Below are positions 1 to 64,000 of a stretch of 64,000 nt of DNA, piece after piece (position 1 is the stretch's first letter; each line of letters begins with the position of its first letter). The translations under genes and the position numbers were made by a program. The notes beneath the pieces were generated by a model. The model made no database searches, was not told where the DNA came from, and worked only from the letters and a program-made list of their open reading frames with translations. This DNA comes from Paramoeba atlantica (taxonomy: Eukaryota > Protista > Discosea), in NCBI GenBank assembly GCA_977017575.1, contig CDRNVI010000071.1, forward strand, positions 62,001 to 126,000. The letters are read 5' to 3'.

Positions 1-328
1 TGGAGTTGGCCACTCTCGAAGAGGGCTCGAGAACAGAAGGAGGGCTAGAATTTGCGAAAGATGAAGACGGAGGTAGGTGGGATGAGGATGTAGGGTTGTG
101 TGAAGAATTTATTCGCTTTCGGGAACGTGGCGAGTTGTGGAGGGAATCCCTACGAATCTGCTCCGCCTCTAACACGCGAGGGTCGGGTCTTTCCAGGCGG
201 GCGTAGTATGCAGTTATTTGTGTGATGAGCAACTCACGGGGACCGATGGAGGGGAGACCAAGAGATTTAGCTATGACTTGTAAATCCTCGTGGGAAATGG
301 TTTCCAGATGAAAGAGGATGGAAGGCAT
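1..328 (-). CDS. 5' part of a gene running off the window edge; N-terminal SAP-like helix-extension-helix
   Basis: Manual translation from ATG at 328: MPSILFHLETISHEDLQVIAKSLGLPSIGPRELLITQITAYY..., open to position 1. The LxxIAKSLGLxxxGxRxxLIxxI pattern resembles SAP domains. Same strand as all other host genes. Confidence 0.55.
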   Translation of the reverse strand, partial: MPSILFHLETISHEDLQVIAKSLGLPSIGPRELLITQITAYYARLERPDPRVLEAEQIRRDSLHNSPRSRKRINSSHNPTSSSHLPPSSSFANSSPPSVLEPSSRVANS

Positions 329-565
329 GAAACAAGAAAGTATGTGTGTTCGTGTGTAGAACCGGAAGACAAGAAGCGTGAAATGAGTCAACAAAACGTA
401 GATAATACCTGTTCTTTTAGAAGACGTACAATTCTACTACTTTTCTGAGTGTCACATATTAAAGCAAGTTCGCGACAGACTCAAGTCAAACAGCCGTTTC
501 CTAGAATCCGAAAACACGTTTTGAGAAACACATGCCTAGACACCCCATCTCACCCCATCTCTCCT

Positions 566-3046
566 TTACCTTAACCCACACCCCGTCTCACGCAACCGAA
601 ACGATCGAGACCCCTCCATCCCCGTCACCTCCCCCCCTCCCTCCTCCTTCCCCCCTCCCCACAACCTCCAAAACCGCAACGACTCATCACTTGATACCGC
701 ACACACCGTTGTCCCATCCGGAGACAACCCCAACCCCAACACATCCACCCCCACCATCCCCCCGCCTCCTCGTCCATACTCCCTCCCCCCTCCCCCTCCC
801 CCCACCGGTCGAACCCCCAACCCCGTTATCGCACACAACGACTGTACCCCCCAAAGGTACAATCCTCCACCACTGCACCCACCACCACCACCACCACCAC
901 CCCCTCTCCCTTCCCCTCCACTCCCCCCGGTTCCTCCCCCCCCTGCCCCCCTCCCCCCATAGTGCCCCGTCAGCACCTCCCCCCCATACCCCGTCCCCTT
1001 GCTGTACCCCCTCGGGGCGACCACCACCGCGCTCAGGGGTCGCCCCGTGGACACCGTACGCAGGGGGACGGCAGCCGTGGCCGTAGTCGTCGCGACGTGG
1101 GTGTTCCAGGCCGCGAGCCTGCCGTGGGCGTCCCCGGTGAGCAGACGACTGGGGTGGGAGGGGAGCCAGCAGAGGGCGGTGACGGGGGAGGGGGTGGGAA
1201 GGGCGAGGAGGGCGTGGGGGGGAGTAGTGGTGGTAGTAGAGGTGCAATGCGAGTGAGCGTGGGAAGACAGAGCGGGAGGAGGAGTAGACGTAGTAGTAGT
1301 AGTAGAGGTGCAATGCGAGTGCGCGTGGGAAGACAGAGCGGGAGGAGGAGTAGACGTAGTGGTAGTAGAGGTGCAATGCGAGTGAGCGTGGGAAGACAGA
1401 GCGGGAGGAGGAGTAGGGGTGGTCGTGGTGGTGGTGGTAGCGGTGCGGGAAGAGGGAAGACGACGAAGGTCATAGAGGAGGGCACAGGGGGTGGGGGTTG
1501 TGTGTGGCGTAGGGGTAGGGAAGAGGCCTGTGTGGGGGTGGGGGTTACGGGGGGAGGGTAGGCCGTGGGGATGGGTGCTGTGGGGGGTACGGGAGGTAGA
1601 GGTAGGGGGAGGGAAAAGAGGGGTGGAGGGGGGGAGAGAGGGAGGGTGAGGGGTGGGGGAGAGGGGTGTGGGATGGATTCCGGTGGCAAGGTAGGGAGGG
1701 TCAGGTCCGGGGGAGTAGGCGAGGGAGAGGACAGGTCCACGGTAGGGTGTGGGGAGAGTGTGGATCCAGCGGTGACGGCGGGTGTCGAGGAGGTGGAGGG
1801 CGCCGGTGCTGCTGCCACAGGTGAGGACGTCGCTGTTGAAGGTGAGTTTGGAGAGGAAACAAGGATGAGTCGTGCCGGAGTCCATGTTCCCTGATTCGTG
1901 TGGGGTCCAGCCGGGGGCATGAAACTGTCGCACGACTTTTCCCTCCTCCACATTGACCAAAAATACCTCACCTTGTTTGGTGGAGAGTGCAAGCTGTGGA
2001 TGACCCCTGTACCAAGCGACAGAGTAAATATCATCCGTGTCATTGGGCAGAGAGAAGGCCGCACTTGAGCGCTTCGTGACCGGGTCCCACGTGTAGAGTG
2101 TGGAGCCGAGTGCAATAGCTAGAAGCGAGATCCCTCCCGCCCCGGACGCCCAGGAAAGTATGGAGGCATGGGGATCGGTTAGCACCCCTGGAGCATCCAG
2201 CATTCGGTCAGCGTTGTTTGGAATCTGTGCTATGCGCTCCTTGATGCGAAGAGAGGTTGTCGAAGACGAAGATGGAAAAGCAGAGGGTGTTGTGGGAAAG
2301 GGAGATCCGATAGGAGCATTTCTTTGAGGGGAAAACAGAGTTGAATGTGAAGTAGGATGTGTAGAATAGTGGGATCGAGATGTTTTATGGTCATGCGAGT
2401 TGACAGAAAAATGACTCGAAGTTCTCTTCCGAAGCTCGGGAGTGGTTTCATGAAAGTTTAGTACTTGAGAAACACCTCCATTAAGAAGCGTGCGACGCAG
2501 CATTGCAGCGTATGCATGGTCCCTTTCTCTCTTTTTGGCACTGTTGCTTAAGTGGTGACAACTCTCGTCGTCAGGAAAAGATTGAAGAACGTTTGTGGGC
2601 GAAAGAGGTGAATTTTCGTCATTCATGGTGTCAACGGAAACAGAATTCGGCGCAATGCCACTCCCATTTTCACCTTTTTGAAAAATTCTTGTTTTTTCGC
2701 ATTCTGAGGAGTCCACCTCTACGGTATGAGTTCGTGTGAGTGCCTTGGGAAAAGGAATTGGGCCCTTAACTTTATCAATGCGAAATTGGTTTTTTGATAC
2801 ACGACGATGTGAGTGCGGACGCTTCTGTAGCGTGTCTGATTCTATTCCACCGTTCTGAGAGTGTAGCTTCGTCTCCGCATGTAAGTAAAGGTCTTCCGAA
2901 CGTGAGACGTGAGAATGAAATGTTGGAGTAAAACGACTGAGACGAGTGGAGGGTGGACTTGCTGAATTAGGATCAATTTCGGTAATGTTGTCACGAGATG
3001 AGTGTAAGAATTGCTGGTTGTGAATATAGGAAGAAGGAATGGTCAT
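566..3046 (-). CDS. CDC20: CDC20/Fizzy-family WD40 APC/C activator with long low-complexity insertions
   Basis: RIAQIPNNADRMLDAPGV...SILSW matches the Cdc20 'RxIPxxPERILDAPG' entry. WD40 blades end in VSSDESLRFW, the C-terminus is LR (IR-tail) and there is a C-box-like SRFTP. Confidence 0.85.
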   Translation of the reverse strand: MTIPSSYIHNQQFLHSSRDNITEIDPNSASPPSTRLSRFTPTFHSHVSRSEDLYLHAETKLHSQNGGIESDTLQKRPHSHRRVSKNQFRIDKVKGPIPFPKALTRTHTVEVDSSECEKTRIFQKGENGSGIAPNSVSVDTMNDENSPLSPTNVLQSFPDDESCHHLSNSAKKRERDHAYAAMLRRTLLNGGVSQVLNFHETTPELRKRTSSHFSVNSHDHKTSRSHYSTHPTSHSTLFSPQRNAPIGSPFPTTPSAFPSSSSTTSLRIKERIAQIPNNADRMLDAPGVLTDPHASILSWASGAGGISLLAIALGSTLYTWDPVTKRSSAAFSLPNDTDDIYSVAWYRGHPQLALSTKQGEVFLVNVEEGKVVRQFHAPGWTPHESGNMDSGTTHPCFLSKLTFNSDVLTCGSSTGALHLLDTRRHRWIHTLPTPYRGPVLSLAYSPGPDPPYLATGIHPTPLSPTPHPPSLPPSTPLFPPPTSTSRTPHSTHPHGLPSPRNPHPHTGLFPTPTPHTTPTPCALLYDLRRLPSSRTATTTTTTTPTPPPALSSHAHSHCTSTTTTSTPPPALSSHAHSHCTSTTTTTSTPPPALSSHAHSHCTSTTTTTPPHALLALPTPSPVTALCWLPSHPSRLLTGDAHGRLAAWNTHVATTTATAAVPLRTVSTGRPLSAVVVAPRGYSKGTGYGGEVLTGHYGGRGAGGGGTGGSGGEGRGGGGGGGGGCSGGGLYLWGVQSLCAITGLGVRPVGGGGGGREYGRGGGGMVGVDVLGLGLSPDGTTVCAVSSDESLRFWRLWGGGKEEGGGEVTGMEGSRSFRLRETGCGLR
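1242..1425 (-). repeat. Coding minisatellite, about 3 copies of a 63-66 bp unit inside CDC20
   Basis: gtgcaatgcgagtgagcgtgggaagacagagcgggaggaggagtag recurs at about 1242, 1308 and 1371; encodes TTT(S)TPPPALSSHAHSHCTS. Confidence 0.9.
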
Positions 3047-3335
3047 TGAGATTCTTCATAAAAACAAGTCTGAAGTTTGACTAAAAGAACATTAAGAACT
3101 TGAAACAGATTCGAATAATAAAAAGCAAGAACTTTTATTACCAAAACAAGAAAACAAAATTTTTATTCACGTTTTAAACACTTAAAGGTACACAAGATTT
3201 AATCGCGACTTATGTGCGGTCACGTGTATGTGAAGTCACTTGTATTTCACGAATTGTGTCAGCTGTTTCCTCACTGTAGATCCTGTGGTACAGTAACCTG
3301 TACCGGAGCACCCTTCCTCAAAAATTCTCTTCCCC

Positions 3336-4805
3336 CTACCCTTCCTGCCCAAACTTTTGGGTAAACTCCAAATGGCGGTGCACATCCGCCTCACACACAC
3401 TGGGACGTGCAGTGCGAAGCGACTGCACGAAATCCCCCCAACTCACTTTCGGGGGCACCACCTTCGTCGGGTCCGGAACCTCCGACAGGCGCATCGGAAC
3501 CCCCATCGCCTCCTCCCCCACACGACAGGGCGTGAGTAAATCCTCACACTGTAGTGTCGGAACCCGAGGATGAGGCCCAGACACCTTTTTAAAATGTGTT
3601 GCCTTCTGGGCATGGCGAATGGATTCCATCATAGCATTCCGTACCAACACGTTGATGTCGGAACCGCTGTAGAAACTGAGCCGAGTGGAGAGGTCGGTGA
3701 GTTCGGTCTCGTGTAAGGAGTGAGGGGTGGTGCCGAGATGGGTGCGTATCATTTGAGCCCGAGAGCTCGCATCCGGAAGGGGAATATACACCCGACGCTC
3801 GAACCGACGTCGCACGGCGTTGTCCAGAGCCCAGGGAAGGTTAGTGGCGGCAAGAACGAGAACATGAGGATGGCTGGTTTTCTCTTCATTTTCTTCGCCT
3901 TCTTGGTGGTTTGTTTCCCCCACACCCTGCATTTGGACCAGAAATTCTGTCTTCATACGACGTGTGGCTTCACTCTCCCCCTCCCCTCGTGCTCCACACA
4001 AGGAGTCAATCTCGTCAATAAAAATAACCGAGAGTTTACCGTCATTCTCTCGGCTCGCCTCTCGTGCCATCTCAAACAGCTGCCGGACGAGTTTTTCACT
4101 CTCCCCAAGCCATTTCGAGGTGAGATCCGCACTGCTGATGGAAAAGAATGCCCCGCTGCATTCCTTCGCGACGGCTTGCGCGAGATAACTTTTGCCCGTT
4201 CCCGGGGGGCCGTAGAGGAGAATCGCACGCCAAGGCTTTCGTGCGCCGGTAAAAAATTGAGGAAACCGAAGGGGGAGCACCACAGCCTCACGAAGCGCCT
4301 CCTTGGCGCCCTCTAATCCCACAATGTCGTCCCAGGAGACGGTGGGACGGGAACGGAGAATGGAACTCTCCAAGGAGGAAGCGAGTTTTCCTTTTTCCCG
4401 GTCTTCCGCGTTATTCGGATCAGCTCGGGAAGGTTTACTGGGGTTATGGTGAGGCCGAGGTGAGGGTTTTGATGGTACGCTATTCAAATGGTTTCGTACC
4501 GCTTGTGGTCGTGTGGGTGTGGTTGATATTATTTTAGGTGGCAAGGAAGAAGAGGGAGGGGACGATGGTACAGGTGGGTGCAGGTGGTTTTTAATTTTTT
4601 CTGCTCGCTGTAGAATTTCGTGAAGCTTATCTTGCAGGATCTCAGCTTTTGGGGTGTGGTTGGGTTGAAACTGTAGAGCGGTCATAAAAATTTCCGCGCA
4701 CTCAATGTAGGTTTTGTACGCCGCTTCGTATTGTGCGTTGTTATCAAATGCCGCTGCACGACGAAATGCTTCTACACCCCGGGAAGTGAAATCGATGTTG
4801 CTCAT
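3336..4805 (-). CDS. VPS4: Vacuolar protein sorting 4 AAA ATPase (MIT + AAA + Vps4_C)
   Basis: N-terminal MIT helices, VSWDDIVGLEGAKEALREAVVLP, Walker A GPPGTGKS, Walker B IFIDEID, RRRFERRVYIPLP, C-terminal EFTQKFGQEG. Confidence 0.95.
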   Translation of the reverse strand: MSNIDFTSRGVEAFRRAAAFDNNAQYEAAYKTYIECAEIFMTALQFQPNHTPKAEILQDKLHEILQRAEKIKNHLHPPVPSSPPSSSLPPKIISTTPTRPQAVRNHLNSVPSKPSPRPHHNPSKPSRADPNNAEDREKGKLASSLESSILRSRPTVSWDDIVGLEGAKEALREAVVLPLRFPQFFTGARKPWRAILLYGPPGTGKSYLAQAVAKECSGAFFSISSADLTSKWLGESEKLVRQLFEMAREASRENDGKLSVIFIDEIDSLCGARGEGESEATRRMKTEFLVQMQGVGETNHQEGEENEEKTSHPHVLVLAATNLPWALDNAVRRRFERRVYIPLPDASSRAQMIRTHLGTTPHSLHETELTDLSTRLSFYSGSDINVLVRNAMMESIRHAQKATHFKKVSGPHPRVPTLQCEDLLTPCRVGEEAMGVPMRLSEVPDPTKVVPPKVSWGDFVQSLRTARPSVCEADVHRHLEFTQKFGQEG

Positions 4806-4999
4806 AGCTGAGGGTTGGAAAGGAGTGGAAATAGGACTGTTTAAAAAATGAAGAGTGAACCAAAAACAAAAATATAGAAAATGGTTTTCAAGATAGTTTT
4901 TACTGCTTGTAAGTAGAGGTACAGGTTAGTACGCTTGCTGTGTTGACTAGAATGATCTAAAAATCCAATTTACCAACGTGATTAGATTGTAGCGAGCCT

Positions 5000-5756
5000 C
5001 TACTTAATCTTTTGAGGAATGTATTTTACGAAATCTGGAAGGGGTCCGTCGGGTTGATATCCCACGAAAAAATTATACCTCAAATCATAGTCCTGAGCGG
5101 AATCGCGACCAAACAAGACGGTAATGTCCACTGATCCACTTAACTCGTTCTGGTTCAACGTAAGTTCGTATAACCGAAAGGGAAGTTGATACAACCCAAT
5201 TTTACCCAAGAATCGATTGTCGTGTAATCGCAAATGTTGGAGAGAGCTAGGGAGGCTGTTGAGCTCAAGTAAACCTGTTGACCTCAAGTAAAGAGAGATC
5301 GTTACTCCCAATGTTAAGCAATTCCAGATTCGACGGTAGGTGCGTAAGATCAACAGAACCTGTGTGTGCATTACGAAAAGCGCGCAGATTTACTAAGTTG
5401 CCGGGCATTTGATCTAAATTCAGAGGTCCCGATAACGCACCGTGACCAAAAATCTCGGCACGGAGAACGTGAAGAGGAAGATGGGACCAGGATAGAGTGC
5501 CGGCAAGGTCCATATCGTTTTCAAGATTCCTACCCCAGTGGAGCGCCATTACATGTTGAGATCCGTCACAGCGAACGCCGTGCCAAGAGCACACATGGAA
5601 GCTTCCCCATTTTTTTCGTAAATTCCAGGAAGGGTGCATTTTTGTCAAACCCTGAATAAAAGATCGCATAAGATCTTCTTGAGGGAGAAGAGAGCGGTCG
5701 ACTTTATGCGATTTTCTATAATCAGAAGTGAAAAAAAGGAACATTGGGAGTAGCAA
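5000..5756 (-). pseudogene. LRR-family gene frameshifted by a 16-bp duplication
   Basis: ORFs 5265-5756 and 5000-5371 are the N- and C-halves of one LRR protein. tgttgacctcaagtaa (5276-5291) is a near copy of tgttgagctcaagtaa (5257-5272); removing it restores GSNDLS-GLLELNSLP. Confidence 0.8.
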
Positions 5757-6517
5757 TAGTAAGGTGACAAAGGTAGCCGCAAACTACGGAATGAGGAATT
5801 ATTAGCCTTGTATTCTATTCCGGCTGTTGTTGTTGTAAATAAGCACCGTTCAAAAACAAGGGTACTAGGACGTTGAATTAACAATGATTTTTCAATAAGC
5901 GAATAAAAAATTCAAAATCGTAAAACAAGTGAGGGGCTGCGAGTGAAACCTTGATAAAACCCTGAATGAAGCCTCGCCACCCTTAACTTGTCTACGATGT
6001 CCCATACGTTTTTAACTACCCCCCCCCCCCCCATGAAAATATCTTACATCGTAAAATTTAAATGATGTCGCATAACATAACCTATTGAATACCAATTTAA
6101 AATTTAGAACTACAAGACGCTGTGGCGCAATTTTATGATCAAAGCGATGATGAAACTCACATGGAAGAAAACCGTTCTGAATTAGAAATGGTTCAACGAA
6201 TCTAAGTCATTCCGGATTGCTCCGATCGGTCACTGGCAAGCCAGGCCCTTCACAGATAGATTTGGAAGTTTCGAGGCCGAAGTTCTCTACCTGTTTTCGT
6301 TAGTACAAGGCGGCAACAACGTGCTACTACCAACCCATTGCGTCGACGAACCCAAGACAATCCTCAAAAGTTATCATTCCTGCATCTAAGTAGCATTCCT
6401 GTAGCCGTTAACATTCCCCCTCGGAACGTTAAACCGGACTGTGGTTTAAAATCCCGGTATGACGGCGTCGTCTTCACCAAGAAAGTTGCACCAAGAACCT
6501 TTGTGCATCGATCTTTG

Positions 6518-6705
6518 TGCGCCATCTATGTCCCCCCTTTGAAGACCATTGGGCGTGGTTCTGCCTCGCCTTACCCAGATGCAACAGTCGGTTGCAGTGC
6601 ATCCCTCCGGCTGTGTAAAGAGGTGGTAAGTCGTCTGGGGAAAATTCTGACACCCCCTTACTTCACCACACGTCTATTGACTAAATGTGGTGAAGTAAGG
6701 GGGGA
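6518..6705 (+). repeat. Diverged relative of the internal SINE at 12433-13011, plus an 18-bp perfect hairpin
   Basis: 6518-6640 aligns by eye with the reverse complement of about 12635-12765 (e.g. GTCGGTTGCAGTGC..CCCTCC.GCTG.GTAAAGAGGTGGT.AGT). Arms 6653-6670 and 6686-6703 are perfectly complementary. Confidence 0.7.
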
Positions 6706-7032
6706 GGCGAAGTAAGGGGGGGTAACGGTAACAATGTTTGCGACAGAAACTGCCTGATTCCGTCAGTTCGCTCCAGAAACTGCCAGCGACCTACAAGTTG
6801 TAGGTCGTTGTAGCAAAGATCTACAGGTACTGTCTATAGGCTCTCAAATGAAAAAAACAGGTAATGATTGGGTCGAAAAACGGTGGGATACATACTGTCT
6901 CCAAAATCGGACAAGACGTCCTGCACTACACTTTAATATGAAGCTACTAACACGTAAGAAACTATAACACACACGAAGGACGACTCACACGTAACAATGA
7001 GGGAATACCCTCTGTCATTACGTTATCCATAT

Positions 7033-7812
7033 TTAGTACCATCTTCCAGATGCTCCATCAGGCAACGTACCGTCCGGGGCATACGGTATTTCACCCGTCG
7101 TCACCCCACCCAGTACCGCAATCTTTAAACGCTTCACCTGCTCATCCGAGCCCAGAAAATACTCAAACCCATTTCCCCTTAACCGAAGTATTTTCAACGA
7201 GGAGGGAAGCGCCCGCGCATCCACAGTCCCGGTAAGCAAATTATCCTCCAACTGCAACGACGTCAAATTCGGAGGAAGACGCGACAGGTCAATCTCCCCC
7301 GTAAACCGATTCTGATGACCGTGCAGCCGTGTCAGGGACCACGGGAGTTGGGTTAACTCCACCCCCCCACTAAACCCATTCCGGCTGATATCCAACTTTC
7401 GCAAACACCGCGGAAGTGTGGTGAGATCAAAGGGCCCGGAAAACCGATTGGCGTTTAACATTAACGTGGAGAGCGAGCTGGGGAGGGAGGCGGAGGGGAC
7501 GCCCCCCTCCAGCACCTTCTGTCGTCCCCCGTTGAGGAAGACGACGGTGAGCGTGGGGGGGAGGGCGGCCCAGTCCAGGGTCCCGACGAGATCGACTTTG
7601 AGCCAGTCCAGTTCCCGGAGGTTGCCGTCGGTGTCGCATTTCACGGAGATCCACTCACAGGCGGGGGTCTCGGAGGTCCAGGTCGCACAGCGCCCGGTGG
7701 TGTTGCGAAGGAAACGCTCGAGGTAGTACTCCGGGGGGAGCTTGGCCCCGTGGCCGATTTTGGCCCCGCGAGAGGAAGAAGACGAGGGGTCTCGAGAGAA
7801 GAAGAGACGCAT
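7033..7812 (-). CDS. Leucine-rich repeat protein (family with N-terminal GHGAKLPPEY motif)
   Basis: LRRNT-like WTSETPACEWISVKC followed by LPxxLxxLxLxxNxFxG repeats. Confidence 0.85.
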   Translation of the reverse strand: MRLFFSRDPSSSSSRGAKIGHGAKLPPEYYLERFLRNTTGRCATWTSETPACEWISVKCDTDGNLRELDWLKVDLVGTLDWAALPPTLTVVFLNGGRQKVLEGGVPSASLPSSLSTLMLNANRFSGPFDLTTLPRCLRKLDISRNGFSGGVELTQLPWSLTRLHGHQNRFTGEIDLSRLPPNLTSLQLEDNLLTGTVDARALPSSLKILRLRGNGFEYFLGSDEQVKRLKIAVLGGVTTGEIPYAPDGTLPDGASGRWY

Positions 7813-7989
7813 GAGGGGGAGGGGAGAAAAAAGAGGGAAGGAGAAAGGAAGGGAGGAGGAGAAGGGTTTTGTGTTGAAGAAAGTAAAAGACAGGGAGGGG
7901 GTAAAATGGATTGGGAGGTCTAAAACTCGTAAAAGTTGTCCAATTTTTGAAAGGAATAGAGCATTTTACTACGAGCGAAGGAATGGTTC

Positions 7990-8101
7990 GAGGTTGTACT
8001 CGGGGGGTAGGGATATTGACCCCGTGGCCGATTTTGGAGCCGCGGGAGGAGGTGGAGTGTCGAGAGAACACGTTGTATTCTCTCTTGTATAGGAGGTGCA
8101 T
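7990..8101 (-). pseudogene. Truncated diverged duplicate of the 5' end of the adjacent LRR gene
   Basis: SRHSTSSRGSKIGHG vs SRDPSSSSSRGAKIGHG; DNA similarity to 7720-7812, then frameshift and loss of similarity. Confidence 0.65.
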
Positions 8102-8380
8102 GGAGAATGAGGGGGGGGGGAGGTATAGGAGGAAAAGGGTTGGGATAAAAAAAGTGAAAATGTTGAGTTAAAGAAAGTTGAACTTTGTGAGGATAGAGAA
8201 AGTGCTGGGTTGAAGAAACCGAAAGTTTTGTTTTCAAGAAAGAAACTAAGATTGTGCTCAAGAAGCCGAAATTAGGGGAAGAAGATTGGGTGGAAAAAGG
8301 TGGAAGGCATTTCTTTTGTTTTAGGAAAAATGTTGTAAGGAAGAGTATAGGGAAATTGCGGTGGTTGTATAACTACCGCT

Positions 8381-9087
8381 CTACCCTCGATTATTGAAAA
8401 ACAAGTGAACAAAAACAGTAAAAATATAAGAGAAACACAGTAATAAAAAAAATACAATAGAAAAAAAAATATAATAGAAAAAAATATAAAAGGGGGCTCC
8501 GGTGGTCCAAAACAGAAAAAAAAATTGAAAAAAATGGAGGGTCCATGGGGGGGGGTCCATGGGGGGTCCATGGGGGGGGGCATACGTCGCGAATTTTTTT
8601 TTCGAAATTTTTGCTTTTCAAAATCGAGCGCAGGGAATTGGTAGAGTAGGCCGCGGCGATAATTTTCCACCCCCCCTGGTACGCGCCGGAGAGGTCCGAC
8701 AAGGTCAAAAATTCCGAATTTTTTGGGGTGACGATTTTTTTTTTCGACCCAGAAAAAAGTAAAAATGTTATTTTTCTAAAATGGACTCCTAAAACGTATC
8801 TTAAGAGTTTTGCACCTCGGCTACCACTGTACGACGTTTTGTTCCACAGATTCGCCTCCTACACCTACTGGTAAGGCATCAAAAACGGCACAAATTCGGG
8901 TTAAAATTTCGCAATTCTTGGCGAAAAATCGCGTTTTTTCACCCAAAAAAATAGATTATTCATGATCTTTTGGCGACTTTTCTTTTTTAGGCTCTTCTTT
9001 AAACGCGGTGATAGTTTTCAACGTGAAGCGCGCAGCATGAGTGACTTCTAAGTTGAAAACAACCACCGCGTTTAACGAAGAGCCTAA
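8381..9087. repeat. Dispersed repeat, with an inverted shorter copy at about 19820-20180; includes a 35-bp-arm imperfect hairpin (8988-9086) and (ggggtccatgg)x3
   Basis: 8381-8424 is the reverse complement of about 20136-20176; 9039-9087 is the reverse complement of about 19820-19868. Confidence 0.65.
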
Positions 9088-9165
9088 TATTATTTCCCGA
9101 TCCTCTTTCAACATCTCTATTTCAAATAGAGAAAATGTGTCAAAAGCATGGAGAAAATGTGTCAA

Positions 9166-9320
9166 AAAGTATAATTTATGACCTAGGGTTATAAATGACA
9201 TTTTATGTACAATGCTTGAGGATGAATAACGAGTATACACAGGCCCTAGCCTGTTTAATATGGGCTGGAAGGGCAATGGTAGTCAATGTGGCTGGATCCG
9301 AGGATCTAGACTACAAAAAA
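9166..9320. repeat. Inverted terminal repeat (3' end of element), 155 bp
   Basis: Base-by-base reverse complement of 14952-15106, no mismatches found. Confidence 0.95.
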
Positions 9321-9550
9321 TCATTGACCCTTCTCCGGCTTAACGGAGACGCAGTGCCTGAATTAGGATGCCTTTCCTTTGAGTACCTGCCTCAAAGTGG
9401 ATATCCGAACCGGCTAACTGCGCCGCGTGCATGAAGCTTCCGACCTTTCGTTATTGAGTGCGTCTGACTCCTAATAGGCACTCAGTAAATGCAACATGCA
9501 CGTAAGTGCATGTTGTGCATACCAACGGGCGAATTGGACATGCTCGCAAA

Positions 9551-11407
9551 TTAGATTTCAGATATCATCTGACGGGAACAATAAGACTTCCCCGATGCCA
9601 TCCACAATTTCTGAGCACGTTGAATGTGAAATTTTGAGTTTCTCTGTCGTCGACGCTTTTCAATCTCTGATACTGCGCGCTCCGGGCGAGTATAGATGTC
9701 TGCAAAATTGTCTTCTGAAGGCGTGTCAACAACAACAATATACAAACCCGTTTGTTGAATGAGTCCAGTAATTCGAGCAACTACAGTATCAATCTTCTCA
9801 ATTGGGCTGTATCCTTTGGTAACGGCTTTGCCTGCCGCTACATTATCGGATATGATATATGCCTGATCGGCGTTTTGCAAGAATGCATGCTGAACTCCCA
9901 TTTCCAAAGCTAAAATTTCCGCTAAAGAAATCTCGATTGGAGGTGCCTCAATGTCTCCACCAACACATTTTACGCTTCCTTCGGAATCTTGAAAGGTACC
10001 AGTACCACATACGAAACTGAATTCGTCAAGTCCTTTCACAGCCCAACGGGTCGGTGTGGCGTCTACGGCAAGGAGAACGACGCGCTGTCTTCTTACTGAT
10101 AGATGTGATTTAGGATGTATCCAGTTACATTCCAAACGCTCAACGATCTTTTTCAGAGAAAGTATTGTCTTACTGAGATCTGGAATAACCTCATCCCATT
10201 TTTGAATCGCCCCTAAAGTACTCTGGATGCGCGTGAACCGTCCGAGTAGCGCCCGATCAAAATTCAGCACGGAATACGCAAACCAAAGAAACCCCAAAAG
10301 CGCGTACAATGATCGCGGAGTTGGAAGAAAGTCCTGTTCTGCGGCTTGCTTCCATACCTTTAGAATGGCGTCATCAAGAGTCCACTGCACTCCCAACTCC
10401 GTTATACCTATTTTAACCCCACAATAGGTGAAGATGCTCCCTATTCCTTCCGATTCTATGTACTTAAGTCGCAAAGTTGCTCTAATTTCGAAGTTTTTCT
10501 TTACGATGCCTACCCATTCCGCAATGTGGGATTTAGGAGCAACCAAGAGGAGTGAGTCATATACGAGAACAAGCATACCTCCCCACAGGAGCTCATCGCA
10601 TGCGGGAGCTATTGTTTCTTCGTAAATATAATCGGGAACGCATAGGCGCTTTCGCTGATCTTCGTTTATGTTGAGTAACACTCCACACACGATTCCTTGA
10701 CAAATCCCACAAGCTTTGTCATATCCCATAGGTAAAACTGTGCATTGTAAAATTTGAGATCCACTGCGCAAACAACATCTTTTACGAAGATTTGGGCCTA
10801 TGGGGATCTGGAAATATGCGTTAGCTATGTCGGCATGCACGATACGCAGCTTAAGCTTTCGAAAATCTAGGCTTCGCAAGCGCTCTATAAAGCGGTTGAT
10901 TCCTAAGAGTGAAAAGGGCACACCTCTGGTTGTACTTATGGAATTTAGTGTACGCATATCAAGAATTGCCCTCGCTTGCCCTTCACGCTTTAAAACAGCA
11001 AAATATTTTGAAAATATTGGTACCGGTTGTTCGTTTCTAAGACGCCAGTAAGAGTTGAAATTCTCGAGTACACCTACATATTCTAGGTAAGCAATGTGTT
11101 CATGCCACCGGTCAGTTGTTGTCTTCAAAAGGATATTTTCATCTGGCTCGTCCTGTAAAGGGTCCTCGTTTAACAATTCCAGTGCTCGCCACACAAAAGG
11201 GATATTCGCTAAGGAACTACCTATTAAGAAAGTTCCGCCACCCACGTTCCGCAATTCTGCCAGAGGCGTCTGAGAATTAACTATTTTTCCTGGGGAATAA
11301 TCTGACTGTTTACCTTGCAATAGCCGTAAATCTATATCTGGGCCTGAACTATGCATCCACAAAATTGATCGTTTTTTATTTTTTATTTTCATAGCTAAAG
11401 AAATCAC
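9551..11407 (-). CDS. Reverse transcriptase + RNase H of the YR retroelement (open ORF, 618 aa)
   Basis: RT motifs REGQARAILDMRTLN, HADIANAYFQIPI, VLPMGY, LVYDSLLL (variant YxDD). RNase H motifs VDAT, ISLAEILAL, ISDN, SEDNFADIYTR. Confidence 0.9.
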   Translation of the reverse strand: MISLAMKIKNKKRSILWMHSSGPDIDLRLLQGKQSDYSPGKIVNSQTPLAELRNVGGGTFLIGSSLANIPFVWRALELLNEDPLQDEPDENILLKTTTDRWHEHIAYLEYVGVLENFNSYWRLRNEQPVPIFSKYFAVLKREGQARAILDMRTLNSISTTRGVPFSLLGINRFIERLRSLDFRKLKLRIVHADIANAYFQIPIGPNLRKRCCLRSGSQILQCTVLPMGYDKACGICQGIVCGVLLNINEDQRKRLCVPDYIYEETIAPACDELLWGGMLVLVYDSLLLVAPKSHIAEWVGIVKKNFEIRATLRLKYIESEGIGSIFTYCGVKIGITELGVQWTLDDAILKVWKQAAEQDFLPTPRSLYALLGFLWFAYSVLNFDRALLGRFTRIQSTLGAIQKWDEVIPDLSKTILSLKKIVERLECNWIHPKSHLSVRRQRVVLLAVDATPTRWAVKGLDEFSFVCGTGTFQDSEGSVKCVGGDIEAPPIEISLAEILALEMGVQHAFLQNADQAYIISDNVAAGKAVTKGYSPIEKIDTVVARITGLIQQTGLYIVVVDTPSEDNFADIYTRPERAVSEIEKRRRQRNSKFHIQRAQKLWMASGKSYCSRQMISEI

Positions 11408-12432
11408 ATTATTTTGTTAAAACATGAGCAGTTTCGTTTCCTTGGAACAATGCAAGCTATTGCTCCGACACTCGTACTACTGAACACGGTTTCGTACCGC
11501 ACTGCATACCTATCAAGCATACAGTCGATAGACTGCATAACATGTACTTCGCCCCTTTCTATACGAATTCCGAACATTGTTTTTTTATTTTTATGCTAAA
11601 GTAGTGATATGTGCATGGCTGCTTGTCAAACTTCAATCATTTATTCGTTCGATCGTTGTTTGAACGAACGTAATGGAGCAAGGTGCCTTCTGTTGTGTCA
11701 GACAATACTGCGCCAATTGTTGTACACACGCGTTCTAGACGAGCGGAGTGTCCGGTATGCCGAAGGCAATGAGGAGAGAACACAAGACCTTCAGGCCATC
11801 CAAACTTGTCTTGAGCTTTACGCAGTGCATCTTTCAAATGCAGATTTATGCATCTAGGAAACAAGTGCCCTGAGACACTAACTGGGCGCAATTCAACAAG
11901 CGAATCAATGCCTACTTTGGAACAGCATACATGGCGGCCGTTCATCCTACCTTTTACTTTTCTCAAAAAGATTTCCCCTTTTTCCTCATCTACATATGTC
12001 AACATCAGTCAAGTCCAAAAGGTTTCCTGGTCGTATTGGAGCCTCAAGGAATAGGGAGGCTGCAACAGCAAGTATCTTTCTAAAGTGCGCGTCATATACA
12101 ATATTCTGTTTCGTGCACCACACGCAAACCTTGGAAACATCCCACTCGGCAGCAATGAAAACCAGGAAGTCTGTCATCATGGTCCGCTCCAAAACTCCCT
12201 TTTCCCGAGGCAAATGAAGTGAGGCACATCCTTTAATCATTTTAGAAAGTGACTTGTCTTCCAACCAATCAACAATTTTACCCTTTTTTCTTTGATCGTG
12301 AAGGAGTGCGGACCATATAACTGTCACACCACTGCCCATTTTCTGGCATTTCCAATTCCACAGGAAAGCCTCAAATTCCTCTCTTGTGCAATCCGCCTCG
12401 CATACTGGTGGTACTCCACGGTAGTGCGACAT

Positions 12433-13011
12433 GTTTGTTTGTTTATCATGCGCTCTTTGGCGCAGAGATAATCCCCTTAATGCGACGGCCGATATCATCG
12501 GCACATAATCCGCCCACAATGGATGTCGCCAAAGGGGGTTCGACACGGACTCGGTCGGTAGAGAGGTCCAGGCAACTCGCCTCTCTTTACGCAGCCGGAG
12601 GGGCGTACTGCAACCGACTCGGTCCCAGTCGGTAGAGGTGGTCCAGGCAACTCACCACCTCTTTACGCAGCAGGAGGGGCGCACTGCAACCGACCGCTGC
12701 CTCGCGATAATGCGAGGCGGAGTCACGCCCAGTGGTCCTCAAGGGAGGCCACCATGGCGCATAGCTCCCGGGAAGAGACGGGCGCGAGAAGAAGAAAGCC
12801 GGGGAGGGAAGAAAACTCACTCAAGGAGTGAGCCGGGGAGGGGTGAAAAGTCGGAAGTACGTCCCCTACTTCCACGACAAGAGGGACAGTCCCTGCTAGC
12901 CGTCAGCCGGAAACGGGCATTTAAAAGGAAAATGTATGCCCGTTTCCGGGAAATGAAAGGAAGGTCTAGCAAAATGTACCAACAAGGTACAGAAACTGTA
13001 TCTTTATCCTT
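12433..13011 (-). mobile_element. SINE-like non-autonomous retroelement with SL-RNA-like head and (CAAA)n tail
   Basis: Excision restores in-frame S-T-L-M-S-H-Y in the YR gene. The head GATAAAGATACAGTTTCTGTACCTTGTTG is followed by GTACA; the body is hairpin-rich; it ends ATGATAAACAAACAAAC. Confidence 0.8.
12980..13008 (-). ncRNA. Spliced-leader-exon-like 29-mer followed by a GT donor
   Basis: Contains the ACAGTTTCTGTAC core conserved in kinetoplastid/diplonemid SL exons and ends TTG at the same spacing. TGTAC/GTACA across the junction recreates SL RNA stem-loop I. Confidence 0.7.
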
Positions 13012-13622
13012 CAGAGTGCTCAAGGAAGCAGAGTAAGTTCGACGTGTTCCTTCACTTAATGAAGCATCCATAAGTTCTTCGCGATTTTTTTCACTCGGAC
13101 ACTTTACTACGATTTCTCTGCTAAAGCGCTTTGGCATTCAATGAGAAAGACTAGAAGACGTTTCCTTCTAAGACACGTGAACCAGGCTATTTAACCTGGA
13201 TAATTGAAATGTTGTACCTGCAAAGATGAAGTTCGCTACAGAAATCACGGTCAAATTCCCGCCCTCGTTTCATTTCTCATCACATGTAAACAAAGGCACA
13301 ATGCACATGTACATTGTATGACAATATATATCAACAAACAACAAAACAAACATTCAGCCCAGTTCCAATTCACTGCGCTATCTTTTCTGTCAGTAGCCCA
13401 AATTTTTCTTATTCTTGTATATCCTTCCAACTGCCAAAGCCCACACATAGATACCAAAGTCAACTGTTTCGTATTCCTAACTTGCAATACGATATAATCT
13501 ATTTACTTTAGACTTTAAATTAGTCTGTACCATAGCACTACCAGTGAAACTAATGAAACTGAATTAAGATCAATAGGACATGTTTATGACCGATACCGGT
13601 GCCCCACCACTTGGGATACGCC

Positions 13623-14844
13623 TCAGACTATTTGGGTCTCGCTTGGACACATTTTTTGAATATGCCCATATCCGCCACAGTTATTACATTGAAGTGAGCG
13701 AGCTCTGGCTTTTTCTTTCGGTAGGCAAAACTTTCCAGCGTGCCCTATGCCGTCGCATATGGAGCACTTGAGGGTTGGGCTTTTCAATGTAGACTTCATG
13801 AACCGATAGGATCCCCGAGAATAATGCGCTTCCGCTTGGAGTCGCGACCGACTGCCTTGATGAAATACCATTTCTCCTTTGTTTAAATTCACATAGTCAG
13901 CTATCATCTCGTGAGACCCTATCACTTTTTCCAATTTTCTGACCAGTACATCACGTCCGAGGGGAGATAAGGAACCTCCTACTTACCCGTCCTTATTCCC
14001 AGCCTTTTGCTGCAAGCTGTTTCTTGTCAAAGAGCTCCCGACAATAGCTTGATAAAGACTGTTGGGGCATACGTATTCGAATCCCTGCGGAAGTTCTCGA
14101 ATATAGTGCAAAACCCAAACATCGGCTAACATACGAAAGACACGCACTTTCTCCATATCACCAGAAGGGGTTCCCCAGACACGCCCCCCCGTTCGATCTT
14201 CCATGAACTCGGCGGTAAGCTTACCCCATTCCCCATCCTTTAGAAGAGCTGCACGCTCCTTCAAAACTTCGAGGTTTGGCCCACATGCGACACCAAAGTT
14301 TTCAAGTCGAAGGCACGTTAAACCCCGCTGAAATTCTGCGGAAACCTTCGGATATGACTGTGTACCGATAGTCCTCTGCCATCGAAAGAGAAATTTTACG
14401 ATTCGTCTTTCGTTCTTCTCCACTTCGTCGCGTGCTTTCTCCTATCACTGAAAGAATGGCTTCAGTCATGGATCCAGAAACTGACTTGAACACTGTAGAT
14501 AGATTCCGAAGATCAGGTACATGTTCAGTAGTGGCTGACTCAGGAGCACCTTGTGAAATACACGCTCCCGGAGGAGACATCGACTCGCTCGTCTTGAGTT
14601 GCGGTAACACACCTGTCACCATACTCATCAGAGAAATAATTTCGTCGTTCGCCTCCTGCGTGATTCTAAGTCGGTTGGCCTCTTCTGCAGCAATCATCAT
14701 ACCTTGCTGCTCACGAAGAAAAAGAACCGAGTCCAGCAATTCATTGTCTCTTGCCTCCTGTTGCATGGTACGATCTGCCTTCTTGCGGAAACTTCCCTTT
14801 GAAGAATCACTCTTGTGCTTCGCCACCGAGGATACAAGAAACAA
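13623..14844 (-). pseudogene. Gag-like gene of the YR element, split into 3 frames, with two CCHC zinc knuckles
   Basis: CSICDGIGHAGKFC and CNNCGGYGHIQKMC; coiled-coil-like N-terminal ORF 14302-14844; frameshifts near 14420 and 13960. Confidence 0.75.
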
Positions 14845-14951
14845 AGTATATGGAAAGTAAACACTCTTTTCGTTGTTACACTGGTCAGTCCACCTCTACT
14901 TTTTCAATCACAGTCTTCTCAATATTCGTAGGATCTTTTTCTTAAAACTTT

Positions 14952-15106
14952 TTTTTTGTAGTCTAGATCCTCGGATCCAGCCACATTGACTACCATTGCC
15001 CTTCCAGCCCATATTAAACAGGCTAGGGCCTGTGTATACTCGTTATTCATCCTCAAGCATTGTACATAAAATGTCATTTATAACCCTAGGTCATAAATTA
15101 TACTTT
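14952..15106. repeat. Inverted terminal repeat (5' end of element), 155 bp
   Basis: Reverse complement of 9166-9320. Confidence 0.95.
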
Positions 15107-15107
15107 A

Positions 15108-15648
15108 TGTACAAACCTTGAGTCTTACTAACTCCGCCGTTTTCAGGCGTGAACCATGAGAGTCATTTTTGTTCACCTTCACCCCCCTTCCATTGACTTC
15201 GAATTAAACATTCAGAAGTGCAAGTGCTGACAACGTCTGAACAATGGGATATCTTGTCTCTTTTCATATTCACACACATATTCACATATGGTACCAAAGC
15301 GCCCTTTTGCTACCCAATGGGAGCGCAAAATAGGCTTAACCCCACCCGTCAGACATTAGGAGCCAGCAAGCCTACTCTCAAAGCATCACAGCTTCGCTTA
15401 GGCCCCACCCCTCAGGTATTATGGGCCAGTAACTCTACTCTCAAAGCATCACAGCTTCGGTCAGGCCTGATCCTTCAGGCACTATGGGCCCGACTCATTC
15501 AACCCTGCTCATTCAAGACAAATACACTTATGTACCATGGTGGCAAATAATCTTTCGAGTTACCCCTCCTCCCCCGGTCTTGTTGTGTTGACCTGCTCCA
15601 GGCTTGGGACTGGAAACTGCGGAGTTAGTAAGACTCAAGGTTTGTACA
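15108..15648. mobile_element. MITE, 541 bp, perfect 30-bp TIRs, TA target duplication
   Basis: tgtacaaaccttgagtcttactaactccgc (15108-15137) and its reverse complement (15619-15648); TA at 15106-7 and 15649-50; internal about 64-bp tandem at 15361-15490. Confidence 0.85.
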
Positions 15649-15714
15649 TAAAGCAAGATTTGAATTCTGGACTCTGTGCCTAGCGACCTATCATGGTAGA
15701 GATTTTTTTTAATT

Positions 15715-16557
15715 TCACTCTTTACATATGTTTTCCGAGAATTCTATTTGCGTACCATCAAGCGACATTTCTCCCAGTCTTTCAGGAAGCGTAGACCAGT
15801 CTATCTCACCGTACAAGTCAGGGTTATTCTGCAACTGTAGTACTTCTAATTGTGCAGGGATATTATCGAGCAGCACTTGTCCTGAGAACATGTTGTGATC
15901 AAAGTATAATTCTAGAAGGGAAGGTGGCAAATGCTGCAAATGAAGTTCTCCCGTAAATTTATTCCGTGACAAACAAAGGTACTCTATGCTGCACGGCAAA
16001 CGGCTGAGATCAATGTCCCCAGTTAATTTATTATCTTGAAGACGCAACTCATACAAATTGGGCGGCAAATGGGCCAAGTCTACATATCCTTCAAAAAGAT
16101 TCCTGTTTAAAAGGAGATACTCCAGCTCCGGCGGCAATTGACTTAAATTTAATGAACCTGTGAGCTTATTTCCTGACGCAGAAAAGTAGGTAAGCTGTGG
16201 GGGCAGAGAGTCCAGTGGTATTGACCCTGTAAGCTTGTTGTCCCACACAGAAATTTTTTGCAGCGTTCGAGGAAGCCAAAACCACTGGAGAGGTCCGCAG
16301 AGGCCATGGAATCCCCAGTAAATGCATGTCACACGTGCATGCTCATCACACTGTACGCCTTTCCATTTGTAAATTGGTATCGATGTGTTCCAGGAGGGAT
16401 CAGTGTTTTCAACATTCTCAATTAATTTTTCAAGTTCATATTCTTGTGGTAACTCCGAACCTCGTACTTTGCCTGCGGGTTTGTGTTGTGCGTTTGTGTC
16501 CGGAAGATCGGCGGTATAAAATAAAGATACGACAACGTGTGTCGATAACGAATGCAT
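15715..16557 (-). CDS. Leucine-rich repeat protein
   Basis: GKVRGSELPQEYEL motif, WNTSIPIYKWKGVQCD cap, about 7 LPxxLxxLxLxxNxxxG repeats. Confidence 0.9.
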   Translation of the reverse strand: MHSLSTHVVVSLFYTADLPDTNAQHKPAGKVRGSELPQEYELEKLIENVENTDPSWNTSIPIYKWKGVQCDEHARVTCIYWGFHGLCGPLQWFWLPRTLQKISVWDNKLTGSIPLDSLPPQLTYFSASGNKLTGSLNLSQLPPELEYLLLNRNLFEGYVDLAHLPPNLYELRLQDNKLTGDIDLSRLPCSIEYLCLSRNKFTGELHLQHLPPSLLELYFDHNMFSGQVLLDNIPAQLEVLQLQNNPDLYGEIDWSTLPERLGEMSLDGTQIEFSENICKE

Positions 16558-16770
16558 TGGCTTGGTAAAAAAGAACGAGTAACAATAAAATCAATGTGCG
16601 CAACAATAATCTAGATAGATATTAAAAAGACAGGCGGTCCGGTCTAGCACCCTCCCGGTATAGTATGAGGTGACAGGTATGCTACACCGGACAGTGGTAC
16701 ATTCGTGTACCACCCTTACTCAATTATTACTAAACGTGAACACGAACAGTCAAAAACAGAGCACGATCAT

Positions 16771-17619
16771 CTAAGTTGCTTCAGAAGACTTTTTTAGATC
16801 AAATATCTCAACTGTAAAAAAATGTGGCAAGAATTTGGATCCAGGTGATGAATCTCTATTTGGAACATATTCTTTGGCTCCTGACGCAGAGTCGCTCAAA
16901 AGTTTCCTTTCCCGTATCTCGGTTTCATTCTCAATGGATTCTGTGCAATCCTTTAAAGGATTCAGCGTAATCATTAAACCAAGCAAGCGAATAGGAAATA
17001 ACACAAAGTAACCAATATTTCCCATACACCTTGAAACGGTGCGCAAAAACATAGATTCATGCTGATCCTCAACGGAAAAAAGAGCCCATGATAAAAGTAT
17101 TGTAAACAAGGTTGTCCCAGTATATAGGCGCGTGAGAAGTATACTCACCAAAATGCAAAGACACGCCCGCCCTGCATCAACACGCCAAGGGTAGTTGCGC
17201 AAGTAATCGGCCAATAAAATTAAAAAATATGTAACGCAAAGTTTATCAATGTCGATGGCAGCAAAAGCATTTGATATGCGGTAACTCTGAGTGATAAATG
17301 GTGCGCTCGTAGCGTACGAGAAAAATTGTCCGAAATATATTTCTCCTACGTTGGTAGAGAAAAAAGACCTCAAGGAAGCCAAAGTATGCTGTGCTAGAAT
17401 CGAGCAGACGCGAACGCAGAACAGACGACAGAAACTACGCACGCAACCGCTACATCCCTCAACAAAACGTAGAGAGTACATAGAGAACGCAGAAAGCAAA
17501 GTTACCCAAGGAAGGGGAACATAAGAAGTATCCTCAACACTTAAAAGGGTTTGAACCAAAGACACAATCAACAGGGTTCCTGTGATAGGAGTATGTGTTA
17601 GTATGACGCCGAGTGACAT
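16771..17619 (-). CDS. Hypothetical multi-pass membrane protein
   Basis: 282-aa ORF on the polycistron strand with several hydrophobic segments. Confidence 0.65.
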   Translation of the reverse strand: MSLGVILTHTPITGTLLIVSLVQTLLSVEDTSYVPLPWVTLLSAFSMYSLRFVEGCSGCVRSFCRLFCVRVCSILAQHTLASLRSFFSTNVGEIYFGQFFSYATSAPFITQSYRISNAFAAIDIDKLCVTYFLILLADYLRNYPWRVDAGRACLCILVSILLTRLYTGTTLFTILLSWALFSVEDQHESMFLRTVSRCMGNIGYFVLFPIRLLGLMITLNPLKDCTESIENETEIRERKLLSDSASGAKEYVPNRDSSPGSKFLPHFFTVEIFDLKKSSEAT

Positions 17620-17852
17620 GGAGAAAAACGAAGAAGATAGAAATGAAAAAAGAAGTATAAAAATAGTCGTGCCGAAGAGTTATGTGCCATACATGAAAAA
17701 AGTGTAAAAAGAAAATGGAAAATGTTTTTATTTTGCTACGAAGTTAATACTAGGCGCCTCCAAGTCATAAAATAACGAGAGGAAACACTAACCGAGAATA
17801 AGACAAACATTTCTGAACAGTAAATGCACAGAAATAAAGGCTCGGCGTCTTC

Positions 17853-18794
17853 CTACATAAAAAACGGAAGCGACCTTGTCTTCACCACAGGCTTTAGAAT
17901 CTGAAAGCTGCACATTAAATCTGCATCCACCGACATCAATGCACCACTATTATCAAACTCACCACAATAATTTGGAGCGGAAAAAATGGTAATCAGACTG
18001 CGTTTCGCAAAAAACTGATACCCATCCTCCACAACCTGGTGCGCGCGACACAGCAAATCCAGATCATGTTTCTCCAAAAACCGCTCCACAACATCGGTAC
18101 CAAACGTAAACGACACCCCTCTATCGTTTTGTCCCCACCCCACCAACCCCTCCTCGGGGTCTGCCCACAGCAAATCGCACACCAGCCCACTATCCGCGAC
18201 CTCACACGGCCGACGCACCCTCCTTAACTGATCCAAATGCGTAAGCTCCGGACTCAACCCCCCATGCATACACAAAATCTTATCGTCCACCACCGCCGCC
18301 ACGGGCAGCACATTAAACATCTCCGTGAACGCTTTCCACAGCCCCACGGAGTACCGCCGCCGGCACTCCTCGTAAAACCCGTAGATCCGGTTAATACTCG
18401 CGCACTCGTGGTTCCCCCGGAGCAGGAAGAAGTTCTCCGGGTATTTGATTTTGTACACCATTAACAGGCAGATGGTCTCCAGCCCCTGCTTCCCCCGGTC
18501 CACGTAGTCCCCCAGGAAGAGGTAGTTCGCGGAGGGGGGGAAGCCCCCGGCCTCGAACAGGCGCAGCACGTCGTGGTACTGCCCGTGGAGGTCCCCGGCG
18601 ATCTTCAGCGGGGCCTCGAGCTCCAGCAGGGGGGGCTGGGCGAGGAGGAGGTCGCGGGAGGTGGAGACGAGGGTGCGGATCTCGGATTCGCGGAGAGGGG
18701 GGGCGACGGGGGTGCCGGGGCGGGAGGCGCGGACGGAGAGGAGGCGGTGGAGGATGTGGTCGAGGTCGAAAGGGGGGGAGGGAGGGGAGGTCAT
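17853..18794 (-). CDS. PP1: Serine/threonine protein phosphatase 1 catalytic subunit
   Basis: [48 protein letters not shown]. Confidence 0.95.
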
Positions 18795-18892
18795 GATGGG
18801 GTGGGGTGGGGGGTAGGGGTGGAGAAGGGGGCGAGAAATGAGGGTTTGAGGTTTTAAAATGAAAAATGGCGTTGGAGAAGGTTGTTCATATA

Positions 18893-19751
18893 CCGTATAC
18901 TCCCCCAGTAGGAGAATGAGTTTGGGGTCAAAGTGATCAAATCTCTCTTACTGGGGGGTACCGGTCGAGCAAAAAATTTGTCCTTTTTTAATTCGGTCCT
19001 TCGAGCTCGAAAAAAAAGTCGGACCAATATTTATGTTGATCAAAATTATTGAGGCCGAATTTTTCCTGCATTGAAACAAAAAAGATATATTTTCCTGGCC
19101 TCCCTCGAGGCTTGTTATTAGATTTTTCGTTTTCCAGAAAATGAAGGACCGTACTTTTAGATTGTTTTTGCTTTGTGTGCCATTCCAGTAGCTCACAACA
19201 TTTGCAACCTTTCGTGTCGCACACAATTCACAAATTGCTCTAACTTCAGCCTCACTATACACTGTATGTGTTGTAGTGATGACCCTACGTGCGTAGAGTA
19301 AATATCTTGATCAAAGATTTTCTGCACCCATTCAACAGACTGAGACATTACACGAAGACTAAAAAAAGAAGCGTCGATTGAAAGAAGCAAAAATTTCTAA
19401 TGACGAGTTCTAAATTTAGTAAACTTTGAAAACGACTGACAATAAAGTCAAAAAGTATTTTGGACCGCCGCGGAAGGAAAAATAAAGTCGGACCAAAATT
19501 TATGTGGACCAAATTTGTTGGGGCCAAGTAAAAGTGGACCAAATTTTCTGCTCGACCGGTATGTGTTTTTGGCCAGTTTTCTCTTTTCTCCCAACGTTTT
19601 TGACGAATACTTCTTTTTTCTTCTTAAAACGCGTTAAAACGTTTATTTGTGTTGCCTCCGAGGCCCCCGACATGCGGACACCCACTCTCTACGTCCTATA
19701 CGCCTCCTGTGGGGATTTCGAACCAAATCTCTATTACTGGGGGGTATGCGG
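18893..19751. mobile_element. Composite MITE, CCGTATAC-family TIRs, TA-flanked
   Basis: TA|ccgtatactcccccagta ... tactggggggtatgcgg|TA; an extra right-TIR-like copy at about 18944-18960; same TIR family as 33589-33878. Confidence 0.75.
18961..19559. mobile_element. Nested MITE with CCGGTCGAGC TIRs, TA-flanked
   Basis: TA|ccggtcgagcaaaaaatttgtcc ... ggaccaaattttctgctcgaccgg|TA; subterminal ggaccaa repeats. Confidence 0.8.
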
Positions 19752-20951
19752 TACCTGTTCAATGGTTTTACTGTAGTCTAACCCATCCATAGGGTTACTC
19801 TTTAAATATGATTTCTTTTTTAGTCTCTTCGTTAAACCCGTGGTTGTTTCAACTTAGAGGGGTGACTCTGGGTGGGAGCGCCCGGGAGCGCCTAGGATAT
19901 CTTTCGTCAAAAATTTCTTCCTTAGTTTTTTAATATTTTTTTCTTCAATCGGAAGATACAGAAATCATGCTACTGGAATTCTATTCTGCAGGACTTAAAC
20001 GAGGGTTTGGGCATGTAATACACGTTAATGATGCATTTTGCTAGGATTTTTCCAACTTTTTTCGTGAAAATCCGTGCTTGGCGGGGCCATCCTGCGGATA
20101 TCAGGGGGGGTCACCCCCACGTGGGGTTGTAAAATTTGTTCACTTTTTTTTAACAATCGAGGGTACAGCGGTAGTTAAACAACCACAGCAACACGCCTAA
20201 CGTTAAGACCGTCCAAGCGATGGGCTTTTCTTGGTCGAATGAGCAGAGCGTTGTAGGATCGGACTGCGTCAGAGTCTATGTTAGCTCACCCGCTAAAACT
20301 CCACTATCCCAGATTGTTGGTCCAGGACGGTCCTGGCTGGAGAAACGATTTTTTTTACGCTTTTGACCACAGCTTGCACGAGTGTAGTTCCACCTCCACC
20401 GAGGTTACAAGATTGACACGCGGGAAAAGGTTGTGCTAACAACGTATTCCCGGCGATGGACTTGCCGCGCCGTCTTACAACCCAGGAACGCGGTTAACGA
20501 TTCCACGAATAGGGGTTAAACAGGAATAGGAATGGACAAATCCCTGCAGCTAACTGGAAGTCCTTACTTCGGAAAGCTGGGGTCGCCACGCCCCATCACC
20601 GACGACAGCCCAACACCGGTCTCCCTTTCTAACTCTTTGTCATGTTAGCCCAGCACGTTCCATCCAAGGGACATTGAGGATTCTGGACCTCTTTGCGAAA
20701 ATCATTTCACCAAGTCGGATCTCCGTAGAAGTTTACTGGGAGCGCCTGGGAGCGCCCGGGCAGGAGTCACCCCTCTTAGAAGGCACCACCTCTGCGCTCC
20801 TCGCATTGAATACCACCTCCAATCTAATCGAACTTAAAGGGTTCCCACGGATAAATTTCGACGAAACATATTTTTTTATCACACTCTCGTGACACAAGGT
20901 GTGGGAAACATCCTGCGGAGAGAACGCATTATGGATCCCTCAGCGAGATTG

Positions 20952-22421
20952 TCACTTTTTCTTTTCCACCCTACACCAAACTTTGATGTTCTTTTTAAAT
21001 TGACTCCATAATCTTTGTGTCCTACTGTTTGATTTTAGTTTCTTGCCATCCCATGCATGCTTTATTAGATCTGTATCTTCAACAACAAAAGGTGGGCCGG
21101 GTATGGTAGCCATAAAATTTCGAAACGACGCCTTCATTTCAGAAATTCGCTGACAACTGTCATCAGGAGTCTTCATTACGGGACTGGAAATCTGTGAAGC
21201 AAATCGATGAGCGGACACGTGATGATTCGTTGGGTGAAGGCTTCTCTCCCTGTCAGACACCCTCTGAATATTTTCACCGGGTAATTCTTCTATTCTTTGA
21301 GTTTTTAAAGTAGAGGGTGTTGTTAGACCCCTGGTAGGCTGCGATAATGGTATTTGGTCGCTCACAATCCCTTTTTGTCTCATTTCTTGTTTAGTGGAAC
21401 TCTGTCGAATCTGGAAGCTACCATTTTGTGTATATTGTGGAGTGGTTTGTGGTATTTTTTCTTGAGGAGAAAAGTTCAAGTTTCTTCGAACCAGAGTCGT
21501 CGAGTTTTCGGTGTTCGTTGGACCATTACACCGTGCATTTCGATGAAAATTTCCTTGAGTCGTTTCTATTTTTGAAGAAAAGACGTTGACGGGAATATAA
21601 GGTTCCGGAGAGAGACTCTGTTTTTCCTGGCTTGAAAACACAGAAACGTTTGTTCGCGGAAGTGAAAAACGTGTCGGCCCTGGTACCTCAAAGTTGGGTG
21701 AGAATTCTCGCCGAGAGAGACTGCGAGCCTCAGAAAACGATACGTTCCTTTGCTGCATTTGAAGTTGTTTTCTAACTAATGTTTTCTGTACCTCAATTGA
21801 ACCTGAGGAAACCTGCTGCGGGAAAGCCTTTTCAGCATCTCTGCGAGCGTCAACCATAGCTCTAGTAAGGGAGAGACTCTGCAAAGAGTCGCGCTCTATT
21901 CCTCTGGTGGTATGTAGTGCATCCAGGGAGCAAATATCATCCACCTCGCTTAACTCATCTGCCACAGATAATCCACGAAAATTCCCATTTAAAACGTTTT
22001 CTTTAGTCAAATCCTCGGCACTCAGCGAGGCCAGATTCCGAGGTAAGGAAGTGGATGTAATGTTTTGTACGTTTTCGCTTTTGCGTTTTTGAGCGCCTTT
22101 CTGGAGTGATCGGAGAGTTAGATGTTCTGATGACGGGTGGATGTGTTTGGAATTTTCAGTGCTCGATAACTTCAGAGCCTCCTTTGAGGAATTAACTGGA
22201 TCAACGGAGGGTGGAAGCCCTTCTGTCAAATGTGTTCTATCTTCCGTTTTACGAAAAACAGGCTTCCGAGGGGACACCATTCCAGTAAAAACTGTAGGCA
22301 AAGTCATGCCTACACTGCATGTTCTACTGCGTGAACCGTCGGAAGGAGAACCAACTCGATATCCTGGAGGTAAAACGTCGAGATTTAGGAATGCGGCAGT
22401 CTCAGCTGAGAGCGCGTGCAT
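20952..22421 (-). CDS. Hypothetical protein (Ser/Thr/Gln-rich, largely disordered)
   Basis: 489-aa ORF on the polycistron strand; no domain recognised. Confidence 0.7.
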   Translation of the reverse strand: MHALSAETAAFLNLDVLPPGYRVGSPSDGSRSRTCSVGMTLPTVFTGMVSPRKPVFRKTEDRTHLTEGLPPSVDPVNSSKEALKLSSTENSKHIHPSSEHLTLRSLQKGAQKRKSENVQNITSTSLPRNLASLSAEDLTKENVLNGNFRGLSVADELSEVDDICSLDALHTTRGIERDSLQSLSLTRAMVDARRDAEKAFPQQVSSGSIEVQKTLVRKQLQMQQRNVSFSEARSLSRREFSPNFEVPGPTRFSLPRTNVSVFSSQEKQSLSPEPYIPVNVFSSKIETTQGNFHRNARCNGPTNTENSTTLVRRNLNFSPQEKIPQTTPQYTQNGSFQIRQSSTKQEMRQKGIVSDQIPLSQPTRGLTTPSTLKTQRIEELPGENIQRVSDRERSLHPTNHHVSAHRFASQISSPVMKTPDDSCQRISEMKASFRNFMATIPGPPFVVEDTDLIKHAWDGKKLKSNSRTQRLWSQFKKNIKVWCRVEKKK

Positions 22422-23158
22422 TTTTTCGATGTGTGATATAAAATCTTGTGATTTTTATTCAGAAGGTATTTTAAAAGTTAAAATTAATTACACATTGAAC
22501 ATCCAATATACTTTTAACAAGGTCATAATATGTATTGTTGCAACTCATTGTACAAAACGATCACCGCATTTAGATAAGGCTAAAACACATTTCTAGGCAC
22601 CAGTGACCCACGTTTTAACACCATGGGACAACCTACCAAATACCCGTTGATGATGCGTTTCATTATTGTTGAACAACTGCTCTACTCTCGAATAATGGAG
22701 GGTGTGCAGGCAGTACCTGGAGGTTGGTGACGAACAGTTGAGGGGCTGCGAGTGAGGCCCAAATGAGATCACGCAAGATCACGGTAAACGAAATCAGACA
22801 GAATGGTAGCGACAAACGTGCCGCGAGGCGGCGCAAATATATTTACGTGGTTGTGAGATCACGCGAGATCATGCCCGCATCCCCGCAGTTGCAGCGGCAT
22901 TTCTGAGGGGAAGAGTGATTGTTTTTTCGTATAAAGAAAAGAGTCGTTGAAGAGAAGATTTTTCTCTTCATTTTTAAGGTGAAGAACGATTTTCTTTTAA
23001 AGAAAAGAACAGTTAAAGATATCTTTTTTTACCTTGTCGTTTCTCTTAGAGTCGGTAACGATAGGTGTCGACCGGTGGTGAACGTTGTAGGTATTTTTTA
23101 AAGTCGCCAAAGGACCAATCGCACCCTTTCCAGTGCCGGGAACAAGACTGCCACATCT

Positions 23159-24439
23159 CTACGACTCGCCCCCATACTTTACTATTTCTTCCCAACTCGG
23201 AGGAAGTTCTGCAAGCTCAGTGATGCCCTTTTCTACTTCTCTCATCAGCGATGCACAAAATCCACACTCTGTAATATTCTTCTGATAGGAGACACAGTGC
23301 TTCCCTTGTTGCTTACCCCACCCGAGATCTCTATTCTCCAAATGGTTGTGCGATAAATTCACCATCACCCTCGCACGGACCTTTTCAAACGACACGGTGC
23401 CCCATAGATGGTTCGTATCCAGTGAGAGCGTTTGTAGCTTCCGAGGAAGATACCGCAAACACGGAGTTCCATAGAACAAATTATGATTTAGAATCAGTTT
23501 CTCCAGCCCCACAGGGAGCCGTGTGAGATCCAGCAACCCCGTTAACTGATTAAGATACAACGAGAGGTATGTCAACGCCTCCGGGGCGTTGTTTAAATCA
23601 ACCTCCCCGGAGAGCCCACTGTCCGTTACCACACAGTGGGCCAACCCCCGCGGGAGCTCTTCGAGAGCGATCCCACAGGAAAGCTTGTTTTGATGAATCC
23701 CGAGAAGCCGTACGGTTCGGGGAAGACACCCCCAGGAGATATTTCCCCCGAGATTTTGATTGTACCACGCGATGCTGACTACGGTGGAGCTCGCATCACA
23801 GGCTACCCCAGGCCACGCACACACGGAGGCGTGGTGCGTTGCCGTGAAGAACCCGGCGGGGGTGATTTCCCGAACCACCTGGTGCATGGCGAGTTCATCG
23901 GAGAGGAGCGAGGGGGAGACTTTACGTCCCGCTCGTGAGGGGGCGAGAGAAGGGGAGAGGGAGGGGGAGGGGGGAGAGCTCTTCGTGGGATCCACGGGGT
24001 TTGGATTAGGATCCAATAGGCTTTCGTTAGGATCCTGTACGCGATCAGTAGGATCCAGGAAGCTTTTATTGGGATCTATGAGGCGTTTATTAGGATCCAG
24101 TACGCGGTCAGTAGGGTCCAGTACGCGATCAGCAGGACCCACTAAGTTTTTACTAGGATCCAATAGGCTTTCGTTAGGATCCAGTACGCGGTCAGTAGGG
24201 TCCACTATACTTTGAGTAGGATCCAGGAGATTGGAGAGGGAGGCAGAAGAAGAGGTTTCCATTCTACGACGTCGTTTGAGGGGAGGGGGAGAGGCGGTGT
24301 CTTTGGTGGTGGTGGGGACACTGAAGGAAGACACAAGGGAGAAGGAGAGAAAAAACAGAGAAAGTGAGAGAGAAGAGAAGGGGAGAAGAAATGCAGAACG
24401 ATTTATGAGGGATGTGGATGAGGAAGAGGGGGATGACAT
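23159..24439 (-). CDS. LRR protein with N-terminal hydrophobic segment and 7-aa tandem repeats
   Basis: Probable start MSSPSS at 24439; DPTDRVL/DPNESLL heptads; CAWPGVAC cap and LRR repeats. Confidence 0.8.
   Translation of the reverse strand: MSSPSSSSTSLINRSAFLLPFSSLSLSLFFLSFSLVSSFSVPTTTKDTASPPPLKRRRRMETSSSASLSNLLDPTQSIVDPTDRVLDPNESLLDPSKNLVGPADRVLDPTDRVLDPNKRLIDPNKSFLDPTDRVQDPNESLLDPNPNPVDPTKSSPPSPSLSPSLAPSRAGRKVSPSLLSDELAMHQVVREITPAGFFTATHHASVCAWPGVACDASSTVVSIAWYNQNLGGNISWGCLPRTVRLLGIHQNKLSCGIALEELPRGLAHCVVTDSGLSGEVDLNNAPEALTYLSLYLNQLTGLLDLTRLPVGLEKLILNHNLFYGTPCLRYLPRKLQTLSLDTNHLWGTVSFEKVRARVMVNLSHNHLENRDLGWGKQQGKHCVSYQKNITECGFCASLMREVEKGITELAELPPSWEEIVKYGGES
23990..24230 (-). repeat. Coding 21-bp tandem repeat (about 11 units)
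   Basis: taggatcc-anchored units every 21 nt, translating to (L/V)DPxxxx heptads. Confidence 0.85.
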
Positions 24440-24879
24440 GCGTGTTGTGCGGAGGATTGGTGGAACGGCTGGTTTTAGGCGCTGAAAGGATTTCGAAATG
24501 TATATGATGAAAATTAGGTGCGTAAGGAAAATATAAAGTATCCTAGAGAAAGGAATATTACGTTCACCCCCGGACGTAAACCCTCCGAATACTACCGTTT
24601 TTATGAAGACTTTGCTAAGGAAGTATATTTGACTTTGTCTGTTCAAGAGGCAGCCATGGTCTCCGAGTGGAACTTAACCCTCGTCAGTCTTGCTAGAGAT
24701 ACATGTATGTCTTTCAAACTCACAGCTCAAGGTCGGACAAATTGTAGCAAGGGTAAAAAAATCCTTGCACTCAGTGGAGAGTCTGATGAAAAAACCGAAG
24801 TTTTGATTCAACTGAACTCTTGCACTACAACCTACATACCTGTTGTATGTACAACACACAACCTATGATCGCCACTTTT

Positions 24880-25620
24880 ACGCATCCCAGCCATTGAGGA
24901 TTGCTTCCCAATACATTTCGCGACGCACCGGACATCGAGAGCAGTGTCGCTCAAAAAGTCGACAAAACGATGAACAAATTATCTTGACCAATGAGAAAGT
25001 GGACGTGTTGACGGCTGCGCAACAAGAGGTTCAACAAGAGGGTGTGAATTAAGCCAATTAATTAAAAAACTCGACAATGCATTATCATGCTATGTGACAT
25101 GGCGGATTGCATGAATTGGACACTTCGCAACAAGGACGCAGCACCAACTACTCTCGAAGCATCCATAGCAAACCTTGACACTGGGAAGTATTGTGCCTTT
25201 GCGGTTTCCTGGAAGATTTCTATTCGACCTGCGTTGAACGCCCCTGATGTTGCAGGCAACCTTACGGAAACGGGGTGACGCTTTCTGGTCCGTGAGCCAC
25301 ACTTTGTTCTGTGTACATCAATACTTGACGGAGTCCCCATGTCTAGTCGGGGATCAAAAGAACTCGAAACCAAAAGAACTCTACAATGGAAAACACTCCA
25401 CTCAATACTGGACTTTACAGGTTTTGATTATGATGGATGGGTGTCCTTCATCATGGAGCGGGCCATTCGAAGGGCGGATGCACGATAGTGAATGTTTCTC
25501 AAATGCTTCGATTCCTGGATTCTCACATAAAAAAGAGGAGCTCATTATGGCCGATAAGGCGTGAAAACCCTTTGACACGAATACCTCGTACTTTACTAGG
25601 TCGCCTTTCTTGAACATTGA
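24880..25620 (+). pseudogene. Decayed ISL2EU/PIF-Harbinger (DDE_Tnp_4-like) transposase
   Basis: Manual translation across a frameshift: TSILDGVP ... ELYNGKHSTQYWTLQV ... GPFEGRMHD ... ELIMADKA*, the ilDG / YsgKh / G.xhD / aDkgY motif series. Termini not identified. Confidence 0.65.
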
Positions 25621-26121
25621 CTTTTAATTCGTCGGCTGCTTTATAAGAAATGAACGCTAAACAGATCATACGAATCATATAAACATAAAATGTAAAAAGC
25701 CAACTACCATAATAGAAGATAGCAATAAAGAATGTAACACTATTGAGTTTGAATGCTTAGGGATGCAGTTTTCTAAAGAAATCTTTACGATTTTTAGTGT
25801 AGTATTCGCAGTTATGGTGTAAAATAAATTTGTAATGTACTAATTTTTACAAGGAAGAAATCATATCTACATAAAGGAGGTACTTCACTGGTAAGCCCAT
25901 TTCAATCATAGGGACTTCGTCTGCGCTTCAATGTAACGCAGCTTTTGATAAGCCTAAGACCACATTTTCAGACGTACAATAAAATATAGGCAGAGATCGA
26001 AATAAATTCTGATACAAGTTCAAAAAAATACCATGCAGTAGCTGTATCTCCTTTTTCACACTAATCACACGTTTTACTTTCTTAAGGCCTCTAGGCTATT
26101 GCCCCCCCATTTCATCCCTTT

Positions 26122-29100
26122 CTATGGAAGATACACCGGGGCAACCCCAAAAGTGGCTAAATACAAGAACCCCACAACCACCACCCCGACAAGAAACAAC
26201 AACGTCCGAAGAAACGTTGTGAGTCGCGAGGCATCACGGCGGGGACCCCCACACATGGAGCCCCACATACTTTGTTGTTGCTGGGCCTGATGCGTCGCAA
26301 AGGACGACATGTACGCCGGGGTGGAGCTCCGGGCCCCCCCGAGCCGAGGTCGACGAAAACCCCAATCTCGAGGGACGGGCCCTTTTTCGGGTTCACTCTC
26401 CTTCTCTTCCCCCCCGTGTGTTTCTTCTTCCCCCCCTTTCTCTCCTGCGGACCGTTTCATCGACCCCTCTTTTCGTTGCGGGGTGCTTCCCCCTTTTCTC
26501 CCCACCTCCTCTATCACCACTCCATTGGCATCGTCCCGGATGTCAAAGTACACCAAGGAGGGGGGGAGGTGCAGGTAGGTGTAGAGATTCGTAATCACCG
26601 GGGAGGGGGGGACGGTGGAGTACGCGGACAGCCCCGTCCCCGTCCCTTCTCCCACCCCCTGGGGCTCCGGTGTCTTTGGACGACGAAGCGGGGAGAGAGT
26701 ATGAAACTGGGAGAGCCCCTCCGAGGAGGTGGGCTGGGGCTGGACGAGGGGAAGCGTTCCCCCAGAGGCGTTCTTCGCCCCTCCCTCTTCCACTCCCACT
26801 CCCTCTTCTTCTTCCCCCTCCTCTTTTTCCTGCTCTTTCGAGCGCGTGGATGCAGAAGAGGGAAGGACCCGTCGGGGGGTGACCCACAGCGGAGCACTGC
26901 CGGGGGTAAGGGGGTGGGGGGTGGCGGAGGGTAGGACCTCGAGACCGCTTTGGTGGAGCAGCCGGGGGTTGGCTTTGAGTTTTAAGGACTGGAGTTGCTG
27001 CGGGAGGAGCTGGGTCCACGGGGGAGGGGGAGAAGCCTCACGGGCTTCTCCCGAGTTTTGGGCATTTTTGGCGTCCTTGGTCGAAAGGGACATGTCCAAG
27101 TCATTCTCACTGAGGTCCAGGGAGAGGAGAGAGGAGGGGATCTGGGTGAGGAGGTGGGGGAAACTGCCGTAGAGCCCGGTGCGTTGGAGCCCGAGATAGT
27201 TCAGTGGGGAGCGAAACAACCCAGGGAGAAGGTTCTCTACTCGTGCGGGACGCAGCCCACGGTTGCGGGACACATCCAGGTGACCCAGTGAAGGGGGAAG
27301 AGGGGAGGTCTGTTGTGACAACCCTCCGTCTAGCTCTTTCTCCTCCATCCCGGGTGAGGAACGCGCAGAAGCTTTTCCTGCACCAAAAAACCCGAAGAAC
27401 GAGCCAAAAAACCCCGCCGGGGACTGTCCAACGTGCTCCAGACTTCCAGAGAGGCGATTCGAGGCGAGGTCGGCGGAGATCAATCCCCGTGGCAACCTTG
27501 CAAGCACCGTGCCCAGATCCCCGCGGAGATCATTGTGGCTCAGCCCAAGATAATGCAACTCATCGGGAAACAACACTCGCTCCAAATGTCCCGTTAAGCG
27601 GTTCTCGCGCAGCCCCAGGTGGGTTAATCCCGGGGGCAGGGCAAGTTTCTCCAACCGCCCCGACAAATTACATCGCCGTAACGCGAGATAGCGCAACCCA
27701 ACAGGCAACTCCAACACCTCCACATCCCCCGAAACCTCATTCTCCGCCATATCCAAACACGCCAGTGAGGGATGCAACACCATCGTCTCCAGCCTCCCCG
27801 TCAACCCATTCCCTCGCAGCCCTAGATACGTCAACCCCCTCGGCAGCCGCACCTTCCCCACATCCCCCACCATCCGGTTCCCGCCCATATCCAGGCAGCT
27901 CAGCCCCGGGGGCAGCCCCACGGCCTCCAGCGAGCCCCCGATTTCATTGTTCCGGGCGCCCAGGTAGTGCAGCGTGTCCGGCAGCCCCCACTGCGCCACG
28001 TCCCCCGTGAGATGGTTGTCCCGCACGTCGAGGTACTCTAGGCCAGCGGGGAGCGTCCAGGCACAGAGGTCCCCGGTGATTCGATTATGGCGCAGGCTGA
28101 GGTAACGCAGCCCGGGGGGGAGGGCTAAGGCACTCAGCCCCCCCTCGAGCGCACAGGACCGCAGCGCGAGGTGGCGAAGCAGCGGGGGGAGGGGGGAGGG
28201 GGCCGTGGAGAAGGCGGAGAGATTGCCGTGCAGGAAATTGTCCCCGAGATCGAGATGGGTGAGACGCGGGAGGTGGGAGGGGGAGGAAGGGGGGGCACTC
28301 CCCTCCAGGTGGATGGACGAGGAGGAGACCGAGGAGCTACTGGAGGGGGGGAGGTTTTGGGTGCTGCTACGTCCGGGGGGGAGCCAACGGGAGGAGGAAG
28401 TGCTGCTGCTCGCGCTGCTGGCCCCGCTGCCTGCTGCACTACCCCCGGAGGTACGGTAGGCGTTTTGTTGTAACAAAGTTGCCTCGGGGAAGAGGAACTG
28501 GGCGACGTCACCTTCTAGTTTGTTGTTGTGGAGGTCGAGATAGGTGAGTGCGGGACTGAGGACGGGTACGAGTTTCGTAAGGGCACCACAGAAAGCGTTA
28601 CGGCTTAAATCCAGGTGAGCTAATTGTGGGGGAAGGAACGAGGCGAACGCGTTAACATTCCCCTCCAGGAGGTTCCCCCCGAGGTCGAGATAGGACAGCG
28701 CAGGGGGAAGGGAGACCTTCTCCAGATTCCCCCGGATGTTGACGTTCTCACTAAGGTCGAGATAAGATAGTCGTCGCGGGAGGACAGTCTTCTCCAGATT
28801 CCCCCCAACCCCGCATCCACGAAGCCCTAGGTGAGTGAGGGTCATGGGCAGCGGCAGCTTCTCCAGCACACTCCCAGTGAAATCATTCCCGCTGAGATCC
28901 AGACGCACAGCGTGGCTTGGGGGGTGGAATGCAGCAAGAGAGCCATGAAGCCCCGCGGAGAGCAACCCGAGGGCTTTTAACTTTCGAGGCAAAGCAAGAT
29001 CCTGTAGGGCGCCACTGAGTCGGTTATGACTTAGCACTAGACTACGGAGGCTGTCGGGGAGCTCCAGAGCCTTCGCCTCCCCGGTGAGATCACAGCCACT

Positions 29101-30534
29101 CAGGTGGAGGGTCTGCAGCCGAGGGGGGAAGACAAGCTCGGGGAGGGGACCCGTCAGCAAGGGGAGCTCGCTGAGCATCAGCAGCTGAAGTCCATCCGGG
29201 AGGGAGAGGTGCTGGATGTGACCCATGAGTTCTACATTTCCACTGAGGTCGAGGAATTGCAGACCGGAGGGAATCCACGGGATCCAGTCCCGGTCCTGGT
29301 AACGGGAGGGAGAGGATACAGAAGAGGACGACGACGACGAAGATGAATCATCCTCTTCCCCCTCTTCCTTTCCCTCTTCCTTTCCCATTTCCTCCTTTAC
29401 TTCCCCTTCCTTCTTCTCCGGTTCCGTGAACCACCCCCTCAGCCGGTTGTGTTGCAATGCGAGGTGATTCATATGGCCCGGGAACTTCGTTTTACGAAGC
29501 TCCCCGGTAAACCGGTTAAACCCGAGGTCGAGGAAACACAAGCTTGGAGGGAGCGGGACATTTTCCAAGGATCCCCCAATCGCGTTATGGTGAAGCCCCA
29601 GGTGCGTCACCCCTGGAGGTAGTGGGGGACGCAGCGCACTCAGGTCCCCCGTGATACGGTTGGTGCTGAGATCAAGATAGGTGAGACCGGCGGGGAGGGG
29701 CGGGAGATCTTCCAGGAGTCCCTCGAGACGGTTCTCTGCGAGATCCAGGTCGGTGAGACCGTGGGGGAGGGGAGAGGGAAGGGAGGAGAGTCGACCACGG
29801 AGCCGGTTACGGCTAAGGTCAAGGTGGGTGAGGTCGGGGGGAAGGGACCAGGGGAGGGGGTCCTGGTGGGAAGAGGGTAGGGGGTGGTCGGGGGTGTGGA
29901 GGGTTTCAGGGGTGTCGGCGTCTTGTTCATCTTGTTCACCTTCTTGTGAAATGTGACGGCGGGGGGTTTCTTTCTGTGGGATACGGTGGGCGTCGAGGTT
30001 GATCTCTAGCTGGTTGTTGCTGAGATTCAGCACGCGTAGCCGGGTGGGGAGGTGGCGTAGGTCGAACTCACCGCGAAGGTTGCGTCCCTCCCAGCGAATC
30101 TCCGTGACAAAATACTTCTCGTTTTTCGCGGTGAATTTGCTGATGTTCTCAGAGGGCTTGTGGGCATCCGATTTCGCCTTGCGTGGGGTAAGCACGTTGG
30201 GGTCCTGCTCGCATGTAACGCCCTCCCACAGGCAGACTGGGTGGTGCGCATTCCAAGTGAAGTGGAGACTCCGTTTACGAAGCTTGGAGACCAATGCAAC
30301 AAGGCTTTCCAGGTCCGTTCGTGATGAAGCCAAGGAGGAGGCTACGGGAGGACTCAAGCTCAACTCGTGCACATCAGACGTGATAAGGGAGTGGGTAGCG
30401 GGACAAGAGAGAGATTGGGAAATTGATTTTGTGAATTTCCAGTTTGAAGACAGGAGACAAATGAATGCAAATACCGAGGTAAGAGAAGAGAGAAAACGTT
30501 GCGGTGCAAGCATTCGCGTTGTCTTGTTTGCCAC
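26122..30534 (-). CDS. Large LRR protein (1470 aa) with N-terminal hydrophobic segment and C-terminal TM-like segment
   Basis: VCLWEGVTC cap, more than 25 LPxxLxxLDLxxNxLxG repeats, C-terminal LLFLVGVVVVGFLYLATF. Confidence 0.9.
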   Translation of the reverse strand: MANKTTRMLAPQRFLSSLTSVFAFICLLSSNWKFTKSISQSLSCPATHSLITSDVHELSLSPPVASSLASSRTDLESLVALVSKLRKRSLHFTWNAHHPVCLWEGVTCEQDPNVLTPRKAKSDAHKPSENISKFTAKNEKYFVTEIRWEGRNLRGEFDLRHLPTRLRVLNLSNNQLEINLDAHRIPQKETPRRHISQEGEQDEQDADTPETLHTPDHPLPSSHQDPLPWSLPPDLTHLDLSRNRLRGRLSSLPSPLPHGLTDLDLAENRLEGLLEDLPPLPAGLTYLDLSTNRITGDLSALRPPLPPGVTHLGLHHNAIGGSLENVPLPPSLCFLDLGFNRFTGELRKTKFPGHMNHLALQHNRLRGWFTEPEKKEGEVKEEMGKEEGKEEGEEDDSSSSSSSSSVSSPSRYQDRDWIPWIPSGLQFLDLSGNVELMGHIQHLSLPDGLQLLMLSELPLLTGPLPELVFPPRLQTLHLSGCDLTGEAKALELPDSLRSLVLSHNRLSGALQDLALPRKLKALGLLSAGLHGSLAAFHPPSHAVRLDLSGNDFTGSVLEKLPLPMTLTHLGLRGCGVGGNLEKTVLPRRLSYLDLSENVNIRGNLEKVSLPPALSYLDLGGNLLEGNVNAFASFLPPQLAHLDLSRNAFCGALTKLVPVLSPALTYLDLHNNKLEGDVAQFLFPEATLLQQNAYRTSGGSAAGSGASSASSSTSSSRWLPPGRSSTQNLPPSSSSSVSSSSIHLEGSAPPSSPSHLPRLTHLDLGDNFLHGNLSAFSTAPSPLPPLLRHLALRSCALEGGLSALALPPGLRYLSLRHNRITGDLCAWTLPAGLEYLDVRDNHLTGDVAQWGLPDTLHYLGARNNEIGGSLEAVGLPPGLSCLDMGGNRMVGDVGKVRLPRGLTYLGLRGNGLTGRLETMVLHPSLACLDMAENEVSGDVEVLELPVGLRYLALRRCNLSGRLEKLALPPGLTHLGLRENRLTGHLERVLFPDELHYLGLSHNDLRGDLGTVLARLPRGLISADLASNRLSGSLEHVGQSPAGFFGSFFGFFGAGKASARSSPGMEEKELDGGLSQQTSPLPPSLGHLDVSRNRGLRPARVENLLPGLFRSPLNYLGLQRTGLYGSFPHLLTQIPSSLLSLDLSENDLDMSLSTKDAKNAQNSGEAREASPPPPWTQLLPQQLQSLKLKANPRLLHQSGLEVLPSATPHPLTPGSAPLWVTPRRVLPSSASTRSKEQEKEEGEEEEGVGVEEGGAKNASGGTLPLVQPQPTSSEGLSQFHTLSPLRRPKTPEPQGVGEGTGTGLSAYSTVPPSPVITNLYTYLHLPPSLVYFDIRDDANGVVIEEVGRKGGSTPQRKEGSMKRSAGEKGGEEETHGGEEKESEPEKGPVPRDWGFRRPRLGGARSSTPAYMSSFATHQAQQQQSMWGSMCGGPRRDASRLTTFLRTLLFLVGVVVVGFLYLATFGVAPVYLP

Positions 30535-30817
30535 AATAAAGTTCGATAAGCGAAGTAAAGGAAAAAAGTACAGACGTCAATTATCTACAAGCACATTTCA
30601 ATTTATATTTTTTATAAATATAAATTATAGAACTTTTGCGTTTGTATTTATAATTTTCTTCTTTTAATAATTTATGAAAATTAATTTGCAGAGGTACCGG
30701 TTGACGTCCCTACTATTTTGAGAAGATTTTGGCGAAATAAATATTTCGTTAGTTAATATTCCAATGATTTTTATTGCATTAATAAGTACTTTGACGGCAA
30801 TTAGCCAGAAATAACAA

Positions 30818-31741
30818 CTATACTTCGCATATGCCTGTAAGTTTGATCTTAATCATCCCCATAGTTTTAGGGAGAAGCATCTTGTCAAGTACTCCGTGCA
30901 ACTGAATGTTATTTTCCAAACTTAGTCTTTGCATGCGTGTAGGTAGGTTCTCAAACCGAACTTCGCCTTCGAAAGCATTGTTACCACACCAAAGCATTTC
31001 TAACGACTGAGGTAGACTCTGCAGATCAAGAGATCCAGTAAACATGTTCCGCCCCAGATTGAGATTTCTCATACACGACGGTAAACAAGTCAAATTTATG
31101 TTTCCTGAAAATTTGTTGTCATAAAGACTCAGATGTTGTAGACTCGCAGGAAGATGTGCTAGATCTACATTCCCTTCAAAATCATTCGCAGAACAATAGA
31201 GTATCCTTAGCATGTGGGGCAAATGCTGCAGATCCAAATTACCCATAAATTCGTTCTTCCCGATTTCTATTTCACGCAAAGGTGTGGACAAAGTACCTGT
31301 GGAGAATGGCCCTGTAAGATTATTGTGGTAAAAAGTAAATAGGGTCACTGTTCGTGGTAACGAATCCCATTGCGGTGTCCCTGTAAGTGCCATCCTGTAC
31401 CAATTGAGTCCCGTCACGTGTAAGTGATCGGCGCACGTTACTCCTGCCCACCTACAAGCTGGTGTGGATGTATTCCATGTGGGATGCGGATTTTTAATGT
31501 CCACAATGAATTGGGCAAGCTCATATTCCTGAGGCAATTTCGCTCCCCGTACTTTTCCCGCACGACTGTGATACTGTGCGGCATCTGTATCATCAGCTGT
31601 GGTGTATGAACATAACAAGGTCGTGGATTTCAACGTGAAAATGCGTGAACTCATCTGGTTCTCAAAGGAACATACAAAAGAAAATATTGAACGATGAGGA
31701 AAGTAGATGTTTTCAAAATACGTATTGAAGACTTGTGACAA
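30818..31741 (-). CDS. Leucine-rich repeat protein
   Basis: GKVRGAKLPQEYEL motif, WNTSTPACRWAGVTC cap, LRR repeats. True start may be the later Met (MSSRIF). Confidence 0.88.
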   Translation of the reverse strand: MSQVFNTYFENIYFPHRSIFSFVCSFENQMSSRIFTLKSTTLLCSYTTADDTDAAQYHSRAGKVRGAKLPQEYELAQFIVDIKNPHPTWNTSTPACRWAGVTCADHLHVTGLNWYRMALTGTPQWDSLPRTVTLFTFYHNNLTGPFSTGTLSTPLREIEIGKNEFMGNLDLQHLPHMLRILYCSANDFEGNVDLAHLPASLQHLSLYDNKFSGNINLTCLPSCMRNLNLGRNMFTGSLDLQSLPQSLEMLWCGNNAFEGEVRFENLPTRMQRLSLENNIQLHGVLDKMLLPKTMGMIKIKLTGICEV

Positions 31742-31864
31742 AGAACGAAATCAGATACCACTAAACGAAAATACGGTGTAGCGGTGTGCTTATTTTTTAT
31801 AAAGGCAAATTGCAGGCAAATGACAAAACGATTTTCCAGTACCTTTGGAGCAACCCTGCTACCA

Positions 31865-33385
31865 CTACGTTTTGCTCGTTTGAACCCAATGCTTAAACTT
31901 CTTACGAAATTTTCGAAGCAACCCCATATCTAGCGGAGCCCTCTCCCCATTTCTCCGCACAGTTTCCTCCCTCCTATCCCCCTTTTCCTCACCCCCCTCC
32001 TCTGTCTTGGCAAACTCTTCCAACAGCTGTCGCTGCCTCGAGGAGAGCTCCCTCGGAATCACCACCGCATAATGCAGATGCAAATCCCCCTGCTTCATGC
32101 CCCCTTGTGTCCCCCCTCCACCTGCCACACTCCCCACCATCCTCGTCACCCCTCTCCCTCTCAACACCTGCCGATCTCCTTGCTGTGTCCCGGACGGCAC
32201 CCGTATCTCCATCTCTCCCCCACTCGGTGTGGGAAGTCTCACGGCCCCACCCAACAGTGCCCGCGTCAATGGCACCGGTACCACCACATGAATCTCCAAC
32301 CCCTGCCTCATGAACACCTCATCCTCCCCCACCACGACCTCCACATACAAATTCCCCGGGGTCCCACCCCGTACCCCGGCCTCCCCTTTTCCCACGACCT
32401 TGAGCCTCTCCCCGTTGTCAATCCCCCGAGGCACGGGGAGGGACTGGGTGGTTTTGTCCCGCACCACGCCTCTCCCGTGACAGCTCGGACACTGTGCCCG
32501 GAACACCTCCCCCTCCCCCCCACAATGCACACAGTCCTGCTGCATGTGGAAGAACCCGGTGGAGAGGACCCGCTTGCCGCGTCCCTCACACTGGGTACAT
32601 TTAATCTTACGTTCCCCGTCCTTACTTGCGGTCCCGTGACAGGAACCACACGACTTGGTCGTGGCATAGGTAATCTCTTTTGTGCATCCCCCAAACCCCT
32701 CCGAGAAGGAGAGATCAAGTTTAAAATGAATGTCATGCCCCGCCTCGGGGGCGGTACTTGACCTTTTCTTCGCCCCCCCTCCCGCGGCGGCACTTTTCTG
32801 CCCCGTCATTTTCTCAAAAATCTCTTCAAAGTTATTGAAGTCAAATTTTTGGTTCGGGTCGAACCCGGGGAAACCCCCGGGGTGGGCTCCGGGGAAGCCG
32901 AAGGGGCTGCCCGGCCCCCCGGGGGCGGCATTCCCGAAGGGGTTGTACCCCCCGGGGCCGAAGGACTCCCCGGCGTTGGGGGTCCCCGTCATGTCGTACA
33001 CGGAGCGCTTCTGCGGGTCCTTGAGCGTGTCGTAGGCCTGGCTGACCTCCCCGAACTCCCTCGCGGCGTTGGGGCTGGGGTTGACGTCGGGGTGGAGCTT
33101 TTTGGTCTTCTCGCGGTAGGCTTTTTTGATCTCTTCTTGGGAGGCGGTGCGGGGGACGCCGAGGGTTTGGTAGAGGTCCCGGGTGGTGGTTTTACCGCTG
33201 GTGGAGGTGCTTTGGAAGGTGAGCGCGGAGAGGTAGAGCGGAGGGGAGGGGTGTCGGGGGTGTGGTCGTTGCAGTCGTCGTGGTGGGGAGGAGAGGAGAA
33301 GGCGAGGAGGAAAAAGGGAAGAAAAAACGGCTTGGGGAGAGGTTGCGTGACACAGTGGCGCTTTTGAGAGGAGGGAGGGTGGCAT
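31865..33385 (-). CDS. dnaJ: Type I DnaJ/Hsp40, probably mitochondrial (Mdj1/Tid1-like)
   Basis: J domain with HPD, G/F-rich linker, four CxxCxGxG-type motifs, DnaJ_C; Arg/Ser/Leu-rich presequence-like N-terminus. Confidence 0.93.
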   Translation of the reverse strand: MPPSLLSKAPLCHATSPQAVFSSLFPPRLLLSSPPRRLQRPHPRHPSPPLYLSALTFQSTSTSGKTTTRDLYQTLGVPRTASQEEIKKAYREKTKKLHPDVNPSPNAAREFGEVSQAYDTLKDPQKRSVYDMTGTPNAGESFGPGGYNPFGNAAPGGPGSPFGFPGAHPGGFPGFDPNQKFDFNNFEEIFEKMTGQKSAAAGGGAKKRSSTAPEAGHDIHFKLDLSFSEGFGGCTKEITYATTKSCGSCHGTASKDGERKIKCTQCEGRGKRVLSTGFFHMQQDCVHCGGEGEVFRAQCPSCHGRGVVRDKTTQSLPVPRGIDNGERLKVVGKGEAGVRGGTPGNLYVEVVVGEDEVFMRQGLEIHVVVPVPLTRALLGGAVRLPTPSGGEMEIRVPSGTQQGDRQVLRGRGVTRMVGSVAGGGGTQGGMKQGDLHLHYAVVIPRELSSRQRQLLEEFAKTEEGGEEKGDRREETVRRNGERAPLDMGLLRKFRKKFKHWVQTSKT

Positions 33386-33588
33386 GTGGGTGAAAGGAGA
33401 CGTGTTAAAAAAGGATCAAGTTGGGGTAAATTGGGATAGGGATGAGTATCTGAATGGAGAATTCAAAGAAAGGTACCCCCTGCCCCCAGTACTTTGAATG
33501 AGCAAGTAGGTATCGTAAACAGAGGGCATTGGTTGGGGATATGAACAAAAATACTACAAATAAAATATAAAAGTAAATTGGAACACTA

Positions 33589-33878
33589 CCGTATACCCCC
33601 CTCCAAGTAACAGAGATTCGATACTTTTTGGGCTGATCCCCAGTAGCAAGAATTAGGCTTGGAAGGGTGGTTAGACGGGGGGGGGGGGAGGGTGATTGGA
33701 CGGGTGAGGATGGCTAGACGGGGCGGAGATGGCGTAGTTGACTGGACAAGAAATCACCGCTCATGAATAAAAAGTCTTTGCTAAAAGTGCAAAAGAGGTC
33801 ACCAAAAAAGCACTCCCCTAGCAACGAAGATTTGTCCATTTTGGCCCAAAACCGATTCTATTACTGGGGGGTATACGG
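33589..33878. mobile_element. MITE, CCGTATAC family, TA-flanked
   Basis: TA|ccgtatacccccctccaagtaa ... ttactggggggtatacgg|TA. Confidence 0.75.
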
Positions 33879-34158
33879 TAAAGAAACTCAAGAACAAGTC
33901 TATGTAGAGTGCATAAGAAGAATGTTCTAAACAATTATAGTACCTTACAATATTGTAAGTGGCCTATTACAGTTTACAATCGAGGCGCAAGTAATTCAAA
34001 ATATTTTATAATACATTGGTCACCTCTATTTACCAAAACATTGCTCAAATGCAATTCGTAGCTCCATTATCTTAAGTTTTAGAAAAAAAATAGGTGAAAA
34101 GCTCAAAATATCTTTACTATTTTAAAAAAAAATAACGAAAGGACCCCATTCCCTCTTT

Positions 34159-35226
34159 TTACATAAACAAGGGGTAGACCCGCGGCGGACGTGCGAGACG
34201 ACGTCTTTCCGCATCTTGTCTCCGGATCTGGTTGTTCCACCGCAATGTGCTTCGATCCGTCACGACACTCTGACAAATCGGGCACTGCCGACTACTACGC
34301 AGCCAGGTGTCAACGCAAACCACATGATAGGTGTGAAAACACGGAAGCGTGCGTTTCGGCTCTCCGGTTTCATATGACTCCATACAGATCGCACACTGAA
34401 TCGGTTCCCCGTCGGAGTCAGTTGAAGCAACGTTCCTATTGACCAGTGTTCCCGAATTTCCCATGCAAACCGAGGCAGTTGACGAAAAACGGGTTTGTGC
34501 AGCTGATTCGAGACCGCTTTCTCCATTTTCATGAGTTGTCACAACGGAACGTACGCTGCGTACAGTAAAGGCCTCGATTTGGTGACGCAATAATCCGCGC
34601 CCATTGGGGTACGGCGAAGGGGACGGAAAAGGAGTCCCCATTTGTCTCACGTCCGGGTTTCGACTCAAATGGGGTGAGCTAAGGTTTGGACCTTCTCGAA
34701 TAGAGGGCGTACGATTAGTTATGTTACGTCTACGTCGCCCAAAAATTCTTTGTGCAGTTTGTGCAATGGCATAGTCCACATTGTCCCCCAAATAGATATC
34801 GGGTGGAATCTCATCTACAATATCTTGCTGCGCTTCCACGTTTTGTGGTGAAGCCATCCTGTAACCATTGTCATTTCCTCGAGGTTCTCTCCCGGACGCT
34901 ACGGAATTGTACCCATGACGATTTCGCGAGCGATGCATGATGTTTCGAGGGGGGATAACCACGCGAGGAAAGGAGTGATGCAAATCTTGCTGTACCCGTG
35001 GCGGTAGCCGACCACCGTTTTCTAGGATTAAAGAATCGAGGGAGTCTAAAAGAGAGGGGGGGAGAACTTCGACAGGTTGGGTGAGATAGTCCTGTGTGTC
35101 TCGGGGAAGCAAAGGGCCTCGGCGGCATCCGTGTCGTCTACGACGAAAGGAGCGAGTGAAGTGGGACGGGCGACGAGGTGGACGTAAGGAACCCAATTCA
35201 GCACCAGGTATGCCCTCTCCAAACAT
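34159..35226 (-). CDS. RING-H2 E3 ubiquitin ligase-like protein
   Basis: CAICMESYETGEPKRTLPCFHTYHVVCVDTWLRSSRQCPIC. Confidence 0.88.
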   Translation of the reverse strand: MFGEGIPGAELGSLRPPRRPSHFTRSFRRRRHGCRRGPLLPRDTQDYLTQPVEVLPPSLLDSLDSLILENGGRLPPRVQQDLHHSFPRVVIPPRNIMHRSRNRHGYNSVASGREPRGNDNGYRMASPQNVEAQQDIVDEIPPDIYLGDNVDYAIAQTAQRIFGRRRRNITNRTPSIREGPNLSSPHLSRNPDVRQMGTPFPSPSPYPNGRGLLRHQIEAFTVRSVRSVVTTHENGESGLESAAQTRFSSTASVCMGNSGTLVNRNVASTDSDGEPIQCAICMESYETGEPKRTLPCFHTYHVVCVDTWLRSSRQCPICQSVVTDRSTLRWNNQIRRQDAERRRLARPPRVYPLFM

Positions 35227-35766
35227 GTAATGTAGGACAGATTGATTTCACTTTAAGATTCGAGAAATATTCTATGAAACACCTTAAAATTTTGGTGTGC
35301 GTAGTCAAAATAGGTTTTGCTAACAGCAAATAAATAAAAGAGAAGATATTTGTAGAATACCTTACCTGGATACAATTTGCAGTGCATTTTACTACAATGA
35401 CTAGAAAAGAGATTATCTCTCTTAGTGAAATACACAATATTGCACCGAGAATTAAAAAATTCAATACAGAATGCCGGCTTTTGAAATCAATTTCCTCTTG
35501 AAAAATATGAAGTACAGATATCAAAAAATAAAACAGAATGATTTTGAAAACATTTTTCCTTCTGCCTTTCATATTCTGCGTAAAAAACTTGAGTACACTA
35601 AACCTTTTCACTTAGTTCTGGCCGATACAAGAGCTTGGAAGAAGTTTTTAAAGTTATTTTCTGCTAAAAAAATATAGACAATATACAAACTTTATGCTAT
35701 GTTTGCTACTTTCTCATGCTATTATTAAGTCGCCAAAAACATTCAGTACTGCTACTAGACCGAGCG

Positions 35767-38580
35767 CTAGACTTGCTCCGGGGCCGAATCCGAGACCCCT
35801 TCCTCCATATCAAGGTCCGTTACACGACCAAGAGTCTCTCCCTGGGGGTTTACGTCCTGCTGGGCGCTGCCAAACCAGTTGCGTGGGTGAGAAAACCAGG
35901 AACGTCCCCACCATCCACGAGAGGGGGCCTCATCCGATTCTAGTGCTTGCTCTTCGGCCTCTTTCAACCCCCCTTGTTCCTCACCCGACTCTCTTTCCGG
36001 GGCCACAACACCGCCTAGTACGGAGTCCGTCGACGAAGAGGAGGAGCGATCCTCCGCGGCAGAGGATCCGGACTGCAACCGAGCAAAGGAAGGCCACGCG
36101 CTCCACGTATAGGTACGCTCCTTGCGGCGGCGATCGGCACCCTCTTCTTTTTCGTCCTCCACGACTTCCTGCTCCAGATCTTCATTCACCCGAGGGATCG
36201 CCTCCTCGCCCTCCTCGTCGGCGACGACCGCGGCGCTGGATTGGCTTGGTTTCGGTGAGGAAAATCCGTGAACTGCAGAGGAAGAGGACCAGGGCCAAGC
36301 TTGAGGAAACCATGAGCCACGAGCTTGGCTATCGGAACGATCACGTGGGCTCCGAGGAGAGGAAGACGCAGATGGGCGAGTGAAGAACCGATTCCACGGG
36401 CGAGCCGAACGCGAAGCAGCAGCCGACGCTGATGACGACGACGAAGAAGAGCTACTTACCGGAGCCTGGCGTCGCTGCGCTCGTCGCCCCCTTGACGGGA
36501 CCCACCACCACGCATCACACCCACGCTCCTCCTGGTTATCCTCCCCCCCTTCCTCCATCCCCCTCCCCATCTCCGCCTCCACCTCCCTCTCCTCTCGTCT
36601 CACCCACCGCACCCCGTTCCGGCACGATCCCCACAACCGTGCGAACACATCCCGTAGCGCCGCCCCGAATCCCCCGACACTACGGCACAGGGGCCCGGAG
36701 CACACCCCCGCCCCCGCCCCCGTGCCGGGCCCCAGCTCCAGCCCCAACGTGTCCGCGTAAGACACCATGGTGTCCGCGACCCAGTTGTCACTGAAGTCAT
36801 CCACCTGCCGCCCCGCGGGGTCGCGCTCCCCGGAGAACGCCCGGGAGGCGTCCGCGTCCTCCGCCCGTTTCTCCATCTGCTCCTGCGGGAGGCGCTCCGC
36901 GGTGACCTCGCGGTACTCCCGCTCGGAGAGGGAGCGCCACGCGTGCCGGTTCTGTAACCGACTCAGGTCCGCGAACAGCTCCGCGGTCTGCTCCTCCTCG
37001 GAGTCACTGACGTTCTGTGGTTTACCCAACCCACTGGGGTTCGCCTTCTCTTCCGTATCCTTTTCTTCCGTATGGCTTTCTTCTTTACTTTCCTCCTTAC
37101 CGTTTTGTTTCGCATCAACGGTGGGTACAGAAGAATCGGGAGAATCGGAAGAGGGCAACGACAGCCCGCTTTGTTGTTCGTGTAACCGACTACGGCTACG
37201 GGGGGAGACCACGTGGGAGGGTTCACCCGTTCGTGGCTTCTGGATCCCCGCCTCGGCGTAGTCCTTCTCGGAGAGCGAGCGCCAGGCGGCACGGTTCTCC
37301 AGACGCTCCAGCTCGGGGAGGGTCAGGGGGCTGCGACGCCCGAGCTCGGGGTCGTCCCCGAGAAGGGGGGAGGGGGGGACGAGGACGGGGGAGGGGAGGG
37401 CCGCCGCGGCCTCGGACATCGCGGCCTGGTACTCCCCCTCCCGGAGACTGCGCCACGCGGCGCGGTTCTCGAGGTTACCGACGAGTTTGTCCAAATGCGC
37501 GAGCTCGGAGAAGGTGACCGGGGAGGAGGGTTCGGGGACCGGGGCGGGTTTCGTGCTCTCCTCCACCGGGGCGGGTTGGTGCGTCGAAGCCTCCACGCGG
37601 GCCTCGTCGAACTCACTCTCGCGTAACGCACGCCAGGAGTGGGAGCGTTCCATCTCGCTTATGAGCTTTTCCATCGCCGGGACCTCCTCAAGGGGGGAGG
37701 GGGGAGGGTTCGTCGTCCCCTCCTCGACGTGGGTGGGTTGGTGGGTCGCAGCCTCGGTCTGGGCCTCGGCAAACTCATTCTCACGGAGCGCGCGCCAGTC
37801 GTGGGGCTGCTCCATCTCCTCCACGAGTTTCTCAATCTTGGGCGACGCTGGGGAGGGGGAGGGGGGCGCTGCTGCTGCTGCTGCTGCGGGTTGTGTCTCC
37901 GCGGGCTCCCCCGTGTCCTCATCCACATCCACGATCTCTACCGAGGGGGGTGGGCTCTTCGCGGCGTGTTCCTGCACACGCGGCGGGGTGCGCTGTTGTT
38001 CGGCGTGCTTAAAGAACTCAAACGATCGCATCGGGGCGGGGCTCTCCAGCCCTTTGTACCCCTCGGACTCCTCCTCGGGGACGGTGACCGTCTCGGGCTC
38101 CGTTTTCGACAACGCATCCTCGAAGCGCTCCGGTTTGCGCTCGTCCAGATGGGCGAGAGCCTGGGCGTGTTCCTTCTCGAGCTCTGTGTCATCCACCGGG
38201 GCCTCGGAAGGGGCAGAGGGGGAAGGGACAGAGATCCCAGCGTCGCGATCCTCGGCGTCCGGCGAAACCGAACCCTCCGCAGGGGGAGATGACGTCGCTT
38301 CTTGTTGTTCCAGGTCAACAGGCTGGGTCTCGGGCTCTGCAGCGGGCGGAGAGACCTCCGCAGGAGCCTCGGGATCTTCTACAGTTGTCGGAACCACAGA
38401 CGGGCTTGAAAGGGGAGCATCTTCCGTAGATGGGGTTTCCGCGTCTGCCTCGTCGTCGGAATCACGTCGTGATTTTTCAGGTGGCACGTCGGAACAAATC
38501 CAAGAGGGAACGTGAGACGGTGGGAACGGGGCAGCGAGGACTAGTGTGAAAACAAGACCCAGTGCCGTAGTCAAGCGCAT
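35767..38580 (-). CDS. Hypothetical signal-peptide-bearing acidic protein with 5 copies of a WR(A/S)LxExE motif
   Basis: MRLTTALGLVFTLVLAA signal-like N-terminus; 937-aa ORF; repeated ExxHxWRALRExEF/Y. Confidence 0.75.
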   Translation of the reverse strand: MRLTTALGLVFTLVLAAPFPPSHVPSWICSDVPPEKSRRDSDDEADAETPSTEDAPLSSPSVVPTTVEDPEAPAEVSPPAAEPETQPVDLEQQEATSSPPAEGSVSPDAEDRDAGISVPSPSAPSEAPVDDTELEKEHAQALAHLDERKPERFEDALSKTEPETVTVPEEESEGYKGLESPAPMRSFEFFKHAEQQRTPPRVQEHAAKSPPPSVEIVDVDEDTGEPAETQPAAAAAAAPPSPSPASPKIEKLVEEMEQPHDWRALRENEFAEAQTEAATHQPTHVEEGTTNPPPSPLEEVPAMEKLISEMERSHSWRALRESEFDEARVEASTHQPAPVEESTKPAPVPEPSSPVTFSELAHLDKLVGNLENRAAWRSLREGEYQAAMSEAAAALPSPVLVPPSPLLGDDPELGRRSPLTLPELERLENRAAWRSLSEKDYAEAGIQKPRTGEPSHVVSPRSRSRLHEQQSGLSLPSSDSPDSSVPTVDAKQNGKEESKEESHTEEKDTEEKANPSGLGKPQNVSDSEEEQTAELFADLSRLQNRHAWRSLSEREYREVTAERLPQEQMEKRAEDADASRAFSGERDPAGRQVDDFSDNWVADTMVSYADTLGLELGPGTGAGAGVCSGPLCRSVGGFGAALRDVFARLWGSCRNGVRWVRREEREVEAEMGRGMEEGGEDNQEERGCDAWWWVPSRGRRAQRRQAPVSSSSSSSSSASAAASRSARPWNRFFTRPSASSSPRSPRDRSDSQARGSWFPQAWPWSSSSAVHGFSSPKPSQSSAAVVADEEGEEAIPRVNEDLEQEVVEDEKEEGADRRRKERTYTWSAWPSFARLQSGSSAAEDRSSSSSTDSVLGGVVAPERESGEEQGGLKEAEEQALESDEAPSRGWWGRSWFSHPRNWFGSAQQDVNPQGETLGRVTDLDMEEGVSDSAPEQV

Positions 38581-39387
38581 AGTGGTGATGTCACAGGTCT
38601 GAGATAGATAAAGTCGTTAAAAAAGAAGAAGAATGAAAGTCTTCTAAGAGATAAAGATCTTTTTTTCGATGATAGTGCAAAAACTATACACCATGTAATG
38701 CATGATCGCTGACTAGTAGTGCAGTCATTCTTAAACTTTGGGACAACCTAACTTTGGGGCAACCTTAACTACAGGGGGGAAATTAAGTTATGTCAACAAA
38801 AGTCGTATTAATTTCTGGGGTTAACACGACTTATGTTGACATAACTTATGTTGCCACAACATACATGTATGTTCACTTTTTTACCAAACTTTGCCAATTC
38901 CTACTGTTTGTTAAAAAACACGCCCATTGAAGAAAAGTTTCATTTAGTCACTCATTTCACAAAGAAAATTGTAAACTTCAAACGCAGTAAAATATTTATA
39001 AGAGCACAGGACCATTTACAGAAGATTCCAAAAAATATATTATGATTTACAAAAGACAATTACCAATCAATCGAGTGACATTTTGTAGCGGAACTCGTGC
39101 GCTTTAGCAGCTCGGACTATCAAGAAAAATATGGCAAAGAAATATGAAGTACCGCCTCCCCACTCGAACGCAACCCAGTTTCGACCTAAAATTGCCATAA
39201 GTGGCCACTCATGCCCCATAGAAAACATTCGTGCAAGAAAACAACTTTGTTTTATCGTCGGAAAATGGCATTTTGAATATCTGCAGCTGACAAATGTTCA
39301 CTCGTATAGCATTCAGTAAACCCCGAGGATAGTTATTATTCCAAAACGTTTTTAGGAAGATTCTGATTCTGCGAAAAAAGTTTTAAC

Positions 39388-39870
39388 TCAAATAAGGAAA
39401 CCTGCAGGAGGCGTACCGACTATACGGGAAATATTATTTCGTTGGAGGCGGCAGTGACGCATGATGTTCGGCAAGTGGTTTACATCGATTTCGCCAGTAA
39501 AACCAGCGCCCTCTGCCCATAATCCGATGAGACCTTTGGGAAGATGTGTAAGGTTTATCGACCCTACGAAATTGTTGTCTGCTAAAGAAATGTATTCTAA
39601 CGTCGCAGGCAGTTTCGTTAAATCGACGGGGCCTTCAAACCTATTGTTGTGCAACATGATGGCCTCCAGGGATGATGGAAGTGATGTCAGATCTACGAAA
39701 TCAGTAAATTTATTTTCGCTTATCGAAAATCCTTGCAAGTGTCCTGGGAGTTGAGAAAAAGCTATGGGACCGTGCAAACTATTCTCTGCAACCCAAAATT
39801 CGAGAATAGTTCCGGCGAGAATTTCCGTGTTTAAATGTCCGAAAATCTTGCTGTTTACACAGTTTAATTT
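39388..39870 (-). pseudogene. 3' half of an LRR gene split by the non-LTR element
   Basis: KLNCVNSKIFGHLNTEILAGTILEFWVAENSLHGPIAFSQLP... continues in frame from the 5' half at 44608-44891. Confidence 0.85.
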
Positions 39871-39952
39871 ATCATACCTTTATAAGGCAGAGAATATGCG
39901 GATAGGCCTGGGGGGAGCATATGACGCTGCCCAGACCTATCTTTTACAGACG

Positions 39953-42900
39953 TTATACCCGTCCTTCTGTCCAAACGGCAGACTCGCGGTTCTGCCAGAT
40001 AATGAAACTGCCTCGAAGGGCGGTCTGCATTAGACTTTCTCGACATTTTTCCGCAAGCTTTGTGTCCTCGTCAAAGAGGAGGTTGAGGTTTCGACAAGAT
40101 GTGAGTAACGAGCCGCGGGCTCCCACTTCGAATACAACAAGGGTCGTCCTAGGGTGATTAATGCGTCGTTCATGGAAGAGAGCATTATATTTACGGGATT
40201 TGCCCTCGTGCGCCTGAGACTGGTTCTCTTCCCAGGGCACAGTGAGCTCAATGATGAACTCACTTCCATCCTTAAGTGTAATCAAACCGTCGGGGCGAAG
40301 AAGGTCCTCACGGGTGCCGAGCCATGCCGGGGCATTCCTAAATCCGGGGATATCTAGGTGTACGCTCTTGGTATACGGCGAACGCATCAAGTGTTTTCCG
40401 AGCTCTTCAAGCAACATGTCATGACGGAGGGTGTATCTCCCTTGCTGAAGGGACTCTTTGCACCCCGAGAGCACGTGCCTTGTTGTTTGAGGTTCGAGTT
40501 TACATATGGGACATGTTACACTCGCACGCCGGAGACCCCAAAGCCGAAGATTGGTTCTGGATGGTAGGGGTGAAAGCGTTAGTACTGAAGCTGCGAAGCG
40601 AGAAAGTTTTTCACTGTTGAGGTTGTTCAGGGCCGCTGAGAACTCTTTCGCGAGATCAGCCTCGGAGGGGAGGCTCCACCATTTTGCTGCTGTCGGTGCC
40701 CGTCTCTGAAGCTGATTTATGACGTAAGATTCATGGTTATCACGGGCTATCTGTTGCGCCTTCCGCGCGTCATGAAGGTGTTGAATGGCGTCAGCGCTTG
40801 GACGAATATAACCAGAGGATCGTTTTTCTTCTTCTTGCTTGATTCGGGCTCGTAGTGCCGCCTGTATCGATGGGTCCCGCGACTTGTGCATCTGTGTTAA
40901 GGCTAGGATAGAGCATTCGGACCACAGCTTGGATAAACTTTTAAGGTTCCACCCTCGTTCAGTATAAAGAATTTCGGTGCAAGTCGTGGATGCTGCATTG
41001 ATCCATTTCTTAAGGTGACGTGTAATTCTTTTCTGCAATCGCAATACAAAGTTGAAAGTGACACACGGGTGAACGGTGAGGGCGTAGCGCAGACGGGATA
41101 CGATCGCTCTGTTGTAGATCCAAAGTTTTTCGGGGAGACTGTGTGCACTCTCGTCGACATTCCGAAGCCATGTTCTTAGTCTGACATCCAGTTTTTTGAA
41201 AAGTTCTTTCGCTTGCTGTGCTCCTGGTGCTATGGTCATTCCAAGAAAAGTGCTTCCACGGTCACATATATGTGGTATCGCTTTGCCTTCGATACTGAGT
41301 CTCGGCTTCCTGGTCATGTAACCCGGGTGCTCACTGCCTTCACGCATGGACATGCACTGTGTACGGCTCTTGTCTACGTTGATTGAGAGTCCTATTCGTC
41401 TCAGTGCAGTTTCGAGTGTGTTGGTCGCGTGCTGCATGTCGGTATCGCTGCTAGTCAGTATCGTCAGGTCGTCAACGTAGGCTTTCAGGAAATGCCTTGG
41501 AGTATCTGGGTAGTCAAGGCCATACCGGGGGCACGATTGCTTGAGGTATCGTAGTACAGTTTCCATCACTAAGTTGAAAATTATGGGCGACAGGGTATCA
41601 CCTTGTAGTACGCCTCTGTGTATCGGTATAGCACGTGACAAACCTTCGACACACTTAATACGCATTTCCGCATGTGAATACATGCTTTCAACGTAGGACA
41701 CGATTTGTGGCGAGACGTTTGCCCATCGCAGTGCCTCGAAGATGATGTTATGGGGGACCGAGCCGAATGCATTGCTGAGATCAAACTGCGTGAGACGATA
41801 TTGCCTTTTGTTTCGACGGTAATATTGTAGTATTTCGGAGAGAGCTTGCGTGTGTTCCAGTGTACCACTCATCTTCGGAAGAAAGCCTTTTTGAACGCTT
41901 GTATCTAGGAGGCCGGAGGACACGGTATGCGTCAAAATTTGGTGTCCGATCATGCTATTGAAAAGTTTGCCTAGAGCGCTAGTCAGGGAGATAGGTCTCC
42001 AGTTTTTCGGGATGTGTTTTTCGCCTCCTTTGTGAATGAGTTTAACTACGGCGGAGGACCAGCATGGCGGGCAGATGCCGTAGCGCAGAAGATCATTAAA
42101 CGTGTTCGCTATACGGGGGTACAGGTATTTGCATTGTTTTAGAAGTGCGTTTGTAATCGTATCACGCCCTGGCGCGCTTGCGCTTCTTTTGCTGCTGAGC
42201 GCGTCTGCGACATCTTGCGCGGTCAGTGGAGACCATTCCATTTCGTTGATGGGTAGAGGACCAAGTACGTTGTTCGGCGGCAGGCGATGCTCTTCGGCGG
42301 GAGGTGCTGTGCTTTCTGTGAAATATTTTTCTATCGTAGGTAAATCGCATTCAGGATATTCGGCGGTGGCGGAGGTCGAGGGGCGGTCCAAGGCCTCGGA
42401 TGCTGCTGTCCACGGGTTCCGCGTGAATCTGCTATGGGCCCATTGTCTTTCTAGCTGTTTCCTATGTGCTTTGGCCTCTTCTGTGTATGTTTTCTCTAGC
42501 TTCTCACTTTCCTTAATGCAGCGACGGAGCTCTTGGCGTTCCGTTCCGTGTGTGTAGCGTAGTGATTTCTTTTGGTTGCGTATGTGTTTCGTCATTTCGT
42601 GGGCTGCATTTTCAGACGAAAGTGGCCGGTGCTTGAATCGGGCGTGTCCGCGTTTCGATCGCGTGAGGAAACCTTTAGTGGGGTTAATCTCTTGTGCAAT
42701 TTCGTATGCCGCCACTGCCAGAGAGGCACCCAGAAGTTCTGCGTTTTTCACTGCGATTTCCGGGGTGTCTACTGTTGGATATTGCAGCCTTCGGCATGTA
42801 TCGTATGCCTTGTTTTCAACCGCCTTCCATTGATCGTCGTTAAGCTTTAGGCACATTTTTCCCCCTGTTATGATTTTGTGTTGTTCAAGCAGATGGAGGC

Positions 42901-44539
42901 GCTCCCTTTCGCTGGTTTCATCCCATGATGGAACTCGAAGTTCCGTAGTGTGCGAAGGAGGAGGAAGAGGAGAAGGTCGGACGAGGGGCTCATTGTACCT
43001 AAGCGGTCCATATATCTTACAGCATTTATGCAGACAGCGTAGCTTGGCCGAGCATCGGTGACGACATGGTTCCACGTGTACGGTGTTCTGTGGGTAATGC
43101 GCTGCACTGCTAGGCGTCGCGTCAGGGAGTGGCGCAGGGTTGTGCATAGTGCTATCTTTGTTGTCAGTGCACGTCGCATCCGTGATTTGCACAGTATGTT
43201 GGTTCCCGTTTGTTGGTCCGTTGATGCTAGTATTGGGAAGGCGGTAGAGGTTTATAACGTTACGCATGGCCCAACCAGCCAATTTAGCAGCTTTCCGTAG
43301 GAAATCACTATCGTTGTCGTTGAGGTTTGGTGTTACGGAGTTCTGGTTGATGTCGACCCCCTCTGTTTGGGTTCCCTCGGCAGGTGGGACCATTTGGACA
43401 TCAGGTGGAGGTTGTGTTGCCGGGTTTAACCCGCGTTCTAAAGTTGTGTGAGCGCCCTCCCGTGATATTGCGTTGCATAGCTTCGTTTGTAGATTTTCAT
43501 TTGTAGAAGTCGCGGAAGTTGGAAAGTCCAGATGCGAAGATTTAATGCCTCGTTTACAACATAGATGTCCGCACGTAGCTTTGTTCTTGCAGTAATGACG
43601 ACATGGATGCGGGGCGGAAGGTTCATCATGTACGGTAGGTTTGCGGTGACCGTTCGACGCATGTGTGTTGCATTTTGTATGTGTCGCAGGTTCCGAAGAG
43701 GTGCTTTCCGGCGTATATTTACTTGGATCTCCTGGGTTGGTGTTATTTGCAGTTCCTTCTGGGACGATCTCAGGTGGCAGTGCTCCTTCTGATGAGCAAT
43801 ATGTAGCGTCCTCACTCGGCAGCGGTCCATAGATTTTACAGCACTTGTGAGCACAGGAGAGTTTGCTCAAGCAGCGGTGCTTGCATGGTCCCTTGTGTTG
43901 ATCAGTTTTACCCTTCTGGGGCTTTGGCGTTCGTGGGGGAGCGATTTTATGAGGGGATTCTTCTATCCTGCGCGGCTTCTCGTATTCCGCGGTTTCAGTG
44001 CTTGGTGTTTCCTGGTTTCTTATGAGCTCGATTTTTATGTGCTTCAGTCCCGATATTTCTCTTCCCTGTATGGCCTTCAGGGCTGCCTTATTTAGCGTGC
44101 TTGGGGTGGAATACTTGTCTCGCAGGCTGAGGGCAGGGTCGGTGTGCATCGAGACCCAGTTTGGGTGCAGGGAGATGGTGTAGGGGTGTTCATTCCTCGT
44201 AACCTTTATATAGTCGCACGCGTTATGCTCCACGAGCTCCTCAAAGGTGGTGTGTTCAGCTACGAGATCGTGTGCTGATGCACACTTACTCAGCAGTTTC
44301 GTGATAGCTACTTCCGCACCTTGTCGGGATGGAATTCTTTGTCTGACTATGGACCATTGGCTCGCGGTCTTAATGTCCGGGAAATACGTCCAATGCAGAT
44401 CAGTGAGGCGTCGTATCTTAACGGGCCGTGATCTGCTGTGGACGAAGTGCAGGGTTTGCGTCTGTACGCCGCCGGAAGCTCGAGGGAGGTCCGGCAGCGC
44501 ATCGTCAACATTCCGCGGAGAAGTGGGATTGTCGGACAT
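39953..44539 (-). CDS. Single ORF: 3 Cys/His zinc-finger repeats + RT + CCHC knuckle + RLE nuclease
   Basis: APGRD, NWRPISL, QKGF, FDLSNAFGSVPH, GVLQGDTLSPIIF, AYVDDL; CPICKLEPQTTRHVLSGC, RHD, RPD, IIELTV. Uninterrupted; first ATG inside the element at 44539. Confidence 0.93.
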   Translation of the reverse strand: MSDNPTSPRNVDDALPDLPRASGGVQTQTLHFVHSRSRPVKIRRLTDLHWTYFPDIKTASQWSIVRQRIPSRQGAEVAITKLLSKCASAHDLVAEHTTFEELVEHNACDYIKVTRNEHPYTISLHPNWVSMHTDPALSLRDKYSTPSTLNKAALKAIQGREISGLKHIKIELIRNQETPSTETAEYEKPRRIEESPHKIAPPRTPKPQKGKTDQHKGPCKHRCLSKLSCAHKCCKIYGPLPSEDATYCSSEGALPPEIVPEGTANNTNPGDPSKYTPESTSSEPATHTKCNTHASNGHRKPTVHDEPSAPHPCRHYCKNKATCGHLCCKRGIKSSHLDFPTSATSTNENLQTKLCNAISREGAHTTLERGLNPATQPPPDVQMVPPAEGTQTEGVDINQNSVTPNLNDNDSDFLRKAAKLAGWAMRNVINLYRLPNTSINGPTNGNQHTVQITDATCTDNKDSTMHNPAPLPDATPSSAAHYPQNTVHVEPCRHRCSAKLRCLHKCCKIYGPLRYNEPLVRPSPLPPPSHTTELRVPSWDETSERERLHLLEQHKIITGGKMCLKLNDDQWKAVENKAYDTCRRLQYPTVDTPEIAVKNAELLGASLAVAAYEIAQEINPTKGFLTRSKRGHARFKHRPLSSENAAHEMTKHIRNQKKSLRYTHGTERQELRRCIKESEKLEKTYTEEAKAHRKQLERQWAHSRFTRNPWTAASEALDRPSTSATAEYPECDLPTIEKYFTESTAPPAEEHRLPPNNVLGPLPINEMEWSPLTAQDVADALSSKRSASAPGRDTITNALLKQCKYLYPRIANTFNDLLRYGICPPCWSSAVVKLIHKGGEKHIPKNWRPISLTSALGKLFNSMIGHQILTHTVSSGLLDTSVQKGFLPKMSGTLEHTQALSEILQYYRRNKRQYRLTQFDLSNAFGSVPHNIIFEALRWANVSPQIVSYVESMYSHAEMRIKCVEGLSRAIPIHRGVLQGDTLSPIIFNLVMETVLRYLKQSCPRYGLDYPDTPRHFLKAYVDDLTILTSSDTDMQHATNTLETALRRIGLSINVDKSRTQCMSMREGSEHPGYMTRKPRLSIEGKAIPHICDRGSTFLGMTIAPGAQQAKELFKKLDVRLRTWLRNVDESAHSLPEKLWIYNRAIVSRLRYALTVHPCVTFNFVLRLQKRITRHLKKWINAASTTCTEILYTERGWNLKSLSKLWSECSILALTQMHKSRDPSIQAALRARIKQEEEKRSSGYIRPSADAIQHLHDARKAQQIARDNHESYVINQLQRRAPTAAKWWSLPSEADLAKEFSAALNNLNSEKLSRFAASVLTLSPLPSRTNLRLWGLRRASVTCPICKLEPQTTRHVLSGCKESLQQGRYTLRHDMLLEELGKHLMRSPYTKSVHLDIPGFRNAPAWLGTREDLLRPDGLITLKDGSEFIIELTVPWEENQSQAHEGKSRKYNALFHERRINHPRTTLVVFEVGARGSLLTSCRNLNLLFDEDTKLAEKCRESLMQTALRGSFIIWQNRESAVWTEGRV

Positions 44540-44567
44540 GTTGGAGATACAGTTTAGAAAAAAAAAA

Positions 44568-44596
44568 CAACAAGGTACAGAAACTGTATCTTTATC
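44568..44596 (-). ncRNA. Spliced-leader-exon-like 29-mer at the LINE 5' end
   Basis: Identical to 12980-13008; followed by T10 rather than a GT donor. Confidence 0.7.
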
Positions 44597-44607
44597 TTTA
44601 TTTATGA

Positions 44608-44891
44608 AATTTGACGACTGACAAGGGAAGAAAGATAAAGTCCAATTGTCCACGAATATAGGTTTCTACTTCAAGTAAATCCCAATTAATGCTTCGTACC
44701 TTCTCGGTTTCTAAGCATTCTATCCCTTTCCAAGCACAGGCGGGAGTAGCAGTGCTCCACGTAGGATGACGATGGGATACATTAAGCAAAAGTCGATCGA
44801 GATCATATTCTTGAGGCAATTGTGTGCCGCGTATTTTATGACCACGACGATCGAGAGAACTCGTTATCTCGGCAAGCATGACCTTTTTCAT
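44608..44891 (-). pseudogene. 5' half of the LRR gene split by the non-LTR element
   Basis: GHKIRGTQLPQEYDL motif, WSTATPACAWKGIEC cap, ends ...LPLSVVK at the TSD. Confidence 0.85.
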
Positions 44892-44950
44892 GGGAGAGGA
44901 AAGAACATGAATTTTATTCACTGAAGTGATCAAAAAGTAAAAGTAATGTA

Positions 44951-46124
44951 AAGGGGGAGCTCGTTTATTGTTAAAATTTTTTTCGTGCATTTTTTGCTAA
45001 CAATAATCGAACTTTTACCCCCCAATGTTAACATTATACGAGTTACAATGAAAGTTCGAATATTGTTAACAATGAGGAGTATTTGGGCACTCTCTGGAGG
45101 TCGCTGAAGGTCACTGGCAATCGCCGGAGCTACTAACGACTTTCCAATGACACCTCTTTAGGGAACTACGCAGTTTTCAATTGCCATACAGTTTCACCCA
45201 AAACTGAGTTATGCGAATCGAAGTGCGATGTCGGGTGAGGTACCGTTTACTTGCCTTCTCAACGTTTTATCTCTGGAGGATGCCGTCGTCGGGCGACTGA
45301 AAGTCCGTTGCTTCAATAACATTGCTTCGCATATCGTTAAGCGCATCATTTTCCTTATCATGAACGCTATAAAACATGACCATAGGGAACAAAAAAATTC
45401 AAAAGCCACACGAAAAAACCGAAATTAATTCATTGTTAACAATGGACACTATGCAGTTGTCCACTGCCATCCGGTGCCATCCAGTACCATCCAAAACGGA
45501 GATATGAGCGAGGACCGAAGACCGCTTTTTTCGATTTTGAGGACCGAAACTTTCCATTTCCGCCGGATGTTGTAGGACAAGTGATGGCCATGATATGAAA
45601 AAGCGGCTAATGTCGGATTCAATTGTACTCATTTTTCAAAAACACGTCTTTTCCTTTCCTTTTGCAAAATAAGATATTTTCTCGGTCTCTTCTTGTGCGT
45701 TCTCTGTCATGTACATGTCTGGACTTGAGTTGAATTTTAAAGTGAAAGCATGATGGAGACACACCAAAAACTTTTGAAGATTTTTTGCGTTGTGACCGAA
45801 GAGAAATGTCTTCACGATCACGAGGGTGGGAAAGTTCTTGACTCTGTTTCCAGTATTTGTTGGAGGCGATGTAAGCACGTCAGTTTCAGAAAAAGATTGT
45901 TTCGATTACTTCCTTACTTTTATTCCGATGTGCGCAAACCGTCCCACAAATTTTAGTTTTGGGTACTTGCAGTACACAAGTACATAATTTTTTTTTTGGA
46001 CACAAAAATTAGTCATCCAGTGCCATCCAAATCTTCATAGTGTCCAATAATCGAATGTTAACAATAAATGAATTTATTGATTGTTAACAATAATCGAATG
46101 TTAACAATAAACGAGCCCCCCCTT
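44951..46124. mobile_element. TA-flanked TIR element (1.17 kb), no intact transposase
   Basis: aagggggagctcgtttattgttaa vs reverse complement of the right end, 23/24 match; subterminal aacaataatcgaa repeats at both ends; internal ccatcc repeats. Confidence 0.8.
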
Positions 46125-46548
46125 TACGTTCACACTTATTTAAGCGCACATCACGAATAACAATGCAAGTATGAGGTCAGGTGTTGCGTGATCGCACATG
46201 ATCTCATTTGAGACTCTGTTCGATGCGCCAAGGCGATGAAGGTTTAGCGTGACTCATCATATTTCAAATAAAAAAGGTAAAGACAGATTGTATGAGCTAC
46301 AACACATTTCATCTATCAGGAGGATGTCCGTTAACAAGAAGAATAAACACATTATTTATTAATCTCAATAGCAGCAAGACGTCACTGTGTCAGCAAATAG
46401 CATAAAAGATCTTTTATTACCTTCTAGCGTCCCACGAACTAAAGATTCCGAATCACACAACCTTGTCCAATTTATACAAAATGTAATACAAAACACCTCA
46501 TGACCCAGTTTACGAAAAAAAGGAAGCTATAATTTTCTGCAAGAATCC

Positions 46549-49263
46549 TTACGCAAAAAGAGCATTTGATTTTGATGCTTCTGAGGACTTTAAAGACATG
46601 GTATCGTTTTCTCCATACTCTTCCTCTTCCGTCCCGAGTCCCTGCCGCAGACATGTCATAGTACGCACGAACTGGTCCTCCACTTGATCTTGCTGCTGCT
46701 GCAAATGTTTCGTCACAAAGGACCGCGTCTCGCTTGCAGCGCTATCGGTGTGCTGCACAACCGTTGCCATGTCATTCTCCATTTGCTTTGCTAATTGACC
46801 CAATCGAGTGTCGAAATCGGTACGACAAAGCTGCATGACACGTTTTATGATTTTCGCCATATCCTCGGGGCGCACACACGAGGAATGCAAGGACTCTTGT
46901 TCTTTCTTTTTTAATGCATCGCTCAAGCTTTGCTGCTGCTGTTGATGGAAAAGTTGCGACTCTACTTGTTTTTTTACAACTTGCTGAATATGTTCTTCTG
47001 TTTTCTTTTCGGATTCATTTTCTTTATCTTCTGGTGTGACATTCGATACGCGATCACGCCTAAGGGAAGGTTGAGCCGAAGCGACCAACGTTTTATTCTC
47101 TGCAAGCCATTCTTGTACGACGCGATGGATGTGAGGTCGTAGAAAATTTTCATCGAGAATTTCCTTGTTCCTTTCCTCCATGTCTTGCTTATTAGGAAGT
47201 GAATTTGTCGCGACTTGTAGTTTTTCAAGACAGCCTGTGATGGTACTTAGCGCATTTTCCATTTGGGATAGACGAGAGGATTGGGTCTCGACAGCGTGTC
47301 GCAAATCCTGCATGTGGGACGAAAAGGTTTTTTCAAACTTTGAAACGCTCTCAAGTGCGGAGGCTATTTTATCTTGAGATGCGGTTTGTGGAGAAGGACT
47401 GGAGAGTTGCTTTTGATTCGTTTCAGAGGATACGGATGGAATGGGGGATACCGTTTTCAAACCCGTAGCTGCGTTACCTACAGGAGAAAAGGAAAAAGAA
47501 AAGAGATTTGTATCACTCGATGATTTCCGACTTTCAGGTTTATGTGTAGCAGATTCGGAGAGAGCCGCGCTTTTAAAAGAAAATGTGTTCGTTGAAGAAC
47601 CTGAAGAAACGGTGCTCAATTTTTCAGGAAATGATTTTTCACTTTCTGGGAAATAAAAGTGTCGACTACCATCAAGTTTTTGGTTAACGTGTGTTCTGTG
47701 TTGCTCTGCAGTTGCGGGAGAGAAATGAGATGGGAGTGTAGGGGAGTCCCATTTGAATGCTAACTCTACATCTTTTTGAGACTGAAGTTCCTTCTTGGAG
47801 GGAAGTACGTCAACAGGTTCACTTTCAACAGCGGAAAGAGAAGAGGTGACCTTAGGGGATGACTCAGTTTTTGTGGCATGTAAATGAGTAGCGTCCAGTT
47901 TTTCTTCTAGCCTCTCTTCGGCATGCGTCAATTGTGGATCATTCAGTTCGGTGAACTTCTGTTCACCGTCTTCTTCCCTTTGTTTACTGTCTTTCAATAT
48001 TGGAGAATTCTCAGTCGAAATAGCTTCAGAGTTCTCCTTTCGTTCGCAAGTATCACTTTTTTCACTCTTTATAAAATTGGGTGGCTTCATACCCTCAGGG
48101 CTTTGCAGACGGAAAAGTCGTTTCGTCGCACACGGCCAGCAATCACTGCGCACTTCAGTTTTGCCGTTTAGGTGACTTCCCTTCAGATCCTTGCTTTTGA
48201 GACATACGGTACACAGCCATATCGGTAAAATGTCTGACACAGAACTACTTGCTTTCGATTCCAGAATATTGGCTAAGGATGGAGATTGTGCAACACCGGA
48301 AGACTCTTTACACACTTCAGAAGACTTTTCTTCTTTTTTAAGATTATGGGGTTCGGTAAAATCAATTGTCATCTTGGCTGGACAAGGCGGTTCGATCGGT
48401 GTGATTTTCGTCGGCACGGTTTCCAAAGTTGTTGGAGGCTTCTCACTCGTTTTCGGTTTAGAAGTGAATTGAAACGCGGAATTGGAAAAAGGATTCGATG
48501 ATGTAGAGGAAAGTGATAGTTTTGAAAAATCAAAAGGGGACAGTTTGGAAGATTTTTCTTCTTGAGCTGCTGATATGTTCTGTTCGACATCCGGAACTGT
48601 GCTCTTCACCTCTTCCTGTGGTTCTATTTTTACAGCGGAAGTGTTGGGCAAATTTTTCTCACCCCTAGTGGAAGATTCAGAAAGTTTTTCATCAGTTTCA
48701 GGAACTAGACGAAATAATCTTTTCGTTGCACACGGCCAACAATCACTGCGCACTTCGGTTTTGCCGTTTAGATGATTCCCGCGAAGGTCTTTTACCTTTT
48801 CACAGACTGCGCATCTCCATACCATTTTCACCTCTTCACCTTTTTTAGTTTCTGAGAGATGTGCTATCTTGCTTTCAGAGCTCTTTTTATTTTCAGGAGT
48901 GCGTTCATTCTGTTTTGCGAGAGTGACCTTATTAAAGCCTTGCTTGTCCGAAGGACTCACCTCTTGTGAGACGACTGTAGTTAGATTTCCTTTTTCAATA
49001 GAAGACGTGTTGCTCCACAAAGTAGACTCAAGCTTAGTGTTTTGAGTTGTCTCTTTTGAATTGTCGCTCGTAGTAGGGGAGGAAGAAGATTCCTTATCAT
49101 CTTTGGAGGACTGCGAAGATATTGTTTTCCGGATAAATAATCTTTTGGTCGCACACGGCCAGCAATCGCTGCGGACTTGAGTGCGTCCTGCGAGATGACC
49201 TCCCTTGAGGTCTTTATTCTTATGGCAAACAGCGCATTCCCACACGTCTAGGTTGCTTTGCAT
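46549..49263 (-). CDS. Protein with three C4 zinc-finger-like repeats, FxF-rich spacer and C-terminal coiled coil (possible nucleoporin)
   Basis: WxCxVCxKxKDL(K/R)GxHLxGxTxVRSDCWPCATKRLF x3; PFDF, AFQF, TFSF, FSFSF motifs. Confidence 0.7.
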   Translation of the reverse strand: MQSNLDVWECAVCHKNKDLKGGHLAGRTQVRSDCWPCATKRLFIRKTISSQSSKDDKESSSSPTTSDNSKETTQNTKLESTLWSNTSSIEKGNLTTVVSQEVSPSDKQGFNKVTLAKQNERTPENKKSSESKIAHLSETKKGEEVKMVWRCAVCEKVKDLRGNHLNGKTEVRSDCWPCATKRLFRLVPETDEKLSESSTRGEKNLPNTSAVKIEPQEEVKSTVPDVEQNISAAQEEKSSKLSPFDFSKLSLSSTSSNPFSNSAFQFTSKPKTSEKPPTTLETVPTKITPIEPPCPAKMTIDFTEPHNLKKEEKSSEVCKESSGVAQSPSLANILESKASSSVSDILPIWLCTVCLKSKDLKGSHLNGKTEVRSDCWPCATKRLFRLQSPEGMKPPNFIKSEKSDTCERKENSEAISTENSPILKDSKQREEDGEQKFTELNDPQLTHAEERLEEKLDATHLHATKTESSPKVTSSLSAVESEPVDVLPSKKELQSQKDVELAFKWDSPTLPSHFSPATAEQHRTHVNQKLDGSRHFYFPESEKSFPEKLSTVSSGSSTNTFSFKSAALSESATHKPESRKSSSDTNLFSFSFSPVGNAATGLKTVSPIPSVSSETNQKQLSSPSPQTASQDKIASALESVSKFEKTFSSHMQDLRHAVETQSSRLSQMENALSTITGCLEKLQVATNSLPNKQDMEERNKEILDENFLRPHIHRVVQEWLAENKTLVASAQPSLRRDRVSNVTPEDKENESEKKTEEHIQQVVKKQVESQLFHQQQQQSLSDALKKKEQESLHSSCVRPEDMAKIIKRVMQLCRTDFDTRLGQLAKQMENDMATVVQHTDSAASETRSFVTKHLQQQQDQVEDQFVRTMTCLRQGLGTEEEEYGENDTMSLKSSEASKSNALFA

Positions 49264-49620
49264 GTATTAAGATAGCTGGGGTAAAAAATTTAACCAGTAA
49301 AAGCTTTGTTTCTCTTTCTTGAAGTGTGAAGGGAAATAAAAATGGATGAATCATATGAGAAGTATAGGATCATACAAATGTGTCATGTATGCTTGCAAAA
49401 AAAGTTCTATTTTTAATTCATTCTAGTGAACGGTATAGTCGAACCCCAAACTTAGCTTTTTGTGTATAGCACACAAAAAGAAGAAAGATCCATGAAAATT
49501 TCTAGTAAAACCTTTTTTTTGCCAACGCTTCGTAACATACATGTGTACATGTGCATGAGGTTTTATGAGGTATCAAGCAGTTTTCACCTTCGTTGCGGAG
49601 CCTTTGCGTTGTTGCTGCCG

Positions 49621-51306
49621 TCACCCATAATAATTCACCATGGGTTTTCCTAAAACGGTAATCCCGACCGCTTTTTTGTACGCGATCTCCTCATCCGCGT
49701 CAAAGTGGTCCAGACACCAGTCCCCGGAGATCCCCCGGTTATCGGTGTTGACAAAAAGAGACGCCTCCTTGTGTTTAGCAAAAATGCGCTTGAGAGGGAC
49801 TTCATAGTTCGCGGTGCCAAAAATAAGGTCCGGATCCACACAGGATTGGTTCCGTAGCCGAAGTAAAGTCTCGGAGGCCTTCTCACGTTTACTCCCGACC
49901 AAGGCCTCGTTGGGGGGAACGCTTTCTGAAAATGTCGGAACAGAATAGGTGAAGGAAACGTGAGTTTCGGAAGATTCTGAGGCCGGATGGGTCGCATGTG
50001 ATGAGGCATGGAGCTTATCAGATTCAGCTGTGGCATTCGTTGAGACCACAACCTCTTCCTTCTTTTTTCGTTCCAATTCTTGTGTCTCATGGGACGCTTC
50101 AGGAAACAGTGATCGTACCGTTCGATCGGCATTCGAACTCTTTGGGAGGAGGGGTTCGATCGCAGTGTCCTCTGCGGGGAAAAGAAACGAGGGAAGAAAG
50201 GAGTGCGCCAAATTTCGTTTCACAGGATCAACTCCCGATTTATCTGTGTCGGGATGGCTTGATGGTAGCTGTGCGACAGGTTCCTCTCTCTGTGTGGTTT
50301 TGTTGGAAATAGAATCGGTAGAAATTGCACTCGAAGGCAATAAATTTTGTTCTCCCTGCCTTTGGGAAACATACGCCGAGTGCGTTTCCTTCTCCCTTGT
50401 TGTTGCCCCCATAACTTGTTTTTCTGTCGTTGAATGACTCAACTCCGACACATTCTTCTGCGTGTCTTCCGTTTCTGCACTTTTTGAAAACGCAGGGGCT
50501 TGACTTCTTGGCATGTTTCGCACACCCGAGTTCGCTCGGGACGTAGACACCGCTGGGGAAACCGAAACATACGACGTCCCGGGCCCTACATGAGCTCCTT
50601 TGTCGTTTTCTCCCTCTCCTCCCCCCCCTTCTCGATTCCGACCCCTTTCGGAGAGGTTCGGAAGCGTTTCCTTTTCTCTTCGATGCTGGGAGAGACTTGC
50701 GCTTTTTTTGTAGCCCTGAGCAAGAATGCCTTTCTCCGCAGGCTGTGGAGAAGACAGCGGAACAGGGGAGGGAAGCGTACGTGGAAATGGAGCGTTTGAC
50801 TTTGTGCTGATATTTCGCTCCGGAAGAAGCGTACGTGGGGGCACGGACGAAGGCACAGCAACCGCAGCAGCAGCAGAAGAAGAAACAGAAGTCGAGATAC
50901 CACTCGAGGGAGAGGGCATGCTTTTTCCCGGGGGTGGGATTTTATGCCCCCCAAGCCGTGTCGTGGAGGGGGAAAGCGTTGTGATGGGATTCGTGCGCGT
51001 ACTTCCGACAGTATTTCCCGCGAGCTGCGAACTCGAACCCCCGGAGGGGTTTTGTAACTGCTGGAGTGTCTTGGTGATATTCTTCTGTACCGTAGGGACG
51101 GGACGTCGGGCGATTTGCTCCAGTGCGGACAGAGAAGGGGGGTAGGCGAACTCAGGGTGAAGGTTACAGGTGGGTCGAGGGGGGAGGGAAGAGGAGGGTT
51201 CTCCCATTAATATGCGGAACGCGAGATCCTCGGTGTCCGCCTCGTCGCACCAGAAAGCAGTGGCAGTGGAGGCAGAGGCGGGTAGGGTAGGCTCTGTCAT
51301 GTGCAA
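49621..51306 (-). CDS. Disordered protein with C-terminal INCENP IN-box-like motif
   Basis: VDPDLIFG...VPLKRIF...RGISGDWCLDHFDADEEIAYKKAVG resembles the INCENP Aurora-binding consensus DPxxIFG..LxxIF..RxSSxxW..D...E...YK..G (recognised by eye). Confidence 0.6.
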   Translation of the reverse strand: MHMTEPTLPASASTATAFWCDEADTEDLAFRILMGEPSSSLPPRPTCNLHPEFAYPPSLSALEQIARRPVPTVQKNITKTLQQLQNPSGGSSSQLAGNTVGSTRTNPITTLSPSTTRLGGHKIPPPGKSMPSPSSGISTSVSSSAAAAVAVPSSVPPRTLLPERNISTKSNAPFPRTLPSPVPLSSPQPAEKGILAQGYKKSASLSQHRREKETLPNLSERGRNREGGGGEGENDKGAHVGPGTSYVSVSPAVSTSRANSGVRNMPRSQAPAFSKSAETEDTQKNVSELSHSTTEKQVMGATTREKETHSAYVSQRQGEQNLLPSSAISTDSISNKTTQREEPVAQLPSSHPDTDKSGVDPVKRNLAHSFLPSFLFPAEDTAIEPLLPKSSNADRTVRSLFPEASHETQELERKKKEEVVVSTNATAESDKLHASSHATHPASESSETHVSFTYSVPTFSESVPPNEALVGSKREKASETLLRLRNQSCVDPDLIFGTANYEVPLKRIFAKHKEASLFVNTDNRGISGDWCLDHFDADEEIAYKKAVGITVLGKPMVNYYG

Positions 51307-51717
51307 TGATAGGGAGGGGCTTTCTTTTGTGTCAAGTTCGGTGGGTGTGCTTCAGTTTAAGGGGAAAGTGAAGGGGTTGGGATAAAGGAATGTGGAGAAA
51401 AAGAATAAAAACCGTGTAAAAAATATGTGTAGCGATAAATAACATCAAGTCATAGTTCTTGTACAATTTTTAGAGATAAGAAAGGAATTTAAGCACCAAT
51501 TTCAATAGAATGCTCTTTACAAATCTCCAAAGCCTACTTCTGGCCTTACTTGTTAAATAATACGCCAGCTCAAGAATTTTCTTCCTCTTACTTCTTACTT
51601 AGAATACTTTTCCCTTCTTTGCATCTTTCTTGTCTTCTGTCTTGAAAAGCGATCCAGAAATTGAAAATACAAAGGAGGTTACAAAAGAAAAGAACCCAGA
51701 CCAGGGACTTTCCCCCA

Positions 51718-52332
51718 CTAACGGTAGCGCCACATACGCACCGTCTTGTTGCGCTTCCACGCGGCATGCACACTGGGGCGCAGCTTGTTGGCCTTCGAGC
51801 CCTTTGCCCGTAGCCCACGGTGCTTGCGACCGGCAGAGGTGAGACCACGTTGCTCTCTTCGCTTTTGCGTGGGCTTACAAATCCAGTTAATCTGGGGATC
51901 TTCCCGAATGTTCTTCCGCATCGGGTCAACGCAAATCACCTCAAACCACTGGAACGTGGCGTCCTGGTTGCTCCAGTAACTGTTTAAAATGCGAAGATTA
52001 CCAAACTTGTTTCCGACACGCTGTTCCGCAACCACGCGGCTGTTCTTAACCAGTTTACGTCCCAGAACACCTGCGGTCTTGGGCTTTCCGTACGTGATGC
52101 CACGGTGCACCGGCTTCTTTCGCCCCCCTCGGCGGATACGCACGCGGAAGAGGCAGTACCCCGCCTTGCGTTTGTACCCCAGCCGGCGAGCCTTCTCCGG
52201 ACGTGTGGATCGGGTGAGAGGGATGATACGGTGCTGGTGGCGGTACTCCCAGGCCCGGAGACGCTGGAGGTAAGTCATCACGTCACTGCCCTTCTTGCGC
52301 CACAGCTCGTTCATGTAAGTGTAAGCTCCCAT
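51718..52332 (-). CDS. RPL15: 60S ribosomal protein L15 (eL15), kinetoplastid-like
   Basis: [69 protein letters not shown]. Confidence 0.98.
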
Positions 52333-52532
52333 GGGAGTCCGCTCAGTTGCAGTGGGTAGATGAGAAAAGAAAAAAAGAAATCTAGAGCAAAATGTTGGAA
52401 AACGGTTTGGTAGGTGGAACGCAAGTTTGAGTAAAAAATCAATTCAACCAAAAAAAAGAGTATGCGTCGTTCTCGAGCTTTGTTACAACTCAAAAAAATA
52501 TTTACAAAAAAACTTACCACATTTCTCCCCCC

Positions 52533-53513
52533 TCACCCCTTCGTCATCCGAAACTCATAAATAAAATACCCCACCACACTTAACAACAACACCCCACACA
52601 GCACGGTCAACAACACCGTGTGGGGCCTTCTGGTGTGGACCAAAACCCGGGTCCTCTCCCGGACCTCCCCCACCTCCCTGCCCCGTTTCTCCAGCACCCC
52701 CTGGGTGGCCTCCGCCATCCTCCCCGAGGCCACGACCTCCTCCCCCAGGGAGCGGGCGTGCTCCCCGAGGGTACGCACCCCCGCGAGCAGCCGGCTGAGG
52801 TTCGCGTGGATCTCCTGGTCCGCCTGATCCAGGCGGGAGGCCGTGCCGCGGAGTTCCCTGTCGGTGGACAGGCGAACCGGGAGGGGGGGAGAGGGCCCCG
52901 AGGGGGCTGGGAGCGGGGAGGTGAGGAACTCATGAAGCTTTGTGGTTGTGGTATTCGTATGGGTCGTGGGGAGGGACCCTGTGGAAGGGGGTGGGAGGGT
53001 TTTGGAAAGCAACCCGGTGGCACGGGTTTGCTCGTCGTGTTGGAGGGATTGGAGCTCGTTGCGGATCCGGGTGTAGAGGTTGGCACGTTGGAGGAGTAGG
53101 GACTCGAGGGCGGCGATACGTCCGGTGCGGAGGTTTTGTTTTTCCATTTTGTTGCGAATTTGACGTTCCTCTTCTTGGAAGGCGAGGGAGAGGGTGTGGG
53201 ATCGGGTGGAGATGTCTTGTAACGATTTACGTATCTCTTGGGAGAGTTTAATACAGGGTAACTCGTTGGAACGTCCTTTGTGGACCAAAAGGTTGCGCTC
53301 TTCTAAACGCTCACGTAAAGTGGACATGTCGGTAAGAAGGGTGTTCGCGACAAGAATAAGATTATCTTCCGTCAGCGTAACGCGGTGTTCATTCGCCTTG
53401 TCCTTTGAAGACGAAACGCTTTGATCACTACTGTGGTTGTCCAGCGAGATCCCAATGTTTTGCTGTAACGTCTCCAGACGGGTCAGACATTCTGTAAGAA
53501 TGACAGAGGACAT
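52533..53513 (-). CDS. Qc-SNARE (SYP7/syntaxin-like), tail-anchored
   Basis: N-terminal helical bundle, heptad SNARE motif DQEIHANLSRLLAGVRTLGEHA..., C-terminal TM. First ATG at 53513. Confidence 0.7.
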   Translation of the reverse strand: MSSVILTECLTRLETLQQNIGISLDNHSSDQSVSSSKDKANEHRVTLTEDNLILVANTLLTDMSTLRERLEERNLLVHKGRSNELPCIKLSQEIRKSLQDISTRSHTLSLAFQEEERQIRNKMEKQNLRTGRIAALESLLLQRANLYTRIRNELQSLQHDEQTRATGLLSKTLPPPSTGSLPTTHTNTTTTKLHEFLTSPLPAPSGPSPPLPVRLSTDRELRGTASRLDQADQEIHANLSRLLAGVRTLGEHARSLGEEVVASGRMAEATQGVLEKRGREVGEVRERTRVLVHTRRPHTVLLTVLCGVLLLSVVGYFIYEFRMTKG

Positions 53514-53951
53514 GAGCCGTAGGCCAGGTAACACGTATCTAGCGCGTGAACAGCATCAAACCAATATTATAAAAGGTGAACATATTTACACTTTCTAAGC
53601 ATTTTCAATATCAATGGTTGTGTAGTTACACTTCCCTCAACAGTGATAAATCAAGAGCAACACAACACAGAGGGGACAATAATATGTACATCTACATGGT
53701 ACATCTGTATATTGGATGAGACCGATGTCGCCGAGGTTACAAATTGCGTTCCAGAACATTGGATCTCGGGCGAGTAAACAATACAAATACAACTGTTGCA
53801 ACAGCTTCAATGGAGAATAGTAAACGGCTTTTCGTTTTTTAAACATCCAGGTACTGCCAGATACTGGAAGGTATCTCCAGGATTTTATTTTACACATTAC
53901 ACTGCCGCCTAGTATGATTGAGTTTTTAACTATTTGCCAATAAACTGAATA

Positions 53952-54234
53952 CTGTACCTCCATAGTTATCTGTCACACGGCAACCCCCCTAGTTATCTGT
54001 CACTTTTTGGCCGTTCAGTTTTTTTCGTTATCGACTACCCCTCTAGTTATCTGTCACACGTCATCCACCCGCTAGTTAATTGTCACCTTTTTAATCTTTT
54101 TCAAAAAGGCGAAAGTTTCAATTCCTTACTTCTCAGTTTGAAAGTGAATGGTGATGCGTAGGGAGAAAAGAAAGAAATGGACAGACAGGAACCTTTTCCC
54201 GAAAAGCAGTGACAGATAACTAGAGGGGGTACAG
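53952..54234. mobile_element. MITE, CTGTACC TIRs, TA-flanked, with subterminal tagttatctgtcac repeats
   Basis: TA|ctgtacctccatagttatctgtcac ... gtgacagataactagagggggtacag|TA; motif repeated 4 times direct and once inverted. Confidence 0.75.
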
Positions 54235-54487
54235 TATCTTGCGAGAATGAGTCCATCGTGCGAAATCTCTTCTCGAGGATTCTTTTTCAATTCTCTCAAG
54301 GGAATTGCTATACAATACTTGAAGGACCCCAATTTTTCCTTTTTCGAACAGGTACTACGTCCAGACATTGCCAGATACTGCCACTAACCTCGAGATACGG
54401 CCAGTGACAAACTTAAATCAATGTTACACAATTGCAGGACTCATTCATCTAAAGAATCTGGAGGCACAAAACTCACCCAAGATATTT

Positions 54488-55408
54488 TCAAAAATCTGGA
54501 GCAAAATCATAGACGTTTTTCATCTTTTGAGGATGATAACGCACTCCTGGGGGAAGTGCACCTTCAGGGAGAAATCCGGTAAAAAAATTATCCTCCACAT
54601 ACAGTAATGTAGCATGTGGATTCGACAAACCCGATTCAATACATTTTTTGTCCTCACAATATCTTATGCAGAGAAAATTCTCAAGATCCAGTATCCCGGT
54701 GAACTCATTTCTTCCTAAATGAAGACCACGAAGGGAGTGCGGTAGGTAACCCACTGTGATTTCCCCCGACAGATTGTTGTCTTGCAAAACCAATGACTCC
54801 AAGGTGTCAGGCAGATAGCCTAGATCTACTGGCCCCGAGAACACATTAGACCAAAGATTTAAACGCCGCATCCCACGTCGGAGTTCCCCAAGGTTTAAGG
54901 AACCAGAGTGTTTGTTTGTACGGAGGGAAAGTACAGTCATGCTGGTGGGAAGACCCCCAAGTTCCAACTCTCCTCCAAGAAGTCCACGATGATATTCACA
55001 GTAAAGCTCTTGGACTGTATTCGGGAGAAACTTCCAGCTCATATTTCCCGAGATCTGTCCCAAATTTTCGTAGTTCCATGTGATATGAGTAACTTGTCTT
55101 GCTGCATCGCAGCGAACACCGTCCCACGCGCACGGTGAGACTTGTTCAGTCGAACACAAACATACTGTCCGTTGCAAGACCCACGAGGGACTTTTTTCCC
55201 AAAGATGTTCAATAATCCGTGACATAAGACACTCTTGGGGAAGTAGTGTATTGTCCACTCTACCGCGCCGCAGGGGTATTTTCTCGTTCATGACATTTGA
55301 GCACTGAGATACAAATACACTGTAATAACAAAATCTTGAAAAACAAATAAGAAAAGGTATTAAACGGTAAAAACTTACTGAAATGTGCGAGTTCTGTATA
55401 GGAAGCAA
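54488..55408 (-). CDS. Leucine-rich repeat protein
   Basis: GRVDNTLLPQECL motif, PCAWDGVRCD cap, LRR repeats, C-terminal LPPGVRYHPQK (cf. LPDFVKYIPQK at 5000). Confidence 0.88.
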   Translation of the reverse strand: MLPIQNSHISVSFYRLIPFLICFSRFCYYSVFVSQCSNVMNEKIPLRRGRVDNTLLPQECLMSRIIEHLWEKSPSWVLQRTVCLCSTEQVSPCAWDGVRCDAARQVTHITWNYENLGQISGNMSWKFLPNTVQELYCEYHRGLLGGELELGGLPTSMTVLSLRTNKHSGSLNLGELRRGMRRLNLWSNVFSGPVDLGYLPDTLESLVLQDNNLSGEITVGYLPHSLRGLHLGRNEFTGILDLENFLCIRYCEDKKCIESGLSNPHATLLYVEDNFFTGFLPEGALPPGVRYHPQKMKNVYDFAPDF

Positions 55409-55612
55409 TTTTTAAGGTGTAATGCTTGACTACCCCGCAGGGGGGAGGAACAAGAGTGGCTTTTTTCCAACACTTGAGGACTTTGTAAGAAGCTTCTTGT
55501 TCACGTAAATTTTCCTGAGAAATCTTCAGCTGATCAATAAAATTCCTGCGTTACATACCAAGTGTAAAATCACCTGAAGGCGTTAGCGTGCGCGGACGCC
55601 AGGTACACCTTA

Positions 55613-56080
55613 CTAACTTTGATAATGACTTTGGTAAGATGAGAGAGCATGAATGTTCCCGTATGTGCCCCTTTTGTACCCAGCTTTCATAACTCGGTTC
55701 GAAAATATTGTAGCCTTGGAACTGGAAGCTCCGAAAAGGCCTACAGGCCGCGCCATTTTTTTCATTGACGAAGACATGCAGCATAATGACACTGACCCTG
55801 TACTTGTCGATTTAACGATATCGCGCGTTTTCCGAATAAAATGATACATGTATTTCAACCGGCTGATCAATTCATTCTTTCTGGGCTCAAAAAGCGTTCT
55901 ATTGAATTCCACAATGACGATATTTATCGAAAATTTACTCTCACGGATTTTATTGCCAGTGGTATCCAATGACTTTACGTGTACCGTTTGAAACGCCAGT
56001 GTGTCAATTTTGTTACGATCTACAAACTTGTCTAATTGGTAAACTAAAATTATCATCGTGAATCGTGTGGTAGAACACAA
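55613..56080 (-). CDS. Possible hypothetical protein
   Basis: 155-aa ORF on the polycistron strand; no motif recognised. Confidence 0.3.
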   Translation of the reverse strand: MCSTTRFTMIILVYQLDKFVDRNKIDTLAFQTVHVKSLDTTGNKIRESKFSINIVIVEFNRTLFEPRKNELISRLKYMYHFIRKTRDIVKSTSTGSVSLCCMSSSMKKMARPVGLFGASSSKATIFSNRVMKAGYKRGTYGNIHALSSYQSHYQS

Positions 56081-56331
56081 TATGCATCAGGCGCTGGATT
56101 TCGACGAAGCAAGCAACCACTTGCAACATGACAGCCGACTCAAACGAAGTTATTAAACCCTTGAAGAAGAGTCATCGTTCGGCAAGGAGCTTATTTCGAA
56201 TTTTACGTATCCTACGTATGTCACGAATTTACTTTTTACGGAAGGCGTACGTAATACACCGAAATTTGGGTATCTTAGTGACTTCTTTGTCTGCTGATTG
56301 GTCGATTTTGAATAACCATGAAAAATTCATT

Positions 56332-57030
56332 TCACATGATCGCATGAATTAAGACACAGAGAAGCATGACACTAAGCACAACAAGTACACCTGGCGAGAC
56401 AACTTCTGAGCGCTCCAAATCGGCGTAAAGAAACTTAATATTGTGTTCTTCTGGAAAAATAAAGACATTGTTTCCAAAAAGGGTTAGCACCTTTAGTCGT
56501 GGGGGTGCATGTAACAAATTTACCATGCCAGTAAATTTATTGTGGTGTAAAGCAAGTCGGGACAACGATGAAGGAAGGCCAAACAATTGAATTGACCCGC
56601 CAAAAAAGTTGTGCGGTGCTTCCAAGTTAACCATGTTGGAAGGAAGCATTGAGAGAGAAAGTGCCCCATAGAAACGATTGTGAGACACGTCCAGGCTGCG
56701 GAGGCCTTGTGGAAGTAGCTCACAGGGAAGCTCACCTTGTAGCTGATGCTTAGAGAGGGCAATATAAACCACATTAGGTGGCAGAGCATCCCAGCGTGGT
56801 ACCCCTGTAAGAGTAGGAACTCCCGGTGACCCATTTCCAGGTTCGTGCTGCCACATCAGTGTGATTACCCCATCGTGGCTCCTAATGCCCTTCCAGTGAG
56901 AAAGAGGAATGCATGACTTCCAACTTTCAACCTCCTGCAATCTATAGGTAAGGTTGGAAATAAACATAGCGAACTGCTCTTCAATGAGCAGCGGGGATAG
57001 TCGAGCCTTTGCGAGACGAGAAGCATGCAT
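56332..57030 (-). CDS. LRR protein with C-terminal hydrophobic tail
   Basis: WKSCIPLSHWKGI cap, LPxxLxxLxLxHNxFxG repeats, terminal VLVVLSVMLLCVLIHAIM. Confidence 0.8.
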   Translation of the reverse strand: MHASRLAKARLSPLLIEEQFAMFISNLTYRLQEVESWKSCIPLSHWKGIRSHDGVITLMWQHEPGNGSPGVPTLTGVPRWDALPPNVVYIALSKHQLQGELPCELLPQGLRSLDVSHNRFYGALSLSMLPSNMVNLEAPHNFFGGSIQLFGLPSSLSRLALHHNKFTGMVNLLHAPPRLKVLTLFGNNVFIFPEEHNIKFLYADLERSEVVSPGVLVVLSVMLLCVLIHAIM

Positions 57031-57473
57031 AAAAAATACGTAGTCTTCGAAAGAGATCTAGTGTTTGACAACGTAGCTCCAGCATGGAAAGCTGACTATT
57101 TAAGAGGTAACTTGCAATTTAAACAGAGGAAATTTTGCAGGTCTGGGATGTCTTACTTACATTAGTTACTCTTAAGCACCCAATTATCTATTCTTCGGAA
57201 ACGGTGCTTGGGAAGTATCAGGCCATGACACCATTCAAAATTTCGTGTCCAAACCGCCCTTCCCTTGGCGTTTACAGTATGCAGTGTCCAACACCACATG
57301 AACAAAAGGAGCGATGCGTTCTCTGCCTCGAAGATGGAGTTATTGAAGGTACTGAGAGCAAGATCAAGGTGTTGTATTTAGAGGGAGAAGGTGCAGTAAT
57401 TTAGAGGGAAGTTCGCTGAAGTATAGTTCCTCTGAAAGCACATTTTTTTGAAGGTCTAGCACGAGTAAATTTC

Positions 57474-58376
57474 TCATTTGCTACTATATTGCATGAGAAG
57501 CCGATGCTTTCTTGCTTCTAATTCTTTCTTTTCCTGAGCTTCATGTTTTTGCTTTTCTTCTTCCATTTCGTGTCGGGCTTGTCGCGCCTTTTCTTCGGCT
57601 TCTTTTTCTATTCGACAAAGTTCTGTTTCCTCCTCCGTTGAGTACACCCCATAGTACTCAGGAGAAAAATGGCGGCGCAGAGGTGGGGCAAGTAGTGCTG
57701 AAAAGGGCAACCTATCTCGACTTTTGTGGCATATCCCCATTTTTTCTGTTCCGGATAAAGCATCAACATTCGTTGAATCTGCACAGACCTTCACTTTCTT
57801 CTGTTTATCTATGGTGACAAATTCTTGACCTATTTCGTGTTCATGAAAACCTGAGGAATCGCTGCTCGACTCGACTGATGAATCCGAATCTTCCGTTTGA
57901 CTAATACCTGTGTAAAGTGCATCTGTTGCTTCTGGTGTGGCATATTCTGCATGCTTCACAGTCGCAGCTTTTGTAACTTTAATTGGGCGCTGATAAGCCC
58001 CAAAATACTGATACTTTTTACGCGACAAGGAAGTTGCGCCGTTGGTAGATCGTGCCAGGAGACGATCCCTCAACATGATATCTCGATTAATCTCATCGTT
58101 GAGCGTTTTTAGTCGCGAAGGAGGTAGTGTGCTATCTTGTATTTCAGATAAAAGCGCAGCAATGTGTTGATTCAACACTGCAGCTGCTTTTTTGGCTTCT
58201 TCCGAAGAACAAATATCCGGATTCAACTTTTGCACCGATGTGAACGTAAATGCCGCTGTTTCATCTGTGATCCCCGATTTCGCTTTCGCCGTATGGAACA
58301 GATTGAGAGATTGGGCAGAGCGTTGTGCATTGCGGGATAAAGTACCGCGTAATTCATTGAGTTCAAGAGATGACAT
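57474..58376 (-). CDS. ISY1: ISY1-like NineTeen-complex splicing factor
   Basis: SRNAQRSAQSL, EIQDSTLPPSRLKTLNDEINR and KYQYFGAY match ISY1 (ARNAEKA, IQNxxL..IRDLNDEINK, YKYFGAA). Confidence 0.75.
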   Translation of the reverse strand: MSSLELNELRGTLSRNAQRSAQSLNLFHTAKAKSGITDETAAFTFTSVQKLNPDICSSEEAKKAAAVLNQHIAALLSEIQDSTLPPSRLKTLNDEINRDIMLRDRLLARSTNGATSLSRKKYQYFGAYQRPIKVTKAATVKHAEYATPEATDALYTGISQTEDSDSSVESSSDSSGFHEHEIGQEFVTIDKQKKVKVCADSTNVDALSGTEKMGICHKSRDRLPFSALLAPPLRRHFSPEYYGVYSTEEETELCRIEKEAEEKARQARHEMEEEKQKHEAQEKKELEARKHRLLMQYSSK

Positions 58377-58516
58377 TATAAAAAAATACTTTACAACGAA
58401 ATCAGTCTAGCGATAATATGAATTAATCAAAGACTTACTTACTACGCCTCGTACTACTGATGTTACAAAAAATCAGCAATAGTTCAAACACTTATTAAAT
58501 AACAACGAGTCTGAAC

Positions 58517-58864
58517 TTATGAGACGTATTCTGTTAGACCAGTCACCCTCACGCACTGATTAAACGCCTTCATGATAAAAGAGCACGAATTGGGGTCCAT
58601 AATGTTTTGTTGCATGCATGCTTGTAACATACAGGCCATAGGCTGACACTGAGGTGCGGGCTCTCCTTTTTGTCGACCAAGAATAGGCACCAAAGAGTGA
58701 TACGAAGAACTTTCTCGCCAATTCTTAACGCAGAGAAGAAATGCGTCCTGTTGCTCGACACAAGGTTGTGTGGCATGTTTTTTAAACGGCGTCTTCTGCA
58801 GACATTCTACCCAAAGGGATGATTCCGTAGAACAGACTTGCGCCTTGTCCTCTTCAGTCATCAT
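58517..58864 (-). CDS. Mitochondrial intermembrane-space CX9C protein (two helix-hairpins, second Cmc4-like)
   Basis: C-x9-C spacing repeated: CSTESSLWVEC, CVEQQDAFLLC, CQPMACMLQAC, CSFIMKAFNQC. Confidence 0.75.
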   Translation of the reverse strand: MMTEEDKAQVCSTESSLWVECLQKTPFKKHATQPCVEQQDAFLLCVKNWRESSSYHSLVPILGRQKGEPAPQCQPMACMLQACMQQNIMDPNSCSFIMKAFNQCVRVTGLTEYVS

Positions 58865-59113
58865 TTTGGTATTCGATGTTTTCCTTGCATACCTGCCAGC
58901 ACCTTAGAACATTTGATTGATATAGAAAAAAGCAGAAAAAATGCTTAGAAAGAAACACAATAAGATGATTTCCAGGTTTTTGACAAAAACTATAAAAAAA
59001 TGAACACTCGTTGAAAAGCATTCACAATTTTCTAAGGTCGACATAAAGTTTTTTTTGACAACGTGAGTTTGCGACTGACAACGAATAGTCCCCTTGAAGA
59101 CCCAGTTCAGACA

Positions 59114-61162
59114 TCACTCGCACTCCACAGCCTCCAAGGGTAATTCCTGCGTTGGAGTAGCTAGAATAATTTGGTCGAATAAAATAAAATGTGGCGAAGA
59201 CGCTTCATCCTCTAACCCAGAAGCGGAATCCATATCTGTTCTGCGCACGTACCGACAAAAGCTACGCGTCGCTCCTAAAACACTGTGTAAGAGTGAGGCG
59301 TAAAGGGGCAAACTCTCGTTCCCACACAACACCACCAGCGTGTTCACCTCCGGTACCTCGCCTACCTCACCTTCCCCACTCCCTCTCCGGGACCTCCGCA
59401 ACACCCTTTCCCGGTACGCCTCCCGTATCCCCGCAATCGCGTGGGCCTCCACCCCCATGTAACACTCGATATAGGGCGGAAGACACACATCCGTACCCTC
59501 GGAGTGAACCGGGGACGTGGCGTGTCGTAGCACACACAGTTTCACGACCCCTTCCTTCCCCATTCCCTCTTTTTTGTTCACTCCTTCCACTCCCACCCCT
59601 TCCACTCCCACCCCTTCCATTTCCACCCCCACCCCCACCCCCACCACTCTCCCCAACACCCCTCTCACCTCCTCAGCACTCCCAAAACATGTCGTCGTGT
59701 CCACATACACTAAGGCATGCACGCCCCCCCCTCTCCCCCCTCCCCCCCTTCCCTCTCCCCTCTCCCTCACCACCACCTCCACCCGGTACTCCACCGCTGG
59801 ACTCTCACGCAGCAGCGAGAGCCAGTGGGGGGCGTTGGGGTCGTAGGCCCCGGGGGAGGTGTAGGGGAGCAGAGGCAGCAGAGAGGTGAGAGGGAGCCAG
59901 GGGCGTTGCGTGGAGGGAGACGTAGAGGGAGAGGCGTGACGGGAGAGCAGGGAGAGGAGATGGGCTTGGAAGGCGGAGGGGGAGGGGGTGTGCAGGCAAA
60001 GGGTGTGGGAAGGGGGGAGGGGGGAGGGAGGGGGGGAGGGGGGTGGGTGGACCTCGGGGGGGGTGGTTTGTACCGAGAGGAGGTCGGGGGCGTGGTGGCC
60101 GAGGACGGTCAGCAGACTGGTCCCGTGTAGCCATTCAAGGGTAAACGGGGGGTGAAGTTTCTGGAGGAGAGATACGAGCTCGGGGTAGGAGAGGCGGGTG
60201 GAGGTGCGGGTTTGTGCTTTTGCGGTGACAGCGTGGTGCCGTAGGGTGTGTGTGAGCTGTCCCCATGGGAGGAGGAACAGCTCCTCGGGGTTGGCGTCGG
60301 AGATTCCAATGGTGAAATCAGAGCTTCGAGCGAGACACCGCCGTACGTCACCAGGGGGTAGGGTGGCCACCCACCCTGGGAGGATCTCCTCGAGTGCGGA
60401 TCGAAACTCACCCCACGGGGTGGGGGATTCCGAATGCAGCATTCGGTGGGCGAGCCCTCGTAACGTACGCGTGACAGGAAAAACTGCAAGACCCTCTGTT
60501 CTTTGAACGGGGTATAATGCCCCTTGCTCTGTCGCGAATTCGAGTAGTTCTTTTGGAGAGAGCTTGCTGGAGGAGGCGAGACACTTAAGAAAATCGGTGT
60601 GCAGTAACTCTTCGATTCGACGTAGAGTGTCGTCCTGAGTCGTGCCTTCCGCTGGAAGGCGCGAGGCTAGGAGATGCAGCTCGGGAAGTAATGGAGAGAG
60701 TCGTTGTATGTTGTACTGTGTCTGGCGAAATAGAGAGAGCGATACCGTGGGTACACCCTGATGGTACCCGACAGATAAAAAAGGGTGAAGATGAACGCGT
60801 GTCAAGGCATCGGACACAAAGTAGTCCTTTGTAAGGGTTTGTAAAAAAGTTTCAAGCGGTAATACAAGGGACGGCAAGCAGGAAAGTTTGTCACAAGAGT
60901 TAAAAAACGCACGGTATAAAACGCGATTCGTTGCTACATCAAGATTCTGCGTGAGAGCGGTGCCAGCTGATAACAACGCTGATGTCTTTGAGTGCCTTCT
61001 TAAAACGCAATCCACAGGTGTGAAGCAATCGTTACCGGAAGTGCTCTCGGAAAAGAATCGTAAGGAAGGGTAAAAACAAAGCTGCCTGCTTTGTACTAAT
61101 TTGGACACCCTAAATGCCCGAAAGGTACGAAGGAATGACAATGATCTAGGTATCATGGTCAA
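59114..61162 (-). CDS. Hypothetical protein, probably mitochondrion-targeted
   Basis: 682-aa ORF; Arg/Ser/Leu/Phe-rich, acid-free N-terminus. Confidence 0.7.
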   Translation of the reverse strand: MTMIPRSLSFLRTFRAFRVSKLVQSRQLCFYPSLRFFSESTSGNDCFTPVDCVLRRHSKTSALLSAGTALTQNLDVATNRVLYRAFFNSCDKLSCLPSLVLPLETFLQTLTKDYFVSDALTRVHLHPFLSVGYHQGVPTVSLSLFRQTQYNIQRLSPLLPELHLLASRLPAEGTTQDDTLRRIEELLHTDFLKCLASSSKLSPKELLEFATEQGALYPVQRTEGLAVFPVTRTLRGLAHRMLHSESPTPWGEFRSALEEILPGWVATLPPGDVRRCLARSSDFTIGISDANPEELFLLPWGQLTHTLRHHAVTAKAQTRTSTRLSYPELVSLLQKLHPPFTLEWLHGTSLLTVLGHHAPDLLSVQTTPPEVHPPPSPPPSPLPPSHTLCLHTPSPSAFQAHLLSLLSRHASPSTSPSTQRPWLPLTSLLPLLPYTSPGAYDPNAPHWLSLLRESPAVEYRVEVVVRERGEGRGGGGRGGGVHALVYVDTTTCFGSAEEVRGVLGRVVGVGVGVEMEGVGVEGVGVEGVNKKEGMGKEGVVKLCVLRHATSPVHSEGTDVCLPPYIECYMGVEAHAIAGIREAYRERVLRRSRRGSGEGEVGEVPEVNTLVVLCGNESLPLYASLLHSVLGATRSFCRYVRRTDMDSASGLEDEASSPHFILFDQIILATPTQELPLEAVECE

Positions 61163-62595
61163 TTAAAGCTCGAGTAGAAAATCTGATGAATAAAATTCGA
61201 CATTTTTTAATGTTTTAAATTTTTGGCAAAGAGAATCAGGGAATAATGCTGTAATAGTGCTCGTAAAAAATTGGAAAATATATTTCGTGAAACTTTTCAA
61301 ATTTGTTCACGAATTAATATTTCACAAATATTTGCTGCACAAATTTTTGTAGAAGGGTGGGGATTTATAAAGATGTTCATAATTTAAAATGGTGTTCACA
61401 TGGGAAAAACAAGGTCGATTGAAGGAGCACACGCCGAAATATCCAAGTGATCAAAAAGAATGCGTTTTTACATATTTTATGTTATGTAGATTGAAATTTT
61501 TTGGGTTCGAATTTTCGCTTAAATTTAGATTTAGATTCTCCGTTAAATTTTCCTCTTGTTTTGGCGAAAATCCACTCCTTTTGCTCTTCAGTCAGGTCAA
61601 TGTTCTCCATTTCTCCATAAAGGATCATAAAAAAAACATTTCTCCAACGTCCCCCATTGAAAAATACGCAAAAATTCTAGAAAAAACATTAAAAAAACAA
61701 AAAAAAAAGCACTATTTCGAGATTTGCTCACGAGTTAATATTTTACAAATTTTAATTTTACTGTATTTCAAAAAAAATTACGAGCACTGTATGTGGTAGT
61801 GGTGTAGGACGGAGTAGTACTTGGACTTCGATAACCTCCTCCGCTGTGTCCTTCGTCGACGAGACTCCCGGCTCTCTGCACCTGGCGGTCGTCCAACTCT
61901 CTGCACCTCGGCTCTCTGCACCCGGATTGCCCCCAAAACTGTAATATGGGGATTACGCATCCGTCTCTCTGCACCTACACAAGTTAACCGAGATCTCTGC
62001 ACCTGGAACGCCAGCTTTCCGCACCCGTACACCTCCGGCGAGGACGATCCGCTCGATGTTTTTCTTCATCCTAGCATGCCATTCCGTGACATAATCCCAG
62101 TCACGCTTTACTTCTTGACTCCGAGTCCGATCAAAGTCTGCCAACCTTTTCAGACGCTTCTTCTGCGTCTTCTACTGATACCGATACGAATTCCGACCTC
62201 ACCGTTTCAGCAAACGACGACCCAGACTGGGAACCTAGCGATGGGGAAAGTTCTTCGATCTGCGACGATAAGTGGAGTGAAGAAGAGAGCATTGCCATTT
62301 ATGCTTCTTTCAAGGGCGTTGAGTGACATGCAAAAGAAGAAGATGAAGACTTTGCGGAGCGTTTTCGAGACGAGATGGAATTCTCTCCCGTTGAGGACTT
62401 CGAAAGTGCTGTCTGTTTCGATGCGCAACTTCTGGATGATGTTTTTGCGATAAAAAGGATTGCGGTGGTTGTTTACAACCTCTGCCTCTCCCTTCTTTAT
62501 GGTGTCCGGGGTAGGGTGGATCCAGCAGGGTGAGAAAAGGGGGTCCAGCCCCCCCTCTATCCTCGATTTGGGCACAAATCGCGGTGCTTAAAAAC

Positions 62596-62690
62596 GTAGA
62601 TCCCGGGACTCGAACCCAGGTAGTCCAGTGGGTAAGACCTGACGTTCATAATCTGGTGGTCGCAGGTTCGACTCCCGGCGGTTATATTTT
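62596..62690. pseudogene. Back-to-back tRNA-like fragments (plus strand: A box, CAT anticodon loop, B box; minus strand: T-arm + acceptor 3' strand + T-run)
   Basis: Plus: TAGTCCAGTGGGTAAGAC..TTCATAA..GGTTCGACTCC..TTTT, but the acceptor stem does not pair. Minus: CTGGGTTCGAGTCCCGG GATCTAC GTTTT. Confidence 0.5.
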
Positions 62691-62949
62691 CAGCCATAGG
62701 CGACGCCGTTAGTGGGAATCAATTTGCGAAGCCGAATGGGGGGTATGGTGAGGGCCCGCGTGATCTAAAAATTACAAGAACGCACAAAAATGACACATTT
62801 TAGAGAAAGGACACGGTATGTTGAAAACCACTGTACAAAGGTTTGATGCTGGTTCATGGTTCATGAACCAGTTTCATTGGTTCATGAACCACCAAGGTAT
62901 GACTAAGGAGACTGTATCATCAATACCGGCCGTATTGCTTCTCCACAGA

Positions 62950-64000
62950 AAAAGCGGGCCGGGCGTCCCGTGAAGAAATGGAACAAGAAACGGCTTGGTT
63001 TGCTGATAGTTTGTATAGACAGTGGGGGGTTAAGCAAAACAGGAGTTTTCATGTTAAAATTCTACACAGTATCGGGACGTTCAAACAGGCCGATTTATGT
63101 TACATGTTCTCACTGCATCCGAGCACATGCAATCGTATACTACGACGAAGCGACGCAAATACCCGAATTGAATCAGTGCGTGACGCGCACGCCGCGTTGA
63201 TTGAATGGAAACACTACAAAAAAGCAAAGTCCTTACTTCCCAAGGTGATGTCACTGAATCCAGTGCATTGAACTTTAAATGCTCTTCAATGCACATATCT
63301 CAGTGTGGGTGGGGTGGAAATATCAAAGTACGTGCTACGGCATATGTTATAAATTTATTATCACAGTTTCAAGTTTCACAGTAAGGAGGGTACGCTTCTT
63401 TTAACTATGAAACAAAGAGAATCGCGGGTTGAATTCTGCAAGGCTCTTTTAGAAGAATCTTTGTCCGGGGGAATATTTTTTTGAAAAACTGGTTTTTGCT
63501 GATGAAGTTTATACAGTGTATCTTCGCTGGGGACCTTTCTCGGGGGGCATGGTAAAGTCCATTTGAGTAGAGAAAAGTCGCAGAAAAACGCATCACCCGA
63601 CCAAGTTTATGCTTTGGGGCGGCATATGCTGTATGCTTCAGGTCACATCATACATCACTGGTGTGATAATTTTGAAGACTTCTACCGCCGAGAGGCAGTT
63701 CGACCATTGTAAGACGGAGAAACTCGTGAAGTCCCTCCTCTCAATAGAAAGCTGGGAAGCCACTACTACAGACGGGAAATTTTAATACCACATTGGATTC
63801 CCTACTGCTCCAATCACCCAGATGCAGTTTATATGGATGATGGTGAACCCTCCCCGCATAGCAGTACGCACAATGCGATGGTGATCGAAAGCCTCATGTC
63901 GACGAATATCCTCGAGCTGCCTTCGCCAACATAAAGACATTTCTTTCTGTTCCATCCCCCCTAAGTGGCCTGCAGATTCTCCAGACCTCAATCCGATTTT
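62950..64000 (+). pseudogene. Decayed Tc1/mariner-superfamily transposase, truncated by the window end
   Basis: HTH-like QADLCYMFSLHPSTCNRIL; manual translation gives LVFADE, HPTKFMLWGGI, YMDDG, WPADSPDLNPI across stops and frameshifts. Confidence 0.75.

What the first reader, a model, noticed from the sequence alone, without database searches (positions are those of the whole stretch)
12433..44607. Candidate new system: a LINE and a SINE that both begin with the same spliced-leader sequence and share a 3' end structure
Seen: two unrelated insertions, the 579-bp SINE (12433-13011) and the 4.7-kb RLE LINE (39871-44607), carry an identical 29-mer GATAAAGATACAGTTTCTGTACCTTGTTG at their 5' ends (12980-13008; 44568-44596). 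Both end TCTCT-[short hairpin]-ATGATAAA (LINE: GCCTT-ATA-AAGGT; SINE: GCGC-CAAAGA-GCGC), so the structure is kept while the stem sequence differs. Known: ACAGTTTCTGTAC..TTG is the conserved 3' part of kinetoplastid SL exons. CRE1, SLACS and CZAR are RLE elements that insert near nt 11 of the SL exon, and as recalled CRE1 duplicates 29 bp. SINEs typically borrow the partner LINE's 3' end. Inference: an SL-associated autonomous/non-autonomous pair that has also inserted outside the SL array, here into an LRR gene and a recombinase gene.
Basis: partly seen in the sequence, partly recalled or inferred. Interest (0 to 1): 0.92.

Follow-up and report, generated by a model that had tools for sequence, protein, structure and literature searches.

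The report
Retroelements capped by the spliced leader
In a kinetoplastid-type genome, an R2-like jumping gene and a short non-coding partner both begin with a copy of the host's spliced-leader exon, most likely because they were copied back into DNA from RNAs that already carried the leader, not because they target spliced-leader genes.

Summary
The 29-mer occurs twice, at the 5' ends of a 4.7-kb LINE and a ~580-bp non-coding element, with none expected by chance. It is nt 10-38 of a real 38-nt spliced-leader (SL) exon. A metagenomic SL RNA/5S repeat carries it directly before the intron. Contigs of this organism hold the same gene at about 20 times single-copy depth.

In 13 loci (~300 kb) I found 22 independent SL heads, none in an SL gene. 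All stop at the exon's last base and then continue into element-specific 5' UTRs. Their 5' starts range from nt 1 to nt 27; half start at nt 10-13. A 5'-truncated copy has no head. Within one young LINE family the SL/UTR joint differs between copies.

The shared 3' module is real: CTCT, hairpin, ATGA. Its stem differs in at least 8 families. TAAA is not part of it.

Best reading (0.68): retroposition of SL-bearing, probably trans-spliced, RNAs by an R2-like LINE superfamily and its parasites. A CRE-like origin from SL genes remains a rival (0.18).

New here: the LINE 5' UTRs contain an antisense copy of part of the SL.

The scan's first readers noted SL-headed elements elsewhere in this genome (175 notes).

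The parts
39863..44596 (-). Full-length LINE ('LINE-w'), an R2-like non-LTR retrotransposon with one ORF, inserted in an LRR-type gene
   Evidence: Independent copies at 98.4-99.4% identity share these limits: L010, L012, and L011, which is 5'-truncated. L009 is an allelic haplotig (99.98%). Flanking ORFs hit LRR_4/LRR_1 and LRRNT_2.
44568..44596 (-). SL head of the LINE, equal to SL exon nt 10-38
   Evidence: Exact match to L004 positions 54->26, which are followed there by the GTATGAG intron. The same exon is in this organism's high-depth SL gene contig.
44540..44567 (-). LINE 5' UTR: T10, CT, then an 11-nt antisense copy of SL nt 15-25 (44545-44555), then CCAAC before the ATG
   Evidence: The antisense match was reached by 2 of 2000 shuffles. 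The predicted 11-bp stem with the head has dG -10 kcal/mol and z -2.2.
39953..44539 (-). LINE ORF, 1528 aa
   Evidence: Three CxHxC-x5-CxHxCC motifs at 43838-43885, 43556-43603 and 43019-43066. RVT_1 at about 41321-42034 (YVDD at 41468-41479). CCHC at 40460-40513. RLE motifs RPDG, IIELTV and KSRKY at 40187-40297. From.
39863..39893 (-). LINE 3' module: TCTCTG, hairpin, TATGA (39872-39893), then tail TAAATTAAA (39863-39871)
12423..13008 (-). SINE-like non-autonomous retroposon (family A). It has no ORF and no match to any Rfam family. The 3' limit is uncertain, between 12436 and 12423.
   Evidence: Copies at L001:6228-6797 and L007:17355-17922(-) are 85-86% identical. Rfam shows nothing.
12980..13008 (-). 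SL head of the SINE, equal to SL exon nt 10-38
12446..12468 (-). SINE 3' module: TCTCTG, hairpin (GCGC..GCGC), CATGA, followed by an A-rich tail (TAAACAAACAAAC, 12423-12435)
6518..6638 (+). Fragment of the same SINE family
   Evidence: 79% identity over 121 nt.

Best explanation
The window holds one intact copy of an R2-like LINE (restriction-like endonuclease type) and one copy of a short non-coding element that parasitises such LINEs. Both are DNA copies of RNAs that carried the host spliced-leader exon at their 5' end.

Shown:
- The head is SL exon sequence.
- It always ends at the exon's last base and runs straight into the element's own 5' UTR.
- Its 5' extent varies between copies.
- 5'-truncated copies lack it.
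- Copies lie outside SL genes.
- The LINE encodes RT, a CCHC motif and an RLE.
- LINEs and SINEs share a covarying 3' hairpin module.

Inferred:
- In this genome, where all window genes lie on one strand as in polycistronic units, the elements have no promoter of their own. Their RNA is matured like any mRNA by SL trans-splicing at an AG in a source copy.
- The LINE protein nicks the target and primes reverse transcription on the 3' module (CTCT-hairpin-ATGA plus a short A-rich tail).
- It copies the RNA up into the SL, and an imprecise R2-like 5' join trims the head by 0 to about 27 nt.
- The SINE is mobilised in trans through the same 3' module.
- The SL is taken up anew at each round, which would keep heads identical to the current SL while element bodies diverge.
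For: 1. True SL.
- L004 is a permuted SL RNA/5S rRNA repeat. Its exon is 38 nt followed by GTATGAGAAGC, and the 29-mer is exon nt 10-38.
- This organism's contigs hold the same exon 3' part plus intron start at 58x, against 2-3.6x for single-copy contexts in run X1.
- More than 100 low-depth DNA contigs join the exon at its last base to other sequence.
- A contig of the run labelled 'RNA?' carries the full exon plus 521 nt.

2. Heads.
- There are 22 independent heads in about 300 kb, none followed by the intron.
- At least 6 LINE families with 44-56% protein identity each have their own UTR directly after ...TTG.

3. Starts vary: nt 1 (two heads), 3, 8-9, 10 (five heads), 11-13 (seven), 17-18, 21-27.

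4. L011 holds a 5'-truncated LINE-w copy without a head.

5. In the young LINE-w family (>98% identity) the joint differs between copies: TTG|T10, TTG|T9, TTG|AATA|T10 and TTG|CTTGTTG|T10. L005 and L013 have a relic of SL nt 29-38 between the head and the UTR. The leader was therefore added more than once.

6. SINE bodies differ by 14-24%, while their heads are nearly perfect.

7. The 3' hairpin is kept with different stems in 8 families found by position or homology. The stems sum to 38 bp; 0 of 20000 shuffles reach that.

8. RT through RLE aligns to R2 structures at E 1.5e-32.
Against: - No source copy with an AG acceptor in front of the UTR was seen. Head-bearing copies end in TTG at the joint, so they cannot be re-spliced there.
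- The relic pieces begin after TG or AC in the SL, not after AG.
- Both heads that reach nt 1 continue with 7-13 nt resembling the DNA upstream of the SL gene (P about 0.001 and 0.014). A mature capped SL cannot provide these bases.
- Half the heads start at nt 10-13, next to the site homologous to the CRE/SLACS/CZAR site, and this is unexplained.
- No RNA reads of the elements themselves were examined. The one RNA-type run is held only as contigs and its label is uncertain.
- The loci were chosen through LINE proteins, so the sample is biased.
Confidence: 0.68

Rival explanations
1. CRE-like origin. Master copies sit in SL RNA genes, fused to the exon, and are transcribed from the SL gene promoter. 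The head is gene-derived read-through sequence or a target duplication. Dispersed copies such as the two in the window are off-target offspring.
For: - Both heads that reach nt 1 carry bases like the SL gene's upstream DNA.
- The commonest head start, nt 10, is one base from the position homologous to nt 11/12, where SLACS and CZAR insert (PMC5814959).
- A join at the exon end of an SL gene would explain relic pieces that abut a new full SL without an AG.
- SL-gene-resident RLE LINEs exist in kinetoplastids (PMC12278014).
Against: - None of 22 heads is in an SL gene.
- One search lists no joint within the SL exon at high depth.
- The elements have no poly(A) tail and no TSD, unlike CRE (PMC12278014, PMC3636483).
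- The joint falls exactly on the exon's last base in at least 6 divergent families. Splicing makes that automatic; an endonuclease stagger would need it to be a conserved coincidence.
- No trypanosomatid CRE protein was seen among the hits that carry names.
- The DNA after the L008 LINE is not the rest of an SL gene.
Confidence: 0.18
2. Template-jump chimeras. The element RNA has no leader. On reaching its 5' end, the R2-like RT jumps to the 3' end of a free SL exon or another SL-bearing RNA. The head is then added during reverse transcription.
For: - Joints without an AG: the relics that start at nt 29 and nt 32, and 4 extra bases (AATA) at one joint, as with untemplated additions.
- L001 looks like a LINE/SINE chimera.
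- Repeated 5' addition of snRNA heads to SINEs is documented (PMC4494074).
- End-to-end jumping is a known property of R2 RT (my own knowledge, not checked here).
Against: - Free SL exon is a rare splicing intermediate, whereas every mRNA in kinetoplastids receives the SL by trans-splicing (established knowledge).
- The joint is the same in most copies of a family.
- LINE translation needs a capped, hence SL-bearing, mRNA anyway.
Confidence: 0.1
3. The head is a fixed, inherited part of the elements, captured once as a cis-acting sequence and simply copied at each generation.
For: It is present in all intact copies of all families. The UTRs hold sequence complementary to it, which suggests a function.
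Against: - Heads are near-identical to the SL across families whose proteins are only 44-56% identical.
- The joint varies within one family of >98% identity.
- Double heads occur.
Confidence: 0.04

Closest known systems
CRE clade (CRE1, CRE2, SLACS, CZAR) of trypanosomatids
   Same: Kinetoplastid non-LTR elements with RT, RLE and zinc-finger-like motifs, linked to the spliced leader (PMC12278014, PMC5814959).
   Different: CRE elements sit inside SL RNA genes between exon nt 11 and 12, and have poly(A) tails and TSDs. The elements here are dispersed, for example in LRR genes and microsatellites. They end in a hairpin-ATGA module. They carry the exon's 3' part, up to the whole exon, in front of their own UTR. 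No named CRE protein appeared among the checked hits.
SL-tagged retrogenes of dinoflagellates (DinoSL relics)
   Same: A DNA-encoded spliced leader at the 5' end of retrocopies, sometimes with a relic leader behind a new one, read as cycles of trans-splicing and retroposition (PMC6050394, PMC5585692, PMC12014239).
   Different: In dinoflagellates host mRNAs are tagged and the relics are cut at the AG inside DinoSL. Here the tagged molecules are the retroelements themselves, and the relics do not start after an AG.
R2 elements
   Same: One ORF with RT, CCHC and a C-terminal RLE. No poly(A) tail; the 3' end is structured. The 5' joins are imprecise and there is no promoter of their own. Best match among solved structures.
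   Different: R2 inserts in 28S rDNA and frees its 5' end from the co-transcript with a ribozyme (my own knowledge). These elements are dispersed, have a different N-terminal Cys/His repeat, and their 5' end is the SL.
Stringent LINE/SINE pairs that share a 3' stem-loop (e.g. UnaL2/UnaSINE1, Kajikawa and Okada 2002, as cited in PMC4494074 and PMC5786205)
   Same: A non-autonomous partner carries the LINE-type 3' recognition module.
   Different: The SINE stem sequence matches none of the 8 sampled LINE families; only the architecture matches. The SINE head is not a Pol III gene.
SINEU (SINEs with U1/U2 snRNA heads)
   Same: A short retroposon whose head comes from a Pol II small RNA without an internal promoter, added repeatedly (PMC4494074).
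   Different: The head here is only the SL exon, cut at the splice donor, so it is a splicing product and not a copy of the small RNA.
L1Tc/ingi with the Pr77 5' hallmark
   Same: Kinetoplastid LINE and SINE-like families sharing one 5' sequence (PMC8190864, PMC1874656).
   Different: Pr77 is an element-encoded promoter/ribozyme that gives unspliced transcripts. Here the shared 5' sequence is the host's leader.

Membership tests
RLE-type (R2-group) non-LTR retrotransposon | Reverse transcriptase domain | tested here: met
   RVT_1 E 2.2e-31; YVDD at aa 1021-1024.
RLE-type (R2-group) non-LTR retrotransposon | CCHC motif and PD..(D/E)..K endonuclease C-terminal to the RT, with no APE domain | tested here: met
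   Aligns to R2 structures 9nl3 and 9dou over aa 772-1478, pairing CPIC..H..C, RPD, ELTV and KxxKY. No Exo_endo_phos hit.
CRE clade | Insertion at one fixed position of the SL RNA gene exon | tested here: not met
   None of 22 heads, including 12 LINE copies, is followed by the SL intron. No SL gene is present in the window or in the 12 loci.
CRE clade | Poly(A) tail and target-site duplication | tested here: not met
   The elements end in ATGA plus a short family-specific A-rich tail. No TSD in 5 LINE-w insertions.
CRE clade | RT groups with CRE1/SLACS/CZAR in a phylogeny | not testable with these tools
   No labelled CRE, NeSL, R4, HERO or Utopia sequences could be fetched. Indirect evidence only: none was named among the 65 word-index hits or the 10 best outside hits looked up.
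SL-tagged retrocopy (as in dinoflagellates) | Genomic copy of the SL exon ending at the splice donor, joined to a transcript's 5' UTR, in an organism that has that SL gene | tested here: met
SL-tagged retrocopy (as in dinoflagellates) | Relic leaders truncated at a splice-acceptor AG | tested here: not met
   Relics start at SL nt 29 (L005, L013) and nt 32 (L010), after TG and AC.
Classical SINE | Head derived from tRNA, 7SL or 5S with an internal Pol III promoter | tested here: not met
   No Rfam match at E <= 1 apart from a chance-level microRNA hit. The head is the SL exon.
Classical SINE | Short, non-coding, with a 3' end like that of a LINE in the same genome | tested here: met
   About 580 bp with no ORF. 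It carries the CTCT-hairpin-ATGA module.

The most novel reading that the evidence does not exclude
The spliced leader is a working part of these elements, not just a scar. Their 5' UTRs carry an antisense guide of 8-14 nt against different parts of the SL, depending on the family. This guide would either recruit SL RNA, so that a promoter-less copy is capped wherever it lands, or fold with the head into a 5' hairpin that the LINE protein reads together with the 3' hairpin, as in two-ended RNA recognition by R2. The SINE would then mimic both ends. The clustering of head starts at nt 10-13 and the SL-gene-like bases on full-length heads would be traces of descent from CRE-like elements that targeted the SL gene.
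Probability: 0.2. Interest if true: 0.85.

Novelty: new variant of a known kind. Interest (0 to 1): 0.7.

Why it matters
Kinetoplastid genes lack individual promoters, so how a promoter-less LINE gets expressed is a real question. Two answers are known. One is an internal promoter/ribozyme (Pr77 of L1Tc/ingi). The other is residence in SL RNA genes (CRE/SLACS/CZAR).

These elements point to a third: use the host's trans-splicing, which leaves the leader written at the 5' end of every intact copy. This gives a natural tag for full-length retrocopies and for counting rounds of retroposition, as DinoSL does in dinoflagellates, but here in a kinetoplastid and on the mobile elements themselves.

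It also gives a tractable LINE/SINE system with a very small 3' recognition module, a hairpin of 3-6 bp between CTCT and ATGA.

The unexplained features make the link between SL-gene-specific and dispersed RLE elements testable. These are the antisense-SL in the UTRs, the head starts near the CRE site, and the relics without an AG.

Tried and rejected
- Rfam on the whole window, on the SINE and on L004 found only 5S in L004. No SL RNA family matched and the SINE has no small-RNA head.
- A full-text search for the SL 3' 19-mer found no paper.
- The CRE1 and CRE2 papers (PMC360853, PMC307132) are not held. The recalled 29-bp CRE1 duplication could not be verified.
- TSD search: no shared flank bases in 5 LINE-w insertions or in the SINE copies.
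- An empty site for the window SINE was sought in the other loci; there is no second copy of the host element.
- Rejected: the SINE as a copy of the whole SL RNA. Only GTA follows the exon. The rest is unlike the intron, and GTACA also pairs with SL nt 27-31.
- Rejected: GATAAA as a target duplication that creates the head start. The LINE tail is TAAATTAAA in three loci with different flanks, and SINE tails differ.
- Rejected: tandem slippage as the origin of the double heads. All three repeated units end exactly on the exon's last base.
- A labelled RT phylogeny was not possible. The exhaustive search returns unnamed proteins, and the nearest named ones are uncharacterised animal proteins.
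Full report
**Observation.** The 29-mer lies on the minus strand at 12980-13008 and 44568-44596. These are the only two matches at up to 3 mismatches, and none is expected by chance. All long ORFs of the window are on the minus strand, as in a polycistronic unit. Minus-strand ORF 39953-44539 encodes 1528 aa. It holds three N-terminal CxHxC-x5-CxHxCC motifs, an RVT_1 domain, a CCHC motif and RPDG/ELTV/KxxKY motifs. Residues 772-1478 align with solved R2 proteins (9nl3, 9dou; E about 1e-32), pairing the CCHC and the PD..E..K endonuclease residues. It is therefore an RLE-type non-LTR element. The short element has no ORF and no Rfam match.

**Is the head a real spliced leader?** One JGI metagenome contig (L004, 1785 bp) contains the 23-nt core.
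- It is a circularly permuted tandem unit with a 5S rRNA gene.
- On the other strand it carries a 38-nt exon starting AACT. The exon ends in the finding's 29-mer and is followed by GTATGAGAAGC, then a stem-loop and a T run.
- I laid contigs of four runs of the window's organism on L004.
  - A contig at 58x in run X1 is identical over exon nt 12-38 plus 18 intron bases. Single-copy contexts there have 2-3.6x.
  - A 5S contig has similar depth.
  - More than 100 low-depth DNA contigs carry the exon joined at its last base to other, mostly T-rich, sequence. Some reach exon nt 1, 3 or 6.
  - A contig of the run labelled 'RNA?' holds the full exon plus 521 nt.

So the 29-mer is nt 10-38 of this organism's SL exon. 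The first ~10 nt were not read base by base in this organism.

**Other copies.** Protein searches gave paralogues from one ENA assembly, and I fetched 12 loci.
- With the window they total about 300 kb and hold 22 independent heads. None is in an SL gene.
- Twelve heads belong to LINE copies of at least 6 families (44-56% protein identity). About seven belong to SINE-like elements and three to unidentified repeats.
- Every head ends at ...TTG and continues into a family-specific UTR.
- Starts are nt 1 (two heads), 3, 8-9 (two), 10 (five), 11-13 (seven), 17-18 (two) and 21-27 (two); one head is too degenerate to place.
- A 5'-truncated LINE-w copy (L011) has no head.

The shared 29 nt in the window reflect the commonest truncation point, not a fixed unit.

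**The LINE-w family.** There are five independent insertions at 98.4-99.4% identity, plus an allelic haplotig (L009).
- They set the 3' end at ...ATGA + TAAATTAAA (window 39863) and show no TSD.
- The joints differ: TTG|T10 (window), TTG|T9 (L001), TTG|AATA|T10 (L012) and TTG|CTTGTTG|T10 (L010).
- L005 and L013, from two other families, have a relic of SL nt 29-38 between a new head and the UTR.
- All three repeated units end exactly at the exon's last base, which argues against slippage.

The leader was therefore added repeatedly, not inherited once. The same follows from heads being near-perfect while SINE bodies differ by 14-24%.

**The 3' module.** All 8 families located by position or homology have CTCT, a 3-6 bp hairpin and (Y)ATGA, with different stem sequences. 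The stems sum to 38 bp, reached by 0 of 20000 shuffles. What follows ATGA is a short A-rich tail that is specific to the family, not TAAA in general. Two SINE families share the 5' ~290 nt and differ in the 3' half and its hairpin. No sampled LINE has the SINE's stem.

**New feature.** LINE 5' UTRs contain an antisense copy of part of the SL, 12-18 nt after the joint.

| Family | SL nt covered | Support |
|---|---|---|
| LINE-w | 15-25 | 2/2000 shuffles |
| L008/L003-/L013 | 6-19 | 0/2000 shuffles |
| L005 | 7-17 | 0/2000 shuffles |
| L006 | 24-31 | 99/2000 shuffles |
| L002/L003 | 16-31, imperfect | fold z -3.3 |

The head and UTR fold into a hairpin (z -2.2 to -4.7 in the LINE folds). The SINE has only a 6-bp version.

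**Mechanism.** The simplest account is that promoter-less elements in a trans-splicing genome are matured like mRNAs. Their RT, primed on the 3' module, copies the RNA into the leader, and an imprecise 5' join trims it. A stringent 3' requirement would explain why heads in my (biased) sample sit on retroelements rather than on host retrogenes.

Points against or unexplained:
- No source copy with an AG acceptor was seen.
- The relics start after TG or AC.
- Half the heads start at nt 10-13. The position homologous to the SLACS/CZAR site (nt 11/12 of a 39-nt SL, PMC5814959) is 10/11 here.
- Both heads reaching nt 1 continue with bases like the SL gene's upstream DNA (P about 0.001 and 0.014).
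- L001 joins a 3'-truncated LINE-w to a complete SINE.

These points keep two rivals alive: a CRE-like model with masters in SL genes, and an RT template-jump model.

**Comparison with known systems.** CRE elements are defined by a fixed SL-gene site, a poly(A) tail and TSDs (PMC12278014, PMC3636483). None of these is met here.
- In an exhaustive HMMER search, the best full-length hits outside this LINE superfamily (29-33% identity) are unnamed metagenomic proteins or uncharacterised animal proteins, such as from Artemia and the sponge Corticium. No trypanosomatid CRE protein was named among the hits looked up.
- The N-terminal Cys/His repeat was found in all 9 full-length or near-full-length proteins of this genome's families that I scanned, and in none of the 14 outside hits checked.
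- SL-tagged retrocopies with relic leaders are known for dinoflagellate host genes (PMC6050394, PMC5585692).
- SINE heads from Pol II small RNAs are known (PMC4494074).
- My literature searches found no description of kinetoplastid LINE/SINE families headed by the SL. The library is incomplete, so this is not proof of absence.

**Earlier notes of this scan.** 175 first-reader notes in this genome mention the SL. They include the same reading, relic leaders, and SL inside YR retroelements. They are unchecked. I tested the first two ideas here on other loci.

**Verdict.** Its mechanism is probably wrong: the head is not target-derived in the CRE manner. I rate it a new variant of known kinds, with several open and testable oddities.

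Noticed in passing
window 9163-15109: A 5.9-kb element bounded by 158-nt inverted terminal repeats (99% identical). It has a zf-CCHC ORF (13623-13934, minus strand) and a 618-aa ORF (9551-11407, minus strand) whose Atlas neighbours are Euglenozoa RT/RNase H proteins. It is a candidate DIRS/VIPER-like retroelement, and the SINE lies inside it.
   Followed up: partly
L008:9310-9360 and L011:18898-18940 (minus strand): The two heads that reach SL nt 1 continue upstream with bases resembling the DNA in front of the SL RNA gene in L004 (P about 0.001 and 0.014). They also carry errors within nt 1-10.
   Followed up: partly
L001:2715-2770 and L001:6200-6800: The 5' join of a LINE-w copy has a partial duplicate of the head (a 21-nt unit, then TTCA, then the head). 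The same copy stops at element nt 3482 and is followed, after GATTG, by a complete SL-headed SINE. This is either a chimera or an insertion with a deletion.
   Followed up: partly
L006:9900-9925 and 14700-14800; L002:8346-8380; L012:9250-9278: LINE copies sit in simple repeats: (GT)n on both sides in L006, (TA)n at the 3' end in L002, and an AT-rich repeat at the 5' end in L012. This may be a target preference.
   Followed up: no
L008:14985-15551 and L010:13476-13950 (minus strand): A second SINE family shares the first ~290 nt with the window's SINE. Its 3' half is different and has its own hairpin (GCACT..AGTGC).
   Followed up: partly
runs X4 and X5, loose ends at L004 place 58: A repeated element has SL nt 6-38 in its interior, preceded by ...GCGAAATTGCACTTAGAGG. 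It is present in DNA contigs and in a contig of depth 1180 from the RNA-labelled run. It may be the SL-containing YR retroelement described in other notes of the scan.
   Followed up: no
P0096 (closest protein outside this genome, 33% identity over RT-RLE): Its N-terminal half carries repeated CCCH-type zinc fingers in place of the CxHxC-x5-CxHxCC repeats of this genome's LINEs.
   Followed up: no
window 1-64000: Many LRR-type ORFs and long proline- or glycine-rich low-complexity coding stretches. Both LINE-w copies with known context, the window copy and L001, lie in LRR genes.
   Followed up: no

What the first reader, a model, noticed from the sequence alone, without database searches (positions are those of the whole stretch)
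12433..13011. SINE apparently derived from the SL RNA gene itself (exon + splice donor)
Seen: the SL-like 29-mer is followed directly by GTACA. TGTAC-CTTGTTG-GTACA forms a stem-loop across the junction, like SL RNA stem-loop I. The insert has a (CAAA)n tail and its removal restores the YR reading frame. Known: SINE heads usually derive from tRNA, 7SL, 5S or snRNA, and a retro-copied trans-spliced mRNA would have lost the donor GT. Inference: the head came from SL RNA or the SL gene rather than from trans-splicing. Inserted in sense in a polycistron, it could offer an ectopic 5' splice donor.
Basis: partly seen in the sequence, partly recalled or inferred. Interest (0 to 1): 0.85.

Follow-up and report, generated by a model that had tools for sequence, protein, structure and literature searches.

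The report
Spliced-leader-headed SINE, not SL-gene copy
A 574-base non-coding retroposon that starts with the last 28 bases of the host's spliced leader has landed inside a tyrosine-recombinase retrotransposon gene; it belongs to a large family driven by R2/CRE-like LINEs, and its leader piece was most likely picked up by trans-splicing, not copied from the spliced-leader RNA gene.

Summary
On the minus strand, 12432-13005 is a real insertion: public contigs of the same organism carry the YR element without it, and that form reads as one open frame. It starts with spliced-leader (SL) nt 11-38, followed by GTACATTTTGCTAG. It ends in a LINE-type 3' module with a short (CAAA)3 tail.

I found about 17 more copies in 260 kb of the same genome. 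First-stage notes report the family on other pieces of this genome (s1-369773, s1-369803, s1-369741).

The reading "SL gene exon plus donor" is not supported:
- A 5S-linked native SL RNA gene, taken from two metagenome contigs, has an intron that starts GTATGAGAAGC.
- Past GTA, the SINE matches that intron only at chance level (7/25, 20/75).
- The head lacks SL nt 1-10.
- R2-like LINEs carry the same 28-mer with no GT after it.
- All three SINE subfamilies include copies where the SL is joined directly after the AG that ends the 14-mer, which is the mark of trans-splicing.

Best reading: a trans-spliced, highly structured non-autonomous RNA copied by RLE LINEs that share its covarying 3' stem-loop.

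Unexplained: 16 of 19 heads start at SL nt 11 (a 17th within 1 nt), the same distance from the exon end as the CZAR/SLACS cut site.

The parts
12432..13005 (-). Inserted non-autonomous retroposon (SINE-like), 574 nt. It replaces 4 nt (TTCT on the minus strand) of the host YR gene.
   Evidence: Empty-site joint 12431->13006 with AGAA between, seen in contigs of runs X1, X2 and X4. Summed contig depth over the insert is tens to hundreds of times that of the flanks. About 17 further copies or fragments in loci L002-L011. Whole-element RNA fold z = -6.9. No Rfam or tRNA match.
12980..13007 (-). Head: the 28-mer ATAAAGATACAGTTTCTGTACCTTGTTG, equal to nt 11-38 of the native SL exon. The AT at 13006-13007 is shared with the target.
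   Evidence: Identical to the SL exon of the 5S-linked SL gene in L001/L012. The same 28-mer heads the LINE at 44568-44595.
12966..12979 (-). The 14-mer GTACATTTTGCTAG between head and body. It starts with GT and ends in a T-rich stretch plus AG that is used as a 3' splice site in sister copies.
   Evidence: Present in 9 copies. Precisely absent in L005, L011, L008(+) and L006(-9607), where the SL abuts the base after the AG; this occurs in all three subfamilies. Native intron is GTATGAGAAGCTTC, 6/14 identical.
12907..12949 (-). 14-bp hairpin CCGGAAACGGGCAU...AUGCCCGUUUCCGG in the SINE 5' region.
   Evidence: Fold of 12900-13005 gives z = -4.7. Kept in 14 copies, with an A-U to C-G compensatory change in the L007/L008b subfamily.
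12541..12694 (-). Two tandem ~77-nt core units, 86% alike. One unit is missing in copy L002.
   Evidence: Self-BLAST and copy alignment. Unit-only matches at window 6518-6638(+) and L007 2493-2609.
12432..12468 (-). 3' module TCTCT-G[CGC CAAAGA GCG]C-ATGAT followed by the tail AAACAAACAAACA.
   Evidence: The motif is found at 21 element ends (23 hits against about 3.5 in shuffles). It has a 4-5 bp stem that covaries between SINE and LINE families: GCGC/GCGC, GCAG/CTGC, GUAG/CUAC, GCCUU/AAGGU.
39863..44595 (-). Candidate partner LINE. It has the SL(11-38) head at 44568-44595, a 5' UTR complementary to the head, an ORF from ATG 44539 to 39953 with RT and a restriction-like endonuclease, and the same type of 3' module at 39863-39893.
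   Evidence: Pfam RVT_1 at 2e-31. R2 proteins 9nl3 and 9dou match at E about 1e-32 over residues 810-1516. A CCHC knuckle and a PD..E.K motif lie at the C-terminus. Head/UTR hairpin z = -2.7. 3' module.
9163..15109 (-). Host element: a YR (DIRS/VIPER-like) retrotransposon with 158-nt inverted termini. Its recombinase ORF (13137..11986) is split by the insert.
   Evidence: Inverted repeat 9163-9320 / 14952-15109, 99% complementary. ORFs and CCHC gag knuckle. HCLRHTGHS box in ORF 11637-12005. Frame check.

Best explanation
The insert is one copy of an abundant family of non-autonomous, non-coding, highly structured retroposons of a euglenozoan. R2/CRE-type LINEs (RT plus restriction-like endonuclease) living in the same genome copy it into the genome.

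Shown:
- It is a true insertion with an empty-site allele.
- It is multi-copy.
- It carries the same covarying 3' stem-loop module (TCTCTG-stem-ATGAW-short tail) as several LINE lineages.
- LINEs and SINEs alike start with SL nt 11-38.
- The AG that ends the 14-mer has served as an SL addition site in all three subfamilies.

Inferred:
- SINE RNA is transcribed as part of a polycistron and trans-spliced, so it carries the ordinary SL.
- The LINE protein recognises the 3' module and reverse-transcribes the RNA at a nicked target.
- The cDNA regularly ends at SL nt 11. That is 28 nt before the exon end, the distance at which CZAR and SLACS cut SL exons.
- The GT after the SL in the long-head form is the first two bases of the element's own leader, which pairs with the SL (UGUACC/GGUACA). 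It is not the SL intron.

At this locus the insert simply inactivates the YR recombinase gene.
For: - Empty site and depth. Frame restored in the empty-site form.
- Copies and subfamilies.
- Heads: 19 in 260 kb. 16 start exactly at nt 11 and one more within 1 nt, one starts at nt 4, and one is truncated at about nt 20. None is followed by GTATGAG.
- The head that reaches nt 4 (TTTAACGATAAAG) matches the native SL 5' part, so full-length SL was on the template.
- Native SL/5S unit, with an intron unlike the SINE.
- Short-head copies join the SL right after the AG in three subfamilies.
- LINE is R2-like with an RLE.
- Shared covarying 3' module.
- Partial head copies stacked 5' of some heads all restart at nt 11, as expected from a reverse-transcriptase stop and template jump.
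- CZAR/SLACS cut between SL nt 11 and 12 of a 39-nt SL: PMC5814959.
- SL-tagged retrocopies are known in dinoflagellates (PMC5585692, PMC12014239). Dispersed SL exon fragments are reported in Diplonema papillatum (PMC10161547 supplement).
Against: - No source locus with AG|GTACATTTTGCTAG was found in 260 kb. Where long-head RNAs get their SL is therefore not shown. Daughter copies have no AG at the SL/GTACA junction, so they cannot regenerate that junction by trans-splicing.
- SL heads are perfect (28/28) across subfamilies whose bodies differ by 10-14%. This fits renewal by trans-splicing, but it also fits selection on an inherited head.
- GUA at +1 to +3 and GCU at +10 to +12 stand in the same register as in the native intron and pair with the same SL bases.
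- There are no RNA data: run X5 gave no coverage.
- The native SL gene is from metagenome contigs, not from this assembly.
- The cause of the nt-11 boundary is unknown.
Confidence: 0.6

Rival explanations
1. The head is a retro-copy of the SL RNA or SL gene across the exon-intron junction, so GTACA... is a diverged SL intron start. The element is an SL-RNA-derived SINE carrying a potential 5' splice donor.
For: - GT follows the exon end exactly.
- The 6-bp UGUACC/GGUACA stem and the AGU/GCU pairs reproduce the top and bottom of the native stem-loop I in the same register.
- In-register identity is 6/12.
- The junction is conserved in 9 copies of three subfamilies.
Against: - The native intron starts GTATGAGAAGC. 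Identity after GTA is at chance level (7/25, 20/75; local alignment P = 0.27-0.92), while the exon part is 28/28.
- No SL nt 1-10, no SL-II, no Sm region and no SL-III equivalent.
- LINE heads have the same 28-mer without any intron-like sequence.
- Short-head copies show that the SL is added by splicing at the AG.
- The hairpin alone is not significant, z = -1.6.
Confidence: 0.12
2. Target-derived head. The families descend from CRE/SLACS-like elements that cut the SL exon 28 nt before its end and duplicate the downstream target. The duplicated SL(11-38), and in the SINE about 14 nt of an old SL intron, became part of the co-transcribed element and is now inherited. It is kept perfect because the LINE protein or endonuclease needs it.
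For: - The head's 5' boundary lies at exactly the CZAR/SLACS distance.
- CRE elements make target duplications and are co-transcribed with target sequence (PMC3636483).
- The LINE is RLE-type.
- LINE tails abut SINE heads in L006 and L007, as expected if the 5' edge of an SL head is still a preferred target.
- Perfect heads across diverged subfamilies.
Against: - The head's 3' boundary is exactly the exon end in at least 5 LINE lineages with unrelated UTRs. Trans-splicing explains this; a second-strand nick does not.
- The window insertion and others are in non-SL targets without target duplication.
- One head reaches SL nt 4.
- Stacked partial heads point to an RNA-level stop.
- The short-head forms need splicing.
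Confidence: 0.15
3. Template switch. The LINE reverse transcriptase reached the 5' end of a SINE RNA that began GTACA... and jumped onto an SL-bearing RNA (an mRNA 5' end or SL RNA). This added the SL piece as a chimaera, as in U6/L1 chimaeric retrocopies.
For: - Stacked partial heads and LINE-SINE tail-to-head chimaeras suggest frequent template jumps.
- R2 reverse transcriptase is cited for template jumping in PMC3636483.
Against: - A jump would have to land exactly on the last base of the SL exon every time, in 9 long-head copies, 5 short-head copies and 5 LINE heads.
- Jumps go to RNA 3' ends, which would add whole SL RNA or an mRNA tail, and neither is seen.
Confidence: 0.04

Closest known systems
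CRE-clade site-specific LINEs of trypanosomatids (SLACS, CZAR, CRE1/2)
   Same: Euglenozoan LINEs with RT plus a restriction-like endonuclease, tied to the spliced leader. Their cut site (between SL nt 11 and 12 of 39) lies 28 nt before the exon end, exactly where the heads here begin (PMC5814959, PMC12278014).
   Different: Those elements sit inside SL RNA genes, have poly(A) tails and make target duplications. Here the SL piece travels at the element's own 5' end. Copies are dispersed in non-SL sites, there is no target duplication, and the 3' end is a stem-loop module with a short tail. Clade membership of the LINE was not tested by phylogeny.
Non-autonomous partners of LINEs that share LINE ends (NARTc/RIME with L1Tc/ingi; R2-derived SIDEs)
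   Same: A short non-coding element shares terminal sequence or structure with an autonomous LINE and is mobilised in trans. Both ends match: the 28-nt head and the 3' module.
   Different: The shared 5' end here is host SL sequence, not an element promoter/ribozyme such as Pr77. The body is unrelated to the LINE. The comparison with SIDEs rests on my own knowledge.
SL-tagged retrogenes of dinoflagellates and dispersed SL-exon fragments of Diplonema papillatum
   Same: DNA-encoded spliced leader at the 5' end of retro-copied RNAs, taken as proof that a trans-spliced RNA was the template (PMC5585692, PMC12014239, PMC10161547 supplement).
   Different: Here the tag sits on whole transposon families (LINEs and a SINE), not on cellular genes. 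It is always cut at nt 11. The LINE 5' UTRs have evolved complementarity to it.
SINEs with heads from small RNAs (tRNA, 7SL, 5S, U1)
   Same: Short, dispersed, LINE-dependent, with a 5' end similar to a host small RNA.
   Different: Only the exon part of the SL RNA is present, and it is incomplete. There is no match to the SL RNA body, no Pol III-type promoter and no Rfam or tRNA hit.

Membership tests
   28/28 identity to SL nt 11-38 of the 5S-linked SL gene in L001/L012.
   Native intron is GTATGAGAAGCTTCG...; the SINE has GTACATTTTGCTAGC.... In-register identity is 6/12, 7/25 and 20/75, and local alignment gives P = 0.27-0.92. Caveat: the native gene is from metagenome contigs, and beyond nt 25 it rests on a wrap-around.
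   All SINE heads start at SL nt 11 or later. Upstream bases differ between copies.
LINE-dependent non-autonomous retroposon (SINE in the broad sense) | Short, non-coding, dispersed in many copies, with insertion polymorphism | tested here: met
   574 nt. Its ORFs are only antisense or spurious, with no Pfam hit. About 17 copies in 260 kb. Empty-site allele.
LINE-dependent non-autonomous retroposon (SINE in the broad sense) | 3' end shared with an autonomous LINE of the same genome | tested here: met
   The TCTCTG-stem-ATGAW module occurs at SINE and LINE ends, with 6 different compensating stem sequences. 23 hits against about 3.5 by chance.
LINE-dependent non-autonomous retroposon (SINE in the broad sense) | Internal Pol III promoter from a small-RNA head | tested here: not met
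   No tRNA, 5S or 7SL similarity. It is therefore better called SINE-like. Transcription mode was not tested.
Retro-copy of a trans-spliced RNA | SL ends exactly at the exon end and is joined to non-intron sequence at a 3' splice site (AG) of the source | tested here: inconclusive
   Met for short-head copies: the SL is joined right after ...TTTTGCTAG or ...CCCTTTAG in three subfamilies. For the long-head form of the window copy, the exon-end boundary is met but no AG-preceded source locus was found.
R2/CRE-type (RLE) LINE, for the partner element | RT followed by a CCHC knuckle and a PD-(D/E)xK restriction-like endonuclease; no APE domain | tested here: met
   Solved R2 structures match over residues 810-1516 (E about 1e-32). 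Motifs CPICK...H...C and RPDG...E.T...K are present. No Exo_endo_phos hit.
CRE clade proper (SLACS/CZAR/CRE) | Insertion inside SL RNA genes between nt 11 and 12, with target duplication | tested here: not met
   The copies seen are outside SL genes and lack duplications. Only the nt-11 boundary of the carried head coincides. Phylogenetic placement was not tested.

The most novel reading that the evidence does not exclude
The 28-nt SL(11-38) head is not a passive tag. It is an obligatory cis-element of a LINE/SINE system descended from SL-gene-specific CRE-like elements. In this reading the LINE protein or its endonuclease reads the SL sequence, which fixes the cDNA end at nt 11 and favours insertion at the 5' edge of resident heads. 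The LINE 5' UTRs and the SINE's GUACA leader have evolved to pair with the SL, imitating stem-loop I of SL RNA. Thousands of SL|GU junctions would then be planted in sense inside polycistrons, where they could act as decoys or ectopic donors for the trans-splicing machinery.
Probability: 0.2. Interest if true: 0.8.

Novelty: new variant of a known kind. Interest (0 to 1): 0.55.

Why it matters
The result links two things so far described separately in organisms that use a spliced leader: transposons that target the leader gene (the CRE clade), and retro-copies that carry a leader tag (dinoflagellate retrogenes).

Here whole LINE and SINE families carry the tag, always cut at the position where CRE elements cut the gene. 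The LINE untranslated regions pair with it. That gives a concrete, testable handle on three questions:
- how an R2/CRE-type enzyme defines the 5' end of its copies;
- how a site-specific element may escape its site;
- whether hundreds of leader-plus-GU junctions inside transcription units disturb splicing.

For annotation, it matters that these heads are not SL RNA genes. They account for reports of "solitary" or "divergent" SL-like genes in this genome.

Tried and rejected
- Rfam on the window (gathering) and on 12300-13200 (permissive) gave only chance microRNA-like hits on the hairpins. Rfam on six loci gave nothing. ARAGORN gave nothing. A tRNA, 5S, 7SL, snRNA or ribozyme head is therefore rejected.
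- Organism and native SL gene:
  - An exact-protein look-up of the PP1 gene failed.
  - Paper searches for the SL string and for the assembly accession found nothing.
  - The Diplonema papillatum SL differs, so that species is rejected.
  - The viral contig scan was empty.
  - A first ORF bait from L001 found nothing. A five-ORF bait found only a second metagenome copy of the same unit with the same ends, not this genome's own unit.
- RNA evidence: the only RNA-labelled run (X5) laid nothing on the stretch. Splicing from the SL|GT junction could not be examined.
- Descent of the SINE leader from a LINE 5' UTR is not significant (P = 0.02-0.9 on T/C-rich sequence).
- A hidden source locus AG|GTACATTTTGCTAG was not found in 260 kb.
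- The protein atlas search on the LINE gave only generic RT clusters.
- Cis-splicing of the 14- or 17-nt GT...AG piece as the origin of short heads is considered unlikely, because the piece is too short for a spliceosomal intron. Sequence alone cannot distinguish it from trans-splicing.

Full report
**What is there**

The feature lies on the minus strand. Read 5' to 3', it consists of:
- the 28-mer ATAAAGATACAGTTTCTGTACCTTGTTG (13007-12980);
- GTACATTTTGCTAG (12979-12966);
- a 14-bp hairpin (12949-12907);
- a GC-rich structured body with two ~77-nt tandem units (12694-12541);
- the end ...TCTCTGCGCCAAAGAGCGCATGATAAACAAACAAACA (to 12432).

The core 16-mer of the leader occurs twice in the window against 0.03 expected. 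The second copy heads a LINE at 44568-44595. Rfam and ARAGORN find no known RNA in the element. As RNA it is much more structured than shuffles (z = -6.9).

**It is a true insertion**

Contigs from three public runs of the same (coded) organism cross the YR gene without the element. They join 12431 to 13006 with AGAA between. The insert is therefore 12432-13005, replacing 4 nt. The AT at 13006-13007 is ambiguous between target and head.

Joined this way, the recombinase frame is open for 193 aa. With the insert it stops at aa 106. The host is a YR retrotransposon with 158-nt inverted ends at 9163-9320 and 14952-15109. There is no target duplication.

Summed contig depth over the insert is roughly 13-200 times that of the flanks, and about 700-1200 times over the head. 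This shows high repetition but is not an exact copy number.

**More copies**

A spurious ORF inside the element retrieved ten ORFs, all from one ENA assembly. Their contigs, L002-L011, total about 196 kb. They hold about 17 more copies or fragments.

The copies fall into three subfamilies that differ by 10-14% in the body and in the central module. First-stage notes report the same family on other pieces of this genome.

**The native leader gene**

A metagenome scan for the leader's 3' 20-mer gave contig L001. There the 28-mer is preceded by AACTTTAACG and followed by GTATGAGAAGCTTCGAACCATAGTG. A 5S rRNA gene lies divergently about 390 nt away. B-box-like elements are mirrored between the two genes, the layout that first-stage notes describe for this genome's SL/5S units.

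One LINE head in this genome extends to TTTAACGATAAAG, which confirms the 5' part of the exon for this organism.

A second metagenome contig, L012, is 99.8% identical and has the same ends. The two ends of L001 overlap by 7 nt. Closing the unit gives a 38-nt exon plus an intron of about 71 nt. This folds as a textbook SL RNA: a 12-bp exon/intron stem-loop I, a small stem-loop II, a 14-bp stem-loop III and a T tract.

The SINE sequence after the leader shares GTA with the native intron, then GCT at +10 to +12. Overall in-register identity is 6/12, 7/25 and 20/75. Local alignment to the 75-nt intron gives P = 0.27-0.92.

The exon part is 28/28. Identity therefore collapses exactly at the exon end.

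**Signs of trans-splicing**

In 260 kb there are 19 leader heads.
- Nine are followed by GTACATTTTGCTAG, or in one subfamily by GTACATTTTCCCTTTAG.
- Five SINE copies have the leader joined directly to the base after that AG. These are L005, two copies in L011, L008(+) and L006(-9607). Such short-head copies occur in all three subfamilies.
- Five heads belong to LINEs and are followed by five different 5' UTRs without GT.

Precise loss of a piece that ends in T-rich sequence plus AG, at least three times independently, is what use of that AG as a leader acceptor would give.

**The partner LINEs**

The window LINE (39863-44595) encodes RT. It matches solved R2 proteins through the C-terminal CCHC knuckle and PD..E.K nuclease.

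LINE and SINE ends share a module: TCTCT, then a 4-5 bp stem closed by G and C/U, then ATGA(A/U) and a short A-rich tail. The stem sequence differs between lineages while pairing is kept, for example GCGC/GCGC, GCAG/CUGC, GUAG/CUAC and GCCUU/AAGGU. The two motif hits without a stem lie outside elements. SINE subfamilies differ in the tail in the same way as LINE lineages do.

LINE 5' UTRs of four lineages contain a stretch complementary to leader nt 13-31. The SINE leader has only GUACA.

**The nt-11 boundary**

Sixteen of 19 heads start exactly at leader nt 11 and a seventeenth (L009) within 1 nt. One starts at nt 4, and one is truncated at about nt 20. Nt 11 is 28 nt before the exon end. CZAR and SLACS cut the 39-nt leader between nt 11 and 12, also 28 nt before the end.

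Short partial head copies stacked 5' of some heads all restart at nt 11. This looks like a reverse-transcriptase stop followed by a jump. In L006 and L007 a LINE tail abuts a SINE head, against about 0.01 such adjacencies expected. I cannot say whether a modified base, bound protein, RNA cleavage or the endonuclease sets this boundary.

**Conclusion**

The element is a leader-headed, LINE-dependent, non-autonomous retroposon.

Its head is best explained as the ordinary leader acquired on the RNA by trans-splicing. This is inferred for the long-head form, whose AG-preceded source I did not find.

Descent from the leader gene, donor included, is not supported, but it cannot be excluded as a remote origin. 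Use of the SL|GU junction as a donor is untested, because the one RNA-labelled run did not cover the region.

Leader-tagged retro-copies are known, and so are leader-gene-specific LINEs. A LINE/SINE system that carries the tag cut at the CRE site appears to be a new variant. I found no paper describing it.

Noticed in passing
L006 10254-10300 and L007 10616-10660 (minus strand): A LINE 3' module and tail run directly into the SL head of a SINE: 2 of 19 heads, against about 0.01 expected. This points either to a target preference for the 5' edge of SL heads or to reverse transcriptase switching from a SINE RNA onto a LINE RNA.
   Followed up: partly
window 44538-44595 (-); L002 9030-9098 (-); L006 15080-15147 (-); L007 15410-15479 (-): The 5' UTRs of four LINE lineages contain a stretch complementary to SL nt 13-31, forming a hairpin with the element's own head (z from -1.4 to -3.4).
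   Followed up: partly
L006 about 15147-15175 (-); L008 11060-11085 (+); L010 10457-10520 (-): Short partial copies of the SL head (8-18 nt) are stacked just upstream of complete heads. Each restarts at SL nt 11 and is separated by 1-3 extra bases.
   Followed up: no
L008 17815-17849 (-): This LINE head extends to SL nt 4 (TTTAACGATAAAG...). It is the only head longer than 28 nt in the sample, and it has one mismatch in the exon (CCCTGTTG).
   Followed up: no
L011 (whole locus, 18.8 kb; contig name ends in c): The contig is flagged circular. It is built of tandem units of about 1.4-1.9 kb that hold seven short-head SINE copies or fragments. It may be a satellite seeded by the SINE, or an assembly collapse.
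   Followed up: no
window 6518-6638 (+) and L007 2493-2609 (+): 79-84% matches to the SINE's 77-nt core unit only, with no SL head and no 3' module nearby. These may be fragments, or a related family that shares the core.
   Followed up: no
L001 and L012 (whole contigs): A 1.78-kb SL/5S unit with divergent SL and 5S genes and mirrored B-box-like GGTTCGATCCC elements between them. Two independent metagenome assemblies break at the same point, 25 nt into the SL intron, which may be a graph branch caused by an element inserted at that site in some units.
   Followed up: partly
window 43005-43890 (-), within the LINE ORF: The N-terminal half of the LINE protein carries three repeats of a Cys/His motif (C.H.C..K..C.H.CC) in place of the usual R2-type zinc finger/Myb region.
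   Followed up: no
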